NCBI GenBank assembly: GCA_907165135.1 | Contig: OU015567.1 | Span: 3,534,001-3,598,000, forward strand | Origin: Oikopleura dioica | Lineage: Eukaryota; Animalia; Chordata | Direction: 5' to 3' | Length of the DNA stretch: 64,000 bases | Part shown: positions 1-64,000 of the stretch, in pieces | How positions within the stretch are numbered: position 1 is the stretch's first letter | Layout: each line of letters begins with the position of its first letter | Made by a program: the position numbers and the translations under genes | Notes under the pieces: model-generated | The model's database searches: none | Told to the model about the DNA's origin: nothing | Seen by the model: the letters and a program-made list of their open reading frames with translations, nothing else

Positions 1-1721
1 AATTATGTTTCTTGGCAGCCATTCCTGTTGTAGAGCGCAGCTCTTTTAACATCTGCCATCGGCAGAATCAGTCCATTTTCCGGGTCAGGCTGGCTGGGGT
101 CGAACATCAGCGCACAGGGAGTGATGAGCAGTACCCCCGCGACGCAGTCTTTTTCGACATCGATTTCGCTCAACGAAATGCTCCGCTCGAAGTTTGGTCG
201 AAGTTTGAAAGCGTCCAGCTTAAAGATTTTTAATTTCAAAAATTGATGGATTCCTCGTTCATGAGTTGATCCCCGCAAATTATGACTTGACGTGGATTTC
301 CGCGCGCGAATTGTTCAACTGAAGAATTTTTACGATTTCGCCGTAAAAACGTAAAATCATCGGCCACGGTTAAAAAAAGGCTACGCTTGTTCCCCTAAAA
401 GCCTTTTGGTGAAAGAGTCATTTTGAAAATATGTCGCAAACTAGAGCTGGAATCAGTGGAGGTACCGTTTCGAAGATTATCAGGGACGCGAGCAATGGGG
501 ATATTCGTAAGTAACAGGAATAAAAAGTCGTTTCTTTATCCTCAGCCTTCGAGTATGAGAAAATTTCGGATAATTGTTTTTCAGAAACGTAAGCTCTAGG
601 TCCAAATGGCTGGGAAAGAAACATTCCGACAAAGGCTTCCGGCTTTGCTCAATCGTAAGCCCTTCCATTTCATCTCTTTCTACAACAATTCTAGCTACGA
701 TATCGACGTTGAAGTCGAAACGACTCAAACCATCCACATTACTGGTGTCCAAATTGTCCAATCTGAAGTGACCATCGTCGAAGAAGGCCGTCCATAGAAC
801 AATAAATCAAATGCAAAAAATGAAGATCGTTTTTCTAATGTCAAACACCTTTCAATTTTTAGAATTGAGATAAAATGGCGGATCGTCCAGCGACTTTTGG
901 ACTCACGGGAATGCCGAATAATGGGACCATGAAGGTAGAAGAAGATTTTAAAGAATTGTAAGTCATTTTCAGGGACCCTCGAGTGGCCGACGAGATGTGC
1001 TCGACAGAAATACGACAGCTACAGGCAGATACACCGTTAAATCAAAGTAAGAGCTTGGAATTTGATTGAAAAAACATGCTTTGAAGAAGCCGCGCGGCTT
1101 GAATTTCGTTTCAGCTTTTCAAAAGAAATAACCAACAGTTAGAAAAGTCGCAAGCGGCTCTTTTTTTTAAGCCGCGTTTTTAACCGTCTTGTTTCAGGAC
1201 AAAACTGCGCGTCCGAGTGGAAACTCTTTCAATGAACCAAGTCGACGCCGTCCACGTGAGACCAGAACACACCGGAAACAACGCTCAAAACCAGAACTTT
1301 CAAAACTTTCAACAAAAAATATGAAAATAAAGATCTTTTCACCCTCGAAATCACGTCCGTTTACCTTGATGAAACCGATGGCTTCTGGGGTTTCGTCGAT
1401 ACCATTTTCGACTTCGTCATTTCTGGCGAGATCCGGGTTTTCAGGAACTTTGATAACTCTTCCAGTCCAGAGATCGGAGGAGTCGGAGATGCGGTTTCTC
1501 GATTTTAGGGCAGAAACCGGCGCGTCAAACTGAAATTTGTGAATAAGCAAATTTCTAGACGGACTGTTAATGCAAGGAAATTTCGGGGTCGAAATTGCGT
1601 TGCCAGAAACAGGAATGAGGACCCTGACATAGATTTACAAGCGGAGATACTGTACCTTAATTGCAATCGTCTGAAGTGAGTCCGACTCATCGACTTCGTA
1701 ATCAACCCACTTCGAGCTCAT
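1..1721 (-). CDS. OXR1: OXR1/NCOA7 (TLDc family) 5' part with LysM and GRAM-like regions; multi-exon, runs off the window start
   Basis: Spliced LysM: WVDYEVDESDSLQTIAIK|FDAPVSALKSRNRISDSSDLWTGRVIKVP (GT-AG intron ~1531-1655). Downstream exon QFLKLKIFK...GVLLITPCALMFDP resembles the OXR1/NCOA7 GRAM-like segment. Confidence 0.75.
1085..1180. repeat. Degenerate fragment related to the MITE at 12936-13165
   Basis: Shares AGCCGC..GCGGCT palindromes and a TTTCAGCT(C/T)TT(T)CA segment with the MITE interior. Confidence 0.45.
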
Positions 1722-3077
1722 CTCCCATTTTTCCCTAGAATCATCATTTTCGATAAATTTTCGGATCAGTCATGTTTGATTACAGTTAATTTCAATTTTA
1801 AAAACGAGGCAATAATCGAGATGATGATAAGGGTGAAATAAGTTGAGATTTCTTAATCTTTGCTTTTTTCTAGAATCTTTCTTCTTTTGTTCGATTCGAG
1901 AATTTCTCTCTTGGTCGATTTTGCGGCGGGCGCCGATTGGCTGTGTCGCGACCGAGGCGTGAATTTATCATTTTCTCATTTCGCCGATGAATGAAGAACT
2001 ACAGGCACTTGAAAATGTAGTCCAAATTTTCGACACCAAGGTTCATTTCTTCATTTTAACTATCTATTATTCAACGCATGGGCCAAGGTACTCTTCACAC
2101 CGGGTGACCCTCCTTTCGTCAGGAAAATTCTTGTATCCTCCATTCGTGAGGAAAATCCGCCGGTTTCCTGACGAATGGATGATTTCCTGATGAAAGGAGG
2201 GCATTCATAACCTTTTAAGTAGGGGTCCCCTTTCTATCTAAAACAGAGTCTGTTTTAAACAGTAGGTAACCTACTCCATCCTTGACTATATGCATGCAAC
2301 CCTTGTTCTTCCCCTAATTTGAAGCATGGAGTTAGAGGATAACCAAAGGCAATCATGCATAAAGTCAGTGGATGATCTAGGGAGATCCCTGATCTGTTTG
2401 AAAGAATTCTTAAACTTTCACCCGACTCAAAATTCCATTATGTTCCTATCATATCCTACAGAAAAGAGGAAACTTACTTCATTGTTTTCTTTTTTCGGCA
2501 TCATTGTTTCTGAATACTCTTTTTTTACACTTGGATTCTTTGAGCACAGTTTAGAGATATCAAAGTCAGAAAAATGAAGTTTGGCTTCTTTTTCGTCAAG
2601 GGTTTCAAATAGTTTTTATTCATATTATTTCTGTTAAAAGTGAATCCCAAACGAAGCGTCTTCTGCTTTCATCAGCGCAGATCCTCTTCGATTTGTTAAA
2701 GTCAGTGCTGAGGACTTGAATCGAGCGAAATTGAAATTGGGCGAAGACTTTTTCAAATATGCGGGCCCGAAACTGCCTGGATTTACTAATTGTATACAAG
2801 ATTCATCCTGCACTGAAGAGAACGTGGAGGATATGAGGGAGATTCAACAACTCCTTTACAAATGCCTCGATGTAGAAAGTGACGAAGTATGCGCACAATG
2901 GCTTGTCAACTCTCAACATCCGTATTAAAGGTCATTTTCTGAGTCAGATTTTGACAATAAATTTCCTTATATTTTTTGCATAATTAAAATTCTCAATCTG
3001 ATTTTATTCAGAGAAAATTTTCATTTTGAAAATTCTAGTACAGAGTACAACAGTGGTCGAACGAGTCCGATTTCTTC

Positions 3078-4823
3078 TTATTGTCGCACAGCAATTGAGT
3101 CGGGAGAGTTTTCTGCAAGAAAGATTAGTTCTGATTTCGATTCTAGTTCAAAATGTACCGATGGTGATCTGGGTCTCTTCCTTGATGTCAGAGGGTCCAA
3201 CGCAGCCGGGGAAGACCTTGGCGAGGAACTCGACGGCGTTTTCAACGAGTTGATGTTTTGGCATCCTCAGACGATCTTATCTGAAAGCCAAGAACTATTC
3301 ATCCATATTTATAATGTCGTTTTATTAAGAAATAAAGTCAGCAATAAATAAAATTAAATATCTTCGGAAATCAAATCGAGGAGCTTGATTCTAAAAGGAG
3401 AATGGCAAAGATTCGTCAGTTTTTTTTATATAGACTCATTTTTTTCTCTTTTAAAAGTTGTTTGTTCTGAAGCGGACCTAGTGAAGAGGCGCCAAGGGGC
3501 ACGTGAGTGCGGCTGTTGCCGTTCACAAGGTCTGGCTCCTTTCCAAAAGAGTTATTTCTTGTGTTTCGAATACTTTATTTACAGTTTGAAAGTTTTTTCA
3601 AGAAACGGGAAGAACTTGTCCAGTGACGCGGTTGACGGAAACCGATCTAATGCTTTCTCGCGTTGGAAATTTGCGCGTCTCAATAAACCTAAAAATCAGT
3701 TTTGAAAATTATGCAGATTGATGATTTTTACCATTTTGAATAAGCGCGGGTCTCGATGTTGCGGAAACACTCGTGTCGGTTCAAGTTGCCTTCGAAGAGA
3801 TGGAAGCGAGCTAGAATTACGTTACTTTCCACATATTGTTCTCTAAGAATTAATGAATTGACACCCTTAATATTAAAAGCAGCAGCTTTCTGACTTACGC
3901 ATTTCATCAGAATCAAGATTTTCGACGAGAATGACTGTTTTGTTCGGATCATCCTTCTCATGATTCTTCCATGGTCGTTGAGAATGAAAAAGGACGAAGT
4001 CTGGATAAAAGTTGAAAAAGTCCAAGTTCCAGGTCTGAAAATTCGCTCCAGTCGACCCGGATGGATATTGAAAAGCAACCGAGTATTCGCCATTCACTGA
4101 AAAGAGGGTTGAAAGATGTTTTTGATGGTTTTCTTACTTTGAGTATCAAGACGGAAGACGTAGCCAGTTTTGCCCTGATTTTGGTTGAACATATCGACAA
4201 CGGTCACCTGAAAATGAGAATTAAGGGTGTCAACTGGTTAAGCAAAAACTCACATTGATTCCATCTTTGATTGGCTGAGGACAGTTAGGTTTCCACTCAG
4301 GTCTTGGGTTTTTCTCTTTCTTTTTGCATTTCACTGCCGGAACCAACTTTCGTTGCTGGCAAACAAGGTCCCCGGAGTAATTTCGGTCAGTAGATGCTAG
4401 AACAAGCTTGTATCCTGGAGAGCAGACGACATCGACAGGCTTTGGATGCTCTGGAACACCTGGCTGGATCGCATACACGAGACCGTATCGAATCGAGCAT
4501 CGTTTGTAGACTGAAGTTTTGAGTGATAATTATGCAGAGGTTTTTATCAATTTGACAAAAAAACTTACTCTTTCTACTTCGGTCAATGCCAGTTCCAAGA
4601 GTTCGATCGAAAAATTGCTTCCCAGCATCTTCAGCTACTGTTTGAGGATTCTCTGAAGCCCAGAAGCTCTCGTAGGTCTGCTTTACCCTTTTGATCTGGT
4701 TAACAATTGATTTTCGATTCGAAAAAATGGACCGAAAATTGGTATTTTCTCGATGAAGATTCTCTTAAACCAGTTCCTGTTTGAAGAAGCAAAAGCTATC
4801 AAAAGTGAGCTGAAAAATCTCAT
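3078..4823 (-). CDS. Uncharacterised multi-exon, possibly secreted protein with a Cys-containing (sushi-like?) segment
   Basis: Signal-like start MRFFSSLLIAFASS; exon PVDVVCSPGYKLVL...LVCQQRKLVPAVKC; several small GT-AG introns; terminal exon ENSPDSIAVRQ*. Confidence 0.35.
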
Positions 4824-5725
4824 GTTCCGAGACCCAGTTTATCACCGAAGTCCTGTTCAAAAAATGGCAATCTGAGAAGAAGATTGATTCTAGCGCAGAG
4901 CGAAGAGCTTACTGTAGCGCCACCTGAGGAATGCTGAAGATAGCGCAGGGCGCACTTTTAGTGACTCATTTTTGCCTTGTTAAAGTTTTAATAATCAAAA
5001 TTCATCAATTTGATTGTTGAGGACCCTGATTTACCAGTATTCAAAAAATTCAGGATATTTTAATTAAATAAGCCATGATATGATTAAGATTTATTTTCTA
5101 TACAAGTAAAATTGCTATATAATTGTTCTAAAATTTAAAAATGTGGTGGAATCGAAATTATTCCATTCAAGTTATGAAAATGGTTGCATCAATCGCCATT
5201 CTTCTTTCTATCCACGTGGATTTGAAACTGAGCTTTCAGATAACCCTATTTTGATAGAAGGAAGTACTCTGCTAATCATGAAGCACCCAGCTAACCCTCT
5301 CGAAAAATCAAAATAAGAACGACTTCCTGTGCCGGACGGACTTTGACAAGCCAGCGACGCTTCTAACGCTTCTTACTGCGACGCTGTTAGATAGATATTT
5401 TCATTACTTGAAAATTGCATCGAGTCTTGGAGGAAATAGTTGCCGCTAATTCTTTCCCAAAAGTATTGCAGCTCAAGATTCCTGAAACTCCGCTGCTGCG
5501 GTTTCCGCTATTTTGGGAACATGACGACACAGATAACGGCACCTCTGTGAGCTTGGGGTATTTTTAAGCATTCCTTATCATTATGCTGGGCCGCCCGCTG
5601 ATAACCCAGCTGACAACGCTCAGATGAAAAAACTACACAATGCGGATTTTATGAAAAATAAATAACACGTCGTTGTTTTTACTGAAAATTTTATTATAAA
5701 TCGTAAGAAAACTAGAAGACAATCA

Positions 5726-7697
5726 TTAAGCATCTGTCAAAGTAATTGAGTAAGCTTGCGGGAGTAGATACCAAATTTCTGAGTCCATTTTGTCAAACTT
5801 TTCGTTTGCCAAGTACATAAAAACATTTTTGTTTTGATCATCCCAATCAGAATGGTACACTGTGTAAATAAAGTCATTCCTTCGATCATCATAGCACGAT
5901 ATCATCATTTGTTGAGAAGCATAATATCTGTTCTGCCTTGGGATACGGAGAAGAGCTTCTTCAATAATATGATCAGAGTTCTGAATAACGTATTCATCAG
6001 ATGCAACATCCACATGGTCCAAAACCATTTGATGAAAAAACACTTCCCCGTCAGTAAGATAAGCGCCAGTGACTGTAAGAGGGCGATTTGTATCAAATTT
6101 CTAGTGGAGATGGACTTTCTTGTATTCGAATTTCGGTAAGTCAACATTGTTCCAGATGATTGCCCATCCACTTTTGCAGAAAAAGGTTTCATACTTGAGC
6201 CTTTTCAGGAGAAGCTCGATTTCTGTTTCTTGAAAATTTGTTTCCTTCAGATTGGGATTCAGGTTCAAACCGGCTAAACTTCGAGGATATATTATCATTG
6301 TCAACAAAAGAAAGATATTGTCGAAAGACCATTCTGATTCTTTTTTTATTATCCTGGTCAAATCATTTTTCATGGCCCATCGTAGTAAAGTTGTGACCGA
6401 TATCGGCACGCATAAATTTGATTCTTTTTGGTTCATCAAACTTTTCGTGAGGTTCTTGAAACCTGTTTTTATGGTCTTCGTGAGGCGATTCTTCAGATAA
6501 TGGACACCAATCGATTTTGTTAAATTTTTGTCATTTAGGCAAAGGTTTTGTGATGTGTTCTGTAGGGTTATTATTTTTGAGGTAATAAACATTATTGTGA
6601 ATTTTTTGAATTTTGAATTTGGGCTTTTGAAAATAGCGTCAGAGAAATCTCTGTTGTACAAGTCATGCAGAGCGCCCAAATCATCGGAAGAATCTTTGAG
6701 TCTTTTCTTCTCGTCCTTATCAATAGGTTCGTTCAATAAGATCCATGCTGATTTCCATTCCGTCAAAATATACACAATCGTCTTTTTGACAGTTTCTGGA
6801 AGACCTGATTTTGATGTTTTACGAAAGATGTGGGAATCCAAATAATCTCCCAAGATCTGTCTCCCTGAACAGAAACCAGGTGAACCAGAGTCTAAAAGGA
6901 ATTAAGTTGCAAAAATAAATTGAGAAACCAAGTCTGACTTACAAAGATTCTCATCTTTTCGTATTTGAATAGCCCATTTGTTTGTAGCTTAGTCGTCCGC
7001 TTGTGTCCTGAATAACACCAAAATCAATTATTTTAGCGGTGCCATTTATAAGGATAACATTTTCCAGCTTTAGATCGAAATGCTGCTCGATGCCGATTTT
7101 TCGAAGATATCTGAAACCTTGTAGTACATCATTTGCTATTGCGCTCCGTTCTTTCATCGTTAAGGTATTCTGTCTCAGCAAATCTCTCAAACACTGTTCG
7201 CCCTTTTCCATTATTGTCACAGATCCAAGGCAATAAGATTGAGATTCATCCAAAATCTCAACATGGACAAAGTTTTTTATAACATTTTCATGGTAAGGAA
7301 TAGATTTATGATCGCGTTTTGTGCCATCCTCAGCTTTCGCAATATCAAAATCTAAAATAACATCAAAATATTTTAATAATTTTCATGACCACCTTTTGAC
7401 ACATGAATATTGAAAGAAACATTCTGATTAGAGACAAATAATGATGGATCAAAGACCTAAATTTAACCGTGTTTTCTCGATTAACGATAAGAAATTTACT
7501 TGAACCCTAACAGCAGTCATCAACTCATCAAACTGTTGAGAAATGACAAGCGCTTCGCCTCCTGTTGAGATAATATTGTCAAAAATCGATGTTTCGAGAA
7601 ACCATGTTCCTCGTTCTTCTTTTAATTCTGATCTCTCAATTTGAGCATCGATTAATTCTGGATTATTTGCAATTATTCGGCTTTGGAATGGTGTCAT
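5726..7697 (-). pseudogene. Protein kinase-like gene with frameshift and in-frame stop
   Basis: ISTGGEALV loop, QHFDLKLENVIL catalytic loop, KIIDFG, and SGSPGF. A frameshift is needed near 6950-6965 (GYSNTKR* vs RKDENLY|SGSPGF). An in-frame TAG at ~6101 separates ORF 6101-6853 from the continuing frame to 5726. Confidence 0.7.
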
Positions 7698-8090
7698 TTT
7701 GAATTTCTGTTTTCCCGACTTGAAATAAAGAATCCCTTCATTTTCTTTGAATTTAACAGCTGACCATGAGCCTTGTTTCCATGAGTTATTACTATTAGTA
7801 AGTTATTAACTTATTAGCGTTCTTTGTTTTAAAATCCATCTGATCAATTGTAAGCAGAAGCCGATCCTTGTCATTTCTCGATGTTTCTCTCTTAATTCTT
7901 GGCAAAAAGTCCTCAAGCCATTCTCTGACATTCTGCTTGGATAACTCTTCTGGGTATGATGCAATACTCATTGAAAAAAAATGAAATAAAAACCGCCGAT
8001 TCAGAATAAAATCGCGCTATTTTACTTATTTTTCCTCTTCTCGGTCTGTCTTTTCCCTTCGCTAAACATTAACTAGCGCAAATATAAATA

Positions 8091-8749
8091 TTACCGTGTC
8101 ATAAAAACAAAACGAAAAATGGAAAGATGTTTCTCAATCTTTATTTCAAAAATATAAAAAGGCAAATAAAAAGAACTTTGTACAACAATCATTTCTTTCA
8201 CAGCGTCTTCATCCGAATATTGAAATGTCTTATTCGTCTTGCTGATTTTTTCGTTTTTCGTCTTGGCGTTTTCGTCGGACGACTTTTCGAATTGGCTTTG
8301 CAATTTTTCGAAGAAGCCGTTTTAGTCGGTATTGCTTGCCTTTGCTCACTTTGCCTTTCACGTGTTTTCCGTCACAGCCTTGAATATTCTTTGTTGTCTG
8401 AAAAAACGAGTTTGTACTAGATTTAGGTTGAACATAGAAATACAATATGCATTCAGCTGGAGCGTCTAAATGCTCCACGTAAATTGGCGCTAAGCCGTTA
8501 ACCCTTATCCATGGTATTATCCCGCGTTCACTTTTCATACCTCACGAGCGTAGTAATATTCGTTGATGTACCGCTGGAAACCATCCGACAGAATTTGCAT
8601 CCGAGTTGCGTAGTCATTTCCAGAGCTCTTCTGAAATAACCATAATGAAGAATATCTCTTCTTTTTAGAATTTTTACCTTTGTCGCATCAAAAATATCGT
8701 CGTAGGTTTTGACAACTCCCTGGTTTGGCTCTCCGGGATATGGGAGCAA
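8091..8749 (-). CDS. Uncharacterised protein with basic C-terminus
   Basis: Adjacent minus-strand ORFs 8528-8749 and 8230-8538 with coding-like composition; no recognisable domain. Confidence 0.3.
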
Positions 8750-8975
8750 ATCTTAAATTTTAAGAAAAATCTTTAAAGAAATTTTCAAATATATCATTGA
8801 TCAAAAAAGTTCGAAAGAAGTATCAAGTCTTTAAAGAATACCTAGTCGACAATTATGCTCTGCGTTGAGCATATAACTGTAAGCGTGATTATATTTCTTC
8901 TGCATGTTTGGATGCTTGACTTCTTTCAGCCATCGATCACTAGATAATAAAAAGGCTGAAATGCGCGAGGAATAA

Positions 8976-9896
8976 TTACTTGAGGTGTTCTCTGAAAATT
9001 CGGAAAAGCTCGATAAAGATCCAAGATTCTCTTGGAGGAGCAGAATCAGATGATGTCGTTGATGTTTTTGTTGTTGAGGTCGTTCTGGTTGTTGATTCTG
9101 CGGTTGTTATTGTTGTGGATTTTGTTGTTGTGGTTGATGTTGTTTTCTTTGTTGTTGTAGTGGTTCTTGTCGTCGTTGATGATGTCGTTGTTGTCGATGT
9201 AGTCGTTGTGGTACTTGTCGTTGTAGTAGTTGTAGTGGTTGTCGTCGTTGTCGTCGTTGTTGTAGACGTCGTAGTTGTCGTAGTGCTTGTTGTTGTTGTA
9301 GTAGTCGTAGTTGTCGTTGTTTTTGTTGTCAAAGTTGTTGTTGCGTTTGGGTACAAATGGGTGCATGTAGCATAGTGATCTTGACAGCAATCTTCAAAAA
9401 CGTTATAATTTTATCGGGCCAATAATAAATAAAAGCTTTCAGTTATTAAAGCTGACGCTCTTAAAGGTCGCTTGAATTCCATAGATATGCAATCATCGTT
9501 ATTACCGTCAAAAATAATGCATGATGAATCGCAAAAGCAATCTCTTCTTAAATCATCTCCTGCTGATGCTGTTTGTTGTTCACAAGGCTAGAAATAAATT
9601 AAAAAGAGTCCTTGATTTCAAAAACTTACGATTCCAAAACCAAGTAAAATTGGGTTGCATCCAAAGCATTCAATATCAACTCCATTGCAGCACTGCTGTT
9701 CCCTCCCCACTCCTCGTAACGCGCAACTGGATGAACTTTCTTTCCTTGCCAAATGAAAGGCCTTAGATTTGTTCAGTCTTTCTCTAATTATTCGTTTTGG
9801 CGTGAATGTCGAAGAGTATTTTTGCTGAATCGCTGCGATTTTTTGACCAAACGCGCTGGATATTAACAAAATCGGTAGCGTCAAAATATTTCTCAT
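8976..9896 (-). CDS. Secreted somatomedin-B (SBSPON-type Cys domain) plus Thr-rich mucin protein, paralogue 1 (oikosin-like)
   Basis: Signal MRNILTLPILLISSAFGQ; CALRGVGREQQCCNGVDIECFGC; spliced RDCFCDSSCIIFD|DCCQDHYATC; long poly-Thr tract; C-terminal ESWIFIELF. Confidence 0.75.
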
Positions 9897-10321
9897 TTTG
9901 AAAAAATATGTTGAAAAGAATAGAAATTTTGAGAAGTAATGAGGCTGATTGAAAAAATGACATTTTATATGGGTGATGAAGGTGATTACTTGGACGATGG
10001 CGCTAGAGATATCGGAGACGGGGACGATAAGCGGACAGATTACATGCGTAAACGAATCATGCCTAAGCACAATTCATTGTCTCAGACGATTTCTGCAAGA
10101 AATGCGAATAAAAACGACTAGTTCGGTCTCGAGTATCAAATTTTGAAAATCTATTTTTCTAGTCTTATGTCACCTAAAACCTTATTATTTTCTAACAACA
10201 CGTCTTTTAATCCCATTCATCTGTGCTGGATAAACATTCTATTCTTTACCGAGTTCATTCTACGAGACACTTTATTTTTAAAAAGGTTCTGAGACGTCTT
10301 GATTTACAAATTGCAGTTTAT

Positions 10322-12406
10322 TTACTCGTTCGAAGGAGTTACAGAATATTTCGAATTTTCTTCGGACCCAATTGCTTCTGGCAAAATCAGTTTTTGTTGT
10401 GGAGCGACGACTTTTCGCAGCGATTTTTCTCCGGCGAGTTCGTTTAGGAGATTCTTTCTCGCGGATTTCGAATGAGCTGACGCGCTTGGCGGTCGCTAGA
10501 ATTTTTTAAAAAGATGGTTCGGGAAATATTTTACCATTGTCGGGGCAGCTGGAGCTGGTGGAGGAGGAGGAGCACGGGCAGATGAAGATGGTGCTCCTCC
10601 GCCACCTCCCTTTGCTTTGAAATATTCTTCCAATCGAGCCATTTCCGCTGGATCTAGTTTTTCAAGCATGCTTGTGATGTCGCTGTCTCCCAAGTCGTTT
10701 TCTCGCTCCGTCACTAGAACCCCTAGAAACCCATCTTTCAATGCAGTTTACCTCGGCGCGGAAGAGGAATTTGTCCGGCAGGAGCTTGTTGCATTTCCCG
10801 CAGGGATCCTTTTCTCTTTTTCGCAGTTGAAACAACTTTGATTTGCTTCTTTGGCTGTCTTGCACTTCCTCCGAGAGCTTTTTTGAGCGCCATTCTTTCT
10901 CGCCTTTTCTTGTCAGTGTTTCTAGACTGATTGAAAACATGTTGATCAGCGATGAAATACCTGGTCAAGAAGTTGTTGCAAGTCATTCGATGGCCCGCAT
11001 TGCCAAACTGGTACCCGAAGCGGCAGAGTGTTTCATTGTGACGGAGATACTTGACAAATTCTTGCTCGACGTTTTGACCAAATATATGCCGCTGGTTATC
11101 AATCCTGAAAGAAGAATCGAGCTCAGTTATGCTTCAAAACATTAAAGAATTACCTCAGCTCAGATAAAACTGTATTCTTTTGCAGCGCTTTGACAATTTT
11201 CGCCGCTCCATCACCAGTGATAAAGTTTGATTCGACCGATACTTTTTCCAGTGTTCTATTTCTTTTCAGCATCTAAACAATCGATCATATTTTTCTTCAT
11301 ATAAATTATACCTTGGCCAGGGCGTAGGCTACTTTGTCTGTCAGACCAGTATTGACGAGGGAAAGTTCTCGGACATAGACGTTTTCTTCTAGCGCTTCCA
11401 TCAATTCTTCAAGGAGTTCGTGGGGGATGTTAAGGATGTTGTTTAAATTGATGGACGTCAGATCATTCTCATTTTCCCAGCAACGGCTACAGAGATTACA
11501 AGGATTCGAAAAGGAATAGGAGTGTACCTGAGGATTTCTTCAGGAGAATTTGGATTGACGAGTTCTTCATCAGAAGCGTCCTCTTCGTGGTACTCTTCTT
11601 TGAATCGTTGGATTTCGTCATGGTCAACTTGTTGCAACGCGGATTTCACCTGATTCAGCTGGCGGTCAGTTTTGTTCGTAAATTGGCGAGAATATTCTTC
11701 TTTGCGCTTCGGAATCGAATTTAGACGCCCAATCTGGTCTTGCAAACGTCTGAAAATTTAATTTGAAGATGAAAAAAGGAGGGAAAAATTACTGTTGATT
11801 CATGTCTTCCGGATTATTCATTCGTTGCGTGTCGATTTGAACAGATCTCAACTGCTTTGCCATCCAGTCTGGATCTTGCTTCACGTCTTTTTCAATTCTT
11901 TTGACTTGATCAACTGGAGCAGGACGTAGGAGTTCTGCAGGGACGCAGCTCAAGTCTGGTTGAAAAACGCGGCCAAAAGCGGGGTGCTCGATCCACTCGC
12001 CTTTTCCTTCTTCGATGAGTTTTCGGTAAAGAGGGGCGGGAATGCCAACCATTTGCTGTTTTGGGGGATCGGGGCGAACGTCTTCATCGCTAGAAAAGAT
12101 ATTTTACCAGGCCCATGAATCATAAAAAGAAATCCTGCAACAAAAAAAGAGGACCGAAAAATTAATTTACGAACCTAGAATCATCATCTGAAATCGGTGG
12201 TGGAGGAGTCGGAGCTCTCAAAGAATAACTCGGATTTGGTTGAATAACATCTCTTTCTAGCTCTTCATCCAGCGCTTTTAGCTCTTCTTCTGTCATCCCT
12301 TTTTTCAATTTTTTAACATCGTGCAATAATCTTCAATTTTACCTTTCATAAGTTCATCAATATCCAGATCACGATAATCTTCCAACATTTCTCTGTAGTT
12401 ACTCAT
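10322..12406 (-). CDS. TMOD: Tropomodulin/leiomodin-family actin-capping protein with Pro-rich and WH2-like tail
   Basis: N-terminus [21 protein letters not shown]|[14 protein letters not shown]; LRR exons [12 protein letters not shown]...[55 protein letters not shown]...FGYQF; tail [11 protein letters not shown] then [18 protein letters not shown]. Confidence 0.88.
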
Positions 12407-12935
12407 TTTCCCAAAATTTTTAATATTTGCTCTCCGATTTTTGAAAAAAGGGATCGCGGCAGGACTGATAGGGATTTTTTGGCCTGCTCACACCTTGAGC
12501 ATGACGCGGCTGGACAGTTGACTCACCAGGACAGAGAAAGAAACGAGAAAGGATGAGACCAAAAAAACAAGTTTTCGATAAAAAAAATTTTGCAATTTCT
12601 GACCTTGACTTTGTGTGAAAAAGAAAATCCGCATAAGTTTAATTCTCGGCTTATTATTCTTTCCTCGCCTTAGCGAGCGAAAAGTGACTATGTCATTTGT
12701 CAAGCTTTTGCAAAATCCTTAACCCGCTACTAATGCATAAGCTGCTTTTCGAAAAGAGCGTGCGCTGGCGGACACGTTTCTCCTCTCGAAGCCCAACATT
12801 TGTAAGTCCGGAAGAACTGCTCAAAAATTAAAGCCTTATTACCAATACACCTCTTCTTTTGCCCAAATGGTTTCTTCGAAAGAAAAATTTATTGAATTAA
12901 AAAGTAAAAAAAGTAAAAAGCTCAAAGCTGGGTTC

Positions 12936-13165
12936 GGCAACCTGTGAAGAAAACCTGAGTCAGGGTTAAAAAAAAGGAACTGGAAAGCCGCGTAGCGGCT
13001 TTTTTTAAAAACGAAGCCGCATAGCGGCTTCGCGAATATAATTATTATGATCTATAAAAAATTCTAGCGAAGCCGCTTTGCGGCTACGTTATAAAAAAAA
13101 GCCGCTGGACGGCTTTTCATTTCAGCTCTTTCAGACCCTGACTCAGGTTTTCTTCACAGGTTGCC
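12936..13165. mobile_element. MITE-like element, 230 bp, with 31-bp perfect terminal inverted repeats
   Basis: GGCAACCTGTGAAGAAAACCTGAGTCAGGGT at 12936-12966 and its exact reverse complement at 13135-13165; four internal AGCCG(C)-N3-(G/A)CGGCT palindromes; no clear TSD. Confidence 0.8.
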
Positions 13166-14232
13166 TTGTCCAGCCCTTCAGACGAGAAAAAACGGTAATA
13201 ACTGTTGCATAAGAGACTTTCTCAAATTAGCAAAACAAAGCGCGAGGTTTATTTTTTTACAAAGAAGAAGAGCTGCTAGTTTAGATGGTACAACGTGACA
13301 TCGCCCGTGAAATCGCCCGGCTCACGGCTTCCTTAAGTTTTTTTGGTTAGTTGTGTAATTTGCTTGTTGACCGATCAAGTGTCCGCCTTTGCTGAGTTCT
13401 TACCGTTTCTTGAGTTTGTTGATCAATTTTCTTATCGATCGCTGCATTCGGCGGATTCCAGAGTAGTCTGTTGTGCTACAGGAGGTTGTTGGGTAGTCGT
13501 GCTTGAAATTCAGAATAATGAACGGCCTTAAAAATAAAACTTACAGGTGATTTGAAAAAATAATCAGAAATATACAAATTATAAATCGCAAGCAAATTGT
13601 CCAATCCTTCTGAAATCTTCAGAGTCGGATAGCAAAAAACTAAAACCAGCTCATTTCAAGAACTTTGCGTCAGCTGACCGCTTGAATTTCAATTTCAAAT
13701 CTGAAGAATTTGATGAGCTTTATCATTTCGAAAGAAGAAAGGGTAGCTCAAGTGAGTATCAAGTTCAAAATCATTAAAGGAAAGGGTTTAAGCTCGATGC
13801 TTATTTTTTCTTTTGATCACCTAGGACTTGGTTTAGCTGGGCTTTTTTTCTCATGAACTTTTTGGACTCTCGATTTTGCTATCCTTTCCTTTTGCTCGGT
13901 AAAATCGCGCATAACCAGCTGAAGGTAGGAGTCGTACATTTCATGGTCGCCTTTGTTTGGATGCCCAGGATGTGGTGGCTAAAAATGCTTAGAAGAAATT
14001 TACCAAATGTTCGAACCTTATCATGCCTGCAATGCAGCTCAGCATCTTGAAAAAACTGTTGAACCTGGCCAAGTTTAGTCCTCAAACTCGCACGTCTCTG
14101 GCTCATCTCGGATGACAAACGCGCTTAATCCGGCGATGAGGATAATCCTCAGCCAGAAAGATTCAATTTTATCACCGTTTCATCTTTAAACACGCGCCTT
14201 TTTAGCGAGTTCAAATTTTCAACTTCGAAAAA

Positions 14233-15174
14233 TCAAAAATGTCGAGTTATGAAAAAATGATCTCTGTCAACTCGGCTTGGCATATTTCCCCACCTAATGT
14301 GATCCTTCACAAAATGGACCCACCCAAAAGGTAACGTTGTCATCCGGCTCCTGTTTCCGAATCGCATGTGCAGCGCTGTTCTCAGTAAGCCGAAAAGATT
14401 GTTGAAAATCCAAGACGTTTCCGTTGCTAAGTCGTCGATTGGACTCGGCGTTTTTGTTGGACCGGTAGAGCTGAACAAACGGTTTTTTATCTATATATAT
14501 ATCAGCGGTTTTTAGATTCGACGGAAAGAGCTATCGACGAAAGGCTTTCGTATCTTAGGGGTGATAACTCACACGCATCCTCCTCGACCACAATTAGTTG
14601 CTGGCTTGATAGGAGTAATAAGCTGAAAATCTGTTGTGTAGAGAGTTGAAGTCGTCGTTGTAGTTGAAGTTGTTGGGGTTGAGGTCGTCGTTGTGGTTGT
14701 CGTTGTGATCGTCGTCGAGGTCGTCGTTGAGGTTGTCGTCGAGGTTGTCGTCGAGGTTGTCGTTGAGGTTGTCGTCGTTGTTGTTGTTGTAGTCGTAGAT
14801 GAAGTGGCAAGAAAGGCTTCCAGTACTGCAAGCTGATCCTCGTTATAAAGCCGTCTGCATGTTATATAGTGGTCCTTACAGCAATCACCATAGTCAATGC
14901 ACTCTGCGTCGCAGTAACAGTCTCTTTCGTCATTAGCGGAAAGCTCCAAACCGTTGACACCGAACGGAGCTTTTGGCTGATCGACACAGGGTATTCCCTG
15001 GGCAACGAGGTCAGGGTGACAGCCATAGCAATCTTCTGAAAATCCGTCGCAGCATGCATTTGTTATTCCGCCTTTGGGTCGCTCATAACACTTCGAGTTT
15101 CCCTTCGATTTTCCGATATTTGATTCTTGCGAAAAAACTGAAGAAAAAGACAGAAATATTAAATTTCTCATCAT
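14233..15174 (-). CDS. Secreted somatomedin-B plus Thr-rich mucin protein, paralogue 2 (oikosin-like)
   Basis: Signal MMRNLIFLSFSSVFSQ; CCDGFSEDCYGC...RDCYCDAECIDYGDCCKDHYITC (SMB pattern); poly-Thr tract; downstream exon ETSWIFNNLF resembles the end of paralogue 1. Confidence 0.8.
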
Positions 15175-16782
15175 ATTTTTTTTTTGCTTACTGAAAATGA
15201 GATTACAAGCGCTGTTATATAAGAAAACACCGGGGGTTCTAAACCAAGCAAATCAGCTGATCTTACGAGGTGAACATGGCTGAACATTTCTAACATACAG
15301 ATTGCTGCTGCCTAAACGAGCTTGCTAATTGAGTTACTGGAGCTTTTTCTTAATAAAGTTTTTCAGAAAATTCACAAATTTCAAAAAGATTTTTCATAGA
15401 ATTCGCAGAACTGATTCGAGATCAGCGAAAAATCTGCTCTTTGAAAATTTCATAATGTGCGGCGATTGCGACGAGAAAACAGCAAAAAGCGGCGACAAAA
15501 AACGGCAGTTGATTTGAGCGGTAAAACGGACGTCGTCACAAGGCTTATTGAGCGGGCAAGTTTGCAAGTTTCGTTTGTTTTATCGAAATTAAAAGGCCGC
15601 TGCTTAGAAGTAGCTCGAGAATTCTAATGACTCTCTAAAGAGCTGTTGCAAGTAGGGTCGATTGAAATGTGAAGAGTCCTTTTAGAATAATGGAAAATTT
15701 TTTATTTTCTAGAGCATTTATTTCTGCTTTGAACGCGAGTTTGTTGCTTCATTTTCCATTTTTAGCGGAAAACTGAGTTGATAAATTCATTAAAAATAGG
15801 ATTATTCGAATCTTCGGCAATTAAAAATCATAATACACGAAGTTTTTCGCTGATCAAATTGTGCTGTCCGAAGTCAAATAAATTCAAGGATTAGCCAGAA
15901 TAATGACGACTCCTTTTTGTTAATTACTACAATGATAATTTCGTGAATGCCACTGCGAGATTACTGGGACTCTAAGACTTTTACTTCAAGACGAGTTGAG
16001 TGATATATCAATTTTGTGGAAGGATCCTTCTTGCATCTACAATTTGCCTGCGTCTCAGACCAAGGATTCTTTTCAAAAGTGACGCCTGGGTCTCAGACCC
16101 AGGATACCCCCTCAGAAGTGACGCCTGGGTCCGAAAATCAGGAGATGAGGTTAATAATAAGAAAAATTCACTTCCTGCCATAAATAATTGATAACGAGCC
16201 TAGTAATTACTATAATTAAGGTTAGTATTAGGGGGCACCTGCAAACTCACCCGAGGGGGATATGCTAGGGTTAGTTAGGGTTACCCTTTAGTAACTATAG
16301 ACTAGACCCCGGCATTTTAGGAAGAAATAATGGACCGGGACTTTCGATGAGTCTAGTATAGGCGGTATAAATTCTACGACATGGTTCAACACGAAGAATA
16401 AGCATTGTTACTCATATCGTCTATCTTAGCGATTCTAGCCACAGCTGCAAATCCGATTCTATTCCGACCGATAAAAGCTAGAATAATGGAAATCTCTGAT
16501 GTTTCATTCCTTGTTGACTCAGATCTCCGGCCGCGTTGATGAACGCACAAATTACGCTTACGCGAAAAATTAAACGTATGTTTTGACGAGTTTTCATGAT
16601 TCGCGCAAGAGCGCCTAAATCCGACTATATAATAAATCCCAGATCTCCGTTTCCTCATCAGATCAGAATCTCAAAAGATAATTTTGAGATCGAAAAAAAA
16701 ACTTTGAAAGACAAGTTTTTTTTCTAAAATTGATTTGAATTTTTCCTTTCGATTTTTTTTGAAAAAATAAGAAATAAGAAGG

Positions 16783-19639
16783 ATGAAAATTTCAATTCAA
16801 CTGATTGCTGCTGCTTCTGCCACTCATTATCGAGCAGGCTCCTATGAATACAAGCAGAATGGGGCTACTCTTCAAGGTAAGAAAATTTTTCATCTGAGGA
16901 TTACCATTTTTTAGTTCGACGAACAATGGGTTGGCGACGCGGTTTTGCTGGCTACGGAAATGACGGATGTACAGAAGATCACGTGAACAATGAAATCATC
17001 AGGTAAAATTGATCCTTTTACTCCTCAGAACTGATTATTCTCTAGTGATCCGATGATCAACGAAGTTATATACGACTTCAACGGCAATGTCTTGATTGAC
17101 TTTCAGGAAGCTGGAACAGCAGGAACCTACATCGTCAGCGAAATCGAACAATCGCCCAAATTAGACCCGGGAGTTCACTACTGCTTTGGATCACAAACTG
17201 AGGAGTTTTCGATTAGCAAGCAGTTTATCCACAGAGCGTACGGTTGCTGTACGATCGAGATGAACGATGACGATGGGAATGTGTTCAAAGACGGTGACTA
17301 CCAGTTTCTGTCGAAAGTTTACGATTTGACCAATAATTCGCCCTCATTCAGGTAAAAATGAAAATTTTTTTCTAGACATCATTTTTCATTCTAGAATTCC
17401 TGCGATCTGGTACATCATGTTCGGCTGCCCCGACCAGCGACTCCACCTCAGCCCGATCGACGTTGACGGTGACAACATCAAGTGCCGTTGGGCGAATGAA
17501 GCCGAGGCGGCAAGAATGTCCCGCGATATCGGCAACTTTAACTCTTTCCAACTCGACGAGGAGAATTGCATCGTCACTTATCTTCCCGAAAACGACAACT
17601 TTGGCGCTGGAATCAAACCTCTAGCGATTCAAGTCGAGGATTTCGACGCGAATGGGGTGCTCCGATCTTCGATGCCAGCGCAGTTCATGGCTACAGTTTG
17701 GACGCCCGAAATGCCCGATCCAGGGGACAATGGTTCCACTGGCGGTGGAAAACTCTTTGCTGATACTGTCTTCGGAGCAATTCACGATGAAACTCTAGAG
17801 AATCATCAGTCACCTTCAACCTCTTCTTTCAAGCCGCCTCGTAGATGGCGTGCTCGAGGGCGGCGAAACACCGACTATCCAGCATACTGCTCCGGTCTTC
17901 CAACCTTCACCGGCGAAACCCCCACTGACGGAGACATAATCGAAGTTTTCAATGAAATCGATATTGATTTTTTCGCGATTTACACGCTTGATGATACAAC
18001 CAACTTCGACATGGACAGAATTGTCTTTTCCACGCCACCAGGAATGACCTGCACTGAGGTTGATAAGGTGACGGGACAGGCGACTTGCTCCTGGGAACCA
18101 ACAGATGCGCAGAGAGCGATTGGAGAGTTTGACTTGTGCGCGATAGCATACGATCCAATGAATAGAAATACTGATCAAGTTTGCGTCACGCTCAGACTCA
18201 ATCCTCCAACCACAACAACAACCACTACAACTTCAACAACTACCACCAGCACGACAACAACGACGACAACAACAACAACTACTACAACTACGACAACAAC
18301 CACGACTACAACGACAACTCTCGGAACAGGAATCGCAACCAACACCGGTGACATCAGCATTTTTACTCACGATTGGTTCAACGTTCCCACTATTTTCCCT
18401 GAATGCGATACAAAACACAACAATGATTCTACCCTCTCTACCTGGGAAACCGTTGAATCTGAGTGGATGCCTGCCGTTGGAACAGTCCATTGGATGCACT
18501 TGCGCAACAGCGAATCTCGAGATTCCGTTTGCGCTGACGTCTACGATGGGAGTATTGGTTTCGATATGTCGCGAACGGTCAGAACCTTGATTCCAACTTT
18601 TGCCGGGGTGAAATGCTTGAGATTCGAAAATGGAGAATGCACTAATGCTCAGGTTCGATATTGCTGCCCACCTGAAATTCCAACAACAACAACTACAACA
18701 ACCACAACGACAACTACTACTCTTGGAACGGGAGTGCAAACAAACACCGGCGACATCAGAATTTCCACCCACGATTGGTTCAACACCCCGACAATTTATC
18801 CTGAGTGCGATACTAGCCAAAACTACGACTATTACCTCTCAACCTGGGAAACAGTCGAGTCTGACTGGATCGAAGGAGGAAGCAGCTGGAAGTACTTGCT
18901 CAACAGCGATTCAAGAGATGAAGTTTGTGCTGATGTCTACGCTGGTGAAATTGGTTTTGATTCGTCGAGATTGACGGGAGATTTCATTCCAAGCTATGTT
19001 GGAGTCAGATGCTTGAGAGTTGTTGATGGAGAGTGTGTTGATGCTCTCATTCGTTACTGCTGCCCAGCTGAAATTCCAACAACAACAACAACCACCTCTA
19101 CAACTACGACTTCTACAACAACGACAACCACGACAACTACTACAACTACCACCTCGACAACATCAACAACGACAACAACAACCTCAACCACTACAACAAC
19201 AACCACGACAACAACAAGTCCTCGACCAAGAACTACCCTCACTTTCTGGCTCGACATTTTCGCCCCCAACTTCACGTCTCAAAATCTCACCGATTACGGT
19301 TGCACTGGTCGAGGCCTTCTAGAACCTTTCACCCGAAACGCTGGTCGCCCCGTCGACGCAGTAGATCTAGCGATCAATTCATGGAAGAAATGCAATCGTT
19401 GCTCCGTTGACGTTCTCTATCCATCTACTCTTCTAACAAAGGGTTGGGACTATCCCCTTCCTTTGAATGAGCAGTGCTTTAGCGATACGGACTTTGAAAA
19501 GGCAATTTGCGAATGCGACAAAGCATTTGCCAAGGCTCTTGAAATGATTGGCTCGCCAGCAGAAGAATATCAAAATTATGATGAAGGTCTTTGCAGCTCT
19601 TGCGGAGGATCTCTTATCGGTAAGAATGCGTATTTTTGA
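16783..19639 (+). CDS. Large secreted mosaic protein: THYRAGS N-terminus, cadherin-like segment, three Thr-mucin tracts, two WxxW/CILP-like Cys repeats and a C-terminal PLA2-like domain (oikosin-like)
   Basis: Signal MKISIQLIAAASA followed by THYRAGSY; small GT-AG introns; final 740-aa ORF with DVDGDNIKCRWA, duplicated THDWFN.PTI.PECD...CLR...C..A..RYCCP units, and NLTDYGC.GRG...PVDAVD...CECDKAFA. Confidence 0.85.
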
Positions 19640-20480
19640 ATCCGTGTAATGAAATTCATTGATCATTGATCACCAATCAATATAATTAAGAAACTGAAAC
19701 AAAATGCTGCGTGACCGAAGCCGGCTCTTTTCAGCAATATTCATCTCCATCCGAGCAATGCTGCGAAGACAACCAGCTAAAGCCAATCGGAACCTGTGAA
19801 ATCGAAGAAGGAATCACTTATTCCGGCGCAGTGAAAATGTTCTGATCAATTTATCATTCTGTAAATATTTTTTCTTCATCACTTTTGTACTCAAATAAAC
19901 ATCTTCTTATTAAAAAAATCCGTTTATTAAACAATTTAAAAAATATTAAAAAGTTATTTTACAAAATAATGCATCCAGGGCACTTTCCACCGGCTTCTTT
20001 TGTGATAACGTCGACGTCATGATTGTCAATTTTGTGAAAAGCCCTCTCGATTTGAGCACTTAGAAGATGCTTTTTATGACTATTCAGAAATTTGAAGCGA
20101 TGAAATATTTTGTGAACTTACAGCTTCTCATTTGGGTTTTCTTCGAGAATCGTTGATTTTCCAGCTTTTTCAGCGAATTTTCTAAGAGAGAATTTATGTT
20201 TGATGAAAAAAGAGAACTCACAACTTTTCACCAGGTTTGACCGGGAGAACAAGAACTCCTCCTTAAAAATCAATGACTTTATCGAAATTAAAGCTAAATG
20301 TCTACCCTGGACAGGCGCATTGTCATTGGTGTCGACGACTTTCTCGGCTTCATCCGGTTTCTTTTGCCCTAAAAGAACTTCATTTTGGCATAAAAAACAT
20401 TAAATGTACCCGTTGGCTCTTGAATTCTTCGTCTCCTTCTTGATTTTGCTCGTCTCTGGGAAATCGTCATTTTTTCTTCT

Positions 20481-21719
20481 CTAAATCATTCTTTTATGAA
20501 AAACCTTTATATCGAAGTACTTTTGCTCTTGCGAATCTTCATTTTCTTCACCCGGCTTTGTTAGCGCAAGTGATTCTTCTTCTTTGATCTCAGATTCGTC
20601 TTCAATTGTTTTTTCATCGGTCGAGTCTTTTTCCTGAATTTCATTTTCGACAGGCAAGTTTTGATGTCTTCGGCGTCGCGATTTTCTAAGACTTTTTGAT
20701 TTTTCAATTTTGACTGGTTCTTCTTGCTTCTCTTCAACGATATCTCTTTGTACCAATGTTTCACTAACGACTGCTTCTGGTGAGCTGGCAGGTTTTTCAA
20801 CCTCGATTTTTTCCTCCGAAAAATCTTCCGTCTTCTGATCTTTATTGTCTTGGGGAGGATCAACAAAGATTACTTCCTCTATCGAATCCTCAAGTTGCTT
20901 TTTGACCTTTCGCCGACGACTTTTTGACTTTGTTCTGCTTTTTGACTTCTTTTCTTCCGTTATATCAGTCAATTCTTTTTCTTCAGCAACTTCGTCCTGT
21001 TCATCAATCTTGTCTTTCATAAACTCTTGATCAGCTTCCAATTCGATGGTTTCAACAGGAGAGCTTCGGATTTCCGACTTTTTCTTTCGCCTTCGGCTTT
21101 TCGATCGGTTCCGGCTATTTGATGTTTTCTCTACAGGTTCATCATTCTTGTCTTCATTTTCTTCTACAGAGGCTTGAGAATCTTCAATCTTTTCTTTTTC
21201 AGAAAGCTTGTCCTCGATTTGAAGATTGTCTTCCTTTTTCTCGACGACAACTGGCTTATTATTTCTTCGACGACTTTTTGATCGTCTTCGGCTTTTGGAC
21301 TTCTCTCCAGATTTTCCTTCCTTCTCAGTCAAACTGCCTTCAAGAGCTTCTGTAAGAACATCACTGTTTTCTTCTTTGACGGAATCTTCTTCCACATTAA
21401 GTATAGCTTCATTTCCGGCATCTTCCGCTTTTGTTTTTCTTCTGCGGCTTTTTGATCGTTTTCGACACTTTGATTTAATTTCTGTTTCTTCTGATGCATT
21501 CATTTTCTCGCCAATGTTTACTTCTAATCCTTCATCATTTGGAATCGTTGCAATTTTTCTCCGACGAGATCGTGATCTCGATCGACTCTTCTTTTCGCAG
21601 GAAGGTTGCAAGTTTTCTTCCTCGGTTTTATTTTTCTGCTTCCTTGTTTTGCGCCTTTTCGACTTTTCAAGCGTTTTTTTCTCTTCCTCCGTCATTTTGA
21701 TTTTCAGCGATTTTATCAA
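20481..21719 (-). CDS. Low-complexity Lys/Glu/Ser/Arg-rich protein with periodic (K)SKSRRR motifs; probably continues to ~20.0 kb
   Basis: 412-aa ORF with about seven basic SKSRRR(K) islands separated by acidic spacers; a splice-compatible further exon at ~20400-20480. Confidence 0.65.
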   Translation of the reverse strand: MIKSLKIKMTEEEKKTLEKSKRRKTRKQKNKTEEENLQPSCEKKSRSRSRSRRRKIATIPNDEGLEVNIGEKMNASEETEIKSKCRKRSKSRRRKTKAEDAGNEAILNVEEDSVKEENSDVLTEALEGSLTEKEGKSGEKSKSRRRSKSRRRNNKPVVVEKKEDNLQIEDKLSEKEKIEDSQASVEENEDKNDEPVEKTSNSRNRSKSRRRKKKSEIRSSPVETIELEADQEFMKDKIDEQDEVAEEKELTDITEEKKSKSRTKSKSRRRKVKKQLEDSIEEVIFVDPPQDNKDQKTEDFSEEKIEVEKPASSPEAVVSETLVQRDIVEEKQEEPVKIEKSKSLRKSRRRRHQNLPVENEIQEKDSTDEKTIEDESEIKEEESLALTKPGEENEDSQEQKYFDIKVFHKRMI

Positions 21720-21840
21720 TCAGAGCTTCATTCAAAGCGGAAATGAGAAATTTTTGAATAACGAGTATGAAATAAGTCTATAATAAGAATTTGCCCATTT
21801 ATTGTACATTTTTGTTTTGAAATTTGATTTGCAGCAAAAC

Positions 21841-23267
21841 TTAAAAATAATTAATCTTTTCGTTTTTAAGCTCTTCTTGGTTTCTGAAGATTTTGTAGCC
21901 AAACACTGCCATGTACTCTTCGCATATTTTTTGTACTTTTTGAACTCGATCCCAAGCCGCGGTTTTTCTCCATTTTTGAAGGTTTTCTTTTGAGTTGCGC
22001 TTGGTCGAATAAGCTTTTAAAAATTCATTATCTTTTGAATACTTTTCGAGAGGATACGAAGTGGCTCTAGAATTTGTATCTTCATAGTATTTTTGACTTT
22101 ATGAAAATGAACAAATGAGATCGTTGATTTTATCCCTTTCCTTTGTACTGTCATCCTTCTCTGTCGCCGCTTTCAAATACTCATGAACATCTTCTGAAAT
22201 CTCCATGTCCAGAAACTCATAAGTTTCTTTCGAAACCGCAATTGGGTCCATCGCGATATCTTCATATCTAATTATTTTCACCATCTCTTTCCATTTTGAC
22301 TCATTTTTCTTGTTTGCCGCGAATTTCGCGCACTCGACTTCCAGCTGATCGAAAAACTGCTGCTCATGGGTACCCCAGTAACTCGCTGGCCAAGTCAGTT
22401 TCTTTCTCGATTCTAGCATTGCTCGAGGATCTCTTGCGAGAAGGACGATCTTTCCTTCGATTTTGCCATCAAGCCGATTGAAAAAATCGACAAATTGTTG
22501 AACATCTAGGACTCTGATGATTTTCGCCGCTGTCGCTTTTGTTTCGTTTATGCATATTTTCTCCGCAAGATCGGCTTTTTTTGCTGGCCCGGGAAAACAA
22601 GGCTTTCGGCAAATATGATCTTCGTACGTCTTTGAGCAAAAAGGAGGAGCGCAAAAACGGCGAGAATTGAACCAAAAACAAGTGTCCTCTGTCTGACAGA
22701 CGTTTTTGACTGTAGTTGAGTTTTCAGCGTAGTCCTTCCAGTCAGAGAAGAGCGGAAGTTTACAATCGACGAAAATACTTTCCAGAAGCTTTTGAGGAGT
22801 TCTTTTTTCGCTGGCTTTTTTTACATTTGATTTTTAAAATATATTTTTCAAATTCTTAGAACTGAACCTGAAACCGTTTTTCTTCAATGGTTTTGTTCAT
22901 TTTTCCTGTCCAGTCGTATTCAAAAAGTGTGAAGGGTTCAAAATGATAGAAAATGTCCTTTATGTGGCTCAAAAACATACAATTTTCTGTTAAAATTTCA
23001 AGAGATTTGAGCACTTTCCTTGTTCCGATTGAATAATTCCCCGGTAAACGTACTTCCTGCGCGGTAAAGAGTCATCAGCACAATCGTTTTTCGTCGAATT
23101 TTTGAAGAAACATTTTTCGTTTCAAGTTCATTTTTACTTTCTTCAAGCTTTTCTTTTCTGACAACGAGTCTCGACTTTAGCTCCTGATTCTCTTTTGCGC
23201 TCTTGTACAAAATAAAAAAGACGAAAAGTAAGCAAACAGCACTTATTATTTTTTGATAGAATCTCAT
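21841..23267 (-). CDS. Golgi type-II membrane carbohydrate sulfotransferase (CHST1/3-like)
   Basis: N-terminal TM segment; 5'-PSB-like TLYRAGSTFTGELFNRNK|DIFYHFEP; 3'-PB-like IVLLARDPRAMLESR; IRYEDIAMDP; C-terminal W..VQKVQKICEEYMAVFGY. Confidence 0.88.
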
Positions 23268-23489
23268 CGTTGCTAGTTAATTATAGTTTTATACTGGTGA
23301 CTGAAATAAACGTTTCATTTTATTGAGTAAATGTTGGAAAACACTTAAATAAGGTCTCGTTGTTGTCGATATGATTGGACCTAAGGGCAAGTTCCATTGA
23401 TGCATGAAGTTCTAGTGAAATCTATCTGATAAGATAGAAGAAGATAGTCAATATAAAATCGAGAAACAGTGATTAAATAACTCGGAAAA

Positions 23490-24724
23490 TTAAAAAATTT
23501 GGTAAAAGAAGTTTCGGACTTTGTAGGCGGGAGCAGGGTCGTAGTGATTGTCGGCAACGTATGCTGAGAGAGTGCCGGTGGTTTTCGCTCTGCTCGAAGC
23601 GTAATTTCCCGACATTATGGTGGCGCCGTCGACACTTGCGACGTAGGAAAGTTGTCCGCTTCCACGATTGGTAACTTCTATAGTATAGGTGCTCCATTGA
23701 CCGTCAGTGCACGTAATTTCCGTAAATTCGTGATGATCATATCCTTCTGGATTATTTGTTGCAAAGTGCACTTTATTGCTACCGCTTGATCGGAAAAGTA
23801 CGAACGTTCGATCACCAGCTGCTCCGTAATCTTGGCCTGTACCAAGTCGAAGGATAGCCGTCCAAGCCCAGTTGATTGGGGCGCTATGGTCGCAGAAGAC
23901 CTCAGCTGACGCTTTGTAGGCCAGAGCAGCCGGGACGGTTGCGAGAAGATTATTTCGACTAGGTGCAATGGCGCAGCCATTAACGATGTTAAAGCAGTTT
24001 TCAACTCCGTCGCATGGATCGGGAACTTGCAAGCACGCGATATTTATATCAGCAAAAGTCTGATAGTAAAAATTGCGGACGAAATTCGTTGAGCCAGCCT
24101 TGTACCAGTCGTCAGAAACGAAAACTTTGAGATCGACAGATGTCACCAATCCATTTTTGTAAGAGTACATGCCTTGTTCGATAGGGTCACCATCAATGCT
24201 GACAACATATTCGAGAACCAAGTCTTCGAAAGAGCGATCGCTTTGTTTCACAAGAACAGTGTAGGTGTTCCACTAACCCTGAACGCAGACATGATCGCGG
24301 GCCTTATAATATTCGTCTGGAGCATTAAAAAAGAATAAAAACTGTTTTTTGTCAGGATATCGCCAGATTCCGAATGGTCGATCACCAACAGCTCCATAGC
24401 GACAGTCTCCAACGGTCACGTGTATGATATTTAAGAAGTCTCCTCCGTACATCAGGGGAAGTAAAGGCAAGCTATAGTCGCAATAAACGTCAGCAGAGAA
24501 TTTGTAGTTGAGAGCGGCGGGCACAGTTCCAACCAGATTGTTTCGAGAGGGCGCAAGGCTGCATCCGTCTACGAGGGTCTGACAATTGTCGAGGCCATCG
24601 CATGGATCTGTATCACATGGAGGAATTTCTTCGAGATAAAATGTCTTTATTAGCGTGTGGTCATCTAACTTGAGTATGCGGATTTTTCGGTCATTGAACT
24701 TTTCATGGCTGGTAATATTTATTT
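23490..24724 (-). CDS. Tandem-domain extracellular protein (LamG/concanavalin-like repeats); 5' end lost in the gap
   Basis: Repeated units DPCDG..NC...V.GC..APSRNNL..TVPAAL.YK.SA.V.CD, GDR.F, and V..NF.YQT. Confidence 0.6.
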
Positions 24725-25224
24725 NNNNNNNNNNNNNNNNNNNNNNNNNNNNNNNNNNNNNNNNNNNNNNNNNNNNNNNNNNNNNNNNNNNNNNNNNNNN
24801 NNNNNNNNNNNNNNNNNNNNNNNNNNNNNNNNNNNNNNNNNNNNNNNNNNNNNNNNNNNNNNNNNNNNNNNNNNNNNNNNNNNNNNNNNNNNNNNNNNNN
24901 NNNNNNNNNNNNNNNNNNNNNNNNNNNNNNNNNNNNNNNNNNNNNNNNNNNNNNNNNNNNNNNNNNNNNNNNNNNNNNNNNNNNNNNNNNNNNNNNNNNN
25001 NNNNNNNNNNNNNNNNNNNNNNNNNNNNNNNNNNNNNNNNNNNNNNNNNNNNNNNNNNNNNNNNNNNNNNNNNNNNNNNNNNNNNNNNNNNNNNNNNNNN
25101 NNNNNNNNNNNNNNNNNNNNNNNNNNNNNNNNNNNNNNNNNNNNNNNNNNNNNNNNNNNNNNNNNNNNNNNNNNNNNNNNNNNNNNNNNNNNNNNNNNNN
25201 NNNNNNNNNNNNNNNNNNNNNNNN
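24725..25224. other. Assembly gap (exactly 500 N)
   Basis: Run of 500 N. The round size suggests a scaffolding placeholder rather than an estimated gap length. Confidence 0.97.
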
Positions 25225-25265
25225 TCGAGGTAAAATTTTTGTCCTCATCGGAAAACTTTCATAAG

Positions 25266-26830
25266 TTACGATTGAAATTCGTTATAAATATGAATCATGT
25301 TGTGTAACTGTGTCTCAAGAATGTCAAGAAAGGATGATTCAATCGCGTCGACCATATTGAAATTAACAACTATTTTTTCAAGTTTTTCAGCATTTGACTT
25401 CAATATAAAAGGGTTAACAAAATAATCAGAATCCATCCATAGAGAGCCATTTCGAAAAATTCCGAAGGAAAAGAGATTCATTCCATTAAAAAAGTTTCCC
25501 TCGAGAAATTTGGCTATTTTTAAATTTCGGTATTCTTCTGGGATATTGATTTTGAATCCAAAGCGTTTAGTCCCATTCAAGTTCATCTTAATTGTCGAAA
25601 TATGTTTTATTTTGCCAAGGGAGTAAAACCAAGAATCAGGAATGATCATTTTGTAAAATTTTACTCCCGTGAACAGGTTCATGCCTGGCGCCGGAAATTG
25701 CCCCTGTTCGTAAAGATTCTTTGAGAACTTCGGAAAAACGTCGTCGTGAAAAGAAAACTTAGGATTGCTTGTAACATGCATTTTCTTTTTCCATGGTTGT
25801 TGGACAAATTCAGTCTCGATATTTTCTTTTCGGAGGGTTTCAAAAGTACCTTTTTAAAAGCTTTGAATAGTCAATTTTTTAAAACCCTCTCCTTTATCAT
25901 ATTTGATTTCGAATATGATGTCAAAAACACTGTTTTGAATAAGTATTTTCTCGTCATGAATAAATCCATGCCCAAAATATTCGCATTCGTCATTGTTCAA
26001 ACCTTTCTGATCAGTATAGTAAGGATCATCTGCTGCAAACATTGTCGAATAACATTCTGATTTTTCTTCGTATTCAATAAGTGAGCCGATCCACTCGCGC
26101 CCAAGAGTAAGAAATTTTCCTTCTGCCTCCAAATGCAAAGAATAAAGTGTGTTTGAGAGATCGATACTTCTTGTCACGATTATTAAAAGAAGTTTGCTCA
26201 TGTCAATCTTAAAGGGGTCCAAATAAAGAATGAAATTATTTTAAGTAATTATAAGATTTCAACCCTTTTCAAAGAAATCACATGGACTGGGTTCAACTCG
26301 CTTAGTTCTATGGGAATTTGAATCTCGTTCTTTTTCCAACCTTTCTCAAATTCTTCGTCCTTTCGGATTCTGTTCAGGGCCATTGTGGTCGATAGTTTAA
26401 TGTAATGATCGCCCAGCTTGACGCTCATCAAGTAGAATACTCCTTTGAAGCTGACTGAAGACACTTTCGCGTTAAAATGGTTGCTAGGTATGAAACCCTG
26501 CGCTAACTTTACAAGAGTTTTGAATACATAAGATAACAGATAAGTGACTGCTAATGATTTCACTTCTTCTTTGAACCCTTCCTCAAAACGCCTTAAATTG
26601 TAATCAGGAGCATAGTAGTAGCATTTGTCAATTTTTGCAGTTGGACGGCTTTTTATGGTTAAAAATGACATTTCGTCTATTTTAAAATTGATCATATTTT
26701 CGACCATTTTCAGATGACGACGACTGGAAAAACTTTTGTTCCTTTCTCTTCTCGACGGATTTCGATGTGATGAGTTCCGATTGATGATCCGAAGTGGAAG
26801 ACGAAAAAACCTCTTCAACTTGAGCTTCAC
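25266..26830 (-). CDS. Uncharacterised lineage-specific protein exons, possibly the 3' part of the gene at 27005-27763
   Basis: Successive minus-strand ORFs of 193, 122 and 171 aa separated by short intron-sized gaps. Confidence 0.45.
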
Positions 26831-27004
26831 ACAGTTGATATTCAGTTGTAAAGACTTACATTGTATTCAGTCGATTCGGAATAAAGATCGAAATGGCTCC
26901 AGTTTCTGTCAATCTTTGCAAGTTTCCGAGGGCATCGACCAAATAATGCTCGCCATTGAGAAAATTGGACCCGGTAGACTTTAACGATTTCATTGATATT
27001 CTTT

Positions 27005-27763
27005 TCATTTCTTATTGCAATTTTTTAATAAAAAAATTAAAAACTCAGAAAACCGTTCATAAGGGAAAAAAGAATTAGAAATATCTATTCGTTTCGAGAT
27101 ATCACCAAAATCCGAAAAAATAATCGGAAATGTTTCTTTTTGAATTCTGTCTCGATTCGCCAATCGACCGTGTAAATGTTTAGGATCATGATGGGATCCG
27201 GTAACAAATCGAACACCACTATGCCATGTATTGTCAGTAAAAATCGAGCCAGCTACTTCATCGGAAACTGAGAAGCCTGTGGAATTTTTATGCAGATTGA
27301 AAACAGGAACAAGTTTCTGGCGCGATTCAAATTTCTCACACTTGTAAAATTGGCAAGGACACCCGTTCAAACAGTGTTTCTGAAATGGACAGACTTCTCC
27401 GGCTCCCTTAGCTGATCTTGTCAGTTCGAAACACATTGATTCACATGGAGACACCGGATAAGTCCTTGTTGATTCCAAGACGAGCGTTTTCGAGCAAAGA
27501 TGACGGCAGACGTTTTGATCGTAAAACTGTTTCTTCTGGCAGCGGAGAAGATTGACTTCATTTTCTTCTCTTGTGAAATTAAGACCCGCAGTTTTTGCGT
27601 GCTCGATCATAGAAACCGATTCGGGAAGGGTAAACTCTTGAGTTTCATAGCACTGCTTCAACAAATGTCCACAGAAGTCCATTGTTGCTGTTCTAACGCA
27701 TATCTTATAGTTTCGATGACAAGTCGTCGTCAGAAAAGTTGTTACTCCGCGTGATCTCTCCAA
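27005..27763 (-). CDS. Cys-rich lineage-specific protein with a CP-x3-C-x2-GCPC-x2-Y-x-C motif
   Basis: 252-aa ORF containing VCPFQKHCLNGCPCQFYKCEK preceded by several CxxxC motifs. From recollection this resembles an expanded Oikopleura family. Confidence 0.55.
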   Translation of the reverse strand: MERSRGVTTFLTTTCHRNYKICVRTATMDFCGHLLKQCYETQEFTLPESVSMIEHAKTAGLNFTREENEVNLLRCQKKQFYDQNVCRHLCSKTLVLESTRTYPVSPCESMCFELTRSAKGAGEVCPFQKHCLNGCPCQFYKCEKFESRQKLVPVFNLHKNSTGFSVSDEVAGSIFTDNTWHSGVRFVTGSHHDPKHLHGRLANRDRIQKETFPIIFSDFGDISKRIDISNSFFPYERFSEFLIFLLKNCNKK

Positions 27764-27788
27764 GGAATACAGGCGTAATACAATTTTT

Positions 27789-28030
27789 GGAACTTCTTAC
27801 CCTTGGACGAGGAAAAAAAGGAACTGTTAAGGGTGGACGAGGAAAAAAAGGAACTTTTAAGCTTGGACGAGGAAAAAAAGGAACTGTTAAGCTTGGACGA
27901 GGAAAAAAAGGAACTGTTAAGAGTGGACAAGGAAAAAAAAGGAACTTTTAAGCTTGGACGAGTAAAAAAAGGAACTGTTAAGCTTGGACGAGGAAAAAAA
28001 GGAACTTTTAAGGGTGGACGAGGGAAAAAA
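27789..28030. repeat. 30-31-bp minisatellite, about 7-8 copies, at the host/cassette boundary
   Basis: Unit (C/G)TTGGACGAGGAAAAAAAGGAACT(G/T)TTAAG repeated head-to-tail. Confidence 0.92.
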
Positions 28031-28173
28031 GAAAATTTGAAATTGTGAATTTCGGGAGTTCATTAGAGAAATTCAAGGACCTGAAAGTGTACCTTGGAAA
28101 ATACAAGTGAAAAAATTCTAGGTTTTAAATGTCTCTGTTGGAAAATCCAAGAAGTGGAAAAAAAGGAAAAAAT

Positions 28174-28196
28174 GGGTTTTCTTAGGCCGGCAGGCC
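28174..28196 (-). promoter_or_regulatory. Recurrent GGCC-GG(N)A-GGCC motif, copy 1
   Basis: + strand GGGTTTTCTTAGGCCGGCAGGCC; on the - strand it is followed by a pyrimidine tract and an AG ~45 nt away. Confidence 0.55.
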
Positions 28197-28479
28197 ATTG
28201 GCTGCTGTTTTAGATCTACTTCATTTTGTTTGTTTGTTTATTAGTTTGTGTTTCTCTTGGAATGCGGTTTTATGAATAATTGCCTCTTTGTTTTATTGCC
28301 GCGTCATTATTACAGTGATATTACTGTTTTTGTAGTCATGAATATTCCGTGTTGCTCGACGTTTCTTAATTTAGTGTTCATTTTTTTTTTTTGTCTATTT
28401 AGTTTACCTAAAGTAAGTTGATTTGATTGCTGTGGTCTGATTGGCTCGCGTAAATTATTTTGGCTCTTTGATTGGAACG

Positions 28480-29113
28480 TTGTATTTGGTTATTTTAGTT
28501 ATCGTATAACGCCTTTATTCGTGCCGCTCTTCTTCGTCTTGCTTCTTCAAAGCGATTTGTGAAGAGAAAATATCCTGCGGACAATGTCAGATTTACTAGT
28601 TTTGTTTTGAATTTTATTTTTTTTACCTTGTATTTCATTGTTTGAGCTGTCTATCGTCTCTGCTTGCACCGGCGAGTCTTAAAATATTGTTGGTGGTTGT
28701 TGTTTATTACGCGTTGTGTTTTGGTTGTCATATATTGTGTTACCTGAGTTTTCTGTTGGAATGATGTCGTTCTCCCCTGTTGTAATGCTTGGTGCCGAGT
28801 GTTGAGTATGAATTCGTGTGATAAAAGTGATATCTGTTTTATGGAATTTTGTCAGCTGTAGGCAATTCGGTTCTGGACAGCGAAATAATGGCGGCTTTGT
28901 ATTTTTTGGGTTGTAACCTCCTTGTTGGTGACCTTACTATGGTTCTATACTGCCATTGTAAATGTTTGTAATTGATTAAAGAACCTGGCCTATTATACAG
29001 GTTAAGCAGCAAATGTGCTTGCAATTGAGATTAAAAACTTCGCGTCGAAATTCATTGTCAAACTTTGTTTTGCACACGTTGCATATATTCAAATCAGTGT
29101 TATTTTCGCTCAT
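28480..29113 (-). CDS. RING-HC finger protein
   Basis: MSENNTDLNICNVCKTKFDNEFRREVFNLNCKHICCLTCII, then next exon FRCPEPNC (C3HC4). ATG sits just after an acceptor-like TTCAG, ~120 nt behind the Vasa-like stop (operon-like). 3' end approximate. Confidence 0.7.
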
Positions 29114-29230
29114 AAGTGATCTGAATTATGTTCGTTTATATGTTAAAGTTCTCGCGACAATAAATGAGTAAATAATGTTTATCATATAAAAATAAAAGGA
29201 TTCAGAATCGTTTTGAAGTTAATAAATTTA

Positions 29231-31290
29231 CTAATCAAGGCGGTAATTTCTTTCCATTCGTTTTAAAAACGCGGGAATCTCATTTTCATCCTCTTTGCAT
29301 TTCTTGATTAAATTGGCCGCGTGTTTTTGATCTTCCGATGTTATAAAGCTGATTATCTCACAATTTTTTGTCTTGTTTGCCAGTCGTTCTATCCTATTCA
29401 ATATTTTCATTATGCTTGAGGAAATTCTAGTTACTGCTGGGTGTAGTGCATAAATTTTTTCGGAAAGTCAAAGTTGACAATTTTTTCTTCCTTGATTTCA
29501 AGACCTCGGCTGATTCCGTTCGTTGCAATGATGATGTTTTTTCGTTTTGTCTATTAATATTATTAAGAAACTGATTGTATATCCCTTTCTGCGTGATGAC
29601 CGCGGACAACTCTCATATTTTGTGGATATGTTCCTTAGGTGGGATTTGTTAACCTGTCACATTTTGTGCCGTCAAACCCTTATCTTATTCCATTCTCGCT
29701 TGCGGACATTGAAATGCTTTCTGATGATTTCACCGACAATCTGCCAATCGACGACCTTAATGATTCTGTCCGAGAAAAACCGGCTGAAAACGAATCCGCT
29801 GCGGTCATAGTCAAAGGCAGAATCATCCCTCTTCCGTATTCGATTCGTAAATTGGCAACCGAACTCAAGATGGTAACCACTTTTCTTCTCCACAAAATAT
29901 GAGAGTTGTCCGCGGTCATCACTTGAAAAGAGCCGACCCTATTTTAAATCCATTAGTTTCTTACGTGAATGTCTCGAAGTTTTCTTTCTCGATGTCGGTG
30001 ATTTTGTCCTCCGTGTATTGCCGTGGCATTGAATCCGTGAGTGACAAGTATCGTCTCGACTAAGTCCGCATTATATCTTGTGTTTGTTTGGATGAGGATC
30101 TGGTTGCCTCTGTTTTGATCACAAAGTTGAATTGTTCGATAGAGTTTATATTGCTGCTCTACATGTTCAAAGGTTTCTACTATTCAGATCAGGGCTGACA
30201 TTTGGATGATTCACTTACTTACTCACTTAGTTTCCGCCTTTTGCAATAAGACTGGGTTGTATTCTTTCGTACAGATATTCGACTTAAGAGTGTCGCAGCA
30301 TTGTCTTTTTTAATTGGTTACTCGAAAAATTATCTTTGAAGCCAGTGAGACATTTTTGCCAGCCCTGATTCGTAGATTTTGATTCTTTTTTTCACCAATC
30401 GACAAAAAGATATATTGTTCGTGTAGGAATCTTCTTGCTCGCTTCTGCAATTGAATGTCGAATGTTGAGGAGAAAATTGCTGTTGTTCTGGAATGACTAT
30501 TCTTCCGTAGATACCAGTTGATTTCGTCAAGACATCTGTCTAACCCGTCATTAATCATAAAGTTTGCATCATCCAGTATAAGAAATTGACATCTTTCTGC
30601 TGGGATTATCATTCTTGATAGTAAAGTTTTTATTTGACCCGGGGTGCCGATCACGATGTTGCATCCTTCATAGATTTGTCGCGCTGTTTCTTGAATACTT
30701 AATGCAGATTTTTATAATTTACTATTAATTGATATTATATCATACTCTTCTCCACCGCACGCGATAATTGGAACGATTCCGGTGTTTTCTCCACAAAACT
30801 TGAAGCAATCTGTATATAATCGGGAAGCAAGTTCTTTTGTTGGTGATACGATGATGCAGTCTATTTTTCCGCTCGGTCTTTTTTTTTGTTTTTCATCGTT
30901 GGTTGACTTTAAATAATTGATGATTGGAATCATCATTGCTGCGGTTTTTCCTGATCCCGTTTGTGCGGTGGCCATCAAATCTTTTCTCTCGCTTAATATT
31001 TTGATTGCGTACTGTTGTATTGGTGATGGCTTTGTGTACAACAGTTGTCGTATATTGATTTGCATTTCTGGACAGAGATGCATATCGTGAAATGTTGGTG
31101 TGTAGTACTTTTCCGCGACACATTTGATTTTTTTTTCATTGACATCATATTCTGTGACATTTACCGGGAGATTTTCGTTGATTGTGAGCTTTGTCATGCT
31201 TGCGGTTTGTGCGGGGTCTTTTTGCAACTTATTATGGTAAGTAGGTTTGTCAATCGTGCTTTTTACCTTTTGTTCCGAACCCACTGACAT
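29231..31290 (-). CDS. Vasa/PL10 (DDX4/DDX3)-family DEAD-box protein with degenerate catalytic motifs
   Basis: Q motif FHDMHLC...YTKPSPIQQYAI; motif I DLMATAQTGSGKTAA; Ia SPTKELA; GCNIVIGTPG; II LILDDAN; III FSST; ATAIHGG; V IATNGISRGLEI; VI HYTQQIERLA; C-terminal EIPAFLKRM*. Short introns; linker exon at 30190-30330 unresolved. Confidence 0.85.
29593..29922. mobile_element. 330-bp segment bounded by 34-bp perfect inverted repeats inside an intron of the Vasa-like gene (MITE-like or inversion)
   Basis: GTGATGACCGCGGACAACTCTCATATTTTGTGGA at 29593-29626 and its exact reverse complement at 29889-29922; no TSD seen. Confidence 0.65.
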
Positions 31291-31400
31291 GGGTCGGGAA
31301 TTATTCGTGGCCGACGCTATCAAAAGTCTATTCATCTGAATTATTAAAATAATTGTCATTTGTGATCTATCGCAATAATCTGCTGCAGCTAGCTAAACGT

Positions 31401-31423
31401 GGGTTTTCATAGGCCGGGAGGCC
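31401..31423 (-). promoter_or_regulatory. Recurrent GGCC motif, copy 2 (~110 nt upstream of the Vasa-like ATG)
   Basis: + strand GGGTTTTCATAGGCCGGGAGGCC. Confidence 0.55.
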
Positions 31424-31695
31424 ATGTGATTGCATCTGCTGCCTATTGCTATCTGCTTATGCGAAAATTGCATTTTGTTTATCCAGTTCTATATTTCCGC
31501 GGCATTTATTGACATTAATGTTTCAGTCTTTCATTCAGCATCGTTCGTCGTTCTGTAATTTTGCATTTACATGGGTTACTTACTAATGTTTACCTTTATC
31601 AGTTAGTACGCGGTGTGATTCTTGTGTAATGATGGAGGCGATTTTCAACTTCTTCCAATTTCGTTTTGAATTTGTTGATTTCCATCACTTGATCT

Positions 31696-32236
31696 TTACG
31701 CTCGTTTAATGCGGATTCCAATTCTTCTTGGCTCATACCATTGCTTGCTAACTGAAATTAGCTTATAGCTATTTAATATACATGGTTTTATTACCTCGAT
31801 ATATATCATCCATCCTGAATATGCCTCACGCAATGTCCTCTGAAGGTTGTCGAATATGTCCAATATGTCTCGTTGAACAACCATCTCAAGATCACTGTCT
31901 GTTCCGATTCTAAATTTAATAGTGGAATAGTTCTTTCTTCTATGGTACCCAAAATGGTTAAGTTGCAATATTGTATTGTCAGCATGCTGATGCCATCTCG
32001 CTAGAGTATCCATTGATGGGAGCCCCTCATGCAAGATTTCCTTGGGTGATGCCATTCTTGGAGATTTAATCTAAAAATATTAGTTGAATCCATGGTTAGC
32101 CGCGTCTTAGTGGGTGGGTTTGAACAGGCTCATAAATATCCCATTGTGAAGCAGTGAAATCATCTGGTGTTAGGTCTTGTGATGCCCACTTTGACGATAC
32201 CTCCGATTCTATTTTCTTTGAAACACACGCACCCAT
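31696..32236 (-). CDS. Orphan protein with N-myristoylation-like start (MGACVSKK)
   Basis: ATG directly after an acceptor CAG; MGxxxS motif; joins ORF 31696-32055 in frame only through a non-canonical GG-AG intron. Confidence 0.4.
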
Positions 32237-33027
32237 CTGAAGTCGGAAAGTTTTAGAATTGCCCCACACTTGATTCAGTGTTTTAATAAAAATAACCGTG
32301 TCTTTTTATTCAGAATTTGAATTAAGAAATTCTTGAGCTTCTTTCTTCATTTTGTTTACTTTTTCCCAAGAAACGATGACTTCGTTGACAGGATGACCGC
32401 TTTCATGTACCATTTGTTTTACTTCACTAAATTTTTTGTGAATTTTTTTGTAACTTTGACCAGGGGTGACTTTTGACATCGGGGTTTCGAGCAAAATGGT
32501 CTATTTTCGGGCATAAAGCGTTTGGTCGGGCATTCAGACGGCTCAGTCCTTAAAATTTGGCTGGGCAATAGCGGGCATTTTTGGCATTTTGGCAATTTGG
32601 TTTTTCGCGTGATGGGCGTTATTTGCCTCTCAAAAGCCCTCCGAAACATATTTTCTAGCTCCTATTTATTGAAATCCAATCATTAGTCCGATTTTTTTAC
32701 TTAAAAATCAAGAATTATTGCCCAGTTGGGCGTTTGATACATTTCGTTACCTGCCCGACCGGTCATTTTGGGCATTTTCGGTTATTTCGGGCAATCTGGC
32801 CATTGGCCCGACCAGGTGTTTTGGCAACTTTGCTTGGCTCGGCTCAGCCGGGCTTCCGGACGGCGCGACTCTTGATCTTGATTCCGGCCGGGCACTCGGA
32901 CGGCCAACCGACGATTTTTGCCTAAATGGTCTCTCCTGTGTTGACTTACCGGTCTGTGTTCCTTGCCATTCCTTGGATGTAAGTATCCATGAAGCGTCCA
33001 TTGTGCCTTATTTGTGATTTTTCTCTT

Positions 33028-33772
33028 TTAAGGCCGATCGTTAACCGGTCTAAGTGTTTGATTTTGTTTTATAAAAACATAATTACCGAGTATGTTTTTC
33101 ATTCCTTCTTTTTTGACCGCGTCCGATTGGCATTCATACTTGTTCTTTATCTTTTCGATAAGTCCTTCTAGTTCGTTCACATCATTCGTTATCTTTCCAT
33201 TATTGTATCCTTCTTGCGCACGCACGACGCGCTCCATTTTACTGAATCTAATATTTTGTTTGTGTTTCCTTTATTCAGTGCGGCAGTGAATATGTTTCGT
33301 GGCAATTAAAATTATATACGTTTTAACAGTATTTTTTTACGATGCTGTTCCAGCCTTTTGCGTCTTGTTGGGCTTTGATCGCTTCCATCTTCGCTTCATT
33401 CATTTCTGTAATTGGATTCTTTATAATATTTAATCTACGTTTCATGTGATTGAATCCGTTGACCTTCATACTCGTCAATGAGATTTTTCATTTGTCGACT
33501 AAAGGCGTCTTCATCGATGTTTTCTTTTTTTTTCGCGTCGCGGAACTTTATAACGGATATCCAGATAAGCGTGTGATTTTATATTAAGCTGGATTTGCTA
33601 ACGGTGTGGCATATGATTTGATATCCTTGACCCGTATAAGCATCATTGTTACTCTTTTGCACTTTACTTTCCATATCTCAATTCTCAGACGTGCGTTCGT
33701 TAGCGTTTTCTTTCTTATTCTTCTTACTATTTCTTTCAATTCATAATCCATTCTAAATTTCAACTTTGGCAA
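33028..33772 (-). CDS. Orphan charged/coiled-coil protein exons
   Basis: Short Lys/Glu-rich minus-strand ORFs separated by intron-sized gaps. Confidence 0.3.
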
Positions 33773-33879
33773 TTTTCAAAAACCATAATCATAGCACAAA
33801 ATGTAGTTAACCGACTATTATTGTTGTTCGTTTGTTAAATTGCCGCTTTTAAATTTTTTATTAAGAGAATCGTCTTCGC

Positions 33880-34731
33880 TCACGTTGATTTGAAGTGATC
33901 GTCATCTATGGTGCTGTAGATATGTCCTTAATAATTACTTTTTTGGAGTTAAATTTTTGGATACCATTATTCGATAATTCGCTGAGGATTATTCGAAGGT
34001 CCATTTCGTCCAAATCAAGGGCTTTGAAATCATGGAAGACATTTGCCCCTTGTTCATTTTCGTTGCTTAAGTTAAATGATTTATTGATTTATTTTTTGAA
34101 TGGGAATTACTTGATAACAACAGATAGAACTCCGCTCGTACGCTGGGAGAATTCATTGCTCGTGAATATTTTAGGCGGTGACTAAATTATCTTTATATAT
34201 ATTTTTTAAAGTTATCACCTTTTTTGGCTCCTCCTTCACTATTTTTTCTTCAAACATGACCGTATTTATCGCTTCCAACATGAAGCAACTCATCACCGAG
34301 GGAAATTGATTATCAATTTTTCGGATGACGTTCACAATCACGATTGTTTTGCCTATGATATATTTTTTTCTGGTGCTAAATTCTTGATTACCGTTTTTAT
34401 TAAGTCGGATTTTTCCAAAAACTTTGACTTTGTGGCCGATTTCTACTTTTACTAGCCGGTTAACGTCGACGAAGTTATAAATCCCGGTACTGTCGTCTAG
34501 AGTGATTAACCGCACCGGTATTTCATTTCGAGTTTCTTCCTAAATTTGTTTAAACTCAGTTTATTAATTTCTTATTACCTTGACGGACAAGACTGTTCCG
34601 CAAAAAACCGCAATGCCTATTTTCACCGGACGTCCTGCAATCACGTGCTGTCCTTCCGCGTTAACCATTCCTTCGCTTTTTAAGGTAGCGATGGTAACAT
34701 GAAATATTGTTTCGGGTATGCTTTTATTCAT
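33880..34731 (-). CDS. RPA2: Replication protein A 32-kDa subunit homologue (OB fold plus winged helix)
   Basis: OB fold IFHVTIATL...AVFCGTVLSVK|...LITLDDSTG...KVKVFGKIR; spliced C-terminus LRIILSELSNN|GHIYSTIDDDHFKST*, near-identical to the human RPA32 end (LSNEGHIYSTVDDDHFKST). Confidence 0.9.
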
Positions 34732-34829
34732 TCTAAATCATGCACTTTAGAATGCCTTTTTTTTTCTTTTCGGATGAAGATGTCGATATTCTAATAGACG
34801 AATTGAACGAAGAGATATCAGTTGAGAAC

Positions 34830-35480
34830 ATGAAATTTATTCGTCGTGTCAAAACATCCGATCCTTCTAACATCGCGGAGCTTCTTTCCGATGAATCGCG
34901 CGGCGTGTATCTTGGTATGAAGGCAAATGGATTTTCTGATAATGGTAACTTCTTTCAAAATATATTGATGAGTAGTTTAGGCGTTAATGCTGGTTTGCCC
35001 ACTGCTGTTTCTCTTTGTTCTTCAGGAGTTGACGGTAATTGACGTGTTTTCTGAAAAAAATAAAGTATATTAATTTTTTTAGGTCAGTTAAGTTCTGAAA
35101 GCCCAAACGATTGTGCGGATATGAAGAGTGCGTCTAATGCCAACACACAGGGTTTGAACTTTATTTATCTTTCATGTTTTTATTTTATTTTAGCATCTTC
35201 TTTAAGTACTCCGCGTCAGTCACCTTGTTGTCGTGAATTCGAGTTCTCTATGATAAATGAGGGATTTCTTGGGCCCTGGGAGGATGGCAATGGACCATGT
35301 ACTTTTCACTTTAATTACTATAAACATTGGCACGAGCAGATTAAGTTGGCCGAAGCAAAGAAGGCCCCGAATAGATCTGATTCGATCGAACCTGAAGTCA
35401 AAGCTCGTAGGCCCGCGCAGGAAGATTATTACGATGACTTTGATGCTTATATGGACGAATTTGGTGCCGCTTATTCCTAA
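34830..35480 (+). CDS. Three-exon orphan gene, head-to-head with RPA2
   Basis: Clean GT-AG introns (~35036-35082, ~35152-35193) join MKFIRRVKTS...GVD|GQLSSE...TQ|ASSLSTPRQSPCCREF...GPCTFHF...AAYS*. Confidence 0.55.
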
Positions 35481-35624
35481 TCATCTTCAATTTGGTTAAA
35501 AATGCCACAATAAAGTTTATCTACTTGGCAACAAGTTTTTACCTTATCGATGTAATTTTCACAGCTGTGTATTAACGCGGCTAATTTCTTATTTGTTTCA
35601 AACAGGTGTCCATATAATGCAGGA

Positions 35625-36651
35625 AGTCGTAGTCTGAAGTGAATGATAAGTATGGGCGTATGTAAGGTGGCGTGAGTTGTGCCGTGAGCAAGTTACGGTC
35701 ACTCTGTGCCTGATTTTTAAGGTCGGTGCACCATTCCGAAGCCCGGGGAGTATTCTCCCAACTTCCGTGGTAATCACCTCCCTGTGTTATATAAAAATCA
35801 TTGATACGTACTCCCTGAAGTGCTATTTTTCGATTCATATAAATTCGACGCGTCTCTTCTGTGAGTTGTTCGTAGCCTGAAATGAATGATAAGTATGGGC
35901 GCATGAAAGGTGGCGTGAGTTATGCCGCGAGCAATTTACGGTTACTCTGTGCCTGATTTTTAAGGTCGGTGCACCATTCCGAAGCCCGGGGAGTATTCTC
36001 CCAACTTCCGTGGTAATCACCTCCTTGTGTTATATAATAATCATTTGATACGTACTCCCTGAAGTGCTATTTGTCGATTCGTATAAATTCGACGCGTCTT
36101 TTTTGTGAGTTTTTTCGTAGCCTGAAATGAATGATAAGTATGGGCGCATGAAAGGTGGCGTGAGTTGTGCCGCGAGCAATTTACGGTTACTCTGTGCCTG
36201 ATTTTTAAGGTCGGTGCACCATTCCGAAGCCCGGGGAGTTTTCTCCCAACTTCCGTGGTAATCACCTCCCTGTGTTATATAAAATCATTGGATACGTACT
36301 CCCCGAAGTGCTATCTTATTGTTCGTTTAAATTCGACGCGTCTTTTTTGTGAATTGTTCGTAGCCTGAAATAGATGATTAGTATGGGCGTAGAAAGGTGG
36401 CGTGAGTTGTGCCGCGAGCAAGATACGGTTACTCTGTGCCTGATTTTTTAGGTCGGTGCACCATTCCGAAGCCCGGGGAGTATTCTCCCAACTTCCGTGG
36501 TAATCACCTCCCTGTGTTATATAAAAATCATTTGATACGTACTCCCTGAAGTGCTATCTTTGGCTCGTTTATATTTGACGTGTCTCTCCTGTGAGTTGCT
36601 GGTAGCCTGAAATGAATGATAAGTATGGCCGCATATAAGGTGGCGTGAGTT
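35625..36651. repeat. Tandem array 1 of ~243-bp units (about 4.2 copies)
   Basis: TAGCCTGAAAT anchor at 35873, 36118, 36361 and 36603 (spacings 245, 243, 242); conserved core GGTCGGTGCACCATTCCGAAGCCCGGGGAGT.TTCTCCCAACTTCCGTGGTAATCACC. Confidence 0.95.
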
Positions 36652-36979
36652 AGTAGTTTTCCCGAAAGATATTCTTCTATGATTTTTTCAAGGGTTTTCA
36701 CGACTCACCTAAGTGTTGGGAACCGCGTTGGACAAGCTGACACTCTGAACGAAGCGATCTGAGGCGAAGTGTTACTTTTGATCATCCTAACCCTTAATTC
36801 CCCTTTAATGCTATTAAGAACGCATGTGGGATGCCATTCTAAAAAAATTATATATCAGGCAGAGCTTTGAGATCCGATTATTCATGATGCATATTGAATG
36901 GCTTTTCAGTTATGCAGTTTCTTTTTACGGCGTCTTTCATGCGTCATTCTGAAACGTATATTATATTTCATTAAATTCG

Positions 36980-37590
36980 TTGATTACCTTTAAAGGTGGT
37001 AAATTTTCTTTTTCTGAAGAGTATGATTCTGCAACCAATGGAACAGTGTGCACGGCTACAAAATGCCGTCTAAGGTCTGCCTTTCTATTTGTTTCCTTCG
37101 TACAGCCTTCAGCCTTGCATTTGAATTTTCTACTTTGTGATAATTTTAGAAAGCAAGTTTTTTATTTACCTTTCTGTTTTGTGCTTGTTGTCGATGTGTT
37201 CCAGTATATCTTTTTTCGCGTTCGTCTTATGTCCGCAATCGGGGTATCCGCACCCGTACGGCTTCCAGGTTAAATGCATTTTTGCGTGATCTGCGACTGC
37301 AGAGAGCTTTTTTTTATTGTTAACGCAGTTAACGTGAAGGCAATGCCATCGGTTTGTGTCAATACGTTTTTCAAAGTATACCTTCTTGCCATCCTATTTT
37401 ATTTATAAGTATTTTTTGGCTTAAGATTGGTTACCCATTCTATTGACGCTTTGGTTTGATGTTCGTTTTTTTCGGTTTCTATTTTGTGAGAGTCGTTAAT
37501 ATGTTTTTTCAAAGCATCTATTTTTTGGAAATTCAATCCGCAGCACCCGCATTTGTACATATTTTCCTTGAATATGCGCGTCATTGTGTG
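36980..37590 (-). CDS. C2H2 zinc-finger protein (at least 3 fingers)
   Basis: YKCGCCGLNFQKIDALKKHINDSH; WHCLHVNCVNNKKKLSAVADHAKMH; KPYGCGYPDCGHKTNAKKDILEHIDNKH. Boundaries approximate. Confidence 0.75.
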
Positions 37591-38359
37591 TGACCATATT
37601 TTTTTACCTTCGATTCTGGTGCAATTTTTGTACCGTCGACTTTCTTCTCTTTTCTTTCATTCAACAATGTATTGATGCATATTTCTGTTGTATTATTTTG
37701 CTCGCCCAAAACAAATGCTCTTCTGACATACAGTTTTTCTCCGCGTTCTTCCTCTTCCATTCTTAATATTCTCGAGGTAACATAGAGTTTGTCAATTTTT
37801 ACGCGTCAGGTATTGTTTTTAATGTATCCATGATTGTAGCGTACGCAGTGATTGACTATTTTTCAGTCTTCGTAAATACGAGAATTCTTTCTTGGCGGTT
37901 CAATGTTCATGTCGCAGTTTGATTCGTTTTCTCCGTCTAATTATCTATATTAATTTAGTTTTGCATGTAGTTTTTACCTTCAACATTTTCGATCACCGCT
38001 TTGTTATTTGGTTTTCGAACGGTGTTGCGTCTAGAAGAGAGTCGAACCGAGAGCAGACCGGGTACACCTGCAGGGACATTTTGAGTGCTTTGTCGTGGAA
38101 AGTGTTCATCTGCTGTGCTTCGTGAGATGATCGCTGCGCCATTTGCATCGAATGTTGTTTGTTTGTTGCATCTTGGCCAAGGGCAGAAAATGTAAGGTGT
38201 GGTGCCTTGCTGGGTTTCAAAAGGTTATCAAGCTTCGTTAAATTATCATTTATACTTTTTGTCAAATTAAACCCTGATGCCTTCGATTGGTTTCAATGAG
38301 CTGCGCATAGCACAGGTCAAGCAGCTTATATGATAACATTTCAAGTTGATAACCTCTTG

Positions 38360-38500
38360 CTTGAAGATATTGTCGTATTGTCCGTCACAGCTTGGGCAGC
38401 GGTTTCTATCCGTTAGGGCAAGGCTGTCGAATATTTACGATAGCATTTGGTATAGAACAGATCTTTATGCGGACAAGAGGTCCCACTTGGGACGCGGCTT
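38360..38500 (-). pseudogene. Degenerate RING-finger-like fragment
   Basis: TSCPHKDLFYTKCYRKY followed, after a frameshift, by NRCPSCDGQY. Confidence 0.35.
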
Positions 38501-38999
38501 GATAAAGCGTGCTGTTGAGTTTAATAATCGTATCTTTGTTATCGTTGCTCCGCGTTTATTTTTTGTTGTTGGTCGAAATAGACATTACTGATTTAAGCTG
38601 ATAATTGATGATTAGTTTTGTTATCTTCAGATAATTTGTGAATTTTATCTAGATAGTCGCGGAGTTTTACTATTTTCGTATTCGACAGCCATGCGGAAAT
38701 GGATTGCTCATTATCTTAAAGTGCTTGTGAATGTTTGTGGTTTTAGTTTTTGGTTTGAGTGATTCGATTGGTTTATTTTTCAGGCGTGAGTGGTTTCAGT
38801 TTCTGTAAATACAAAGGTAACTTTTTTTTGATGAACAGTTAAAATTTTATTGATTTGCTAAAGTTAACTCGACAATTTGTTTCCAGTCATTAATCTCATT
38901 TAGTAGAATTGAGACTAACTCTGACTCGTTCCAATTAATCGCGAAACTAAAAAAACTTAAATTAAAAGATATTTTACAAAAACTCTCAATTACTTAAGA

Positions 39000-41770
39000 A
39001 AGCGATTCGTTGCTGGATTGACCTTTTCACATGTCACCAATGCGATTGCACCATTCCATGTTATAATCTCCCTCATTTTTGTCATAGTGGCGGCCTTTTC
39101 GAGGTGAGTAAGGCCTTCTGCTTTTGTTGAAGCATCTAGCTTGCCGCATAAATCATAAGCTATGCCGTGGAGTAGTTCTGAAGAATTCCCTCACTTATTA
39201 TTAACGAAAAATTACCTTTTACGTAGTGACGACAAAGACTAAGTTTCAAAGAGCTGTTGTTTACTTTGAATGAGCACCTTGCGCAATTTTTAAGATGATA
39301 TTCTATCCCGGATCTTCTGCTCGGGTTATCATAATGCCCCTGAATTATTTAAAAATAAATTATGGCTTTATAGCAACACCTGTAGGTAAAGCGTGAGTTC
39401 TTCGTTGATTGCTCTTTTTGCAGTTTCCCAGTGCCATTTTGATACCTTGTCGCTTTTCTCCGTTAATGCAGCTTTTATGGAATCAGTAATCCGAAATCCA
39501 GAAGACTCTCGATATCTTTCACATTTTGCCGCCCTAATCTTGTTTCTTTTCTCATTTTGCGTTCACTTACGTTGATAAAACCGCATTCATAGGCCATTTT
39601 GCACAAGGAAGGTTGCAATTTCCGAAGTTGAAGGTGTGGTCTTTAATCAGCATTGAGTATTTGTCGTCGCTTTTGTTTTGTAGCAGAAGACTTCAATTAG
39701 GTAAAATTTCTTTCTTGAATTTTACCTCATGTAAATTTTTGCATTCACGTCATGTTTGACATCTATGATTTCCCATATGTTTCGTTTCACTATGTATGGT
39801 AAGTTTGCCAAAAATGGCGATGGTTTTGGCTTTTCCGCGGCATAATATTCGTGAAAACAGTATTTTTTGAAAACATCCCGGAATTCGTGTATCGCGCTTT
39901 TGATCGCTGTTGAACTCGATAATTGCTGATACAAAATTAAGCGCCTGTTTTACTTTTCCTACCTTAAATCTGGTTGTTGGAGGCGTTATAGTATCTAGAA
40001 GCTCGCACAGGATAATGTTGTCATTGCCCGCAAAATTTACTAAAAATTACTGATTATATGGTCAATAATAAATGTTCCATACTGTACAATGCTCTTTTAG
40101 CATATTTTACCGCGATTTCTTTACTATTTTTTACTCTGATAAAGTACCCCCATCGTCTTTTGTTATTTGCGTTCCACGTGGTTGAATGACGTCCTTGATT
40201 TTTTTTCCAATTTGCTATGGCTCTCTTTACGTCGATCCATACTCCTTCCATTCTATGAATCAATATATTTATCGCATATAATTTTTAATGTCTAGTTGTC
40301 TTGCTTCTTCAAGGTTTCAATTTCTCGTTTCAGAAATTGGTTTTCCGTTTTCTCTTCTTGCAACAGTTCCCGCAATCGCCCGTTTTCGACGGCAACTTGT
40401 TCGCCTTCACTATTTTTGAACTAACTTGTGTTTATGTCTCGTGAATATACCTTTTCAAAGCGTCGATTCGTCGCTGAAGACTACTTGCTTTGCTGTTAAT
40501 CTCCTTTTCCGCTAATTTCCGTTTCTCGATTTCTTTCGATGCTTCTTCGGCCTCTTTTAGTAGCTTTTCTATCTTCTCTTCCGCGTCTTTAAGATCGGAT
40601 TTTTGCATTTCAGTGCCTTTGATCTGCTGGTATTAATTTTAATTTGTCTTCTCTTTATCTCATTTACCTTTGGTTCGGTGGAGTTTTTACTAGCTGCGTT
40701 TTCCTTTTGAGCTTCATAAAGTGACCATATAAGCGCGTAGTTGTCTCTTTCAAGGTCCGCGTTTCTGTACATCGTCTCAATGATGAGTCCTTCAGCTTTG
40801 TTGTGGGTGCAGATCCGATCGAGTATTATTTTGATGTTCTGAACTATAATTATGGGAGTGAATGATAATAATTTGACCTTAACAATTCCTATTTTTAGCA
40901 ATGGAATTTTCACGACCGCGTCATTTTTACAGCTACTGCAATTCGTTTCGCTTTAATAAGTGGTCGTCATTGAATTTAAGTGCAAACAATGCGCTTATGA
41001 TTGCCACTGTCTTGTTTGTAAACATGTTCGGCAGTGGATTTCTACACAGCACGTCGAAAGCAATAAGTTATCCATGTTGTCATTCTTACACTTGACACAG
41101 TAGCCGCCGAACTTTCTATTGTCCATTCTAAATTTTTAAGGTTCAGAATACGAGATTCTATTCATTGAGTTCATTAAGAAATATCCAGATCGACCGCAGA
41201 ATTATTATTTTTTTATCTATTTCATTCGCGAGTTCATCCTTTCTTTCCTCCCAATAATGACGCTCTGTGTCCATTCGAGTAATTACGTCTTCCTGGTCAG
41301 CATCTTTTTAAGATATAAATGTCTGTTTATTAAAAAATTGTTTTCAGACGCTTTTCTGGGTACGCCATAAGCATATCAATCATTTTGTCATCCCATTTAT
41401 CCTTTTTCAGGTTTGTTAATGCAAATAAAATGAAATGACTTGTAAACCTTATATAGTGTGCGCATTCTTACCATAACTGTAAAAGTGGCGTTGCAATCAG
41501 AGCATGAGCAAAAATATCACCAATGCTTCATTAAGATCAACAAAAATTATTCCCTTACAATTAATTTCAATAATGGAAATCTTATCTTGGATCCGAAATC
41601 TGTCCAAGTCGTTGAGTGGTTTTGTGATGTCTTCCGTCTGTTAGCGCTTCGTGCATGAAAAGGTATTTTCGGTGATCGTCACCTGTTCTATGATTCATTT
41701 TGAGTGCCATTATATGTCCGAAAGGCCTATTCTCGTTCATTCTTAAGTTTTTGTGTTCAGACTCAATCAA
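39000..41770 (-). CDS. Cluster of orphan exons, some with CxxC motifs and a coiled coil
   Basis: Minus-strand ORFs at 39722, 40054, 40569 and 41582; KNCARC...LCRH and YCVKCK...STCC motifs; no family recognised. Confidence 0.3.
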
Positions 41771-41874
41771 GTTTTTTTCATTACAGTCTGTTTAGGCAAA
41801 ACGATGTCAGGTAAGCCTGATAAATGATGTACAATGTGTTGCGTGAAAATGGAATGACAGACCGTATAAAATGA

Positions 41875-42082
41875 CGCGGATTTTTGTTGCCGAGCTAGAT
41901 TGTTAGTTTTGATTTACATACGCAAAGAAAATGATGAAGGGTTAGACGCGGATTTTTGTTGCCGAGCTAGATTGTTTGATGATTTACTAAAGCAGAGAAA
42001 ATGATGAAGGGTTAGACGCGGATTTTTGTTGCCGAGCTAGATTGTTTGATGATTTACTAAAGCAGAGAAATTGATGAAGGGA
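41875..42082. repeat. 70-bp tandem repeat, 3 copies
   Basis: GACGCGGATTTTTGTTGCCGAGCTAGATTGTT... at 41875, 41945 and 42015. Confidence 0.92.
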
Positions 42083-42154
42083 AAGATAACTGATGTTCTT
42101 GATGAAAATGAGACACGTAATAAGCGCATAAAGAAAAAAAGAGGGAGCAGAAGT

Positions 42155-42177
42155 GGGTTTTCTTCGGCCGGCAGGCC
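42155..42177 (-). promoter_or_regulatory. Recurrent GGCC motif, copy 3
   Basis: + strand GGGTTTTCTTCGGCCGGCAGGCC. Confidence 0.55.
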
Positions 42178-42399
42178 GTTTACTCTTCTGTTTGTCGAAC
42201 AACGTTGATTGGGACTTTTCGTGCCAGGTATTGTGAGTATTCAAGGATATTTTCAAAGTCTCGTTTGCGCTTAATTTTTTTTAGCTTTTGATTTGATGAT
42301 AATGATTACTTCGTTTTGTGGATAAAGTGGTGGCAGGAGATATGTTGTGACGTGTCGTAGTGTGTTCATTTTACTGTTTTTTGCGAGAATTATTCGTCC

Positions 42400-44200
42400 G
42401 ATGAATATTTCACAAAATCCTTTTAGGACTTGTGGGTATGAGACTGGAAGTTGATTAAATACTGTGGGTTGCGCAGTTTGTTGCCCTTTTGCGATTGCAG
42501 CTTGGTTGCCCCTTTGCCCGCGCTTTTTCCTTATTTTTTTCTAGACTTGCTCAAAGTGATTGTAGGATTGGTTGATCCTTCAACCGCTCTTTAGGGGGCA
42601 AATTCCTGTGCAACCCACTGTAATTGTTATAATTAATACCTTTGCGATCCCAGCTTACTGCTGGGAGTCTGAATAGGGGTTTTCTGCATGTTTCGATGTC
42701 AATGTCGACGTCCATGAATTTTGCTGATGGTAAGGCTATCTATTTTTTTTTAGCTAGGTTAAATTTTTGTTTTTCTACCTGATAGAATTGGTAGGAGAAA
42801 AAGCCTACTCGTAGCAGGTTCTGGAGTCCATACTGTTGAATCGTCATCAGACAATCGTAGGTCATGAACATTGCGTATTCCATTGCGTTTCCTATTAATC
42901 TTGAGTACCGGAAGCAACATAAGAAGAGAATCCTGGCAATCAGCGCTTGTCGTTTTTTTGGTCCAAGAACCATTCCGTCCTTTGTTTTTATCCACTCTTA
43001 ATTATAATTATTATTATGACGATTTTTGCAGTATACTTCCAGCCCGTGAGTAATTTCGGCCATTCACTGTTACTGTGTCAGTGAGTTCGAAGTGGTCATC
43101 CAGGTCCATGCTGCATACGACGTGCCAGAAAAAAGAATTTGTCGTCTTTGTTGTCTCCCGATTCGCATCCAGCGCTCCAACGCTCATGTAGCAATTTTTT
43201 CCATTTTCCGCGATTTCGTTCTATGATAAAGTAAATCTTTTTTTTCATCAATTTACTACCTTTGTTATTGACATTACATAGAAAAGGCTGCAAATTGTTG
43301 GTTTGTGCAGCCTGTGACTGTCGATTCCACGTTCCGAGTGAACATCGTTGATCGTACATAGTTTTTCGTCAGTGAGTGTGAACCACCAATTGTATACGGT
43401 CAGAATTGGCATACGATGGAAGAGAAATAGCAGTACAAATTTGTCTGCCATGTTAGAATATGCCGACGCCCTCTCCTGCTTGTTTGCCTTATAACCTTCT
43501 TCGTATTTGTTCAATTCCTCCCATCCGTACATCTCGAGGTGTTTTTCTAGTCCTTCTTCACATGATTGCCATAGCTCTGACAGCGTAGGTTTTGGTGGCA
43601 GAACAACTTCGACTAGGTCTTTTGATCGTGTATCCTCTCCGCGTTCTGGTTTGCGGTATGGCTAGTATGATTTGTAACAGTTATTAATTTGTAGAGTTTA
43701 CTTTTATTCGAATTTCAACTTCGATTGTGCCACCTTCTTCGAAGACTTTTGCTGGCGAGTGTTCTCCAATTTTCATCTTCTGGCATATTTCGATGTCCGC
43801 TTTCGTGTTGTCTAGTGTCGTGTGGTAGGGGTTACGGTAAATATCGTCGTGTTCTTTGTATTCGATGTTCAATGAATTCAAAAGACGATCATGGTCCTTC
43901 GTAAAAATGGAGTGTTGGTATATGTCGTCCACCTTTTGTTTGAAATCGTTGTAATTGAATTGATGAAATGAAACCGGGAATCTATAAGCATTTTGGCAAT
44001 TCCGCGTCAAATCATTCCTATTTTCCGCGTCTACCAATTGTTTGTGGATTGCAGTTCCACTGTTATTTTCCGCGGGGTTATGGATATACGGAATACTATT
44101 CGTGATTTGCCCGCTGGGTGTTTGAATAATCGCACTTGTTTATTGGGTTTGTTCGAAAAGCAAAATTCTCTTTTTTAAATTAGAGAAAGCAACTTTTTAA
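42400..44200 (-). CDS. Orphan multi-exon gene(s)
   Basis: ORFs 43684-44037, 43248-43532, 43096-43359 and 42759-42995 in series on the minus strand. Confidence 0.35.
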
Positions 44201-44863
44201 ATTGTTGTTCATGCTTTTATTCGACAATTGAGCTTTTTCTTCTGAAATAATGTTTAGATTGAATGAGTGCCGCGTCCGGTGTGACTACTCCTTCTACTTC
44301 TGGAGGTATTTTTTGTTAATGATTGTAATTCAATTATAATAAGTGAAGAAGTCTGATGTTGGCACTCTTAGCGACAATGATTACTCTAAGAAGGCTATAA
44401 TGACTGGGTGCAATCCAAAGAAATTTATCGACTCTATCCTACGTGTTGACTTTATTGCTGATGAGTGCAAGAAATCTGCTGTCGTCCAAGATTATATTAA
44501 CCGAATTATTTCGATTGTTTCTAATCTGATTGTTTGCAACGAATATCTTGCGGAAGAATATGATCCGGTGAGACTTACATTGACATTAATTTACCGTAGA
44601 TCACCTCATCGTCGTCGTAATTTGCCATTCTGAATATTTTTTTTATAGGAACGTAGAATTAACCATTCTTTCGTCAGCGAGATAATATTGGCAAAAGTAA
44701 CTGAAGAGTTGGTTACAGAAATGGATCGTTTTTCCGGTGGCCCACCCGCAACTAAGTGGAGATTTGAAGTTATACTTGAACGCGGCCTCGTCCTCAAGGT
44801 GTTAATTATATTCTTTCATATCAACCCGTTAAATCTCACTCTAATAAATTAATAATTAAGAAT

Positions 44864-45383
44864 ATGAACCCGATTAAAATCAAACTTTGGGTAACGTCGG
44901 ACGCGTTTGGAGGCAGTGCGAAATTGTTTAACGAAAAGAAAATTTCTGCATTGTCCGTGGACTCGTTGGTGCAGAGGGCTTTACGCGACCTCGATGATAT
45001 GAACCGTGAACTTGGAGTGGAGCTAGTTTCGCGCGATAAAATTCCTCAAGAACTAATTGCTAATAACGATTATCGGTCGACAATTGACACTTTATTGTCT
45101 TCGAACGAGAAAATTTGCCATCTGGTTATCTTGATGATGTTCAATGGTTAATAACTATTTTTAGTTCGAATCTACTCGTTCTCACTTGAACGACCTTATG
45201 GCTGCAAATACTAAGGATATTGCTGCATTACTGGAAAAGCACAAAATATCCTTTCAATTGATGTCACTTATTGACTCTCCTCAAGCGAAGTCATCTAATG
45301 TGGTTTTGTTATCAGCTGATGGCGGCCTGAGATGTTTTAAATTGGCTATGAATGGCTGTGCTCAACAAACTAAGGATTGGTGA
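44864..45383 (+). CDS. Two-exon orphan gene on the plus strand
   Basis: MNPIKIKLWVTSDAFGG... (95 aa) and LNDLMAANTKD...KDW* separated by a GT-AG intron-sized gap. Confidence 0.4.
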
Positions 45384-45873
45384 ATAAAATATGTTTTTTG
45401 AGTGACAGGCTTTACTTTTTTTCACTATCTAAGCTTCCACTCTGGGCAGCCAAGGCTTCTATAAAGCTTGATGACAAAAGAAGTAAAAGGCGTAACGATC
45501 AACGACAGGCGGGTTGAAATTATCTTAGGCGTAAATTTTCCGACTATTGTGCCATCCGCTACCAGTTGCCGCTACCAGTTGCCGCACTGATCGCGATGAG
45601 CGTGAGGGTTAATAGTTCGACCAGCTCGGCAATTTGTAGAAGCGAAATATGCCGACAACTAGTAGCAGAGGGCAATTTCCTTAGATTTCAGTCTATAAGA
45701 AACCCAATGAAAAGGACTACGACGGTCAGAAGAGACGTAAGTTTGAGAAGCAATAGACAATTTTTTAACTGTTTCACAAATACGTATTCAATAAATATAT
45801 TGCCGCGTGTATTAAAGTGTACAGTGTGATAATTGCCGCATTTGAAAGATAAAGGGTTGGTCAGTTAATCGAA

Positions 45874-48345
45874 TTATTCGTCAAGCAGAAGGTAATGTTT
45901 GTGACAGCGTGTAGGAAAATCAACTGAAAGGGAAACAGTGAATTCTTTGTTGTTTGCTCCTTTCAGCCGGTATGTCCGAAACAACGGCACCTCGGGAACC
46001 TTATGTTTCGATGCAACTGGGTCCGTGGCGTGACGAAACATCCCGAAGACTCGCACCGCAAAAGTTCGCAATATGCATTCCGCGTCGTGTGCTTCCCATC
46101 CCCGATAACTCAGATATGTTGAGAACTTGTTTGGGGTATTGTGGAGGTAGTCACAATTCTCGATCTTCATAATCTCTGAATTGGGCATTATAATTTTTCG
46201 ATTAAATCAATCTAACCTTTTTCGTATTTGTGCATTTCTGCTGTTTCGAATGTGCCGCGTCCTTCTTCCAGAAATCGGTCGCCGGGGTTTGGGTTTCGAT
46301 CGCTTTCCGCGTAATCTTCGACGATTTTAAAGAGTTCTTCCCGCACGTCTTGATTTTCTTTGCAGTCGGTCCGCGTGCAATAAGGTATTTTACAACCTAA
46401 AATGAAGTTTCTGGAGAATCTGAAATATCCGGAAAAATTGAGTCTCGGCCTAACGAGGGTCACACTTTTTTTCCTTCATATATATTACCTTTAACCGATC
46501 TTGTAATAAGGTCCTCGGGGAAAATATCCGAGATGTATTCTTTTATATCCGAGTTGTTTTTGTGGAGATCGACAACCAGCGCCTTAATCTGCCTGTAGAA
46601 GTCTTTTTTGCCGAGCGTTTCTTCATGGAAGCATTTGATGTTTTTTTCCAAGAGTTTTGTTCTGAAATATTTTTTAGTTAGTTTTAGTCCTAATGTGTTA
46701 TTGCATTAAGTTACGCGGCAATTAATTGATTTATTGTTCACCTTAAGTCGTGTGCTCTTGACATCGTTGGATTTCCTGCTTGAAATCTTCCGATCGTGGG
46801 GTTACCATCCCGCATCCAATCATGAAATTTTTGATAGACCGCAGCCGATTGTTCTTCTGTGATGTTATTGAGAAGAAGTGCTTCTTCTGTTGGGGTTAAT
46901 TCCGCTGGAAGTGGTTGCGCCACATCATCGACGAGAGGGAGGCTTGCGTAATCATATCCACCTCGTTGATACATTGGGTCCATTGCCGCGAGTATCATCG
47001 TATAGTGGTAAAAATGCTTTACATAGGCTTTATCAATCGTTTTTTTACTACATTAATTAAGGATTTGGAGCCTTTCCGTAGCGTCTTCGACAGAGACCGA
47101 CAAGATGTCGATGCTTATATCACCGGACGCTGGTATGTAGGATGCCTTGATGTTGAATTTTTCTAGAAGGGCCATGCACACTCCTACTTCATCCGCGTAT
47201 CTTTTGAATTCTTCTGAATTCTTGTCCGCATATTTGACGAGAGGTGACCACCACACGCGCGTGTATTTACCCACAGTCGGGAAAAGGGGATGAAGTGCTG
47301 ATTGTATTGTTTCCGCCTGATGATGTTTTCTGAATGATGAGGTATGTTTCCAAAAAGTCGATCGATTGTCCAGCATTCCGATGCCCAATCTTTCTAATCT
47401 ATTATGATCTTTTTAAGCGTTTATACAAGCTAATTCAAAAATGTTATTACTTAAACAGAATACGATTTATTATTGAAAAACGCTTTCCTTGTCTTCGCCA
47501 GCATCTTGTCGACGCGTGTTCGAACGCATATCGATGATTTCCATGGAGAACGTTTCTGTACAACCGCTCGGCAATTGCTTTGAAAGATCCGATTCTAAAA
47601 TCATTTAATCTTTGCTATTTTTGGTTATTTTACCTTCCAAGTATGCCGAAACTGATACAATTATTCGCGAAGTGACATTTGCCGCTTGTTACGCACTTCG
47701 GAGACATGCAGTGAGTATTTTGATAAGAAGCTCGTCCAAGCATCGCGTTTGCTTCGCAGTAGAGGAGTGGTACGAAGCGATTCCATAAAAATTGTGCAAC
47801 TTCCGCGTCATATTTTGTATGTGTATTTAAGAAATACATATATTTCACGAGCTAGGAAATATTATTTAGAAGTATTTTTTTCGGGTACTACTTACATTTG
47901 TCGCGTTTTGAAAGTGAGTTTGATCATTAATTTCGCCGTTGTTGATATTGGAAAGTATCACTGCCGAGTCCATTTGATTACGCTCGATTTCCGTGCTTGG
48001 CGCTTGATGTGTTGCGTTTCTTTCCCAAAGTGTAGGTGCGACGCCTTCAACAGTTAATGGCTGTCTGAGCGCATCTGCTTCTCTCGGGTTTTCTCGGAGA
48101 TAAGTTTGGAGTTCTTGAAGATATTCTTCGAACGTTGGCTTATTATTTTTCAGCTTGTTTCGGAGTCCGCCTGCGAGTTTTCTTATTTTTGAGTAGTACT
48201 CACGGATCGCTGCTTCGACGTCTTCCACTAATGGACCTCTGATGCCATTGATCGTGTGCTTTTCCGTCGTGTCAATTATTTCTCCGATATCGAAAAAAAC
48301 TCCGCCCAGATATTTGGTAGAAAGCGTTGTTGCTGTTGGAACCAT
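45874..48345 (-). CDS. Orphan multi-exon gene(s) downstream of motif copy 4
   Basis: ORFs 47866-48345, 47630-47848, 47053-47388, 46738-46998, 46460-46651, 46212-46463 and 45874-46188; a GC-x4-CT-x3-C cluster at ~46350-46400. Confidence 0.4.
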
Positions 48346-48385
48346 AGTGTCCTTTTCGTATAACCTAAAAAAAAAAATCAGTCAC

Positions 48386-48404
48386 TTTTCTTCGGCCGGA
48401 GGCC
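48386..48404 (-). promoter_or_regulatory. Recurrent GGCC motif, copy 4 (~40 nt upstream of ATG 48345, with poly-T/AG acceptor between)
   Basis: + strand TTTTCTTCGGCCGGAGGCC; - strand continues GTGACTGATTTTTTTTTTTAG|GTTATAC...ATG. Confidence 0.55.
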
Positions 48405-48573
48405 TATTATTATTACCGCTGGCACGCTTTGACTTTTGATCCGATTCTTCCTCTTTTGAATGGCACGTTGTCACCGAGAATTGGGCTGTCCGCTATGTCC
48501 AGGATTGAAGCTGGTCCGGGTTCGATTACTCGTTGGAATCCTTAAGTTTTTTTGTTAGTGTGATTTGTGTAAT

Positions 48574-49338
48574 TTAATTACCTCTGTATCTGTTGTCTGT
48601 TGGTCTGTCCCGTGTTCTTTCTTGTTTTTTCGCTGTTCTTCGGTTAACATTGTACCCATATCGTACATAGTTGTTTTCTGAACTGTTTGCACTTGATGAG
48701 CTTGTGTCGATTTGCATGTCTAGGATTGCGTTGTTTAAGTCAATATTGGCATTTTCGTTTTCTTGGTTTCCTCCGCCTTGGTTCTCGTCGCCTTGGTTGT
48801 CGTTGCCTTGGTTGTCGTTGCCTTGGTTGTCGTTGTCTTGGTTGTCGTTGCCTTGGTTGTCGTTGCCTTGGTTGTTGTCTTGGTTGTCGTTGCCTTTGTC
48901 GTTGCCTTGGTCGTTGCCTTGGTCGTTGCCTTGGTTGGCGTTGTCCTCGTTGCCGTTGTGTTGGTTGACGTTATTTTGGTTGCCGTTGTTTTCGTTTCCG
49001 TTGTTTTGGTTGCCGTTGTTTCCGTTGGTGATTGTTATGTTTTGAGTTTGGTTGCCATTATAGACGGTTGTTGTATCTACTGTGTAACGGGATCTATCGT
49101 CAGACGCATTCGTCTCATCGATAATCAGGTTGTTTTTCGCGCTACTATGTTGACTAACGTGACTTTCACCATCACTGTCAAATTCCGCATTATCTGCAAA
49201 TCCAATGTATGCTTCGAGGGGTAGGTCGTCGTGTTCATCGTCTTGGAGTCTACCTACTGTTATATCATTTCGCGTTTCCGTGTGTGATGTCCTTTGCATC
49301 TTTGATGGATTAGCTGATGTCGATGCTGTCGATGGCAC
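48574..49338 (-). CDS. Low-complexity Asn/Gln/Gly/Asp-rich ORF with (QGNDN)n repeats
   Basis: 254-aa ORF with a coding micro-repeat at ~48770-49030. Confidence 0.6.
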   Translation of the reverse strand: MPSTASTSANPSKMQRTSHTETRNDITVGRLQDDEHDDLPLEAYIGFADNAEFDSDGESHVSQHSSAKNNLIIDETNASDDRSRYTVDTTTVYNGNQTQNITITNGNNGNQNNGNENNGNQNNVNQHNGNEDNANQGNDQGNDQGNDKGNDNQDNNQGNDNQGNDNQDNDNQGNDNQGNDNQGDENQGGGNQENENANIDLNNAILDMQIDTSSSSANSSENNYVRYGYNVNRRTAKKQERTRDRPTDNRYRGN

Positions 49339-49354
49339 TTGAAATTTTTTGTTA

Positions 49355-51600
49355 TTAAAATATATGTAATAATAAAGTACCTCGTTCCCGCTTTCTATTT
49401 TTGGTTGTCATATCAAGAGGCTCCGCGCACTGTAGATGTGGTACCCTTGTTCCAGTTTTCTGCCGGAAATCGATTTGAGCCATTTGATGCAAGTGGACGG
49501 CCGGATGCGTATTGCTCAAACTAGATGTTCCGGGAGTATCCGCTTCGAGGTCGTCTTGGGTAAGGTCGACAAAAACTTGTGGTGCCTTTCGTCTCCGTTT
49601 ATTCGTGGTCACTTCCGGTTTTTCTTCTTGATTGATGGCTTCGCTCGTTGTGTTGACTGCTGCCGCTCTACCAATGTCTACTACCGCTTTCATGTGTCCC
49701 GAGTTTTTTTTTCGCATCATTGTGAGGTATGCCCCGAATTGTCCGCTGTAGTCTGGCCCGTGTACACTTTTAACTTTCGAAATCAAATTTCTGAAAGAGG
49801 TGTAGCTCCTTGTGTTGAACTTTCTTCCATGGACAGTTATTCCGTGTTTCATCAGAAAGTCCGTCACCGAATCTTTTTTTGTGATTATGAGTTTGCCTTT
49901 TATATATAATTTATAAGTTATTATTTATAAGCATTCTATAATCATTCCTGATGCCGTAGTGGTGTGTGTTATCAAACACTCTCGCATGGGTGAATTCTGT
50001 TTGCCGTAAAATACTCCGAAGGTAGTTCCTAGACAGGCGATATCTAGTTCGCTTGGTTTTGTCTTCATGAAGTTATGAACCAACCGCAATCCATTGATAA
50101 GCTTCTTAGTGACGCTTGATTTCTTGGACATGACTTCTTTGTCGCAACCGCGGATTGTCGCCCGTAATCTATGTTGAATTTGAAAGTTTATAGATCTTTG
50201 ATTGAGTCGCATGCCCATAGATTCTGGATTTGAATATTGTACTAATTAGCCTAAGGGTAACTGCTTTGTTGTATATTTGTTGTTTTATGACCCGCAGATA
50301 TATCGGGTCGTCTGAGCTGGTCACGGTTTACCGCGATACTTATTGTTGCCGCGTAGCTAGCTTTTCCCCCGTCTTTAGTAAATTGTTAAAATCCATGGAC
50401 TTAAAGGTGGCATGGATTGGTATTGGCATAAAACAATATTACTTACATGTTTTCGAGATCTGTCTCTTGGAGTATCTCGTTAATCTTTGATGTTTCGTTT
50501 GGCTTAACGCAGGCCATTTTCATCATGTAATTGCAAAAGCTATTAATTGCTTTATATTGCTTGTCTCGTATGTCATTGACCTCCGTTGGTGGGATCTGAC
50601 AAGGAGTCATTGCCAGAAGGTTCCGCGTGTACATCGATGTTGAGAAGGCCAATCCTTCTGTTGTGTACGAGTTGAGCAGCGCTGAAAGAACACGGCTACC
50701 TTCGTTCACTTTTTTTTGTTAGTATTGTTTATTGTCGCCTTTTAGTTTTAGTTTCTAGAATATGTTGTTTTTGTGCGATTTATACTGACAATTCCTTGGA
50801 TGCTTTTGATTTCTTCATTATCCGTGTTGATAACCGACGCTTCAGAAGTAACCGTGTTGAAATACTTGTTTCGTTCAATGTTATGTTTTATATGTGTCTT
50901 TTTACCTGATGGAGAATATTAATGGTTTTATAAGTTCCTTCGTACATGACGTGTGGCGTTCCCGTTTTTTTAGCTGCGGCGTATACCGGTCGGTCATGGA
51001 TTTCGTCAGCTTCTTGTCGGCTTGCTGTTTCGTCGAGACTATAAACCGTTCGTAGAATTTCTTCCGTCTCCTTGGACCGATTGGCACGAGTCCGAGAATT
51101 TCCTGCTCCTGACACAGTAGGGTAGCTAATAAGAGTTAAATTTAATTTAATATGATTTTAAGTGAGGGGACGCGTTTCGGCACAAAAGTGCTCGTTGTTT
51201 TATCTGTACTTGGGCTGGTGCAGGCACTTTTTGCCGAAACGCGCCTCTGGATTAAAATAACAAAGCTATAAATTTAATTTCCGTAGCTGGTTGTATCAAT
51301 CAACATCATTTAACCTTCCTTAAGAAATTCTTATGATCATCATTAGTGATGGATTGAGTTTGATGCTCTTCGCATGATTCGTCATGATCCGCGTCCTTGA
51401 ATAGTTAGTTCTGTATTTTTTTTTTAATTTTACCTCGCCACGAAGAAGTACCGCAAACGATCGACCAAGTTTCATCGTCCTTTTTTTCCGCAAACGTGTG
51501 CTTGCGGCGTGTCCGAAAATTGAACTGACGAAAATTCGCATTTTTCGACAATATGAAAACACATTCTAGAAATTTTTTTTTATTTCTAAGGTGCTCGAGC
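49355..51600 (-). CDS. Orphan multi-exon gene(s), including an NLS and SIM-like motif
   Basis: Serial minus-strand ORFs 51320, 50888, 50443, 49925 and 49355; the last contains KRRRK followed by VFVDLTQDD. Confidence 0.35.
51171..51243. repeat. Hairpin with 20-bp arms (one bulged base) and a 32-nt loop
   Basis: CGCGTTTCGGCACAAAAGTGC (51171-51191) vs GCACTTTTTGCCGAAACGCG (51224-51243). Confidence 0.75.
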
Positions 51601-51998
51601 AATGAAATCATTTTTATTTTTTGATTTTTACTCGGTCGTCTTATTATTCTTGTGCCTTAGTATATAGTTAAATCATTAAGTACTCATTAATGATTAATTC
51701 TATCCTTTAAATTTTCCGCGAACTTCGTATTAAGCCTTTTTTTTAAATGATTTCCTCTTTCTTTCGTTATAATTATTGTTTTAACCATTATTTTTTTTTC
51801 TTTTTTTTTATAAATAAGGTCTGGGTATTTGTCTGTTTCTTTTTGGCACGGTTACAGTATATGGCTATGTAATAAATGCCTAAAATATATCTTTTCGACA
51901 ATTTTTTGAAGCTTTTTGTGCTTTGCGCATAAAGATTTTTTTTCTAGAACATGTTGTTTGTTTTTTTTAGAAACACGCGATTCGGATTTTTTGATTTA

Positions 51999-54900
51999 TT
52001 ATAGTCTTGCTTTCAGGCTTGTTCCAAACATGCATCGTAGAAAGCCGGAAATAATTTGTAATTGTTCTTCGCTGTACTGCCATTTCTTTATATGGGCAAT
52101 AAATCGCAAATTGGCCATCGTTGGAGGATAATTATGGCTCGCTTCTTTTAATGAGCGGGCGATTTCTTCTATTTTGCCTTAAAGTGAAAGATTACTTGTC
52201 TGGCTTGTATTCTGAACTTTACACTGTAAATGATTACCTGGTGTCAATGTTTCGAGGCCGACATCTTCAAGCCTGATTGGTTTTCCGCAGGCAATACATT
52301 CTGACATGATTTCCGTCACTCTAGCTAGTGAGATATGCTCCTTCAATGCAATTTGATTGAGCGTTTCTCCGTCCAGGTATCGTTTGTAGATTATCCAACT
52401 GCGCAACCGCAAGTATTTGCCCGCTTAATTTAATAATACTCATTGCGTTGAAATGGTCATACGTTTTTTTTCTGCCCATGTCTGCTCTGGGTTGGTAATC
52501 ATCGCATATGTAACGTCTTCTTCTTCGTACATATCTTTATTGACTTCCAGTTCCGGGTATTGTGCTTTATACTTAGCCGTCCATATGTAAAAACTTCGGT
52601 ACATTTTCGCCGCGGCTACCGTCATTCGTGGAATTTTACACACTTAATAAAAGTTATATTAATGTATGTGTTTCTTGCTACTTGATTCTTCTGTTGTCGG
52701 TCGCCACAGTATCACTCGCTCCAAAAGTTCTCTACTGAAGGGAAATGTTGGTGTTTTAGATTTCGCATATTCCCGCGTCAGTTTTTCCATGATGGAGTAC
52801 ATCATCTTTCTATAACTTTCTTCGTACACATCTTCTTTCGGTTTTTCCTTTTGTTGAGTTTGCGCAATTTCAACTCCGTCGAACACTGCGAGCTCTTGTT
52901 CATCCTTCAGTTTAATCTCTGATTTCGGATCAATCAGAAAATCACGTTCTCCTTTCGAAACCACTCGGACTGCCTTCATATCTGTTGTGAGCACTTCAAA
53001 TATCACGATTAAGGGTTTTTTTCTACTTTAATGATTTCTACCTGTAATGAAGGGTTCTGATGCATTCCTCATGAAACTAAATCCGCGATCCGATACGACC
53101 ATCCTTACCGATCCTTCGCCTTTATAATCGGCGAGATTAAGGTAATCGCCGAGGATGAGGGCTCTCGCCACCGCATAGTAATGAGCTTTCTACAAAATCG
53201 TTAATTATCATTTCCTATCATCTTACTGTTTTGTTGGTAGATTTTTTCAACGCTCGTGCCAGAACATTGGTAAAATTTGATTTTCTATCGCATTCAATAA
53301 CTGCTTCCATAACGATAAGTGCTTCGTTCCGAATGCTAACGTAATGCTTCAGTTCTGCCTTGTAGTCTTTTTAGGGATTTATGAGTTGATTATGTTAACT
53401 GGATCTCAGAAACAGAAAATGTCCTCATTATCCTTTCTTTGTTTCGTGCATATTCTTCATTTTCCCTGAAGCAATGATCGCAACAATGTGGGAGACCGGT
53501 TATCTCCGATTCCTCATCTCGGTTGAAAACGTGAAGCAAGACCTCTCGAAGACATCCTCGTCGCTTTAAAGCATATTCCGCGTGAAGAAGTTCCAGATAC
53601 TTTTGGATCTTATTTTCCAAAAGCGGCTCTTTGGTTGCTGTCTGCCGGTGGAATGGGGTGAGCTTTTTGTCAACAAAGATAGTAGCCGAGGCTTGGTCTC
53701 CGTTTCGTCCGCATCGTCCGCTCATTTGTGAAAGTGCCGAGAGAGATAATGGCGTTCCCCATATTACTAAAAAGTATTTTCATGTCTATATCTCTATAAT
53801 CTTACCTGTCTTCCGCAATGTTCGGTCGTCGTGGCCCATGCCGAAAGCCACTGTGGCAATTATTGCATCGAGTTTGCCTTCGGTGAAATCTTTCACTGTT
53901 TTCCGCCTTTGCTTTTCTTCGTTTACCCACGGCTTTGTTTTATCCTCGTTCTTTTTGATTCTAGATGTTCTATTTAGGTTTTTCAGATGCAAAATCTAAG
54001 AATTACCCGAAATATTTTCCTATCCTCCGCATATCGAAAAATCTTCCAAGGTTTTCGAATAGGAATTCGCCTTCTGACTTCACATTGATGTAAATAAGAA
54101 CTCGCTCCTTGAATCGATACAGTTGTCTGTCGCTTAATTCGTTTAATTTAATTATTTCATGAATTACTTACTGTACGACCTCGCCGAGTTCGAGAAAATT
54201 GGCCCTCCTTAAATCGGTGAACAATGCTTCCGCCGAAGCATGCTTCGTATCGCTTTTCTTGTTGGTTTTATTGAGTATTCTGTACGTGATATTTTTCCGG
54301 TCTGTTGTTCCTTTGATCAGCTTTGCCTATATATCATTTTAACGTGTAAAGAAATAAGTAATGACTACCGTTTTCATTCGAAGAATTTTTCTTATCCCCT
54401 TTTCTACGTGTTGTGTCGCAGTGGCTGTGCACGCAAGGAAAGGTACATTTGAGATGTCTTTGGCAAAACCGAGAAATTTCATTTCTGCTCGAAAGGAACT
54501 CCACTCAACACTCGTATGGACTAGAACAGTGTTATAATTTGATTGCTTTTTGTTTTTATTACTTTCGTCGAAAATAACCGCGTTTAGGGGATTTACGGCG
54601 TTAAGCATCTGCAGTACAAGATGGTTTTTGTTCAGACTTTCGGGAGATGCAAAAAGGACGCGGTAGTTCTGGAGTCGTGTTTTTTCCTTCCTTGCCGCCC
54701 ATTCAAGAAAGTCCGTGTCCTTCAATTTGGTATTGCTGATGCCGGCATTATCCAGAAAAGCCATTAAGTCCGCACGAATATTATTAACAGGGAGCACTAT
54801 AAGAGTGTAACCCTTTTCTTGAAGTGCCGCGTAGGTGAGAAATACAGCCGATTTTCCGCTACCAGTGCTCATAACTAGAAGCACATCCTTCCCGTCCAAC

Positions 54901-55079
54901 ATTGTACTGATCGCGTCATATTGCCAAGGTTTGAGGTTTTTGTGTCCGATTATCTCCTTGAATTTTCGTTTGACAGTTATGTATCGTTCTTCGTTTGATA
55001 ACGATTCGTTGCGGTAATTGATTTTTGCGGTATTGCTTCGATTCGACTCATTAACCCCATTTTCGTTCATTCTGAACAT
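51999..55079 (-). CDS. WRN-like RecQ helicase (helicase core, RQC Zn and winged helix, HRDC, C-terminal HTH); no exonuclease domain seen
   Basis: LKPWQ, TGSGKS, ASPE, spliced FDE|IH, ACTATAT, TDRKNITY, IATVAFGMG, spliced RKT|VIWGTP...QMSGRCGRNG, CLREVLLHVF...CCDHC, HYYAVARALILGDYL (RQC), FSRELLERVILWRPTTEE (HRDC), YLDGETLNQIA...ECIACGKPI (WRN-type HTH). Possible frameshift near 52130. Confidence 0.88.
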
Positions 55080-55179
55080 TTATCTATTGTTAACTTTAGT
55101 CTTCTCTATTCACTCTTCATTCTGTCGTTAAGTTGCGCTTTTATATCCTCCATAGCCATCTTGAAACTTTCTGAAAAAT

Positions 55180-57966
55180 TTATTTATTAAGCGTCTTGAT
55201 TTCTTTGTGATTACCTTCACATTCCTCGATATTTTTTTTAATATCAGTAAGACTGGACCGCATTTCGTTTCTTTCTTTCTCCAATCTCTCCTGGTTTTTT
55301 TCCGCAATTCGCAATTTTATTGCGTCTAAGAAAAAAAGGTTATCTTCATCGAATTTTGTTTGTCTTACCTTTTTTGATCTGAGCTCGGACGGCTTCGAAC
55401 CAGCCAGGTGCCTCCATGAAATTATTTGCGATGATTTTTTTGCATGAAGGACACTCTCCGGGATTTTCGATAAATTTTTCAGAACATCCTTATATATGAC
55501 ATTTTTTTTCATAATTTTTCCTTACTTTTGCAAAAAATTAGAAAGCATTCTTTGCACGTTTTCGACCCTTTGTCCGGGTAGATTTCACAAGAACCGCATA
55601 GAAAGAAACGTGCATTTGGCGACCGTGGCATTCTTAACGAGAAGATGTTTAATTTTTTGTATTTTAAATGAATTTTCGTTCGTTTATAAAGTTAAATATT
55701 TCACGGTTAAGCGCGTCTAATTCACTTTTTCGGCGGGATTCCGTTTTAATTGTCTTCCCATCATCACGCGTTGAGTGTACATAAAAATCGACTGGGTGCC
55801 GGACTTCTATTTTATTAAGTTTGCGTTGCGTTTCGTTTTGTCCTTTACGTTTCGAAAGATAATATGCACAAACTCGCTGGGGCCCTCCATTTCGATAAAA
55901 GAAATCCGCGGTTCCTCTGTTCAAAAGGTGAGCGTTTTCGATATCCATCGAGGTAATGTCTACAAACGGGCATCGTAGTCTTTCATCGTCTTCTTTTATT
56001 TTCGAGATGCAGCCATACGCTTCCTATTCTATTATTTGTATAAGAATGCATTGTATATCATTTACCGTTGAGTGTTCTCTTGAGGAAATCCAGTTTATCA
56101 GGTGATGATCGCGTTTAGCTTCGTCTTTTGTCGTTTTTTTAAAAAGATTTTCGTAAAGGACTGTGAGTTTTTCAGGTTGTACCCTTTCTTTGAATCATGA
56201 AATTTCTCAAATATTGAGACGTGTTATTTCGATGATACCTTCCCAATATTTTTCGCGAATGAGATGATATGTAACTTCATATTATTCGTCGTGTTCGAAG
56301 TATCGTTTTTGATGGAGCCGAGTAATTTTTGAATGCTTAAAGTAAAACTCATTGTAATAAATAACGTCGTCATACCATGGTGGGAAACTGTTTGCCACGT
56401 CAAAGAAATTATTCACTTGAACGTTTTGAATGTTTCTTTTATCCGTAAAGATGACAGTCACTAGCATTTCGACAGCTGTGTATAATTCTTCTGAATAGTA
56501 ACCATCCGCTATTGTTTTTGTTTGTGGAATGATTTTTCGCCCAAACAAAATTTTGGCGTACGCTGAGAGTTCTTTTTCTGTAATTATGAATGTTTCCTTT
56601 TTTTTTCGCACTCATTGATGGTAAAAATGGGGATGACGAGTGGCTGGCTAAAATTAAAGGATAAGAGTCGAGCCGTCCGATTTACGGCCGAGTGGGTCAG
56701 TTTAGTGATTTTGAAAATACCCGAAACTTTTCCTTCCGCTGTATTTTACCGATTCCTGCCGGAACATTGTTTTCTTGGATTTCATCATTGCTGACAGCAA
56801 CTTCGTAGAGACTGTTCATGTGGCTGGCTTGGGTCAGCGTTTGCTCTCGACTGTTTATAATCTACGGGGACATTTGATTATCCGCATTATGTGAGCAAAG
56901 GCAGACCCAAGATGCCCATGAATTTTTTGAATGTCCGCAATGTGTTCTTCCTTTTGAATCTCGATCTCACATTCCTCTATTCTCCCGTCGAGATAATTTA
57001 TTATTTGAATTTTCTTTTCTTTGCTCAGAGATGCTATGCGAAATCCAAAGAGGTTGATTTCCGCGGCAATCAATTTCTATAATTTACATTTTTAATCGTT
57101 GCTATTGAAAGATACCTTTTTGGTTGTTTCTTCTAACATTGCCCTTGCCCCTCGTAGCAACCAATACACATAAGCATCCACCATAAGTGCGTGACAGTCG
57201 TTCTTTAAATATGAAATTTTTTTTCTGGTAGTCATAAACTGTGCAGTCAGCTACTAGTTGCCACCGTGTCGCATTTTCTAACCCTCGTTCTTCCCGCTAT
57301 CAGCCCGATAAGGCCCTGCCAAAGGGACTTTGGTCTTCATAACTGGCTGAGAATGTGCAACTTACGCACGAGCGCTGAAGAAAACGAGCTTTCTTACTGT
57401 TTTAAGTTGAAGCGAGGGTAGCGATCAGTGGCGGATGACACAGTTTCATACCGAAAGACACCAAATAATGTTTTTATCGGCGATGAGTTTTGACTGAATG
57501 TATTCCGCCTTATCTTCTTCCGCTGAAGTTTGCATCTGATTGCACGCGTCTATTTATTTTTTTTAAATAAAATTGATGAGACTTTCACCATTGATTTTCT
57601 TCATCATTTCAAGTCGTTCCGACGAGTATTTAAGCATTTCTTTTTCTTTTATATAAACGTTGAAATTGTGATAATTGAAGCCAGCGTTAAATAGAGTAAA
57701 TCTTTTATTAAATTTCTATTTGATAAAAGTCTAACTATGAGCTTCTATTAAGTAAGAGCTCGCGTCGATGAATAATAATGGTTTACTCTGAAAAGAGCTC
57801 GGCATAATCGATTAAGGTATTGAAGGCATCCTCGAGTACTGAATAAATGCGAGTCCTTTCCTATGTAAAGATGATCTTCGTGATAAATATCTTTAAAGTC
57901 GATTTCTAACAGAGACAAATGCGGATTTAAAAAAGAATATTCCGAACAGAGATGAAATATTGTCAT
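55180..57966 (-). CDS. Orphan multi-exon gene(s), with weak degenerate RING/IBR (Ariadne-like) hints
   Basis: Serial ORFs; fragments HLFSTRGCLQYLN, ADKNIIWCLS, KNDCHALM..YVYWLL and GECPSCK resemble RBR/RING sub-motifs but lack several Cys. Confidence 0.3.
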
Positions 57967-58310
57967 TCTAAAATGAAAATCATTGCTTTATTTTTTAGAG
58001 TGGATTTGATTGCAGGATAGGAAGGGTTTCCATGGGAAACTGAAAATTCGGATATTTTTCTTTTGATTGGAGAATACTGACTAGTCTTGCACTGGCTAAT
58101 GTTGGCGCTTTGGTACCGATAAATTGAATGTTCTCCCCGAAAAATGCTTATAGAGATTATTAGTAAGGTTCTTTTACAGTCATTACCTAGAAAATTTCCG
58201 AAAATTAAATCCCCGTAATGATTTCCGGGTTTGATGGACCATTCTTCGATGTTTATCCGCGCAAGTGGATATCTTTTGTATTTCCAACCTTAATAAAAAA
58301 AAACGAAAGA

Positions 58311-58332
58311 GGGTTTTTGTCGGCCGGAGGCC
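58311..58332 (-). promoter_or_regulatory. Recurrent GGCC motif, copy 5
   Basis: + strand GGGTTTTTGTCGGCCGGAGGCC; - strand continues TCTTTCGTTTTTTTTTATTAAG|GTT. Confidence 0.55.
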
Positions 58333-58868
58333 TTACCGAAGCCGAGCAGTTTTCCGTCGTGTACATTATTGATGACCGCTGCAAATTTGATCGAATTTTT
58401 AAGGTAATTCTTGTCGTTTTCTATTATTTTAATATGGTTTTTCAATTATGGATTACCTTCCAATCTGTTGCATTTGAATATAATTTGTTCGCAGTTTTTT
58501 TTATTTAGTAGTATTTTTTTTCTTCTTGATATTTTTTGAGAAATAATTCAATTTTGTCGTCGGTATTCTTTTCGTTTATTTCATTCATTCTAAGTGGGTA
58601 TAATTTTAGGTTCAGTCATATGAATTTTCTCAGTTTCATTATATTGGGTTTATTTACAGTGTTGTCCTCATCGTGTTTGCGTTTCATTCTTAATGTCTTG
58701 TCAAACATATATTGCGGTAAGGGGATATCAGTTTTCTGTACCTTCATTATTCCTCAAATGGAGGTTCAGTCTTGATGTCTTTCTCCAAATCTATATCTTT
58801 CGGTTCTTCTTTCATTTCTTTGTCAAGTTGTGCTTCAGTCTTTATATCGTTCGTCACATCCTCATCTT

Positions 58869-59431
58869 TCAATTCTTCTTTCTTGATCCGTTCGTTGTAC
58901 TCCTCCGGCTCACATGTTGACATATCCTAGATATTTTTAATTGACATTCTATTCTTGATTTTACCGAGTCACTGTCGTATTCATAAAATCGTCGCTCTTC
59001 TTCTTCGATGGCTAGTTTCCGCTTTTGTTGTTTTTTAAGCGCCTTTTTTGCCGATATCTGTCTTGGGAAATGTTCAGCGATGACCAGTGGGTCTTTGAAT
59101 TCTTCGAAAATTGCTTTTCGTGCAATCGCGTAGTCAATTTCTGGTAATAGAATCCTTTGTTTATGATGATGATTACCTTGATTCTCGGAATGCTCCATTT
59201 TTTTCGCTATATTCCTGGCGATTGTGTAGAGGAAGTTTGAGCTGGCTGTTTTGATTCTGATAACTTTGTCTATCATTTTATATTTATTAAAGAGAACCTT
59301 CCTTTAGTCAAACACTCTTTTGCTTCTCTTTTAAAATCCATCAGTGGACTCGCTATTTTCATAATTCTTTCAACGCTCCTAACCGATAGTTGCGTGTGAA
59401 AGTTATCGCTTTCGTTACGGTTCTTACTCAT
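58869..59431 (-). CDS. H2B-type histone-fold protein (NF-YB / POLE3-CHRAC17 / DR1 family)
   Basis: MSKNRNESDNFHTQLSVRSVERIMKIASPLMDFKREAKECLTK|ASSNFLYTIARN...KQRILLPEIDYAIARKAIFEEFKDPL aligns with the NF-YB fold (LPIANVARIMK..AKDAKECVQ..F..KTI..EDIL.AM...F..Y.EPL). Requires a GA-AG intron at 59246-59301. Confidence 0.78.
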
Positions 59432-59538
59432 TCTAAATGATATTGAAAGTATTATGCTTTGTGAAAGTTAGTCTCCATAGGTGTAAATCTTGGTTCGTTA
59501 TGTTCGACGTGTTTGGTAGGTTTATCGTTTCCTAAAAC

Positions 59539-61070
59539 GAATGATTAGTTTTAGCGCATGTAAAATGGCGTGAGTTGTGCCGCAAGCAACTTACGGTTTC
59601 TCTGTGCCTGAATTTAAAGGTCGGTGCACCATTCCGAAGCCCTGGGAGTATTTTCCCAACTTCCGTGGTAATCACCTTCCTGTCTTATTTAAAAACCATT
59701 TGATACGTACTCCCTGGAGTGCTTTCTCCTTGTTCGTTTAAATTCGACGCGTCGTTTTGGTGAGATGGTAGTTGCCTGAAAGGAATGATTAGTTTGAGCG
59801 CATATAAAATGGCGTGAGTTGTGCCGCAAGCAAGTTACGGTTTCTCTGTGCCTGAATTTAAAGGTCGGTGCACCATTCCGAAGCCCTGGGAGTATTTTCC
59901 CAACTTCCGTGGTAATCACCTTCCTGTCTTATTTAAAAACCATTTGATACGTACTCCCTGGAGTGCTTTCTCATTGTTCGTTTAAATTCGACGCGTCGTT
60001 TTGGTGAGATGGTAGTTGCCTGAAAGGAATGATTAGTTTGAGCGCATATAAAATGGCGTGAGTTGTGCCGCAAGCAAGTTACGGTTACTCTGTGCCTGGA
60101 GTTAAAGGTCGGTGCACCATTCCGAAGCCCGGGGAGTATTTTCCCAACTTCCGTGGTAATCACCTTCCTGTTTTATACAAATACCATTTGATACGTACTC
60201 CCTGGAGTGTTTTTTTTTTGTTCGTTCAAATTCGACGCGTCGTTTTGGTGAGATGGTCGTTGCCTGAAAGGAATGATAAGTATGGGCGCATGAAAGGTGG
60301 CGTGAGTTGTGCCGCAAGCAAGTTACGGTTACTCAGTGCCTGAATTTAAAGGTCGGTGCACCATTCCGAAGCCCGGGGAGTATTTTCCCAACTTCCGTGG
60401 TAATCATCTTCCTGTCTTATTTAAAAATTATTCGATACGTACTCCCTGGAGTGTTTTTTTTGTTCGTTCAAATTCGACGCGTCGTTTGGTGAGATGGTCG
60501 TTGCCTGAAAGGAATGATAAGTATGGGCGCATGAAAGGTGGCGTGAGTTATGGTATGAGCAAGTAACGGTAACTCTGTGCCTGAATTTAAAGGTCGGTGC
60601 ACCATTCCGAAGCCCGGGGAGTATTTTCCCAACTTCCGTGGTAATCGCCTTCCTGTCTTATTTAAAAACCATTTGATACGTACTCCCTGGAGTGCTTTCT
60701 TCTTTTTCGTTTAAATTCGACGCGTCGTTTTGGTGAGATGGTAGTTGCCTTAAAGAGATGATAAGTATGGGCGCATGAAAGTTGGCGTGAGTTGTGCCGC
60801 AAGCAAGTTACGGTTACTCTGTGCCTGAATTTAAAGGTCGGTGCACCATTCCGAAGCCCGGGGAGTATTTTCCCAACTTCCGTGGTAATCACCTCCCTGT
60901 CTTATTTAAAAATTATTCGATACGTACTCCCTGGAGTTCTTTCTTCTTGTTCATTTAACTTCGACGCGTCGTTTTGGTGAGATGGTCGTTGCCTGAAAGG
61001 AATGATAAGTATGGGCGCATGAAAGGTGGCGTGAGTTATGGTATGAGCAAGTAACGGTAACTCTGTGCCT
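59539..61070. repeat. Tandem array 2 of ~244-bp units (about 6.3 copies), homologous to array 1, same orientation
   Basis: GCCTGAAAG anchor at 59774, 60018, 60262, 60503, 60747 (variant GCCTTAAAG) and 60991 (spacings 244, 244, 241, 244, 244). Confidence 0.95.
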
Positions 61071-61239
61071 CAATTTCCCTTCTGTATTTTAGATAATTAG
61101 CTTGATTTGTACTCACTTGAGTTTGATTCTTTCGTCTTGTTTTCATACTATGCGACATCAGTGAGTGGCATGTTTCTTAAAAAGTACGTTTATTCACTGT
61201 TTTTGAGAGGTTTGCCTGATAAAAGTTTGACGGCGCAAG

Positions 61240-61515
61240 CTAACATATGATGGTTGTGGTATGGTGTCAATTAATTTTGAGCTGGGATACAAGAGAGCTG
61301 GAACAAGAGATTATCGTTACACATACTTATGCGGGGGAGAATACAAGAGGCTCGGAGAAGGTGCGTGGCGTGCAAGCTGACATATGATGGTTCTGGTTTG
61401 GAGTCTATTAATTGAGCACGGAGAACAAATTTCGTTTGAACAATGGATACTTTCGCTTTACATATAATGCGAGGGAGAAAACAAGAGGCTTGGGGAAGGA
61501 GAAAGGCGTGGCGGA
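61240..61515. repeat. Degenerate tandem duplication, ~136-bp unit x2
   Basis: GCT(A/G)ACATATGATGGTT.TGGT.TGG.GTC.ATTAATT...ACAAGAGGCT.GG.GAAGG..GGCGTG at ~61240 and ~61376. Confidence 0.7.
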
Positions 61516-61596
61516 TTTAAATGTTTTTTTTTACTCTGTTGAATGTGCCATTATAAAACAAGGAAGTATAGAGGATTAGCGTCTGGAGTGGAGAGT

Positions 61597-63814
61597 TTAC
61601 TTATTTTCTTCCTCGTCTTCGTCAACTTCTGTGATCGCACTCAAGAGTGCTGCGTTGTTGATTTCTTCTTGATTTCCATCCAAATCAATTTGTTTATCAT
61701 CACCGAAGTATGGCGTTTCGGGGGCTTCTGCGCGTCTCACTTCGGCGATAATTCTTCTTTCCTGCGCATTTTGTTCCTCCTCGGCCGCGTTCTGTTGTTC
61801 TTCGGGAGCATTATCTTGTTCCCTCTCGGCCGCGTTTTGTTGTTCTTCGGGAGCATTATCTTGTTCCCTCTCGGCCGCGTTTTGTTGTTCTTCGGGAGCA
61901 TTTACTTGTTCCCTCTCGGCAATTTCATTCGTACCGCTAGGTAAAGTTCAACTTTCAACATTTTAAAAATAAGTGGATTACCGTTGTTTCTGTTCGCTGT
62001 TCATCTTTCCGCGAATCAGAGCGTTGCTTGTTCGAACTTGGAGGAGTTCTTGGTCTTCCGGTCGCAGAAGATCGATCGGATACTTATTCGATTGAATTAT
62101 GTCTGTCTATTTTGAAATTTACCTTATTCATGCTGTTTTTCACAGAGCAGAGCTCCGGAAAAAGTACCACGAGGATGTTGAGTGCATCACTATCTTTGTT
62201 CAGAGCTGCGTGATGCAATACAGACTCATTATCAATGTCGAGCTTCTTTAGCACAGCTGAATATTTTGACTTCATTTTCCGCAAGACATTGAGCATTTTC
62301 ATATCGATCAGAATATTTGCTGGCATCGATTGTTTTGGCCAGAACTGAAAGATGTCGAAACCGTCGTCTTCGAGAATGTAAGTCAATTTCCGCTCAATTT
62401 CCATTTTTCTTCATCGGAGAAGTCGGCAACATCGGTAAGCGCGTGGTAGCTCCAGTCATGGCCGTCTCGTGTTCGTGCAGGAAGAAGTTCTCGCGGAAAA
62501 CGATCCGCAATACGGGTGAATTGGGCGTATGGTGCGTATTTGAGAGCAACTCCAAGAATGTTCCCCTCTGCCTCGCCTCTGTAGTTCCAGGTAACAGTTG
62601 CATTCATGATTGTCGAGAGCATCTCGATGAGCCGATTCTTTTAAGTTTAACCGCGCTAGAGTTTTATTTATATAATTTTGTATGTTATCTCAACATTACT
62701 TTTTGAAATTGAGAATAACATCATAAAAGAGATCCGCTGTTTCTCCATAGCTCAACCAATCAAGAGCATTCTTCGACTGAGTGTAGACCCTAAACGTGTC
62801 GATGTCCCCTGTCTTAATGGCAATTTTGAGAACATATGCCACATTGCTGCCGTTCTGATCGCATTCCATCAAGAAGCGCATGATCTGATCCTGCATTGGA
62901 GTCTCGTAGAGATATCCGAGCCTTAACATCCTGTGAATCAGTTAAAAGTAATGGAAACTACGTTTGATAGGACTCCAATTTTCTGTCCATTAGTGACTTG
63001 ATAGGCCAACCGTCGCCGCCAGATGCTACCTTCATTTCCGTCTTCATGTCACTTAGCACACATTTTAGAAGATGGAGCCGCTCGTCGCTTTCCCAGAATT
63101 CTATGGTGAATTAATATAAAATTGTTCTAACTTCGCTTCTTACGATGAATCATTGACAGGACCGATGGCATTTCATCTTGCTTCAACTTGTATCCAAACT
63201 CCTGGAAAATATCAATCATTTTCGCAAGTAGATATGGACCGAGTTTTCTTCCAAAAATCATTCCTTGGCCGACCACATTAGCCGCGTATTCTCTCAGGCA
63301 TCGGTGTAAAATCGACTCGCCGTTAAAATCAAATGACGATCTTTCACCTTGTGCACTTTTTAGGAGCTCTGAATAGTAATGGAACTTTACGAAACTAAAT
63401 TAATCTTCGCTACCTTTAAGGCAGATCTTTTGGCCCATGAAAGCCATTTTCATCGGAACTGTCCAAGCAGTTTCGTCGAGGACCAAGCTGTTCATGGAAT
63501 CTTGCTGCACCAGGAAAATTGTTATGTCTTTCGCGTTGGCCTCTTTTACGGATTACATTAATTATTTTATAGAAAATACTGCCTTGACTAATAGTATTTC
63601 ATGACAGAATATGTACTAATAAGTGATCCGTTACAATGGCAATGTCAAGAAGACTATATGCCCGCTGAGGTGGAAATCCAAGCGTTTGGTTAAAAGGAGC
63701 GTCGAAGGTGAGGCTGCACCAGTTCGCATTGAAGATTTGTATAAACTTCGCCGCGTTATCATATGTCAAGATTCCACGCAATCGCTCATCGAGCGCGTCG
63801 ATATTTCGAACCAT
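61597..63814 (-). CDS. Multi-exon ankyrin-repeat-like protein with acidic repeat tail; may extend further 5'
   Basis: Ankyrin-like segments YSLLDIAIVTDH, DETAWTVPMKMAFMG, DFNGESILHRC, DQNGSNVAY, NESVLHHAALNKDSDALNILVVLFPELCSVKNSMNK|YPIDLL; tail (EQQNAAEREQDNAPE)n. Confidence 0.62.
61781..61920 (-). repeat. 45-bp coding tandem repeat, about 3 copies
   Basis: TCGGCCGCG anchor at 61781, 61826 and 61871; encodes EQQNAAEREQDNAPE on the minus strand. Confidence 0.88.
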
Positions 63815-64000
63815 TCTGAATCATTGTTTATACCCCTTGATAGCTTGTAGAAGGTGTAGAAAGGGGTGCAGAAAAATGCCGGAAAGGGCTGCGGCAACGA
63901 ACTACTAATAAATGTAAGCAATTGTTAATCGATCTGCCTATACAAATACAAAATGTTGTTTTTTATTATTTTACATATTTTCTACAAATGGCGGTGAAAG

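Follow-up and report, generated by a model that had tools for sequence, protein, structure and literature searches.

Gene content of the locus

The stretch of DNA analysed here, a 64,000-nt window of an Oikopleura dioica contig, holds the left 36.2 kb of a giant element on the minus strand, from 27772 to the window's edge at 64000, and its genes point to the left end. Through most of 27772-59526 the AT skew ranges from -0.21 to -0.24, compared with -0.04 in the flanking 25301-27771, and the introns are short, 37-60 nt. Skew and visible introns agree with the one-strand, intron-rich gene run described in the initial annotation, except for two orphan genes inferred from open frames on the plus strand, at 34737-35477 and at 44343-45400, where the skew falls to -0.04. 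Gene counts and limits are approximate, since the gene finder over-merged genes, and exon order was compared only against an O. dioica protein (P0001) and host vasa (L006).

The gene at 29232-31335 (minus strand) is a DEAD-box gene derived from host vasa, with 46% amino acid identity to L006 over 393 codons and a PDB match at 4e-20, in line with the Vasa/PL10 helicase first proposed. It shares all three host intron positions in the helicase core (3/3) with L006, and these common introns show that it was captured as genomic DNA. The canonical vasa sits in another gene neighbourhood, so that this is an extra copy. L006 has an RGG N-terminus and intact DEAD and HRIGR (motif VI) sequences; the element copy has no RGG region, its DEAD is changed to DDAN, its motif VI is degenerate (QQIERL) and it contains two extra inserts. 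From these motifs the protein is predicted to be ATPase-dead or decaying. Between the two copies pS is 0.77 and dS is saturated, which makes a selection test impossible. Four vasa genes are already known in O. dioica (PMC5830320, PMC4402516), and some extra "host" paralogues, for example among these four, may be element cargo.

A RecQ helicase of about 850 residues is encoded at 51999-55070 (minus strand), and its Walker A, DExH, motif VI and zinc-binding cysteines look intact. In Pfam it matches DEAD (5e-16), RecQ_Zn_bind (4e-4) and, weakly, HTH_40 (0.023); a word-index protein search at longer length with a RecQ exon gave no match, which is a weak blank. The best PDB matches are RECQ1-type (E 2.9e-16), with WRN next at 8e-9. 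The RecQ assignment therefore stands, while the original description as WRN-like is possible, given this ranking and the weak HTH_40 match.

The RPA2/RPA32-like gene at 33880-34740 (minus strand) is a motif-level call. Its last exon, GHIYSTIDDDHFKST, ends in the motif GHIYSTIDDDHFKS, which we take to be RPA32-like, and RNA reads match the gene at 33884-33927 only (44 nt). The exons have no Pfam, PDB or fold match, and the AlphaFold model (pLDDT 38.1, five strands, best Z 3.1) is too poor for use, as is a further model with pLDDT 44.6. PDB matches of these exons to AP-2 beta, VopV repeats and hexokinase were dropped as chance. The RPA2 copy of the initial annotation is thus reduced to the C-terminal motif and the 44-nt RNA matches, and its NF-YB/POLE3-like histone fold becomes a possible gene at 58660-59431 (minus strand), for which the tools give E 1.3 against HapC. 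With neither confirmed by the tools, and with no polymerase, primase or mobility gene found in the window, the idea that the element carries its own replication kit is an inference.

RING-finger genes lie on the minus strand at 28495-29113 (Pfam E 7.8e-5, domain at 28979-29125) and 37978-38700 (E 5e-4, domain at 38270-38434), and the two domains are 50% identical over 40 residues. Two further minus-strand genes, at 40295-41126 and 55119-55632, encode RING-like and coiled-coil proteins recognised by eye, with no Pfam RING match. The C2H2 zinc-finger gene at 36950-37750 (E 0.001-0.004) and the ankyrin-repeat gene at 61600-62640 (Ank_5, E 0.0095), which contains a 45-bp coding repeat, are both on the minus strand; the matches expected from the earlier description are present, though below the Pfam cut-offs.

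The remaining minus-strand genes are orphans. Two to three coiled-coil-rich genes of no known family with approximate boundaries occupy 31500-33760, and a multi-exon gene with a Cys/His cluster, likewise without a family, lies at 38990-40250. Another multi-exon gene lies at 42280-44139, for whose exon 43251-43661 a word-index protein search at near length found no homologue (a weak blank). Open frames and the gene finder indicate three or more genes at 55667-58480 and one at 62699-63820. The largest orphan, at 45877-51150, is a candidate core gene that, if it is a single gene, encodes roughly 1,500-1,700 residues, including a conserved Cys/His domain and a linker rich in Asn and Gln. Its sole match among 1.84 billion proteins is P0001 (O. 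dioica PAR g13223), which is 57% identical in one exon and 81-92% in the next two, with the same exon order. P0001 itself has no useful match in Pfam, PDB, phage or Atlas searches, and exon 47056-47412 of the orphan has none in the Atlas nor, again a weak blank, in the word-index search at longer length. Near 46750 there is an HDLR word, but its distances to LG and Y do not fit a recombinase motif, and it was discarded.

Short repeats and arrays

Two arrays of one repeat family, at 35627-36651 (243-bp unit, 4.2 units) and 59527-61076 (244-bp unit, 6.4 units), have a mean column identity of 92% over 10 units and correspond to the two related 244-bp arrays noted before. The conserved core can form an imperfect 23-pair hairpin. 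We claim no RNA gene for the arrays, since none of the 23 pairs has a double change (0/23) and the complete unit does not differ from its shuffles in folding (z 0.21). No match came from Rfam at E up to 1 over 27000-64000 or from ARAGORN, the arrays included. A 70-bp tandem array of 3 copies is found at 41873-42081. The word ACGCGG is polarised and specific to the element.

The five copies of a private motif could also be recovered, as three GGCC-N4-GGCC (28185-28196, 31412-31423, 42166-42177) and two GGCC-N3-GGCC, one inside an intron confirmed by P0001 (48394-48404) and one inside a predicted intron (58322-58332). Since the patterns were derived from the copies themselves, the comparison with shuffles (means 0.24 and 0.33) is biased in favour of the motif. 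It could be speculated that the five motifs are hairpins acting as successive terminators of a large Helitron or Helentron that gathered host genes by terminator read-through, and one of them lies about 410 nt from the element end. However, the stems of the hairpins measure 4 bp, just 2/5 copies surpass shuffles in folding, two copies are intronic, and the end in gene direction reads ...TATTACGCC, not CTRR. The helicase is a RecQ, not a PIF1, and no Rep or PIF1 match is found in the window peptides. Gene capture, possible RPA cargo and sizes up to 39 kb in maize (PMC6431247) would fit, but we regard this origin as very improbable.

The left end and the empty site

The region is a real, discrete insertion with its left end at 27772. 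Contigs of runs X6 and X4 carry the empty site, as they match the flank up to 27771 and then diverge. Over the 835 nt of 26937-27771, record 15 of X6 matches with 7 differing letters and 4 gaps before it continues with 274 unlike letters, and record 17 of X4 breaks after the same base, followed by 50 unlike letters. The flank unitigs of X1 and X2 terminate precisely at 27771. In X6 the depth is 0 at 27772-27783 and no long near-identical piece in 28053-35600 is found among the matches listed, while long pieces of X2 with 0-2 differences span 28053-35600. The presence/absence check proposed earlier thus gives empty sites in X6 and X4 and a covered interior in X2. No contig among those listed bridges the filled junction with 31 letters on either side, a point against the proposed transposon; an 89-kb record of X1 matches somewhere within the 151-nt junction stretch.

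The flank at 27008-27771 (minus strand) is a member of a multi-copy host family, recognised by its open frame and paralogous contigs, and the insertion cuts it. The paralogues are many contigs with 6-13 differences per 58-66 nt; the X6 record has 0 differences in the last 72 nt.

The terminus (27772-27801, plus strand) reads 5'-GGCGTAATAC... (GGCG, with ...ACGCC on the complementary strand), and the preceding flank ends in ATACA. Record 16 of X2 is a diverged end with 9 differences in 69 nt and has 51 nt of a different flank before its start at 27772. A 30-bp tandem array of 7.6 copies (27802-28031, plus strand) begins 30 nt inside the end, shows a high summed depth of contigs in each of the four runs, X6 included, and is predicted to consist of transposase-binding repeats. 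Two IMG/VR matches to the 30-bp unit (n=2) were dismissed as unrelated. The left limit, initially placed at 28030, moves to 27772 and takes in this array. The window contains no inverted copy of the left end, and the right junction lies past 64000; neither a right end nor a target-site duplication is seen, which counts against cut-and-paste.

A non-mobile island of host paralogues, sex-linked or germ-line, would explain the empty allele as a deletion and the common gene direction as operons. Head-to-tail operons are common in O. dioica (PMC11067885), and the four known vasa genes (PMC5830320, PMC4402516) would suit it. However, the unit interrupts a host repeat family member at a single base, an independent end begins at the same base with another flank, diverged relatives occur in other contigs and the ACGCGG word is confined to the element. 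The sex-linked option raised earlier is further weakened by the similar X2 contig depth of flank and element interior and by the homologue of the largest orphan, which is annotated on the PAR and not in the Y-specific region. A fixed sex-linked island is not supported, and we give very little credence to a non-mobile island of any kind.

Diverged relatives and the search for hallmark genes

The element belongs to a family of diverged copies. Besides the X2 end and P0001, this family includes a 19,774-nt X6 contig, which differs from the RING gene at 28495-29113 at 17 of 120 nt, and contigs of equal depth (50.3) that match the DEAD-box gene. The proposal of a discrete giant element with host-derived genes and further copies is upheld by the empty site, the defined end, the canonical vasa elsewhere and these relatives; its genes are not sole orthologous copies in a stretch without termini. 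Presence or absence by sample, the sharp end and the RecQ and vasa cargo together suggest that this is likely an undescribed giant jumping element. Literature searches found no description of it; larvacean repeat libraries in Repbase, subscription journals or supplements may contain fragments.

The search for termini and hallmark genes succeeded for the left terminus. For the genes it gave 0 hits to transposases, recombinases, Rep, polymerases or capsids among 354 single-exon peptides from the window part, and the missing transposase signal counts against cut-and-paste. The Pfam blank for transposase is weak, since Pfam in its state of 2017 missed the transposases of Academ, Kolobok, Sola, Dada and KDZ (PMC5751038).

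No RNA run is among those listed as containing element sequence. In RNA run X11, 54 partial reads match, 51 of them less than 90% alike, which says nothing on expression. The metagenome X7 has short low-depth pieces along the element and was left out of the evidence.

The several RING genes and the dispersed hairpin arrays of about 250 bp resemble large DNA viruses, an observation that also counts against cut-and-paste. The element could descend from a large nuclear DNA virus, of unknown lineage, that became endogenous and uses a captured transposase or recombinase to integrate, as Teratorn or endogenous nimaviruses do; the window would then be an accessory arm, with core genes further right. 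Four RING or RING-like genes, the ankyrin gene, the many orphans and the 89-kb X1 record fit this, and the two arrays with their imperfect hairpin core are like homologous regions of invertebrate DNA viruses. Host-like genes with introns also occur in endogenous nimaviruses, some of which have a Ginger2 transposase and inverted ends of 46 bp (PMC10871703). Against a virus, no viral family is found in Pfam (354 peptides) or PHROGs (0/56), two exons and the array core have no relative in IMG/VR, nearly every gene has host-like short introns, and the one relative of the largest orphan comes from O. dioica. We hold a viral origin to be rather unlikely.

The hexamer AATACA lies both just outside the end (27766-27771) and just inside it (27777-27782), which would suit a recombinase and counts against cut-and-paste. 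The element may be an animal counterpart of the fungal Starships, in which a tyrosine recombinase, the captain, sits at the far (5') end and uses this short target-like sequence. Its large size and intron-rich cargo fit, and since the genes point to the left end, a 5' captain would fall outside the window. However, neither the window nor P0001 shows the recombinase motif set or a Pfam match to one, tandem arrays just inside the ends are found more typically in DDE elements, and the repeated hexamer may be chance in AT-rich DNA. We consider a Starship-like mover unlikely.

A proposed mechanism

We suggest, with a probability of about one half, that the locus is a giant cargo-carrying DNA transposon of a family that likely moves by cut-and-paste, its transposase being beyond the window or too diverged to be recognised. 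An array just inside the end is the architecture of Mutator/Foldback and CACTA-type elements. The transposase would bind the GGCG end and the 30-bp repeats, excise the whole unit and insert it elsewhere; the diverged X2 end would either be the inverted counterpart at the other side of the unit or belong to another copy. More speculatively, RecQ and the RPA2-like protein could steer repair of the excision gap to sister-chromatid copying, which might restore the donor for a net gain of one copy. O. dioica is described as being without classical end joining (PMC11067885). Equally speculatively, the motif-degenerate vasa might be a decoy against germ-line silencing, the RING proteins might remove host factors, and the hairpin arrays and the ACGCGG word might be cis sites for element proteins. 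A vasa copy with two extra inserts may simply be decaying, which counts against the decoy. Virus fusions aside, described DDE transposons are smaller and have a lower share of orphans (PMC6431247, as partly available), which counts against cut-and-paste.

A bolder proposal, possible rather than probable, is that Oikopleura harbours a family of giant elements of a new animal class, 40-90+ kb long and with conserved orphan core genes of their own. Their mover would belong to no described family, the captured RecQ, RPA2 and histone-fold genes would control repair in a host that lacks classical end joining, and the dead vasa would act as anti-piRNA decoy. The extreme genome scrambling in the species complex could be driven by elements of this kind. 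What scrambles O. dioica genomes at so extreme a rate is not known (PMC11067885), and 44% of the predicted repeats in one assembly are unclassified (PMC8008620); the element is thus a concrete candidate at breakpoints. The element vasa may be a natural decoy against silencing. Fungi have giant transposons with cargo (the Starships), and fish and crustaceans have them in the form of virus fusions; a polymorphic family without a detectable hallmark gene in one of the smallest animal genomes would widen this class.

Comparison with known systems

RecQ-family helicases ride on the DDE transposons AcademH and KolobokH (PMC10799480, PMC9587614), and the element shares this feature of a mobile unit; however, it exceeds 36 kb, has 20 or more genes and has no transposase found beside the helicase. 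Its end starts with GG (27772-27773), which follows the 5'-RR rule for Kolobok (PMC9587614). In contrast to Kolobok, the flank ends in ATACA, not TTAA. Mutator and Foldback elements also have repeats inside their ends, and KolobokP has other target duplications of 3-5 bp.

Helitrons and Pack-MULEs similarly capture host genomic DNA with introns, and some Helitrons have RPA cargo. However, they carry gene fragments, while the element has near full-length genes and orphans conserved between diverged copies, and no RepHel or MULE domain is found in its window part. Helitron ends, 5'-TC and a 3' hairpin-CTRR, differ from GGCG/...ACGCC. Polinton/Maverick elements measure 15-40 kb (PMC6431247), so the 36 kb in the window are already near their upper size, and no protein-primed PolB, integrase or capsid is detected in these 36 kb.

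Teratorn, a piggyBac-herpesvirus fusion of 41-182 kb in fish, is likewise a giant chordate element with defined ends and many unannotated and host-like genes. The element differs by its dense host-type introns, by the lack of a Pfam match to herpesvirus core genes (polymerase, terminase, capsid) in the window part, and by its GGCG end and ATACA flank versus CCYT and TTAA in piggyBac (PMC10175614).

The endogenous nimaviruses of crustaceans are also giant integrated DNA with intron-containing host-like genes, but they insert in telomere repeats, 28S rDNA or (AT)n (PMC10871703), and the element in a host gene-family member. Nimaviral core genes, like a YR or Ginger2 integrase, have no Pfam match in its window part. 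Its dispersed arrays of about 250 bp recall the homologous regions of WSSV.

Starships have their captain, a tyrosine recombinase, as the first gene at the 5' end; no captain is seen in the window part of the element, whose 5' end lies outside the window. The element differs by its animal host and its subterminal tandem array, and resembles these fungal giant transposons in its length of tens of kb, its intron-rich cargo and its presence in some samples and absence from others.

The left end and its flank

From 27772 rightwards the window consists of an insertion, sharply bounded at its left end, and the alternative that it is a fixed island is highly improbable. Among the 24 sequencing runs listed, five DNA runs, which come from four samples and two studies, had 80-92% of the word content of 25301-35300, while run X6 had 16%; the best-matching run may be the source sample. 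Long contigs of run X2 cover both the flank and the interior, the interior with 0-2 differences. The contigs listed for X6 contain no long near-identical interior piece, contigs being better evidence for presence than for absence. X6 record 15 aligns to the flank at 26937-27771, where the 835 nt show 7 mismatched letters and 4 gaps, and goes on with 274 unlike letters. The X6 flank contig represents the same locus, since its last 72 nt have 0 differences, while host-family paralogues have 6-13 per 58-66 nt (27700-27850).

We place the end at 27772 because the X6 contig and a similar one from X4, which leaves the flank with 50 unlike letters, diverge after 27771, flank unitigs of X1 and X2 end exactly at 27771, and a diverged X2 contig, which has 9 differences in 69 nt, joins the element sequence precisely at 27772, with 51 letters of a different flank before it. 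Depth in X6 is zero at 27772-27783, and none of the contigs listed crosses the filled junction by 31 letters on each side. The end reads GGCGTAATAC; 30 nt further in lies an array of a 30-bp unit, 7.6 copies long (27802-28031). The word AATACA stands directly outside the end and again a few bases inside it (27766-27782), as a possible target-like end sequence or by chance. This repeat across the junction, together with the gene polarity, would suit an element moved by a recombinase, a reading that we consider doubtful. Very long unitigs matched to 27700-27850 (89,243 nt in X1; 17.8, 19.2 and 27.2 kb in other runs) may be hemizygous family members.

The host flank contains a sulfotransferase gene (22102-23276, minus strand, Pfam E 4e-6). 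At 17330-19639 on the plus strand lies one open frame of 769 aa that has mucin repeats rich in Thr, a duplication of 396 bp and a tail weakly resembling phospholipase A2. Comparable Thr-rich repeats occur at 9054-9343 and 14678-14789 on the opposite strand. Exactly 500 N mark an assembly gap at 24725-25224; it lies 2.5 kb to the left of where the element starts and within a gene whose ~130-aa domain is repeated.

Gene content

Sequence character shifts at ~27.8 kb and the new character continues to the window end, with an AT skew of -0.04 in the flank (25301-27771) against -0.21 to -0.24 across most of the element. The initial annotation described intron-containing genes almost all on one strand; short introns do interrupt the minus-strand open frames, but two stretches appear to contain plus-strand genes. 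The RecQ helicase that it named was recovered by sequence search and retains Walker A, DExH, motif VI and the zinc cysteines, and the Vasa/PL10 helicase is present as a Vasa/DDX3-type DEAD-box gene. From its set of RING, C2H2 and ankyrin genes two RING genes were found, while the C2H2 and ankyrin matches are weak. For RPA2 and NF-YB the motifs make the calls plausible, and neither profile nor fold searches confirmed them. X11 RNA reads match the RPA2-like gene in its last 44 nt only and then diverge, consistent with a separate RPA2-like gene being expressed in the X11 lineage.

Searches for mobility and viral hallmark genes found none in 354 single-frame peptides of the element part in the window (68 plus 286 of 291, with five low-complexity frames dropped and array frames excluded), and PHROGs gave 0 matches among 56 peptides. 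These negatives are weakened by the short exons, by the incompleteness of the element in the window and by transposases that go undetected by Pfam (PMC5751038). A Helitron is very unlikely. An endogenised large DNA virus is possible, if rather improbable, and the RING and ankyrin genes, orphans and hairpin arrays would speak for it.

Capture of vasa

A metagenome scan returned 4 vasa-like loci of 79 candidates, all 53% identical on the first exon. Locus L006 (1-8550), a host vasa locus of marine metagenome origin, has an RGG-rich N-terminus and intact DEAD and HRIGR motifs, and it has unrelated gene neighbours, which by eye are ubiquitin-protease-like and geminin-like and lie on the same strand as vasa; the further vasa-like loci L003 and L005 look spliced or partly spliced. 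The element copy is 46% identical to L006 over 393 codons and, because all three core intron positions are common to the two, vasa was captured as genomic DNA. The copy is without RGG, reads DDAN at motif II and QQIERL at motif VI, and has two extra inserts; it is predicted to be inactive, and one may speculate that it is a decoy. In the place of a 100-nt host vasa intron lies a ~420-nt piece (29550-29970) that has open reading frames in either direction, a partial duplicate (29501-29656 against 29877-30029) and matches to other X2 and X6 contigs, suggesting a nested captured piece.

Repeats and an element-wide word

Outside the arrays, ACGCGG occurs 32 times on the gene strand of the element, against 6.9 expected, and 7 times on the opposite strand; a count along the element gives 35 on the gene strand. 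The word is unpolarised in the host part of the window (5 and 5). The 83 predicted exons contain 21 copies, against 5.6 +/- 2.2 in 1000 synonymous shuffles; codon-pair bias may contribute to this excess, 14 of the 21 being in one frame.

The two related 244-bp arrays first noticed (35627-36651, 243-bp unit; 59527-61076, 244-bp unit) are indeed made of one 243-244-bp unit, and the five copies of a private motif are five GGCC-N3/4-GGCC motifs in the element. The palindrome CGACGCGTCG sits in the 244-bp unit. The array hairpin core has 23 pairs, with z of -3.55 for one array-2 core and -1.45 for one array-1 core, and no covariation in the hairpin pairs. Adjoining array 2 is a 77-nt two-copy repeat (61235-61448) ending in array-unit-type words, CACGCC...CTTT. 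Within 32525-33212, extra X2, X6 and X7 contigs stack on 32870-32920, accompanied by a self-complementary GC-rich stretch (CCGAGTGCCCGGCC...GCCCGGCTGAGCCGAGCC); the pile may reflect a small repeat or a cis site that is conserved.

Relatives of the element

The element belongs to a family with other members. Although X6 is without this copy, some of its contigs match the 30-bp array, and one of 19,774 nt matches the element RING gene at 17 differences per 120 nt; X6 contigs of the same depth as this one match the DEAD-box gene. In a HMMER search of 1.84 billion proteins, exon 47869-48381 of the largest orphan gene (45877-51150) had a single match, the O. dioica PAR protein g13223 of the OKI2018_I69 annotation (57% identical), which points to the Oikopleura dioica complex as the host. 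This protein aligns with successive exons between 50610 and 47486 and reaches 81% and 92% identity on the two Cys/His-domain exons; the orphan is thus real and conserved as a gene, and has a pseudo-autosomal relative.

Movement and comparison with known elements

We regard the element as a mobile unit of some kind, with a probability of about 0.9. Cut-and-paste transposition is the favoured mode of movement, at roughly even odds, because the base-precise end recurs at the diverged end, because a subterminal array is present, and because RecQ has a precedent on the transposons AcademH and KolobokH (PMC10799480, PMC9587614).

Our literature search, Repbase and supplements excepted, found no description of the element. 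The accessible text of the O. dioica genome papers (PMC8008620, PMC11067885, PMC4402516, PMC5830320) mentions unclassified repeats, Tor elements and four vasa genes, and no such element. A similar make-up is likewise absent from the accessible portion of a review of giant eukaryotic transposons (PMC6431247). The element is real, giant and polymorphic, and its Oikopleura family is apparently undescribed; that it is a new class is a tentative proposal. Its end fails the terminal-sequence rule of piggyBac/Teratorn (PMC10175614) and the TTAA rule of Kolobok (PMC9587614), and its insertion site breaks the target rules of nimavirus (PMC10871703). The element behaves as a giant cargo-carrying transposon and is assigned here to no named family.

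What the first reader, a model, noticed from the sequence alone, without database searches (positions are those of the whole stretch)
29231..31290. Vasa/PL10-family pseudo-helicase: fold kept, catalytic motifs broken
The Q motif and Walker A (AQTGSGKT) are retained, but DEAD reads DDAN, SAT reads SST and HRIGRTGR reads QQIERLA, while both RecA domains and the Vasa-like C-terminus stay in frame across introns. These motifs are needed for ATP hydrolysis and unwinding in DEAD-box proteins, and Vasa acts in piRNA amplification. Inference: a catalytically dead decoy that could bind ATP or partners and jam germline piRNA/nuage defence, i.e. an element-encoded anti-silencing factor.
Basis: partly seen in the sequence, partly recalled or inferred. 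Interest (0 to 1): 0.8.

Follow-up and report, generated by a model that had tools for sequence, protein, structure and literature searches.

The report
Fast-evolving, motif-degenerate Vasa-like host gene
This is an ordinary chromosomal gene of a larvacean-type marine animal, a fast-evolving tail-less copy of the germline helicase Vasa whose ATP-binding motifs survive but whose hydrolysis motifs have drifted; nothing shows it belongs to a mobile element, and one stretch in its middle leaves open whether the present copy is still intact.

Summary
The observation largely holds. On the minus strand (29231-31359) lies a DEAD-box-type gene with an intact Q motif and Walker A. Motif II reads DDAN, motif III reads SST, and motifs V and VI are degenerate.

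Its nearest relatives are the Vasa/DDX4-like proteins of Oikopleura dioica, at 44-56% identity. Three introns sit at the same place and phase as in that gene. The window copy lacks the Gly/Arg-rich N-tail and the Gly-rich C-tail.

Its branch is about twice as long as the O. dioica branch. Even so, about 480 homologous codons carry no stop or frameshift, where neutral decay would predict 11-21 stops. The motif drift therefore happened under coding constraint.

One weak point remains. The roughly 0.2-kb stretch between the two RecA blocks is absent from relatives and holds four in-frame stops. No single GT..AG span bridges it; only non-canonical G[ACG]..AG spans or two-intron models do. The copy is therefore either spliced through a lineage-specific intron or newly disabled.

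The "element-encoded anti-silencing decoy" reading has no support. About 60 ORFs show no transposon or virus domain, no terminal repeats flank the gene, its neighbours are cellular genes, and it shares an upstream motif with four other places in the window.

The parts
29231..31359 (-). Whole Vasa-like gene, from the first ATG of the exon-1 ORF to the stop codon. The predicted product is about 460-480 aa if the inter-domain stretch is removed by splicing.
30394..31182 (-). RecA1 (DEAD-domain) coding block homologous to O. dioica Vasa-like proteins. It carries the Q motif, Walker A, Ia, GG and Ib, with motif II reading DDAN and motif III reading SST. It contains shared intron 1.
30698..30745 (-). 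Intron 1: 48 nt, GT..AG, phase 2, at the same place and phase as in the O. dioica gene.
29231..30183 (-). RecA2 (Helicase_C) coding block, with motifs IV, V and VI degenerate and a short C-terminus. It contains shared introns 3 and 4.
29551..29964 (-). Intron 3: 414 nt, GT..AG, phase 0, at the same place and phase as in the O. dioica gene. It is enlarged by a nested inverted-repeat element.
29593..29922 (.). 330-bp element with perfect 34-nt terminal inverted repeats, lying wholly inside intron 3. It looks like a MITE, but no target duplication was seen and there is no second copy in the window.
29394..29434 (-). Intron 4: 41 nt, GT..AG, phase 2. It splits the codon that corresponds to the first Arg of motif VI, as in the O. 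dioica gene.
31412..31423 (-). GC-rich upstream motif about 50 nt 5' of the first ATG. The same ~25-nt motif occurs at four other places in the window; one of these lies about 50 nt upstream of an ORF start.

Best explanation
This is a nuclear host gene of a larvacean-type (Oikopleura-like) animal. It is a duplicated or fast-evolving copy of the Vasa/DDX4-like helicase that has lost both disordered tails. It keeps the nucleotide-binding half of the active site (Q motif, Walker A, Ia, GG). The residues that hydrolyse ATP and couple hydrolysis to RNA release have drifted (motifs II, III, V and VI).

Shown: family membership of the fold, shared intron positions, accelerated divergence, and exon blocks kept open.

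Inferred: the product binds ATP and probably RNA but turns over slowly or not at all. It would then act as a long-lived RNA clamp or partner-binding regulator of Vasa-type complexes, as engineered hydrolysis-dead DDX3/Vasa proteins do.

Whether today's allele still makes that protein depends on whether the inter-domain stretch is spliced out as a lineage-specific, non-canonical intron.
For: Pfam DEAD matches both halves of RecA1, and Helicase_C matches RecA2. The best PDB hits are planarian vasa-like DjVLGB, DDX3X and Vasa.

The closest proteins among 15 billion are the exon-1 fragments P0001 and P0002, at 53-56%. Their gene family falls in one 90% cluster with O. dioica CBY18436.1, CBY34458.1 and CBY31843.1. 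Those proteins in turn hit Vasa/DDX4 of other animals best.

Three introns are shared in place and phase.

The window branch measures 0.56 aa changes per site against 0.26 for O. dioica. About 480 homologous codons have no stop or frameshift, where neutral decay predicts 11-21 stops (P of none is at most 1e-5). pN is 0.36 with pS saturated.

All three shared introns keep GT..AG. An upstream motif is shared with four other places in the window.

O. dioica is reported to have four vas genes, so duplication in this lineage is known (PMC5830320). Hydrolysis-dead Belle/DDX3 stays bound to target mRNA and acts dominantly (PMC6573787).

Eight frame-keeping G[ACG]..AG spans exist across the inter-domain stretch, and one of them restores exactly the 12-residue spacing of the relatives. 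GV/AG introns are a recognised larvacean class (PMC13326754).
Against: The inter-domain stretch has four in-frame stops and is absent from all relatives. No single canonical GT..AG span bridges it. The other four introns checked in this window are all GT..AG and, apart from the one enlarged by the nested element, 41-48 nt long.

There is no transcript evidence. No identical or near-identical ORF is on record anywhere.

E-to-D in motif II is conservative, so loss of hydrolysis is inferred, not shown. Because the species is unidentified, it is unknown whether a canonical copy coexists.
Confidence: 0.55

Rival explanations
1. Young pseudogene. A diverged Vasa paralogue that was functional until recently has been disabled by an insertion of about 186 nt into the coding sequence between the two RecA domains. 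It now makes no full-length protein.
For: The stretch has four in-frame stops, relatives lack it, and no single GT..AG span keeps the frame. A 10-nt inverted repeat brackets most of the stretch, which hints at a small transposon. A MITE-like element has also landed in the neighbouring intron. RecA2 is the most eroded part, at 33-40% identity, and PDB sequences do not recognise the last exon. No expressed or annotated counterpart was found.
Against: The exon blocks carry no stop or frameshift despite a branch about twice as long as that of O. dioica. All three shared introns keep their splice dinucleotides. The extra length is a multiple of three, and non-canonical G[ACG]..AG spans, a class known in larvaceans, would keep the frame. 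No second copy of the inserted stretch was found in the window, so its transposon nature is unproven.
Confidence: 0.3
2. Still-active helicase. Despite unusual motifs (D for E in motif II, S for A in motif III), the protein hydrolyses ATP and remodels RNA like a normal, if odd, DEAD-box enzyme.
For: The Q motif, Walker A, Ia and GG are intact. The motif II and III changes are chemically mild. The frame is kept under selection.
Against: Changes are stacked in four motifs at once: the last Asp of motif II, motif V, two of the three arginines of motif VI, and the Arg of motif Ib. RecA2 also evolves fastest. From established DEAD-box knowledge, the motif VI arginines and the motif II/III contact are needed for RNA-stimulated hydrolysis.
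Confidence: 0.1
3. One reading: a gene carried by a mobile or virus-like element that acts as a decoy against germline piRNA silencing.
For: Only indirect. The protein family works in nuage in other animals (general knowledge), and two small inverted-repeat stretches lie inside the gene.
Against: About 60 ORFs across the window show no transposase, integrase, reverse-transcriptase, capsid or packaging domain. The only virus-named Pfam matches are far below their cut-offs (E 0.01-0.09) and lie at unrelated places. No long terminal or inverted repeats flank the gene. Its introns are shared with the host Vasa-like gene. The neighbours are cellular genes, and its upstream motif recurs at four other places in the window. 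It is single-copy in the window.
Confidence: 0.03

Closest known systems
Oikopleura dioica Vasa/DDX4-like helicase (CBY18436.1 = P0278, 962 aa; CBY34458.1; CBY31843.1)
   Same: It is the closest relative found, at 54% identity in exon 1 and 44% over 390 aligned residues. It shares a lineage signature around Walker A, three intron positions and phases, and the VPxFL-like patch.
   Different: The O. dioica protein has a ~480-aa Gly/Arg-rich N-tail, a Gly-rich C-tail ending in acidic-Trp, and intact DEAD, SAT, motif V and HRIGRTAR. It reads straight through where the window has its extra stretch. The window copy has none of these features and evolves about twice as fast.
Solved Vasa/PL10 cores: DjVLGB (1wrb), DDX3X (5e7i and others), Drosophila Vasa (2db3), Bombyx Vasa (4d25)
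   Same: These are the best PDB sequence matches for four of the five blocks, covering the RecA1 and RecA2 layout and the flanking N-terminal strand typical of this subfamily.
   Different: All of them have canonical motifs II, III, V and VI. The window's last exon is not recognised by any PDB sequence.
Engineered hydrolysis-dead DDX3/Vasa proteins (Belle E460Q/E460A, K345N)
   Same: These are the model for how it might work. Such proteins stay bound to target mRNA and act dominantly over the wild-type protein (PMC6573787).
   Different: They are single laboratory substitutions in a full-length protein with its disordered tails. Here the changes are natural and spread over four motifs, the motif II Glu is replaced by Asp rather than Gln or Ala, and the tails are gone. 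In that paper the N-tail was needed for Belle's function.
Non-canonical and transposon-derived introns of larvaceans
   Same: Larvacean genomes use GV/AG and other non-GT/AG introns, and introner transposons with weak splice sites have been proposed (PMC13326754). The inter-domain stretch can be bridged only by G[ACG]..AG spans, and a 10-nt inverted repeat brackets most of it.
   Different: Nothing shows the stretch is spliced. It lacks the YAY signature described for the AG/AC and AG/AT classes. The other introns checked in this window are plain GT..AG.

Membership tests
DEAD-box helicase (SF2, DDX) | Two RecA-like domains (Pfam DEAD + Helicase_C) | tested here: met
   DEAD matches at 8.6e-18 and 4e-8. 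Helicase_C matches at 1e-4 (22.9 bits against a 23.5-bit cut-off) on one exon alone. All five blocks align to O. dioica relatives.
DEAD-box helicase (SF2, DDX) | Q motif and motif I (AxTGSGKT) | tested here: met
   Both are present and align column for column with DjVLGB and DDX3X.
DEAD-box helicase (SF2, DDX) | Motif II reads D-E-A-D | tested here: not met
   It reads DDAN, while the relatives read DEAD.
DEAD-box helicase (SF2, DDX) | Motif III reads S-A-T | tested here: not met
   It reads SST, while the relatives read SAT.
DEAD-box helicase (SF2, DDX) | Motif VI H-R-I-G-R-x-G-R with three arginines | tested here: not met
   Only the middle Arg is kept, and three residues are inserted after the His. 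O. dioica has HRIGRTAR.
Vasa/DDX4 subfamily | Closest relatives are Vasa/DDX4 rather than other DDX clades | tested here: met
   The nearest proteins are O. dioica Vasa-like, whose own best named hits are Vasa/DDX4. The best PDB hits are vasa-like, DDX3X and Vasa. DDX4 and DDX3 are not cleanly separated by these scores.
Vasa/DDX4 subfamily | Disordered Gly/Arg-rich (or zinc-knuckle) N-terminal region and a conserved acidic-Trp C-terminal end | tested here: not met
   Only about 60-85 residues precede the core, none of them Gly/Arg-rich. The upstream motif and what looks like the 3' end of the next gene upstream leave no room for such an exon. The C-terminus ends about 10 residues after the VPxFL-like patch.
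Vasa/DDX4 subfamily | Germline or nuage expression | not testable with these tools
   No transcript data are held for this species. No matching ORF appears in the (meta)transcriptome-derived protein sets.
Gene of a transposable or virus-like element | Hallmark genes and terminal repeats around the gene; multiple copies | tested here: not met
   About 60 ORFs show no hallmark domain. No flanking long repeats were found. The gene is single-copy in the window. Copy number in the whole genome could not be tested.
Processed (retro-)pseudogene | Loss of the parent gene's introns | tested here: not met
   Three parental intron positions are retained.
Decayed unprocessed pseudogene | Stops and frameshifts scattered through the exons | tested here: not met
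   None occur in about 480 homologous codons, against 11-21 expected. All four in-frame stops lie in the one stretch that relatives lack.
Lineage-specific non-canonical (GV/AG) or transposon-derived intron | Removed from the transcript; a frame-keeping span with accepted termini | tested here: inconclusive
   Eight G[ACG]..AG spans keep the frame and no GT..AG span does. Removal from RNA cannot be tested here.

The most novel reading that the evidence does not exclude
A naturally selected, hydrolysis-impaired, tail-less Vasa paralogue: a natural counterpart of the laboratory 'locked clamp' mutants, kept by selection in a larvacean germline toolkit. On this reading its two RecA domains are separated by a young intron, born from a small inverted-repeat insertion and spliced at non-canonical ends.
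Probability: 0.25. Interest if true: 0.6.

Novelty: new variant of a known kind. Interest (0 to 1): 0.3.

Why it matters
If the copy is expressed, it would be a rare natural case of a Vasa-family protein kept by selection after losing the hydrolysis and coupling motifs. That would be useful for asking what a DEAD-box core does when it can bind but not let go. It would also help explain why larvaceans, with several vas genes, diversify this germline factor. Its middle stretch would be a compact test case for how small insertions become introns in genomes with relaxed splice-site rules. If the copy is not expressed, it is simply a young pseudogene of a fast-evolving paralogue. In neither case does it bear on transposon counter-defence.

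Tried and rejected
**Look-ups and searches that came back blank**
- Exact look-ups of the exon-1 ORF from four possible start codons, and of the 740-aa neighbour ORF, found nothing on record.
- A word search with the RecQ1-like exon, meant to place the species, found nothing at E <= 1e-8.
- Rfam and tRNA scans of the window were empty.
- A tblastx synteny check between the O. dioica-type loci and the window found nothing outside the helicase.

**Leads that led nowhere**
- The two large proteins high in the big search (P0007, P0008) are tandem-domain predictions of canonical DEAD-box genes, not relatives with degenerate motifs.
- I saw no target-site duplication at the 34-nt inverted-repeat element on reading its flanks. 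No second copy of that element or of the inter-domain stretch turned up in the window or the fetched loci.
- A single canonical GT..AG intron across the inter-domain stretch does not exist.
- The bacterial-type promoter and terminator scan is uninformative for a eukaryote.

**Identity of the window**
- That the window is the O. dioica reference genome is judged unlikely. O. dioica exon-1 ORFs of the canonical gene are on record many times, but nothing above 56% matches this one.

There was therefore no full-length family scan, no structure prediction and no fold search; every search used single exon blocks by reference.
- The viral-contig collection was not scanned, and no animal-virus record was fetched.

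Full report
**What is there.** The finding's interval holds a gene on the minus strand, 29231-31359. I searched five stop-free blocks one by one, by reference.
- The exon-1 ORF (30715-31359, 215 aa) matches Pfam DEAD positions 1-85 at 8.6e-18. It carries the Q motif and AQTGSGKT.
- The next block (30313-30711) matches DEAD positions 85-163 at 4e-8. It reads DDAN where the family has DEAD, and SST where it has SAT.
- The block at 29979-30183 matches Helicase_C at 1e-4, just under the cut-off.
- In the Protein Data Bank the best matches are the planarian vasa-like DjVLGB, DDX3X, and fly and silkworm Vasa.
- The last exon is too diverged for any PDB sequence. It aligns only to the Oikopleura relatives.
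- Motif VI keeps one of its three arginines and has three residues inserted after the His.

**Relatives and source.**
- The word search with exon 1 found two anonymous marine-metagenome ORFs at 53-56% identity, P0001 and P0002. They share a derived signature around Walker A.
- The exhaustive search of 1.84 billion representatives found nothing closer. Only two proteins scored below 1e-30, and one of them is a tandem-domain artefact.
- The contigs behind these ORFs (L001-L006, L009) encode a canonical helicase with DEAD, SAT, an intact motif V, HRIGRTAR, a long Gly/Arg-rich N-tail and a Gly-rich C-tail.
- That gene falls in one 90% cluster with Oikopleura dioica CBY18436.1, CBY34458.1 and CBY31843.1. 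Its best named hits outside larvaceans are Vasa/DDX4, at 44-47%.
- The window gene therefore belongs to the larvacean Vasa-like clade.
- The window itself is probably not the O. dioica reference. No identical or near-identical exon-1 ORF is on record, although the canonical O. dioica exon 1 is recorded many times, and a RecQ exon search was blank.
- The contig is not human, and nothing in it resembles an animal virus above noise.

**Gene structure.**
- Three introns sit at the same place and phase as in the O. dioica gene. This was checked against genomic L001, the spliced metatranscript L005 and the annotated P0278. They are 30698-30745 (48 nt, phase 2), 29551-29964 (414 nt, phase 0) and 29394-29434 (41 nt, phase 2). 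All three are GT..AG.
- The 414-nt intron is long because it holds a 330-bp element with perfect 34-nt terminal inverted repeats, at 29593-29922. This element does not touch coding sequence.
- A RecQ1-like neighbour has a 42-nt GT..AG intron that restores a DE-x-H box, so 41-48 nt is the usual intron size here.
- The product would lack both disordered tails. About 60-85 residues precede the core, and the upstream motif together with what looks like the 3' end of the next gene upstream leaves no room for a Gly/Arg-rich exon.

**The weak point.**
- Between the RecA1 block (ending 30394) and the RecA2 block (starting 30183) the window has 62 codons more than the relatives, which read straight through. 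The stretch holds four in-frame stops.
- No single GT..AG span keeps the frame. Eight G[ACG]..AG spans do, and one of them leaves exactly the 12 residues seen in O. dioica. Ten two-span GT..AG models also keep the frame.
- GV/AG introns are a recognised class in larvacean genomes, and transposon-born introns with weak sites have been proposed there (PMC13326754).
- A 10-nt inverted repeat brackets most of the stretch, but no second copy was found.
- By the rule I was given, an intron must be predicted by a tool or shared by relatives.
- I give only the number of stops. Searches are raw print-outs in which the stretch can be read residue by residue, and I make no use of where the stops lie.

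**Selection.**
- Against six outgroup Vasa/DDX4 proteins the window blocks average 35% identity, while the matching O. dioica segments average 47%. The gap is widest in RecA2.
- Three-taxon branch lengths are 0.56 for the window and 0.26 for O. dioica.
- Synonymous sites are saturated, and pN is 0.36.
- Of single-base changes to the window's codons, 5.6% give a stop. If the whole branch were neutral, about 21 stops would be expected in about 480 codons. If only the excess over the O. dioica branch were neutral, about 11 would be expected (P of none is 1e-5). None is seen, and there are no frameshifts.
- The motif changes therefore arose while the frame was under selection. This is not an old, decayed pseudogene.

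**Context.**
- About 60 ORFs across the window were scanned against Pfam. The hits include sulfotransferase, RecQ plus its zinc-binding domain, and weaker, sub-cut-off matches to somatomedin B and mucin-like Thr-rich domains.
- No transposase, integrase, reverse transcriptase or capsid turned up. The few virus-named matches have E 0.01-0.09, lie far below their cut-offs and sit at unrelated places.
- No long repeats flank the gene.
- A ~25-nt GC-rich motif lies about 50 nt upstream of its first ATG and at four other places in the window, five sites against 0.08 expected. At one of those places it again lies about 50 nt upstream of an ORF start.
- The gene behaves like its neighbours, so 'element-encoded' is not supported.

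**How it most likely works.**
- Shown: a Vasa-type fold, intact nucleotide-binding motifs, degenerate motifs II, III, V and VI, no tails, and a constrained frame.
- Inferred from established DEAD-box knowledge and from Belle mutants that bind mRNA without releasing it and act dominantly (PMC6573787): the protein binds ATP and RNA but hydrolyses poorly, acting as a clamp or regulator.
- O. dioica has four vas genes (PMC5830320), so paralogue specialisation is plausible.
- I put 0.55 on this reading, 0.30 on a young pseudogene disabled by the inter-domain insertion, 0.10 on a still-active enzyme and 0.03 on the element-decoy idea.

There was therefore no structure prediction, fold search or full-length family scan. 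The viral collection was not scanned.

Noticed in passing
window 29593-29922: A 330-bp element with perfect 34-nt terminal inverted repeats lies inside intron 3 of the helicase gene. It has no evident target duplication, no second copy in the window, and an 87-codon ORF on the plus strand with no Pfam match.
   Followed up: partly
window 28185-28196, 31412-31423, 42166-42177, 48394-48404, 58322-58332: A GC-rich motif (GGCC, 1-3 bases, CCGGCC, then an A-run and CCC on the minus strand; about 25 nt conserved) occurs five times, against 0.08 expected. At two of the sites it lies about 50 nt upstream of a minus-strand ORF start. It may be a promoter-proximal element.
   Followed up: partly
window 35614-36690 and 59512-61076: Two arrays of a ~244-bp tandem repeat lie in the same orientation about 23 kb apart, with copies 60-96% alike.
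   Followed up: no
window 53390-55079 (minus strand): A RecQ1-like helicase gene. A 42-nt in-frame GT..AG intron interrupts its DE-x-H box, and the box is normal once the intron is read as such. The zinc-binding domain lies in a downstream exon.
   Followed up: partly
window 8976-9390, 14569-15174, 17417-19639: Thr-rich mucin-like ORFs. One has a somatomedin-B match, and a 740-aa ORF has internal ~400-nt repeats and a weak phospholipase-A2-like end. They may be secreted matrix ('house'-type) proteins if the source is a larvacean.
   Followed up: no
window 27753-28071: An array of eight listed copies of a repeat at ~30-nt spacing, open in several frames, next to a 252-aa Cys-rich ORF (27005-27763) with no family match.
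   Followed up: no
window 24703-25230 approx.: An assembly gap (run of N), so the window comes from a scaffolded draft assembly.
   Followed up: no
L005 (Ga0206687_1412300) and L003: L005 is an intron-free, spliced copy of the O. dioica-type Vasa-like gene, i.e. a metatranscriptome contig. L003 shows the same gene next to a ubiquitin-hydrolase-like ORF. Neither shows synteny with the window.
   Followed up: partly
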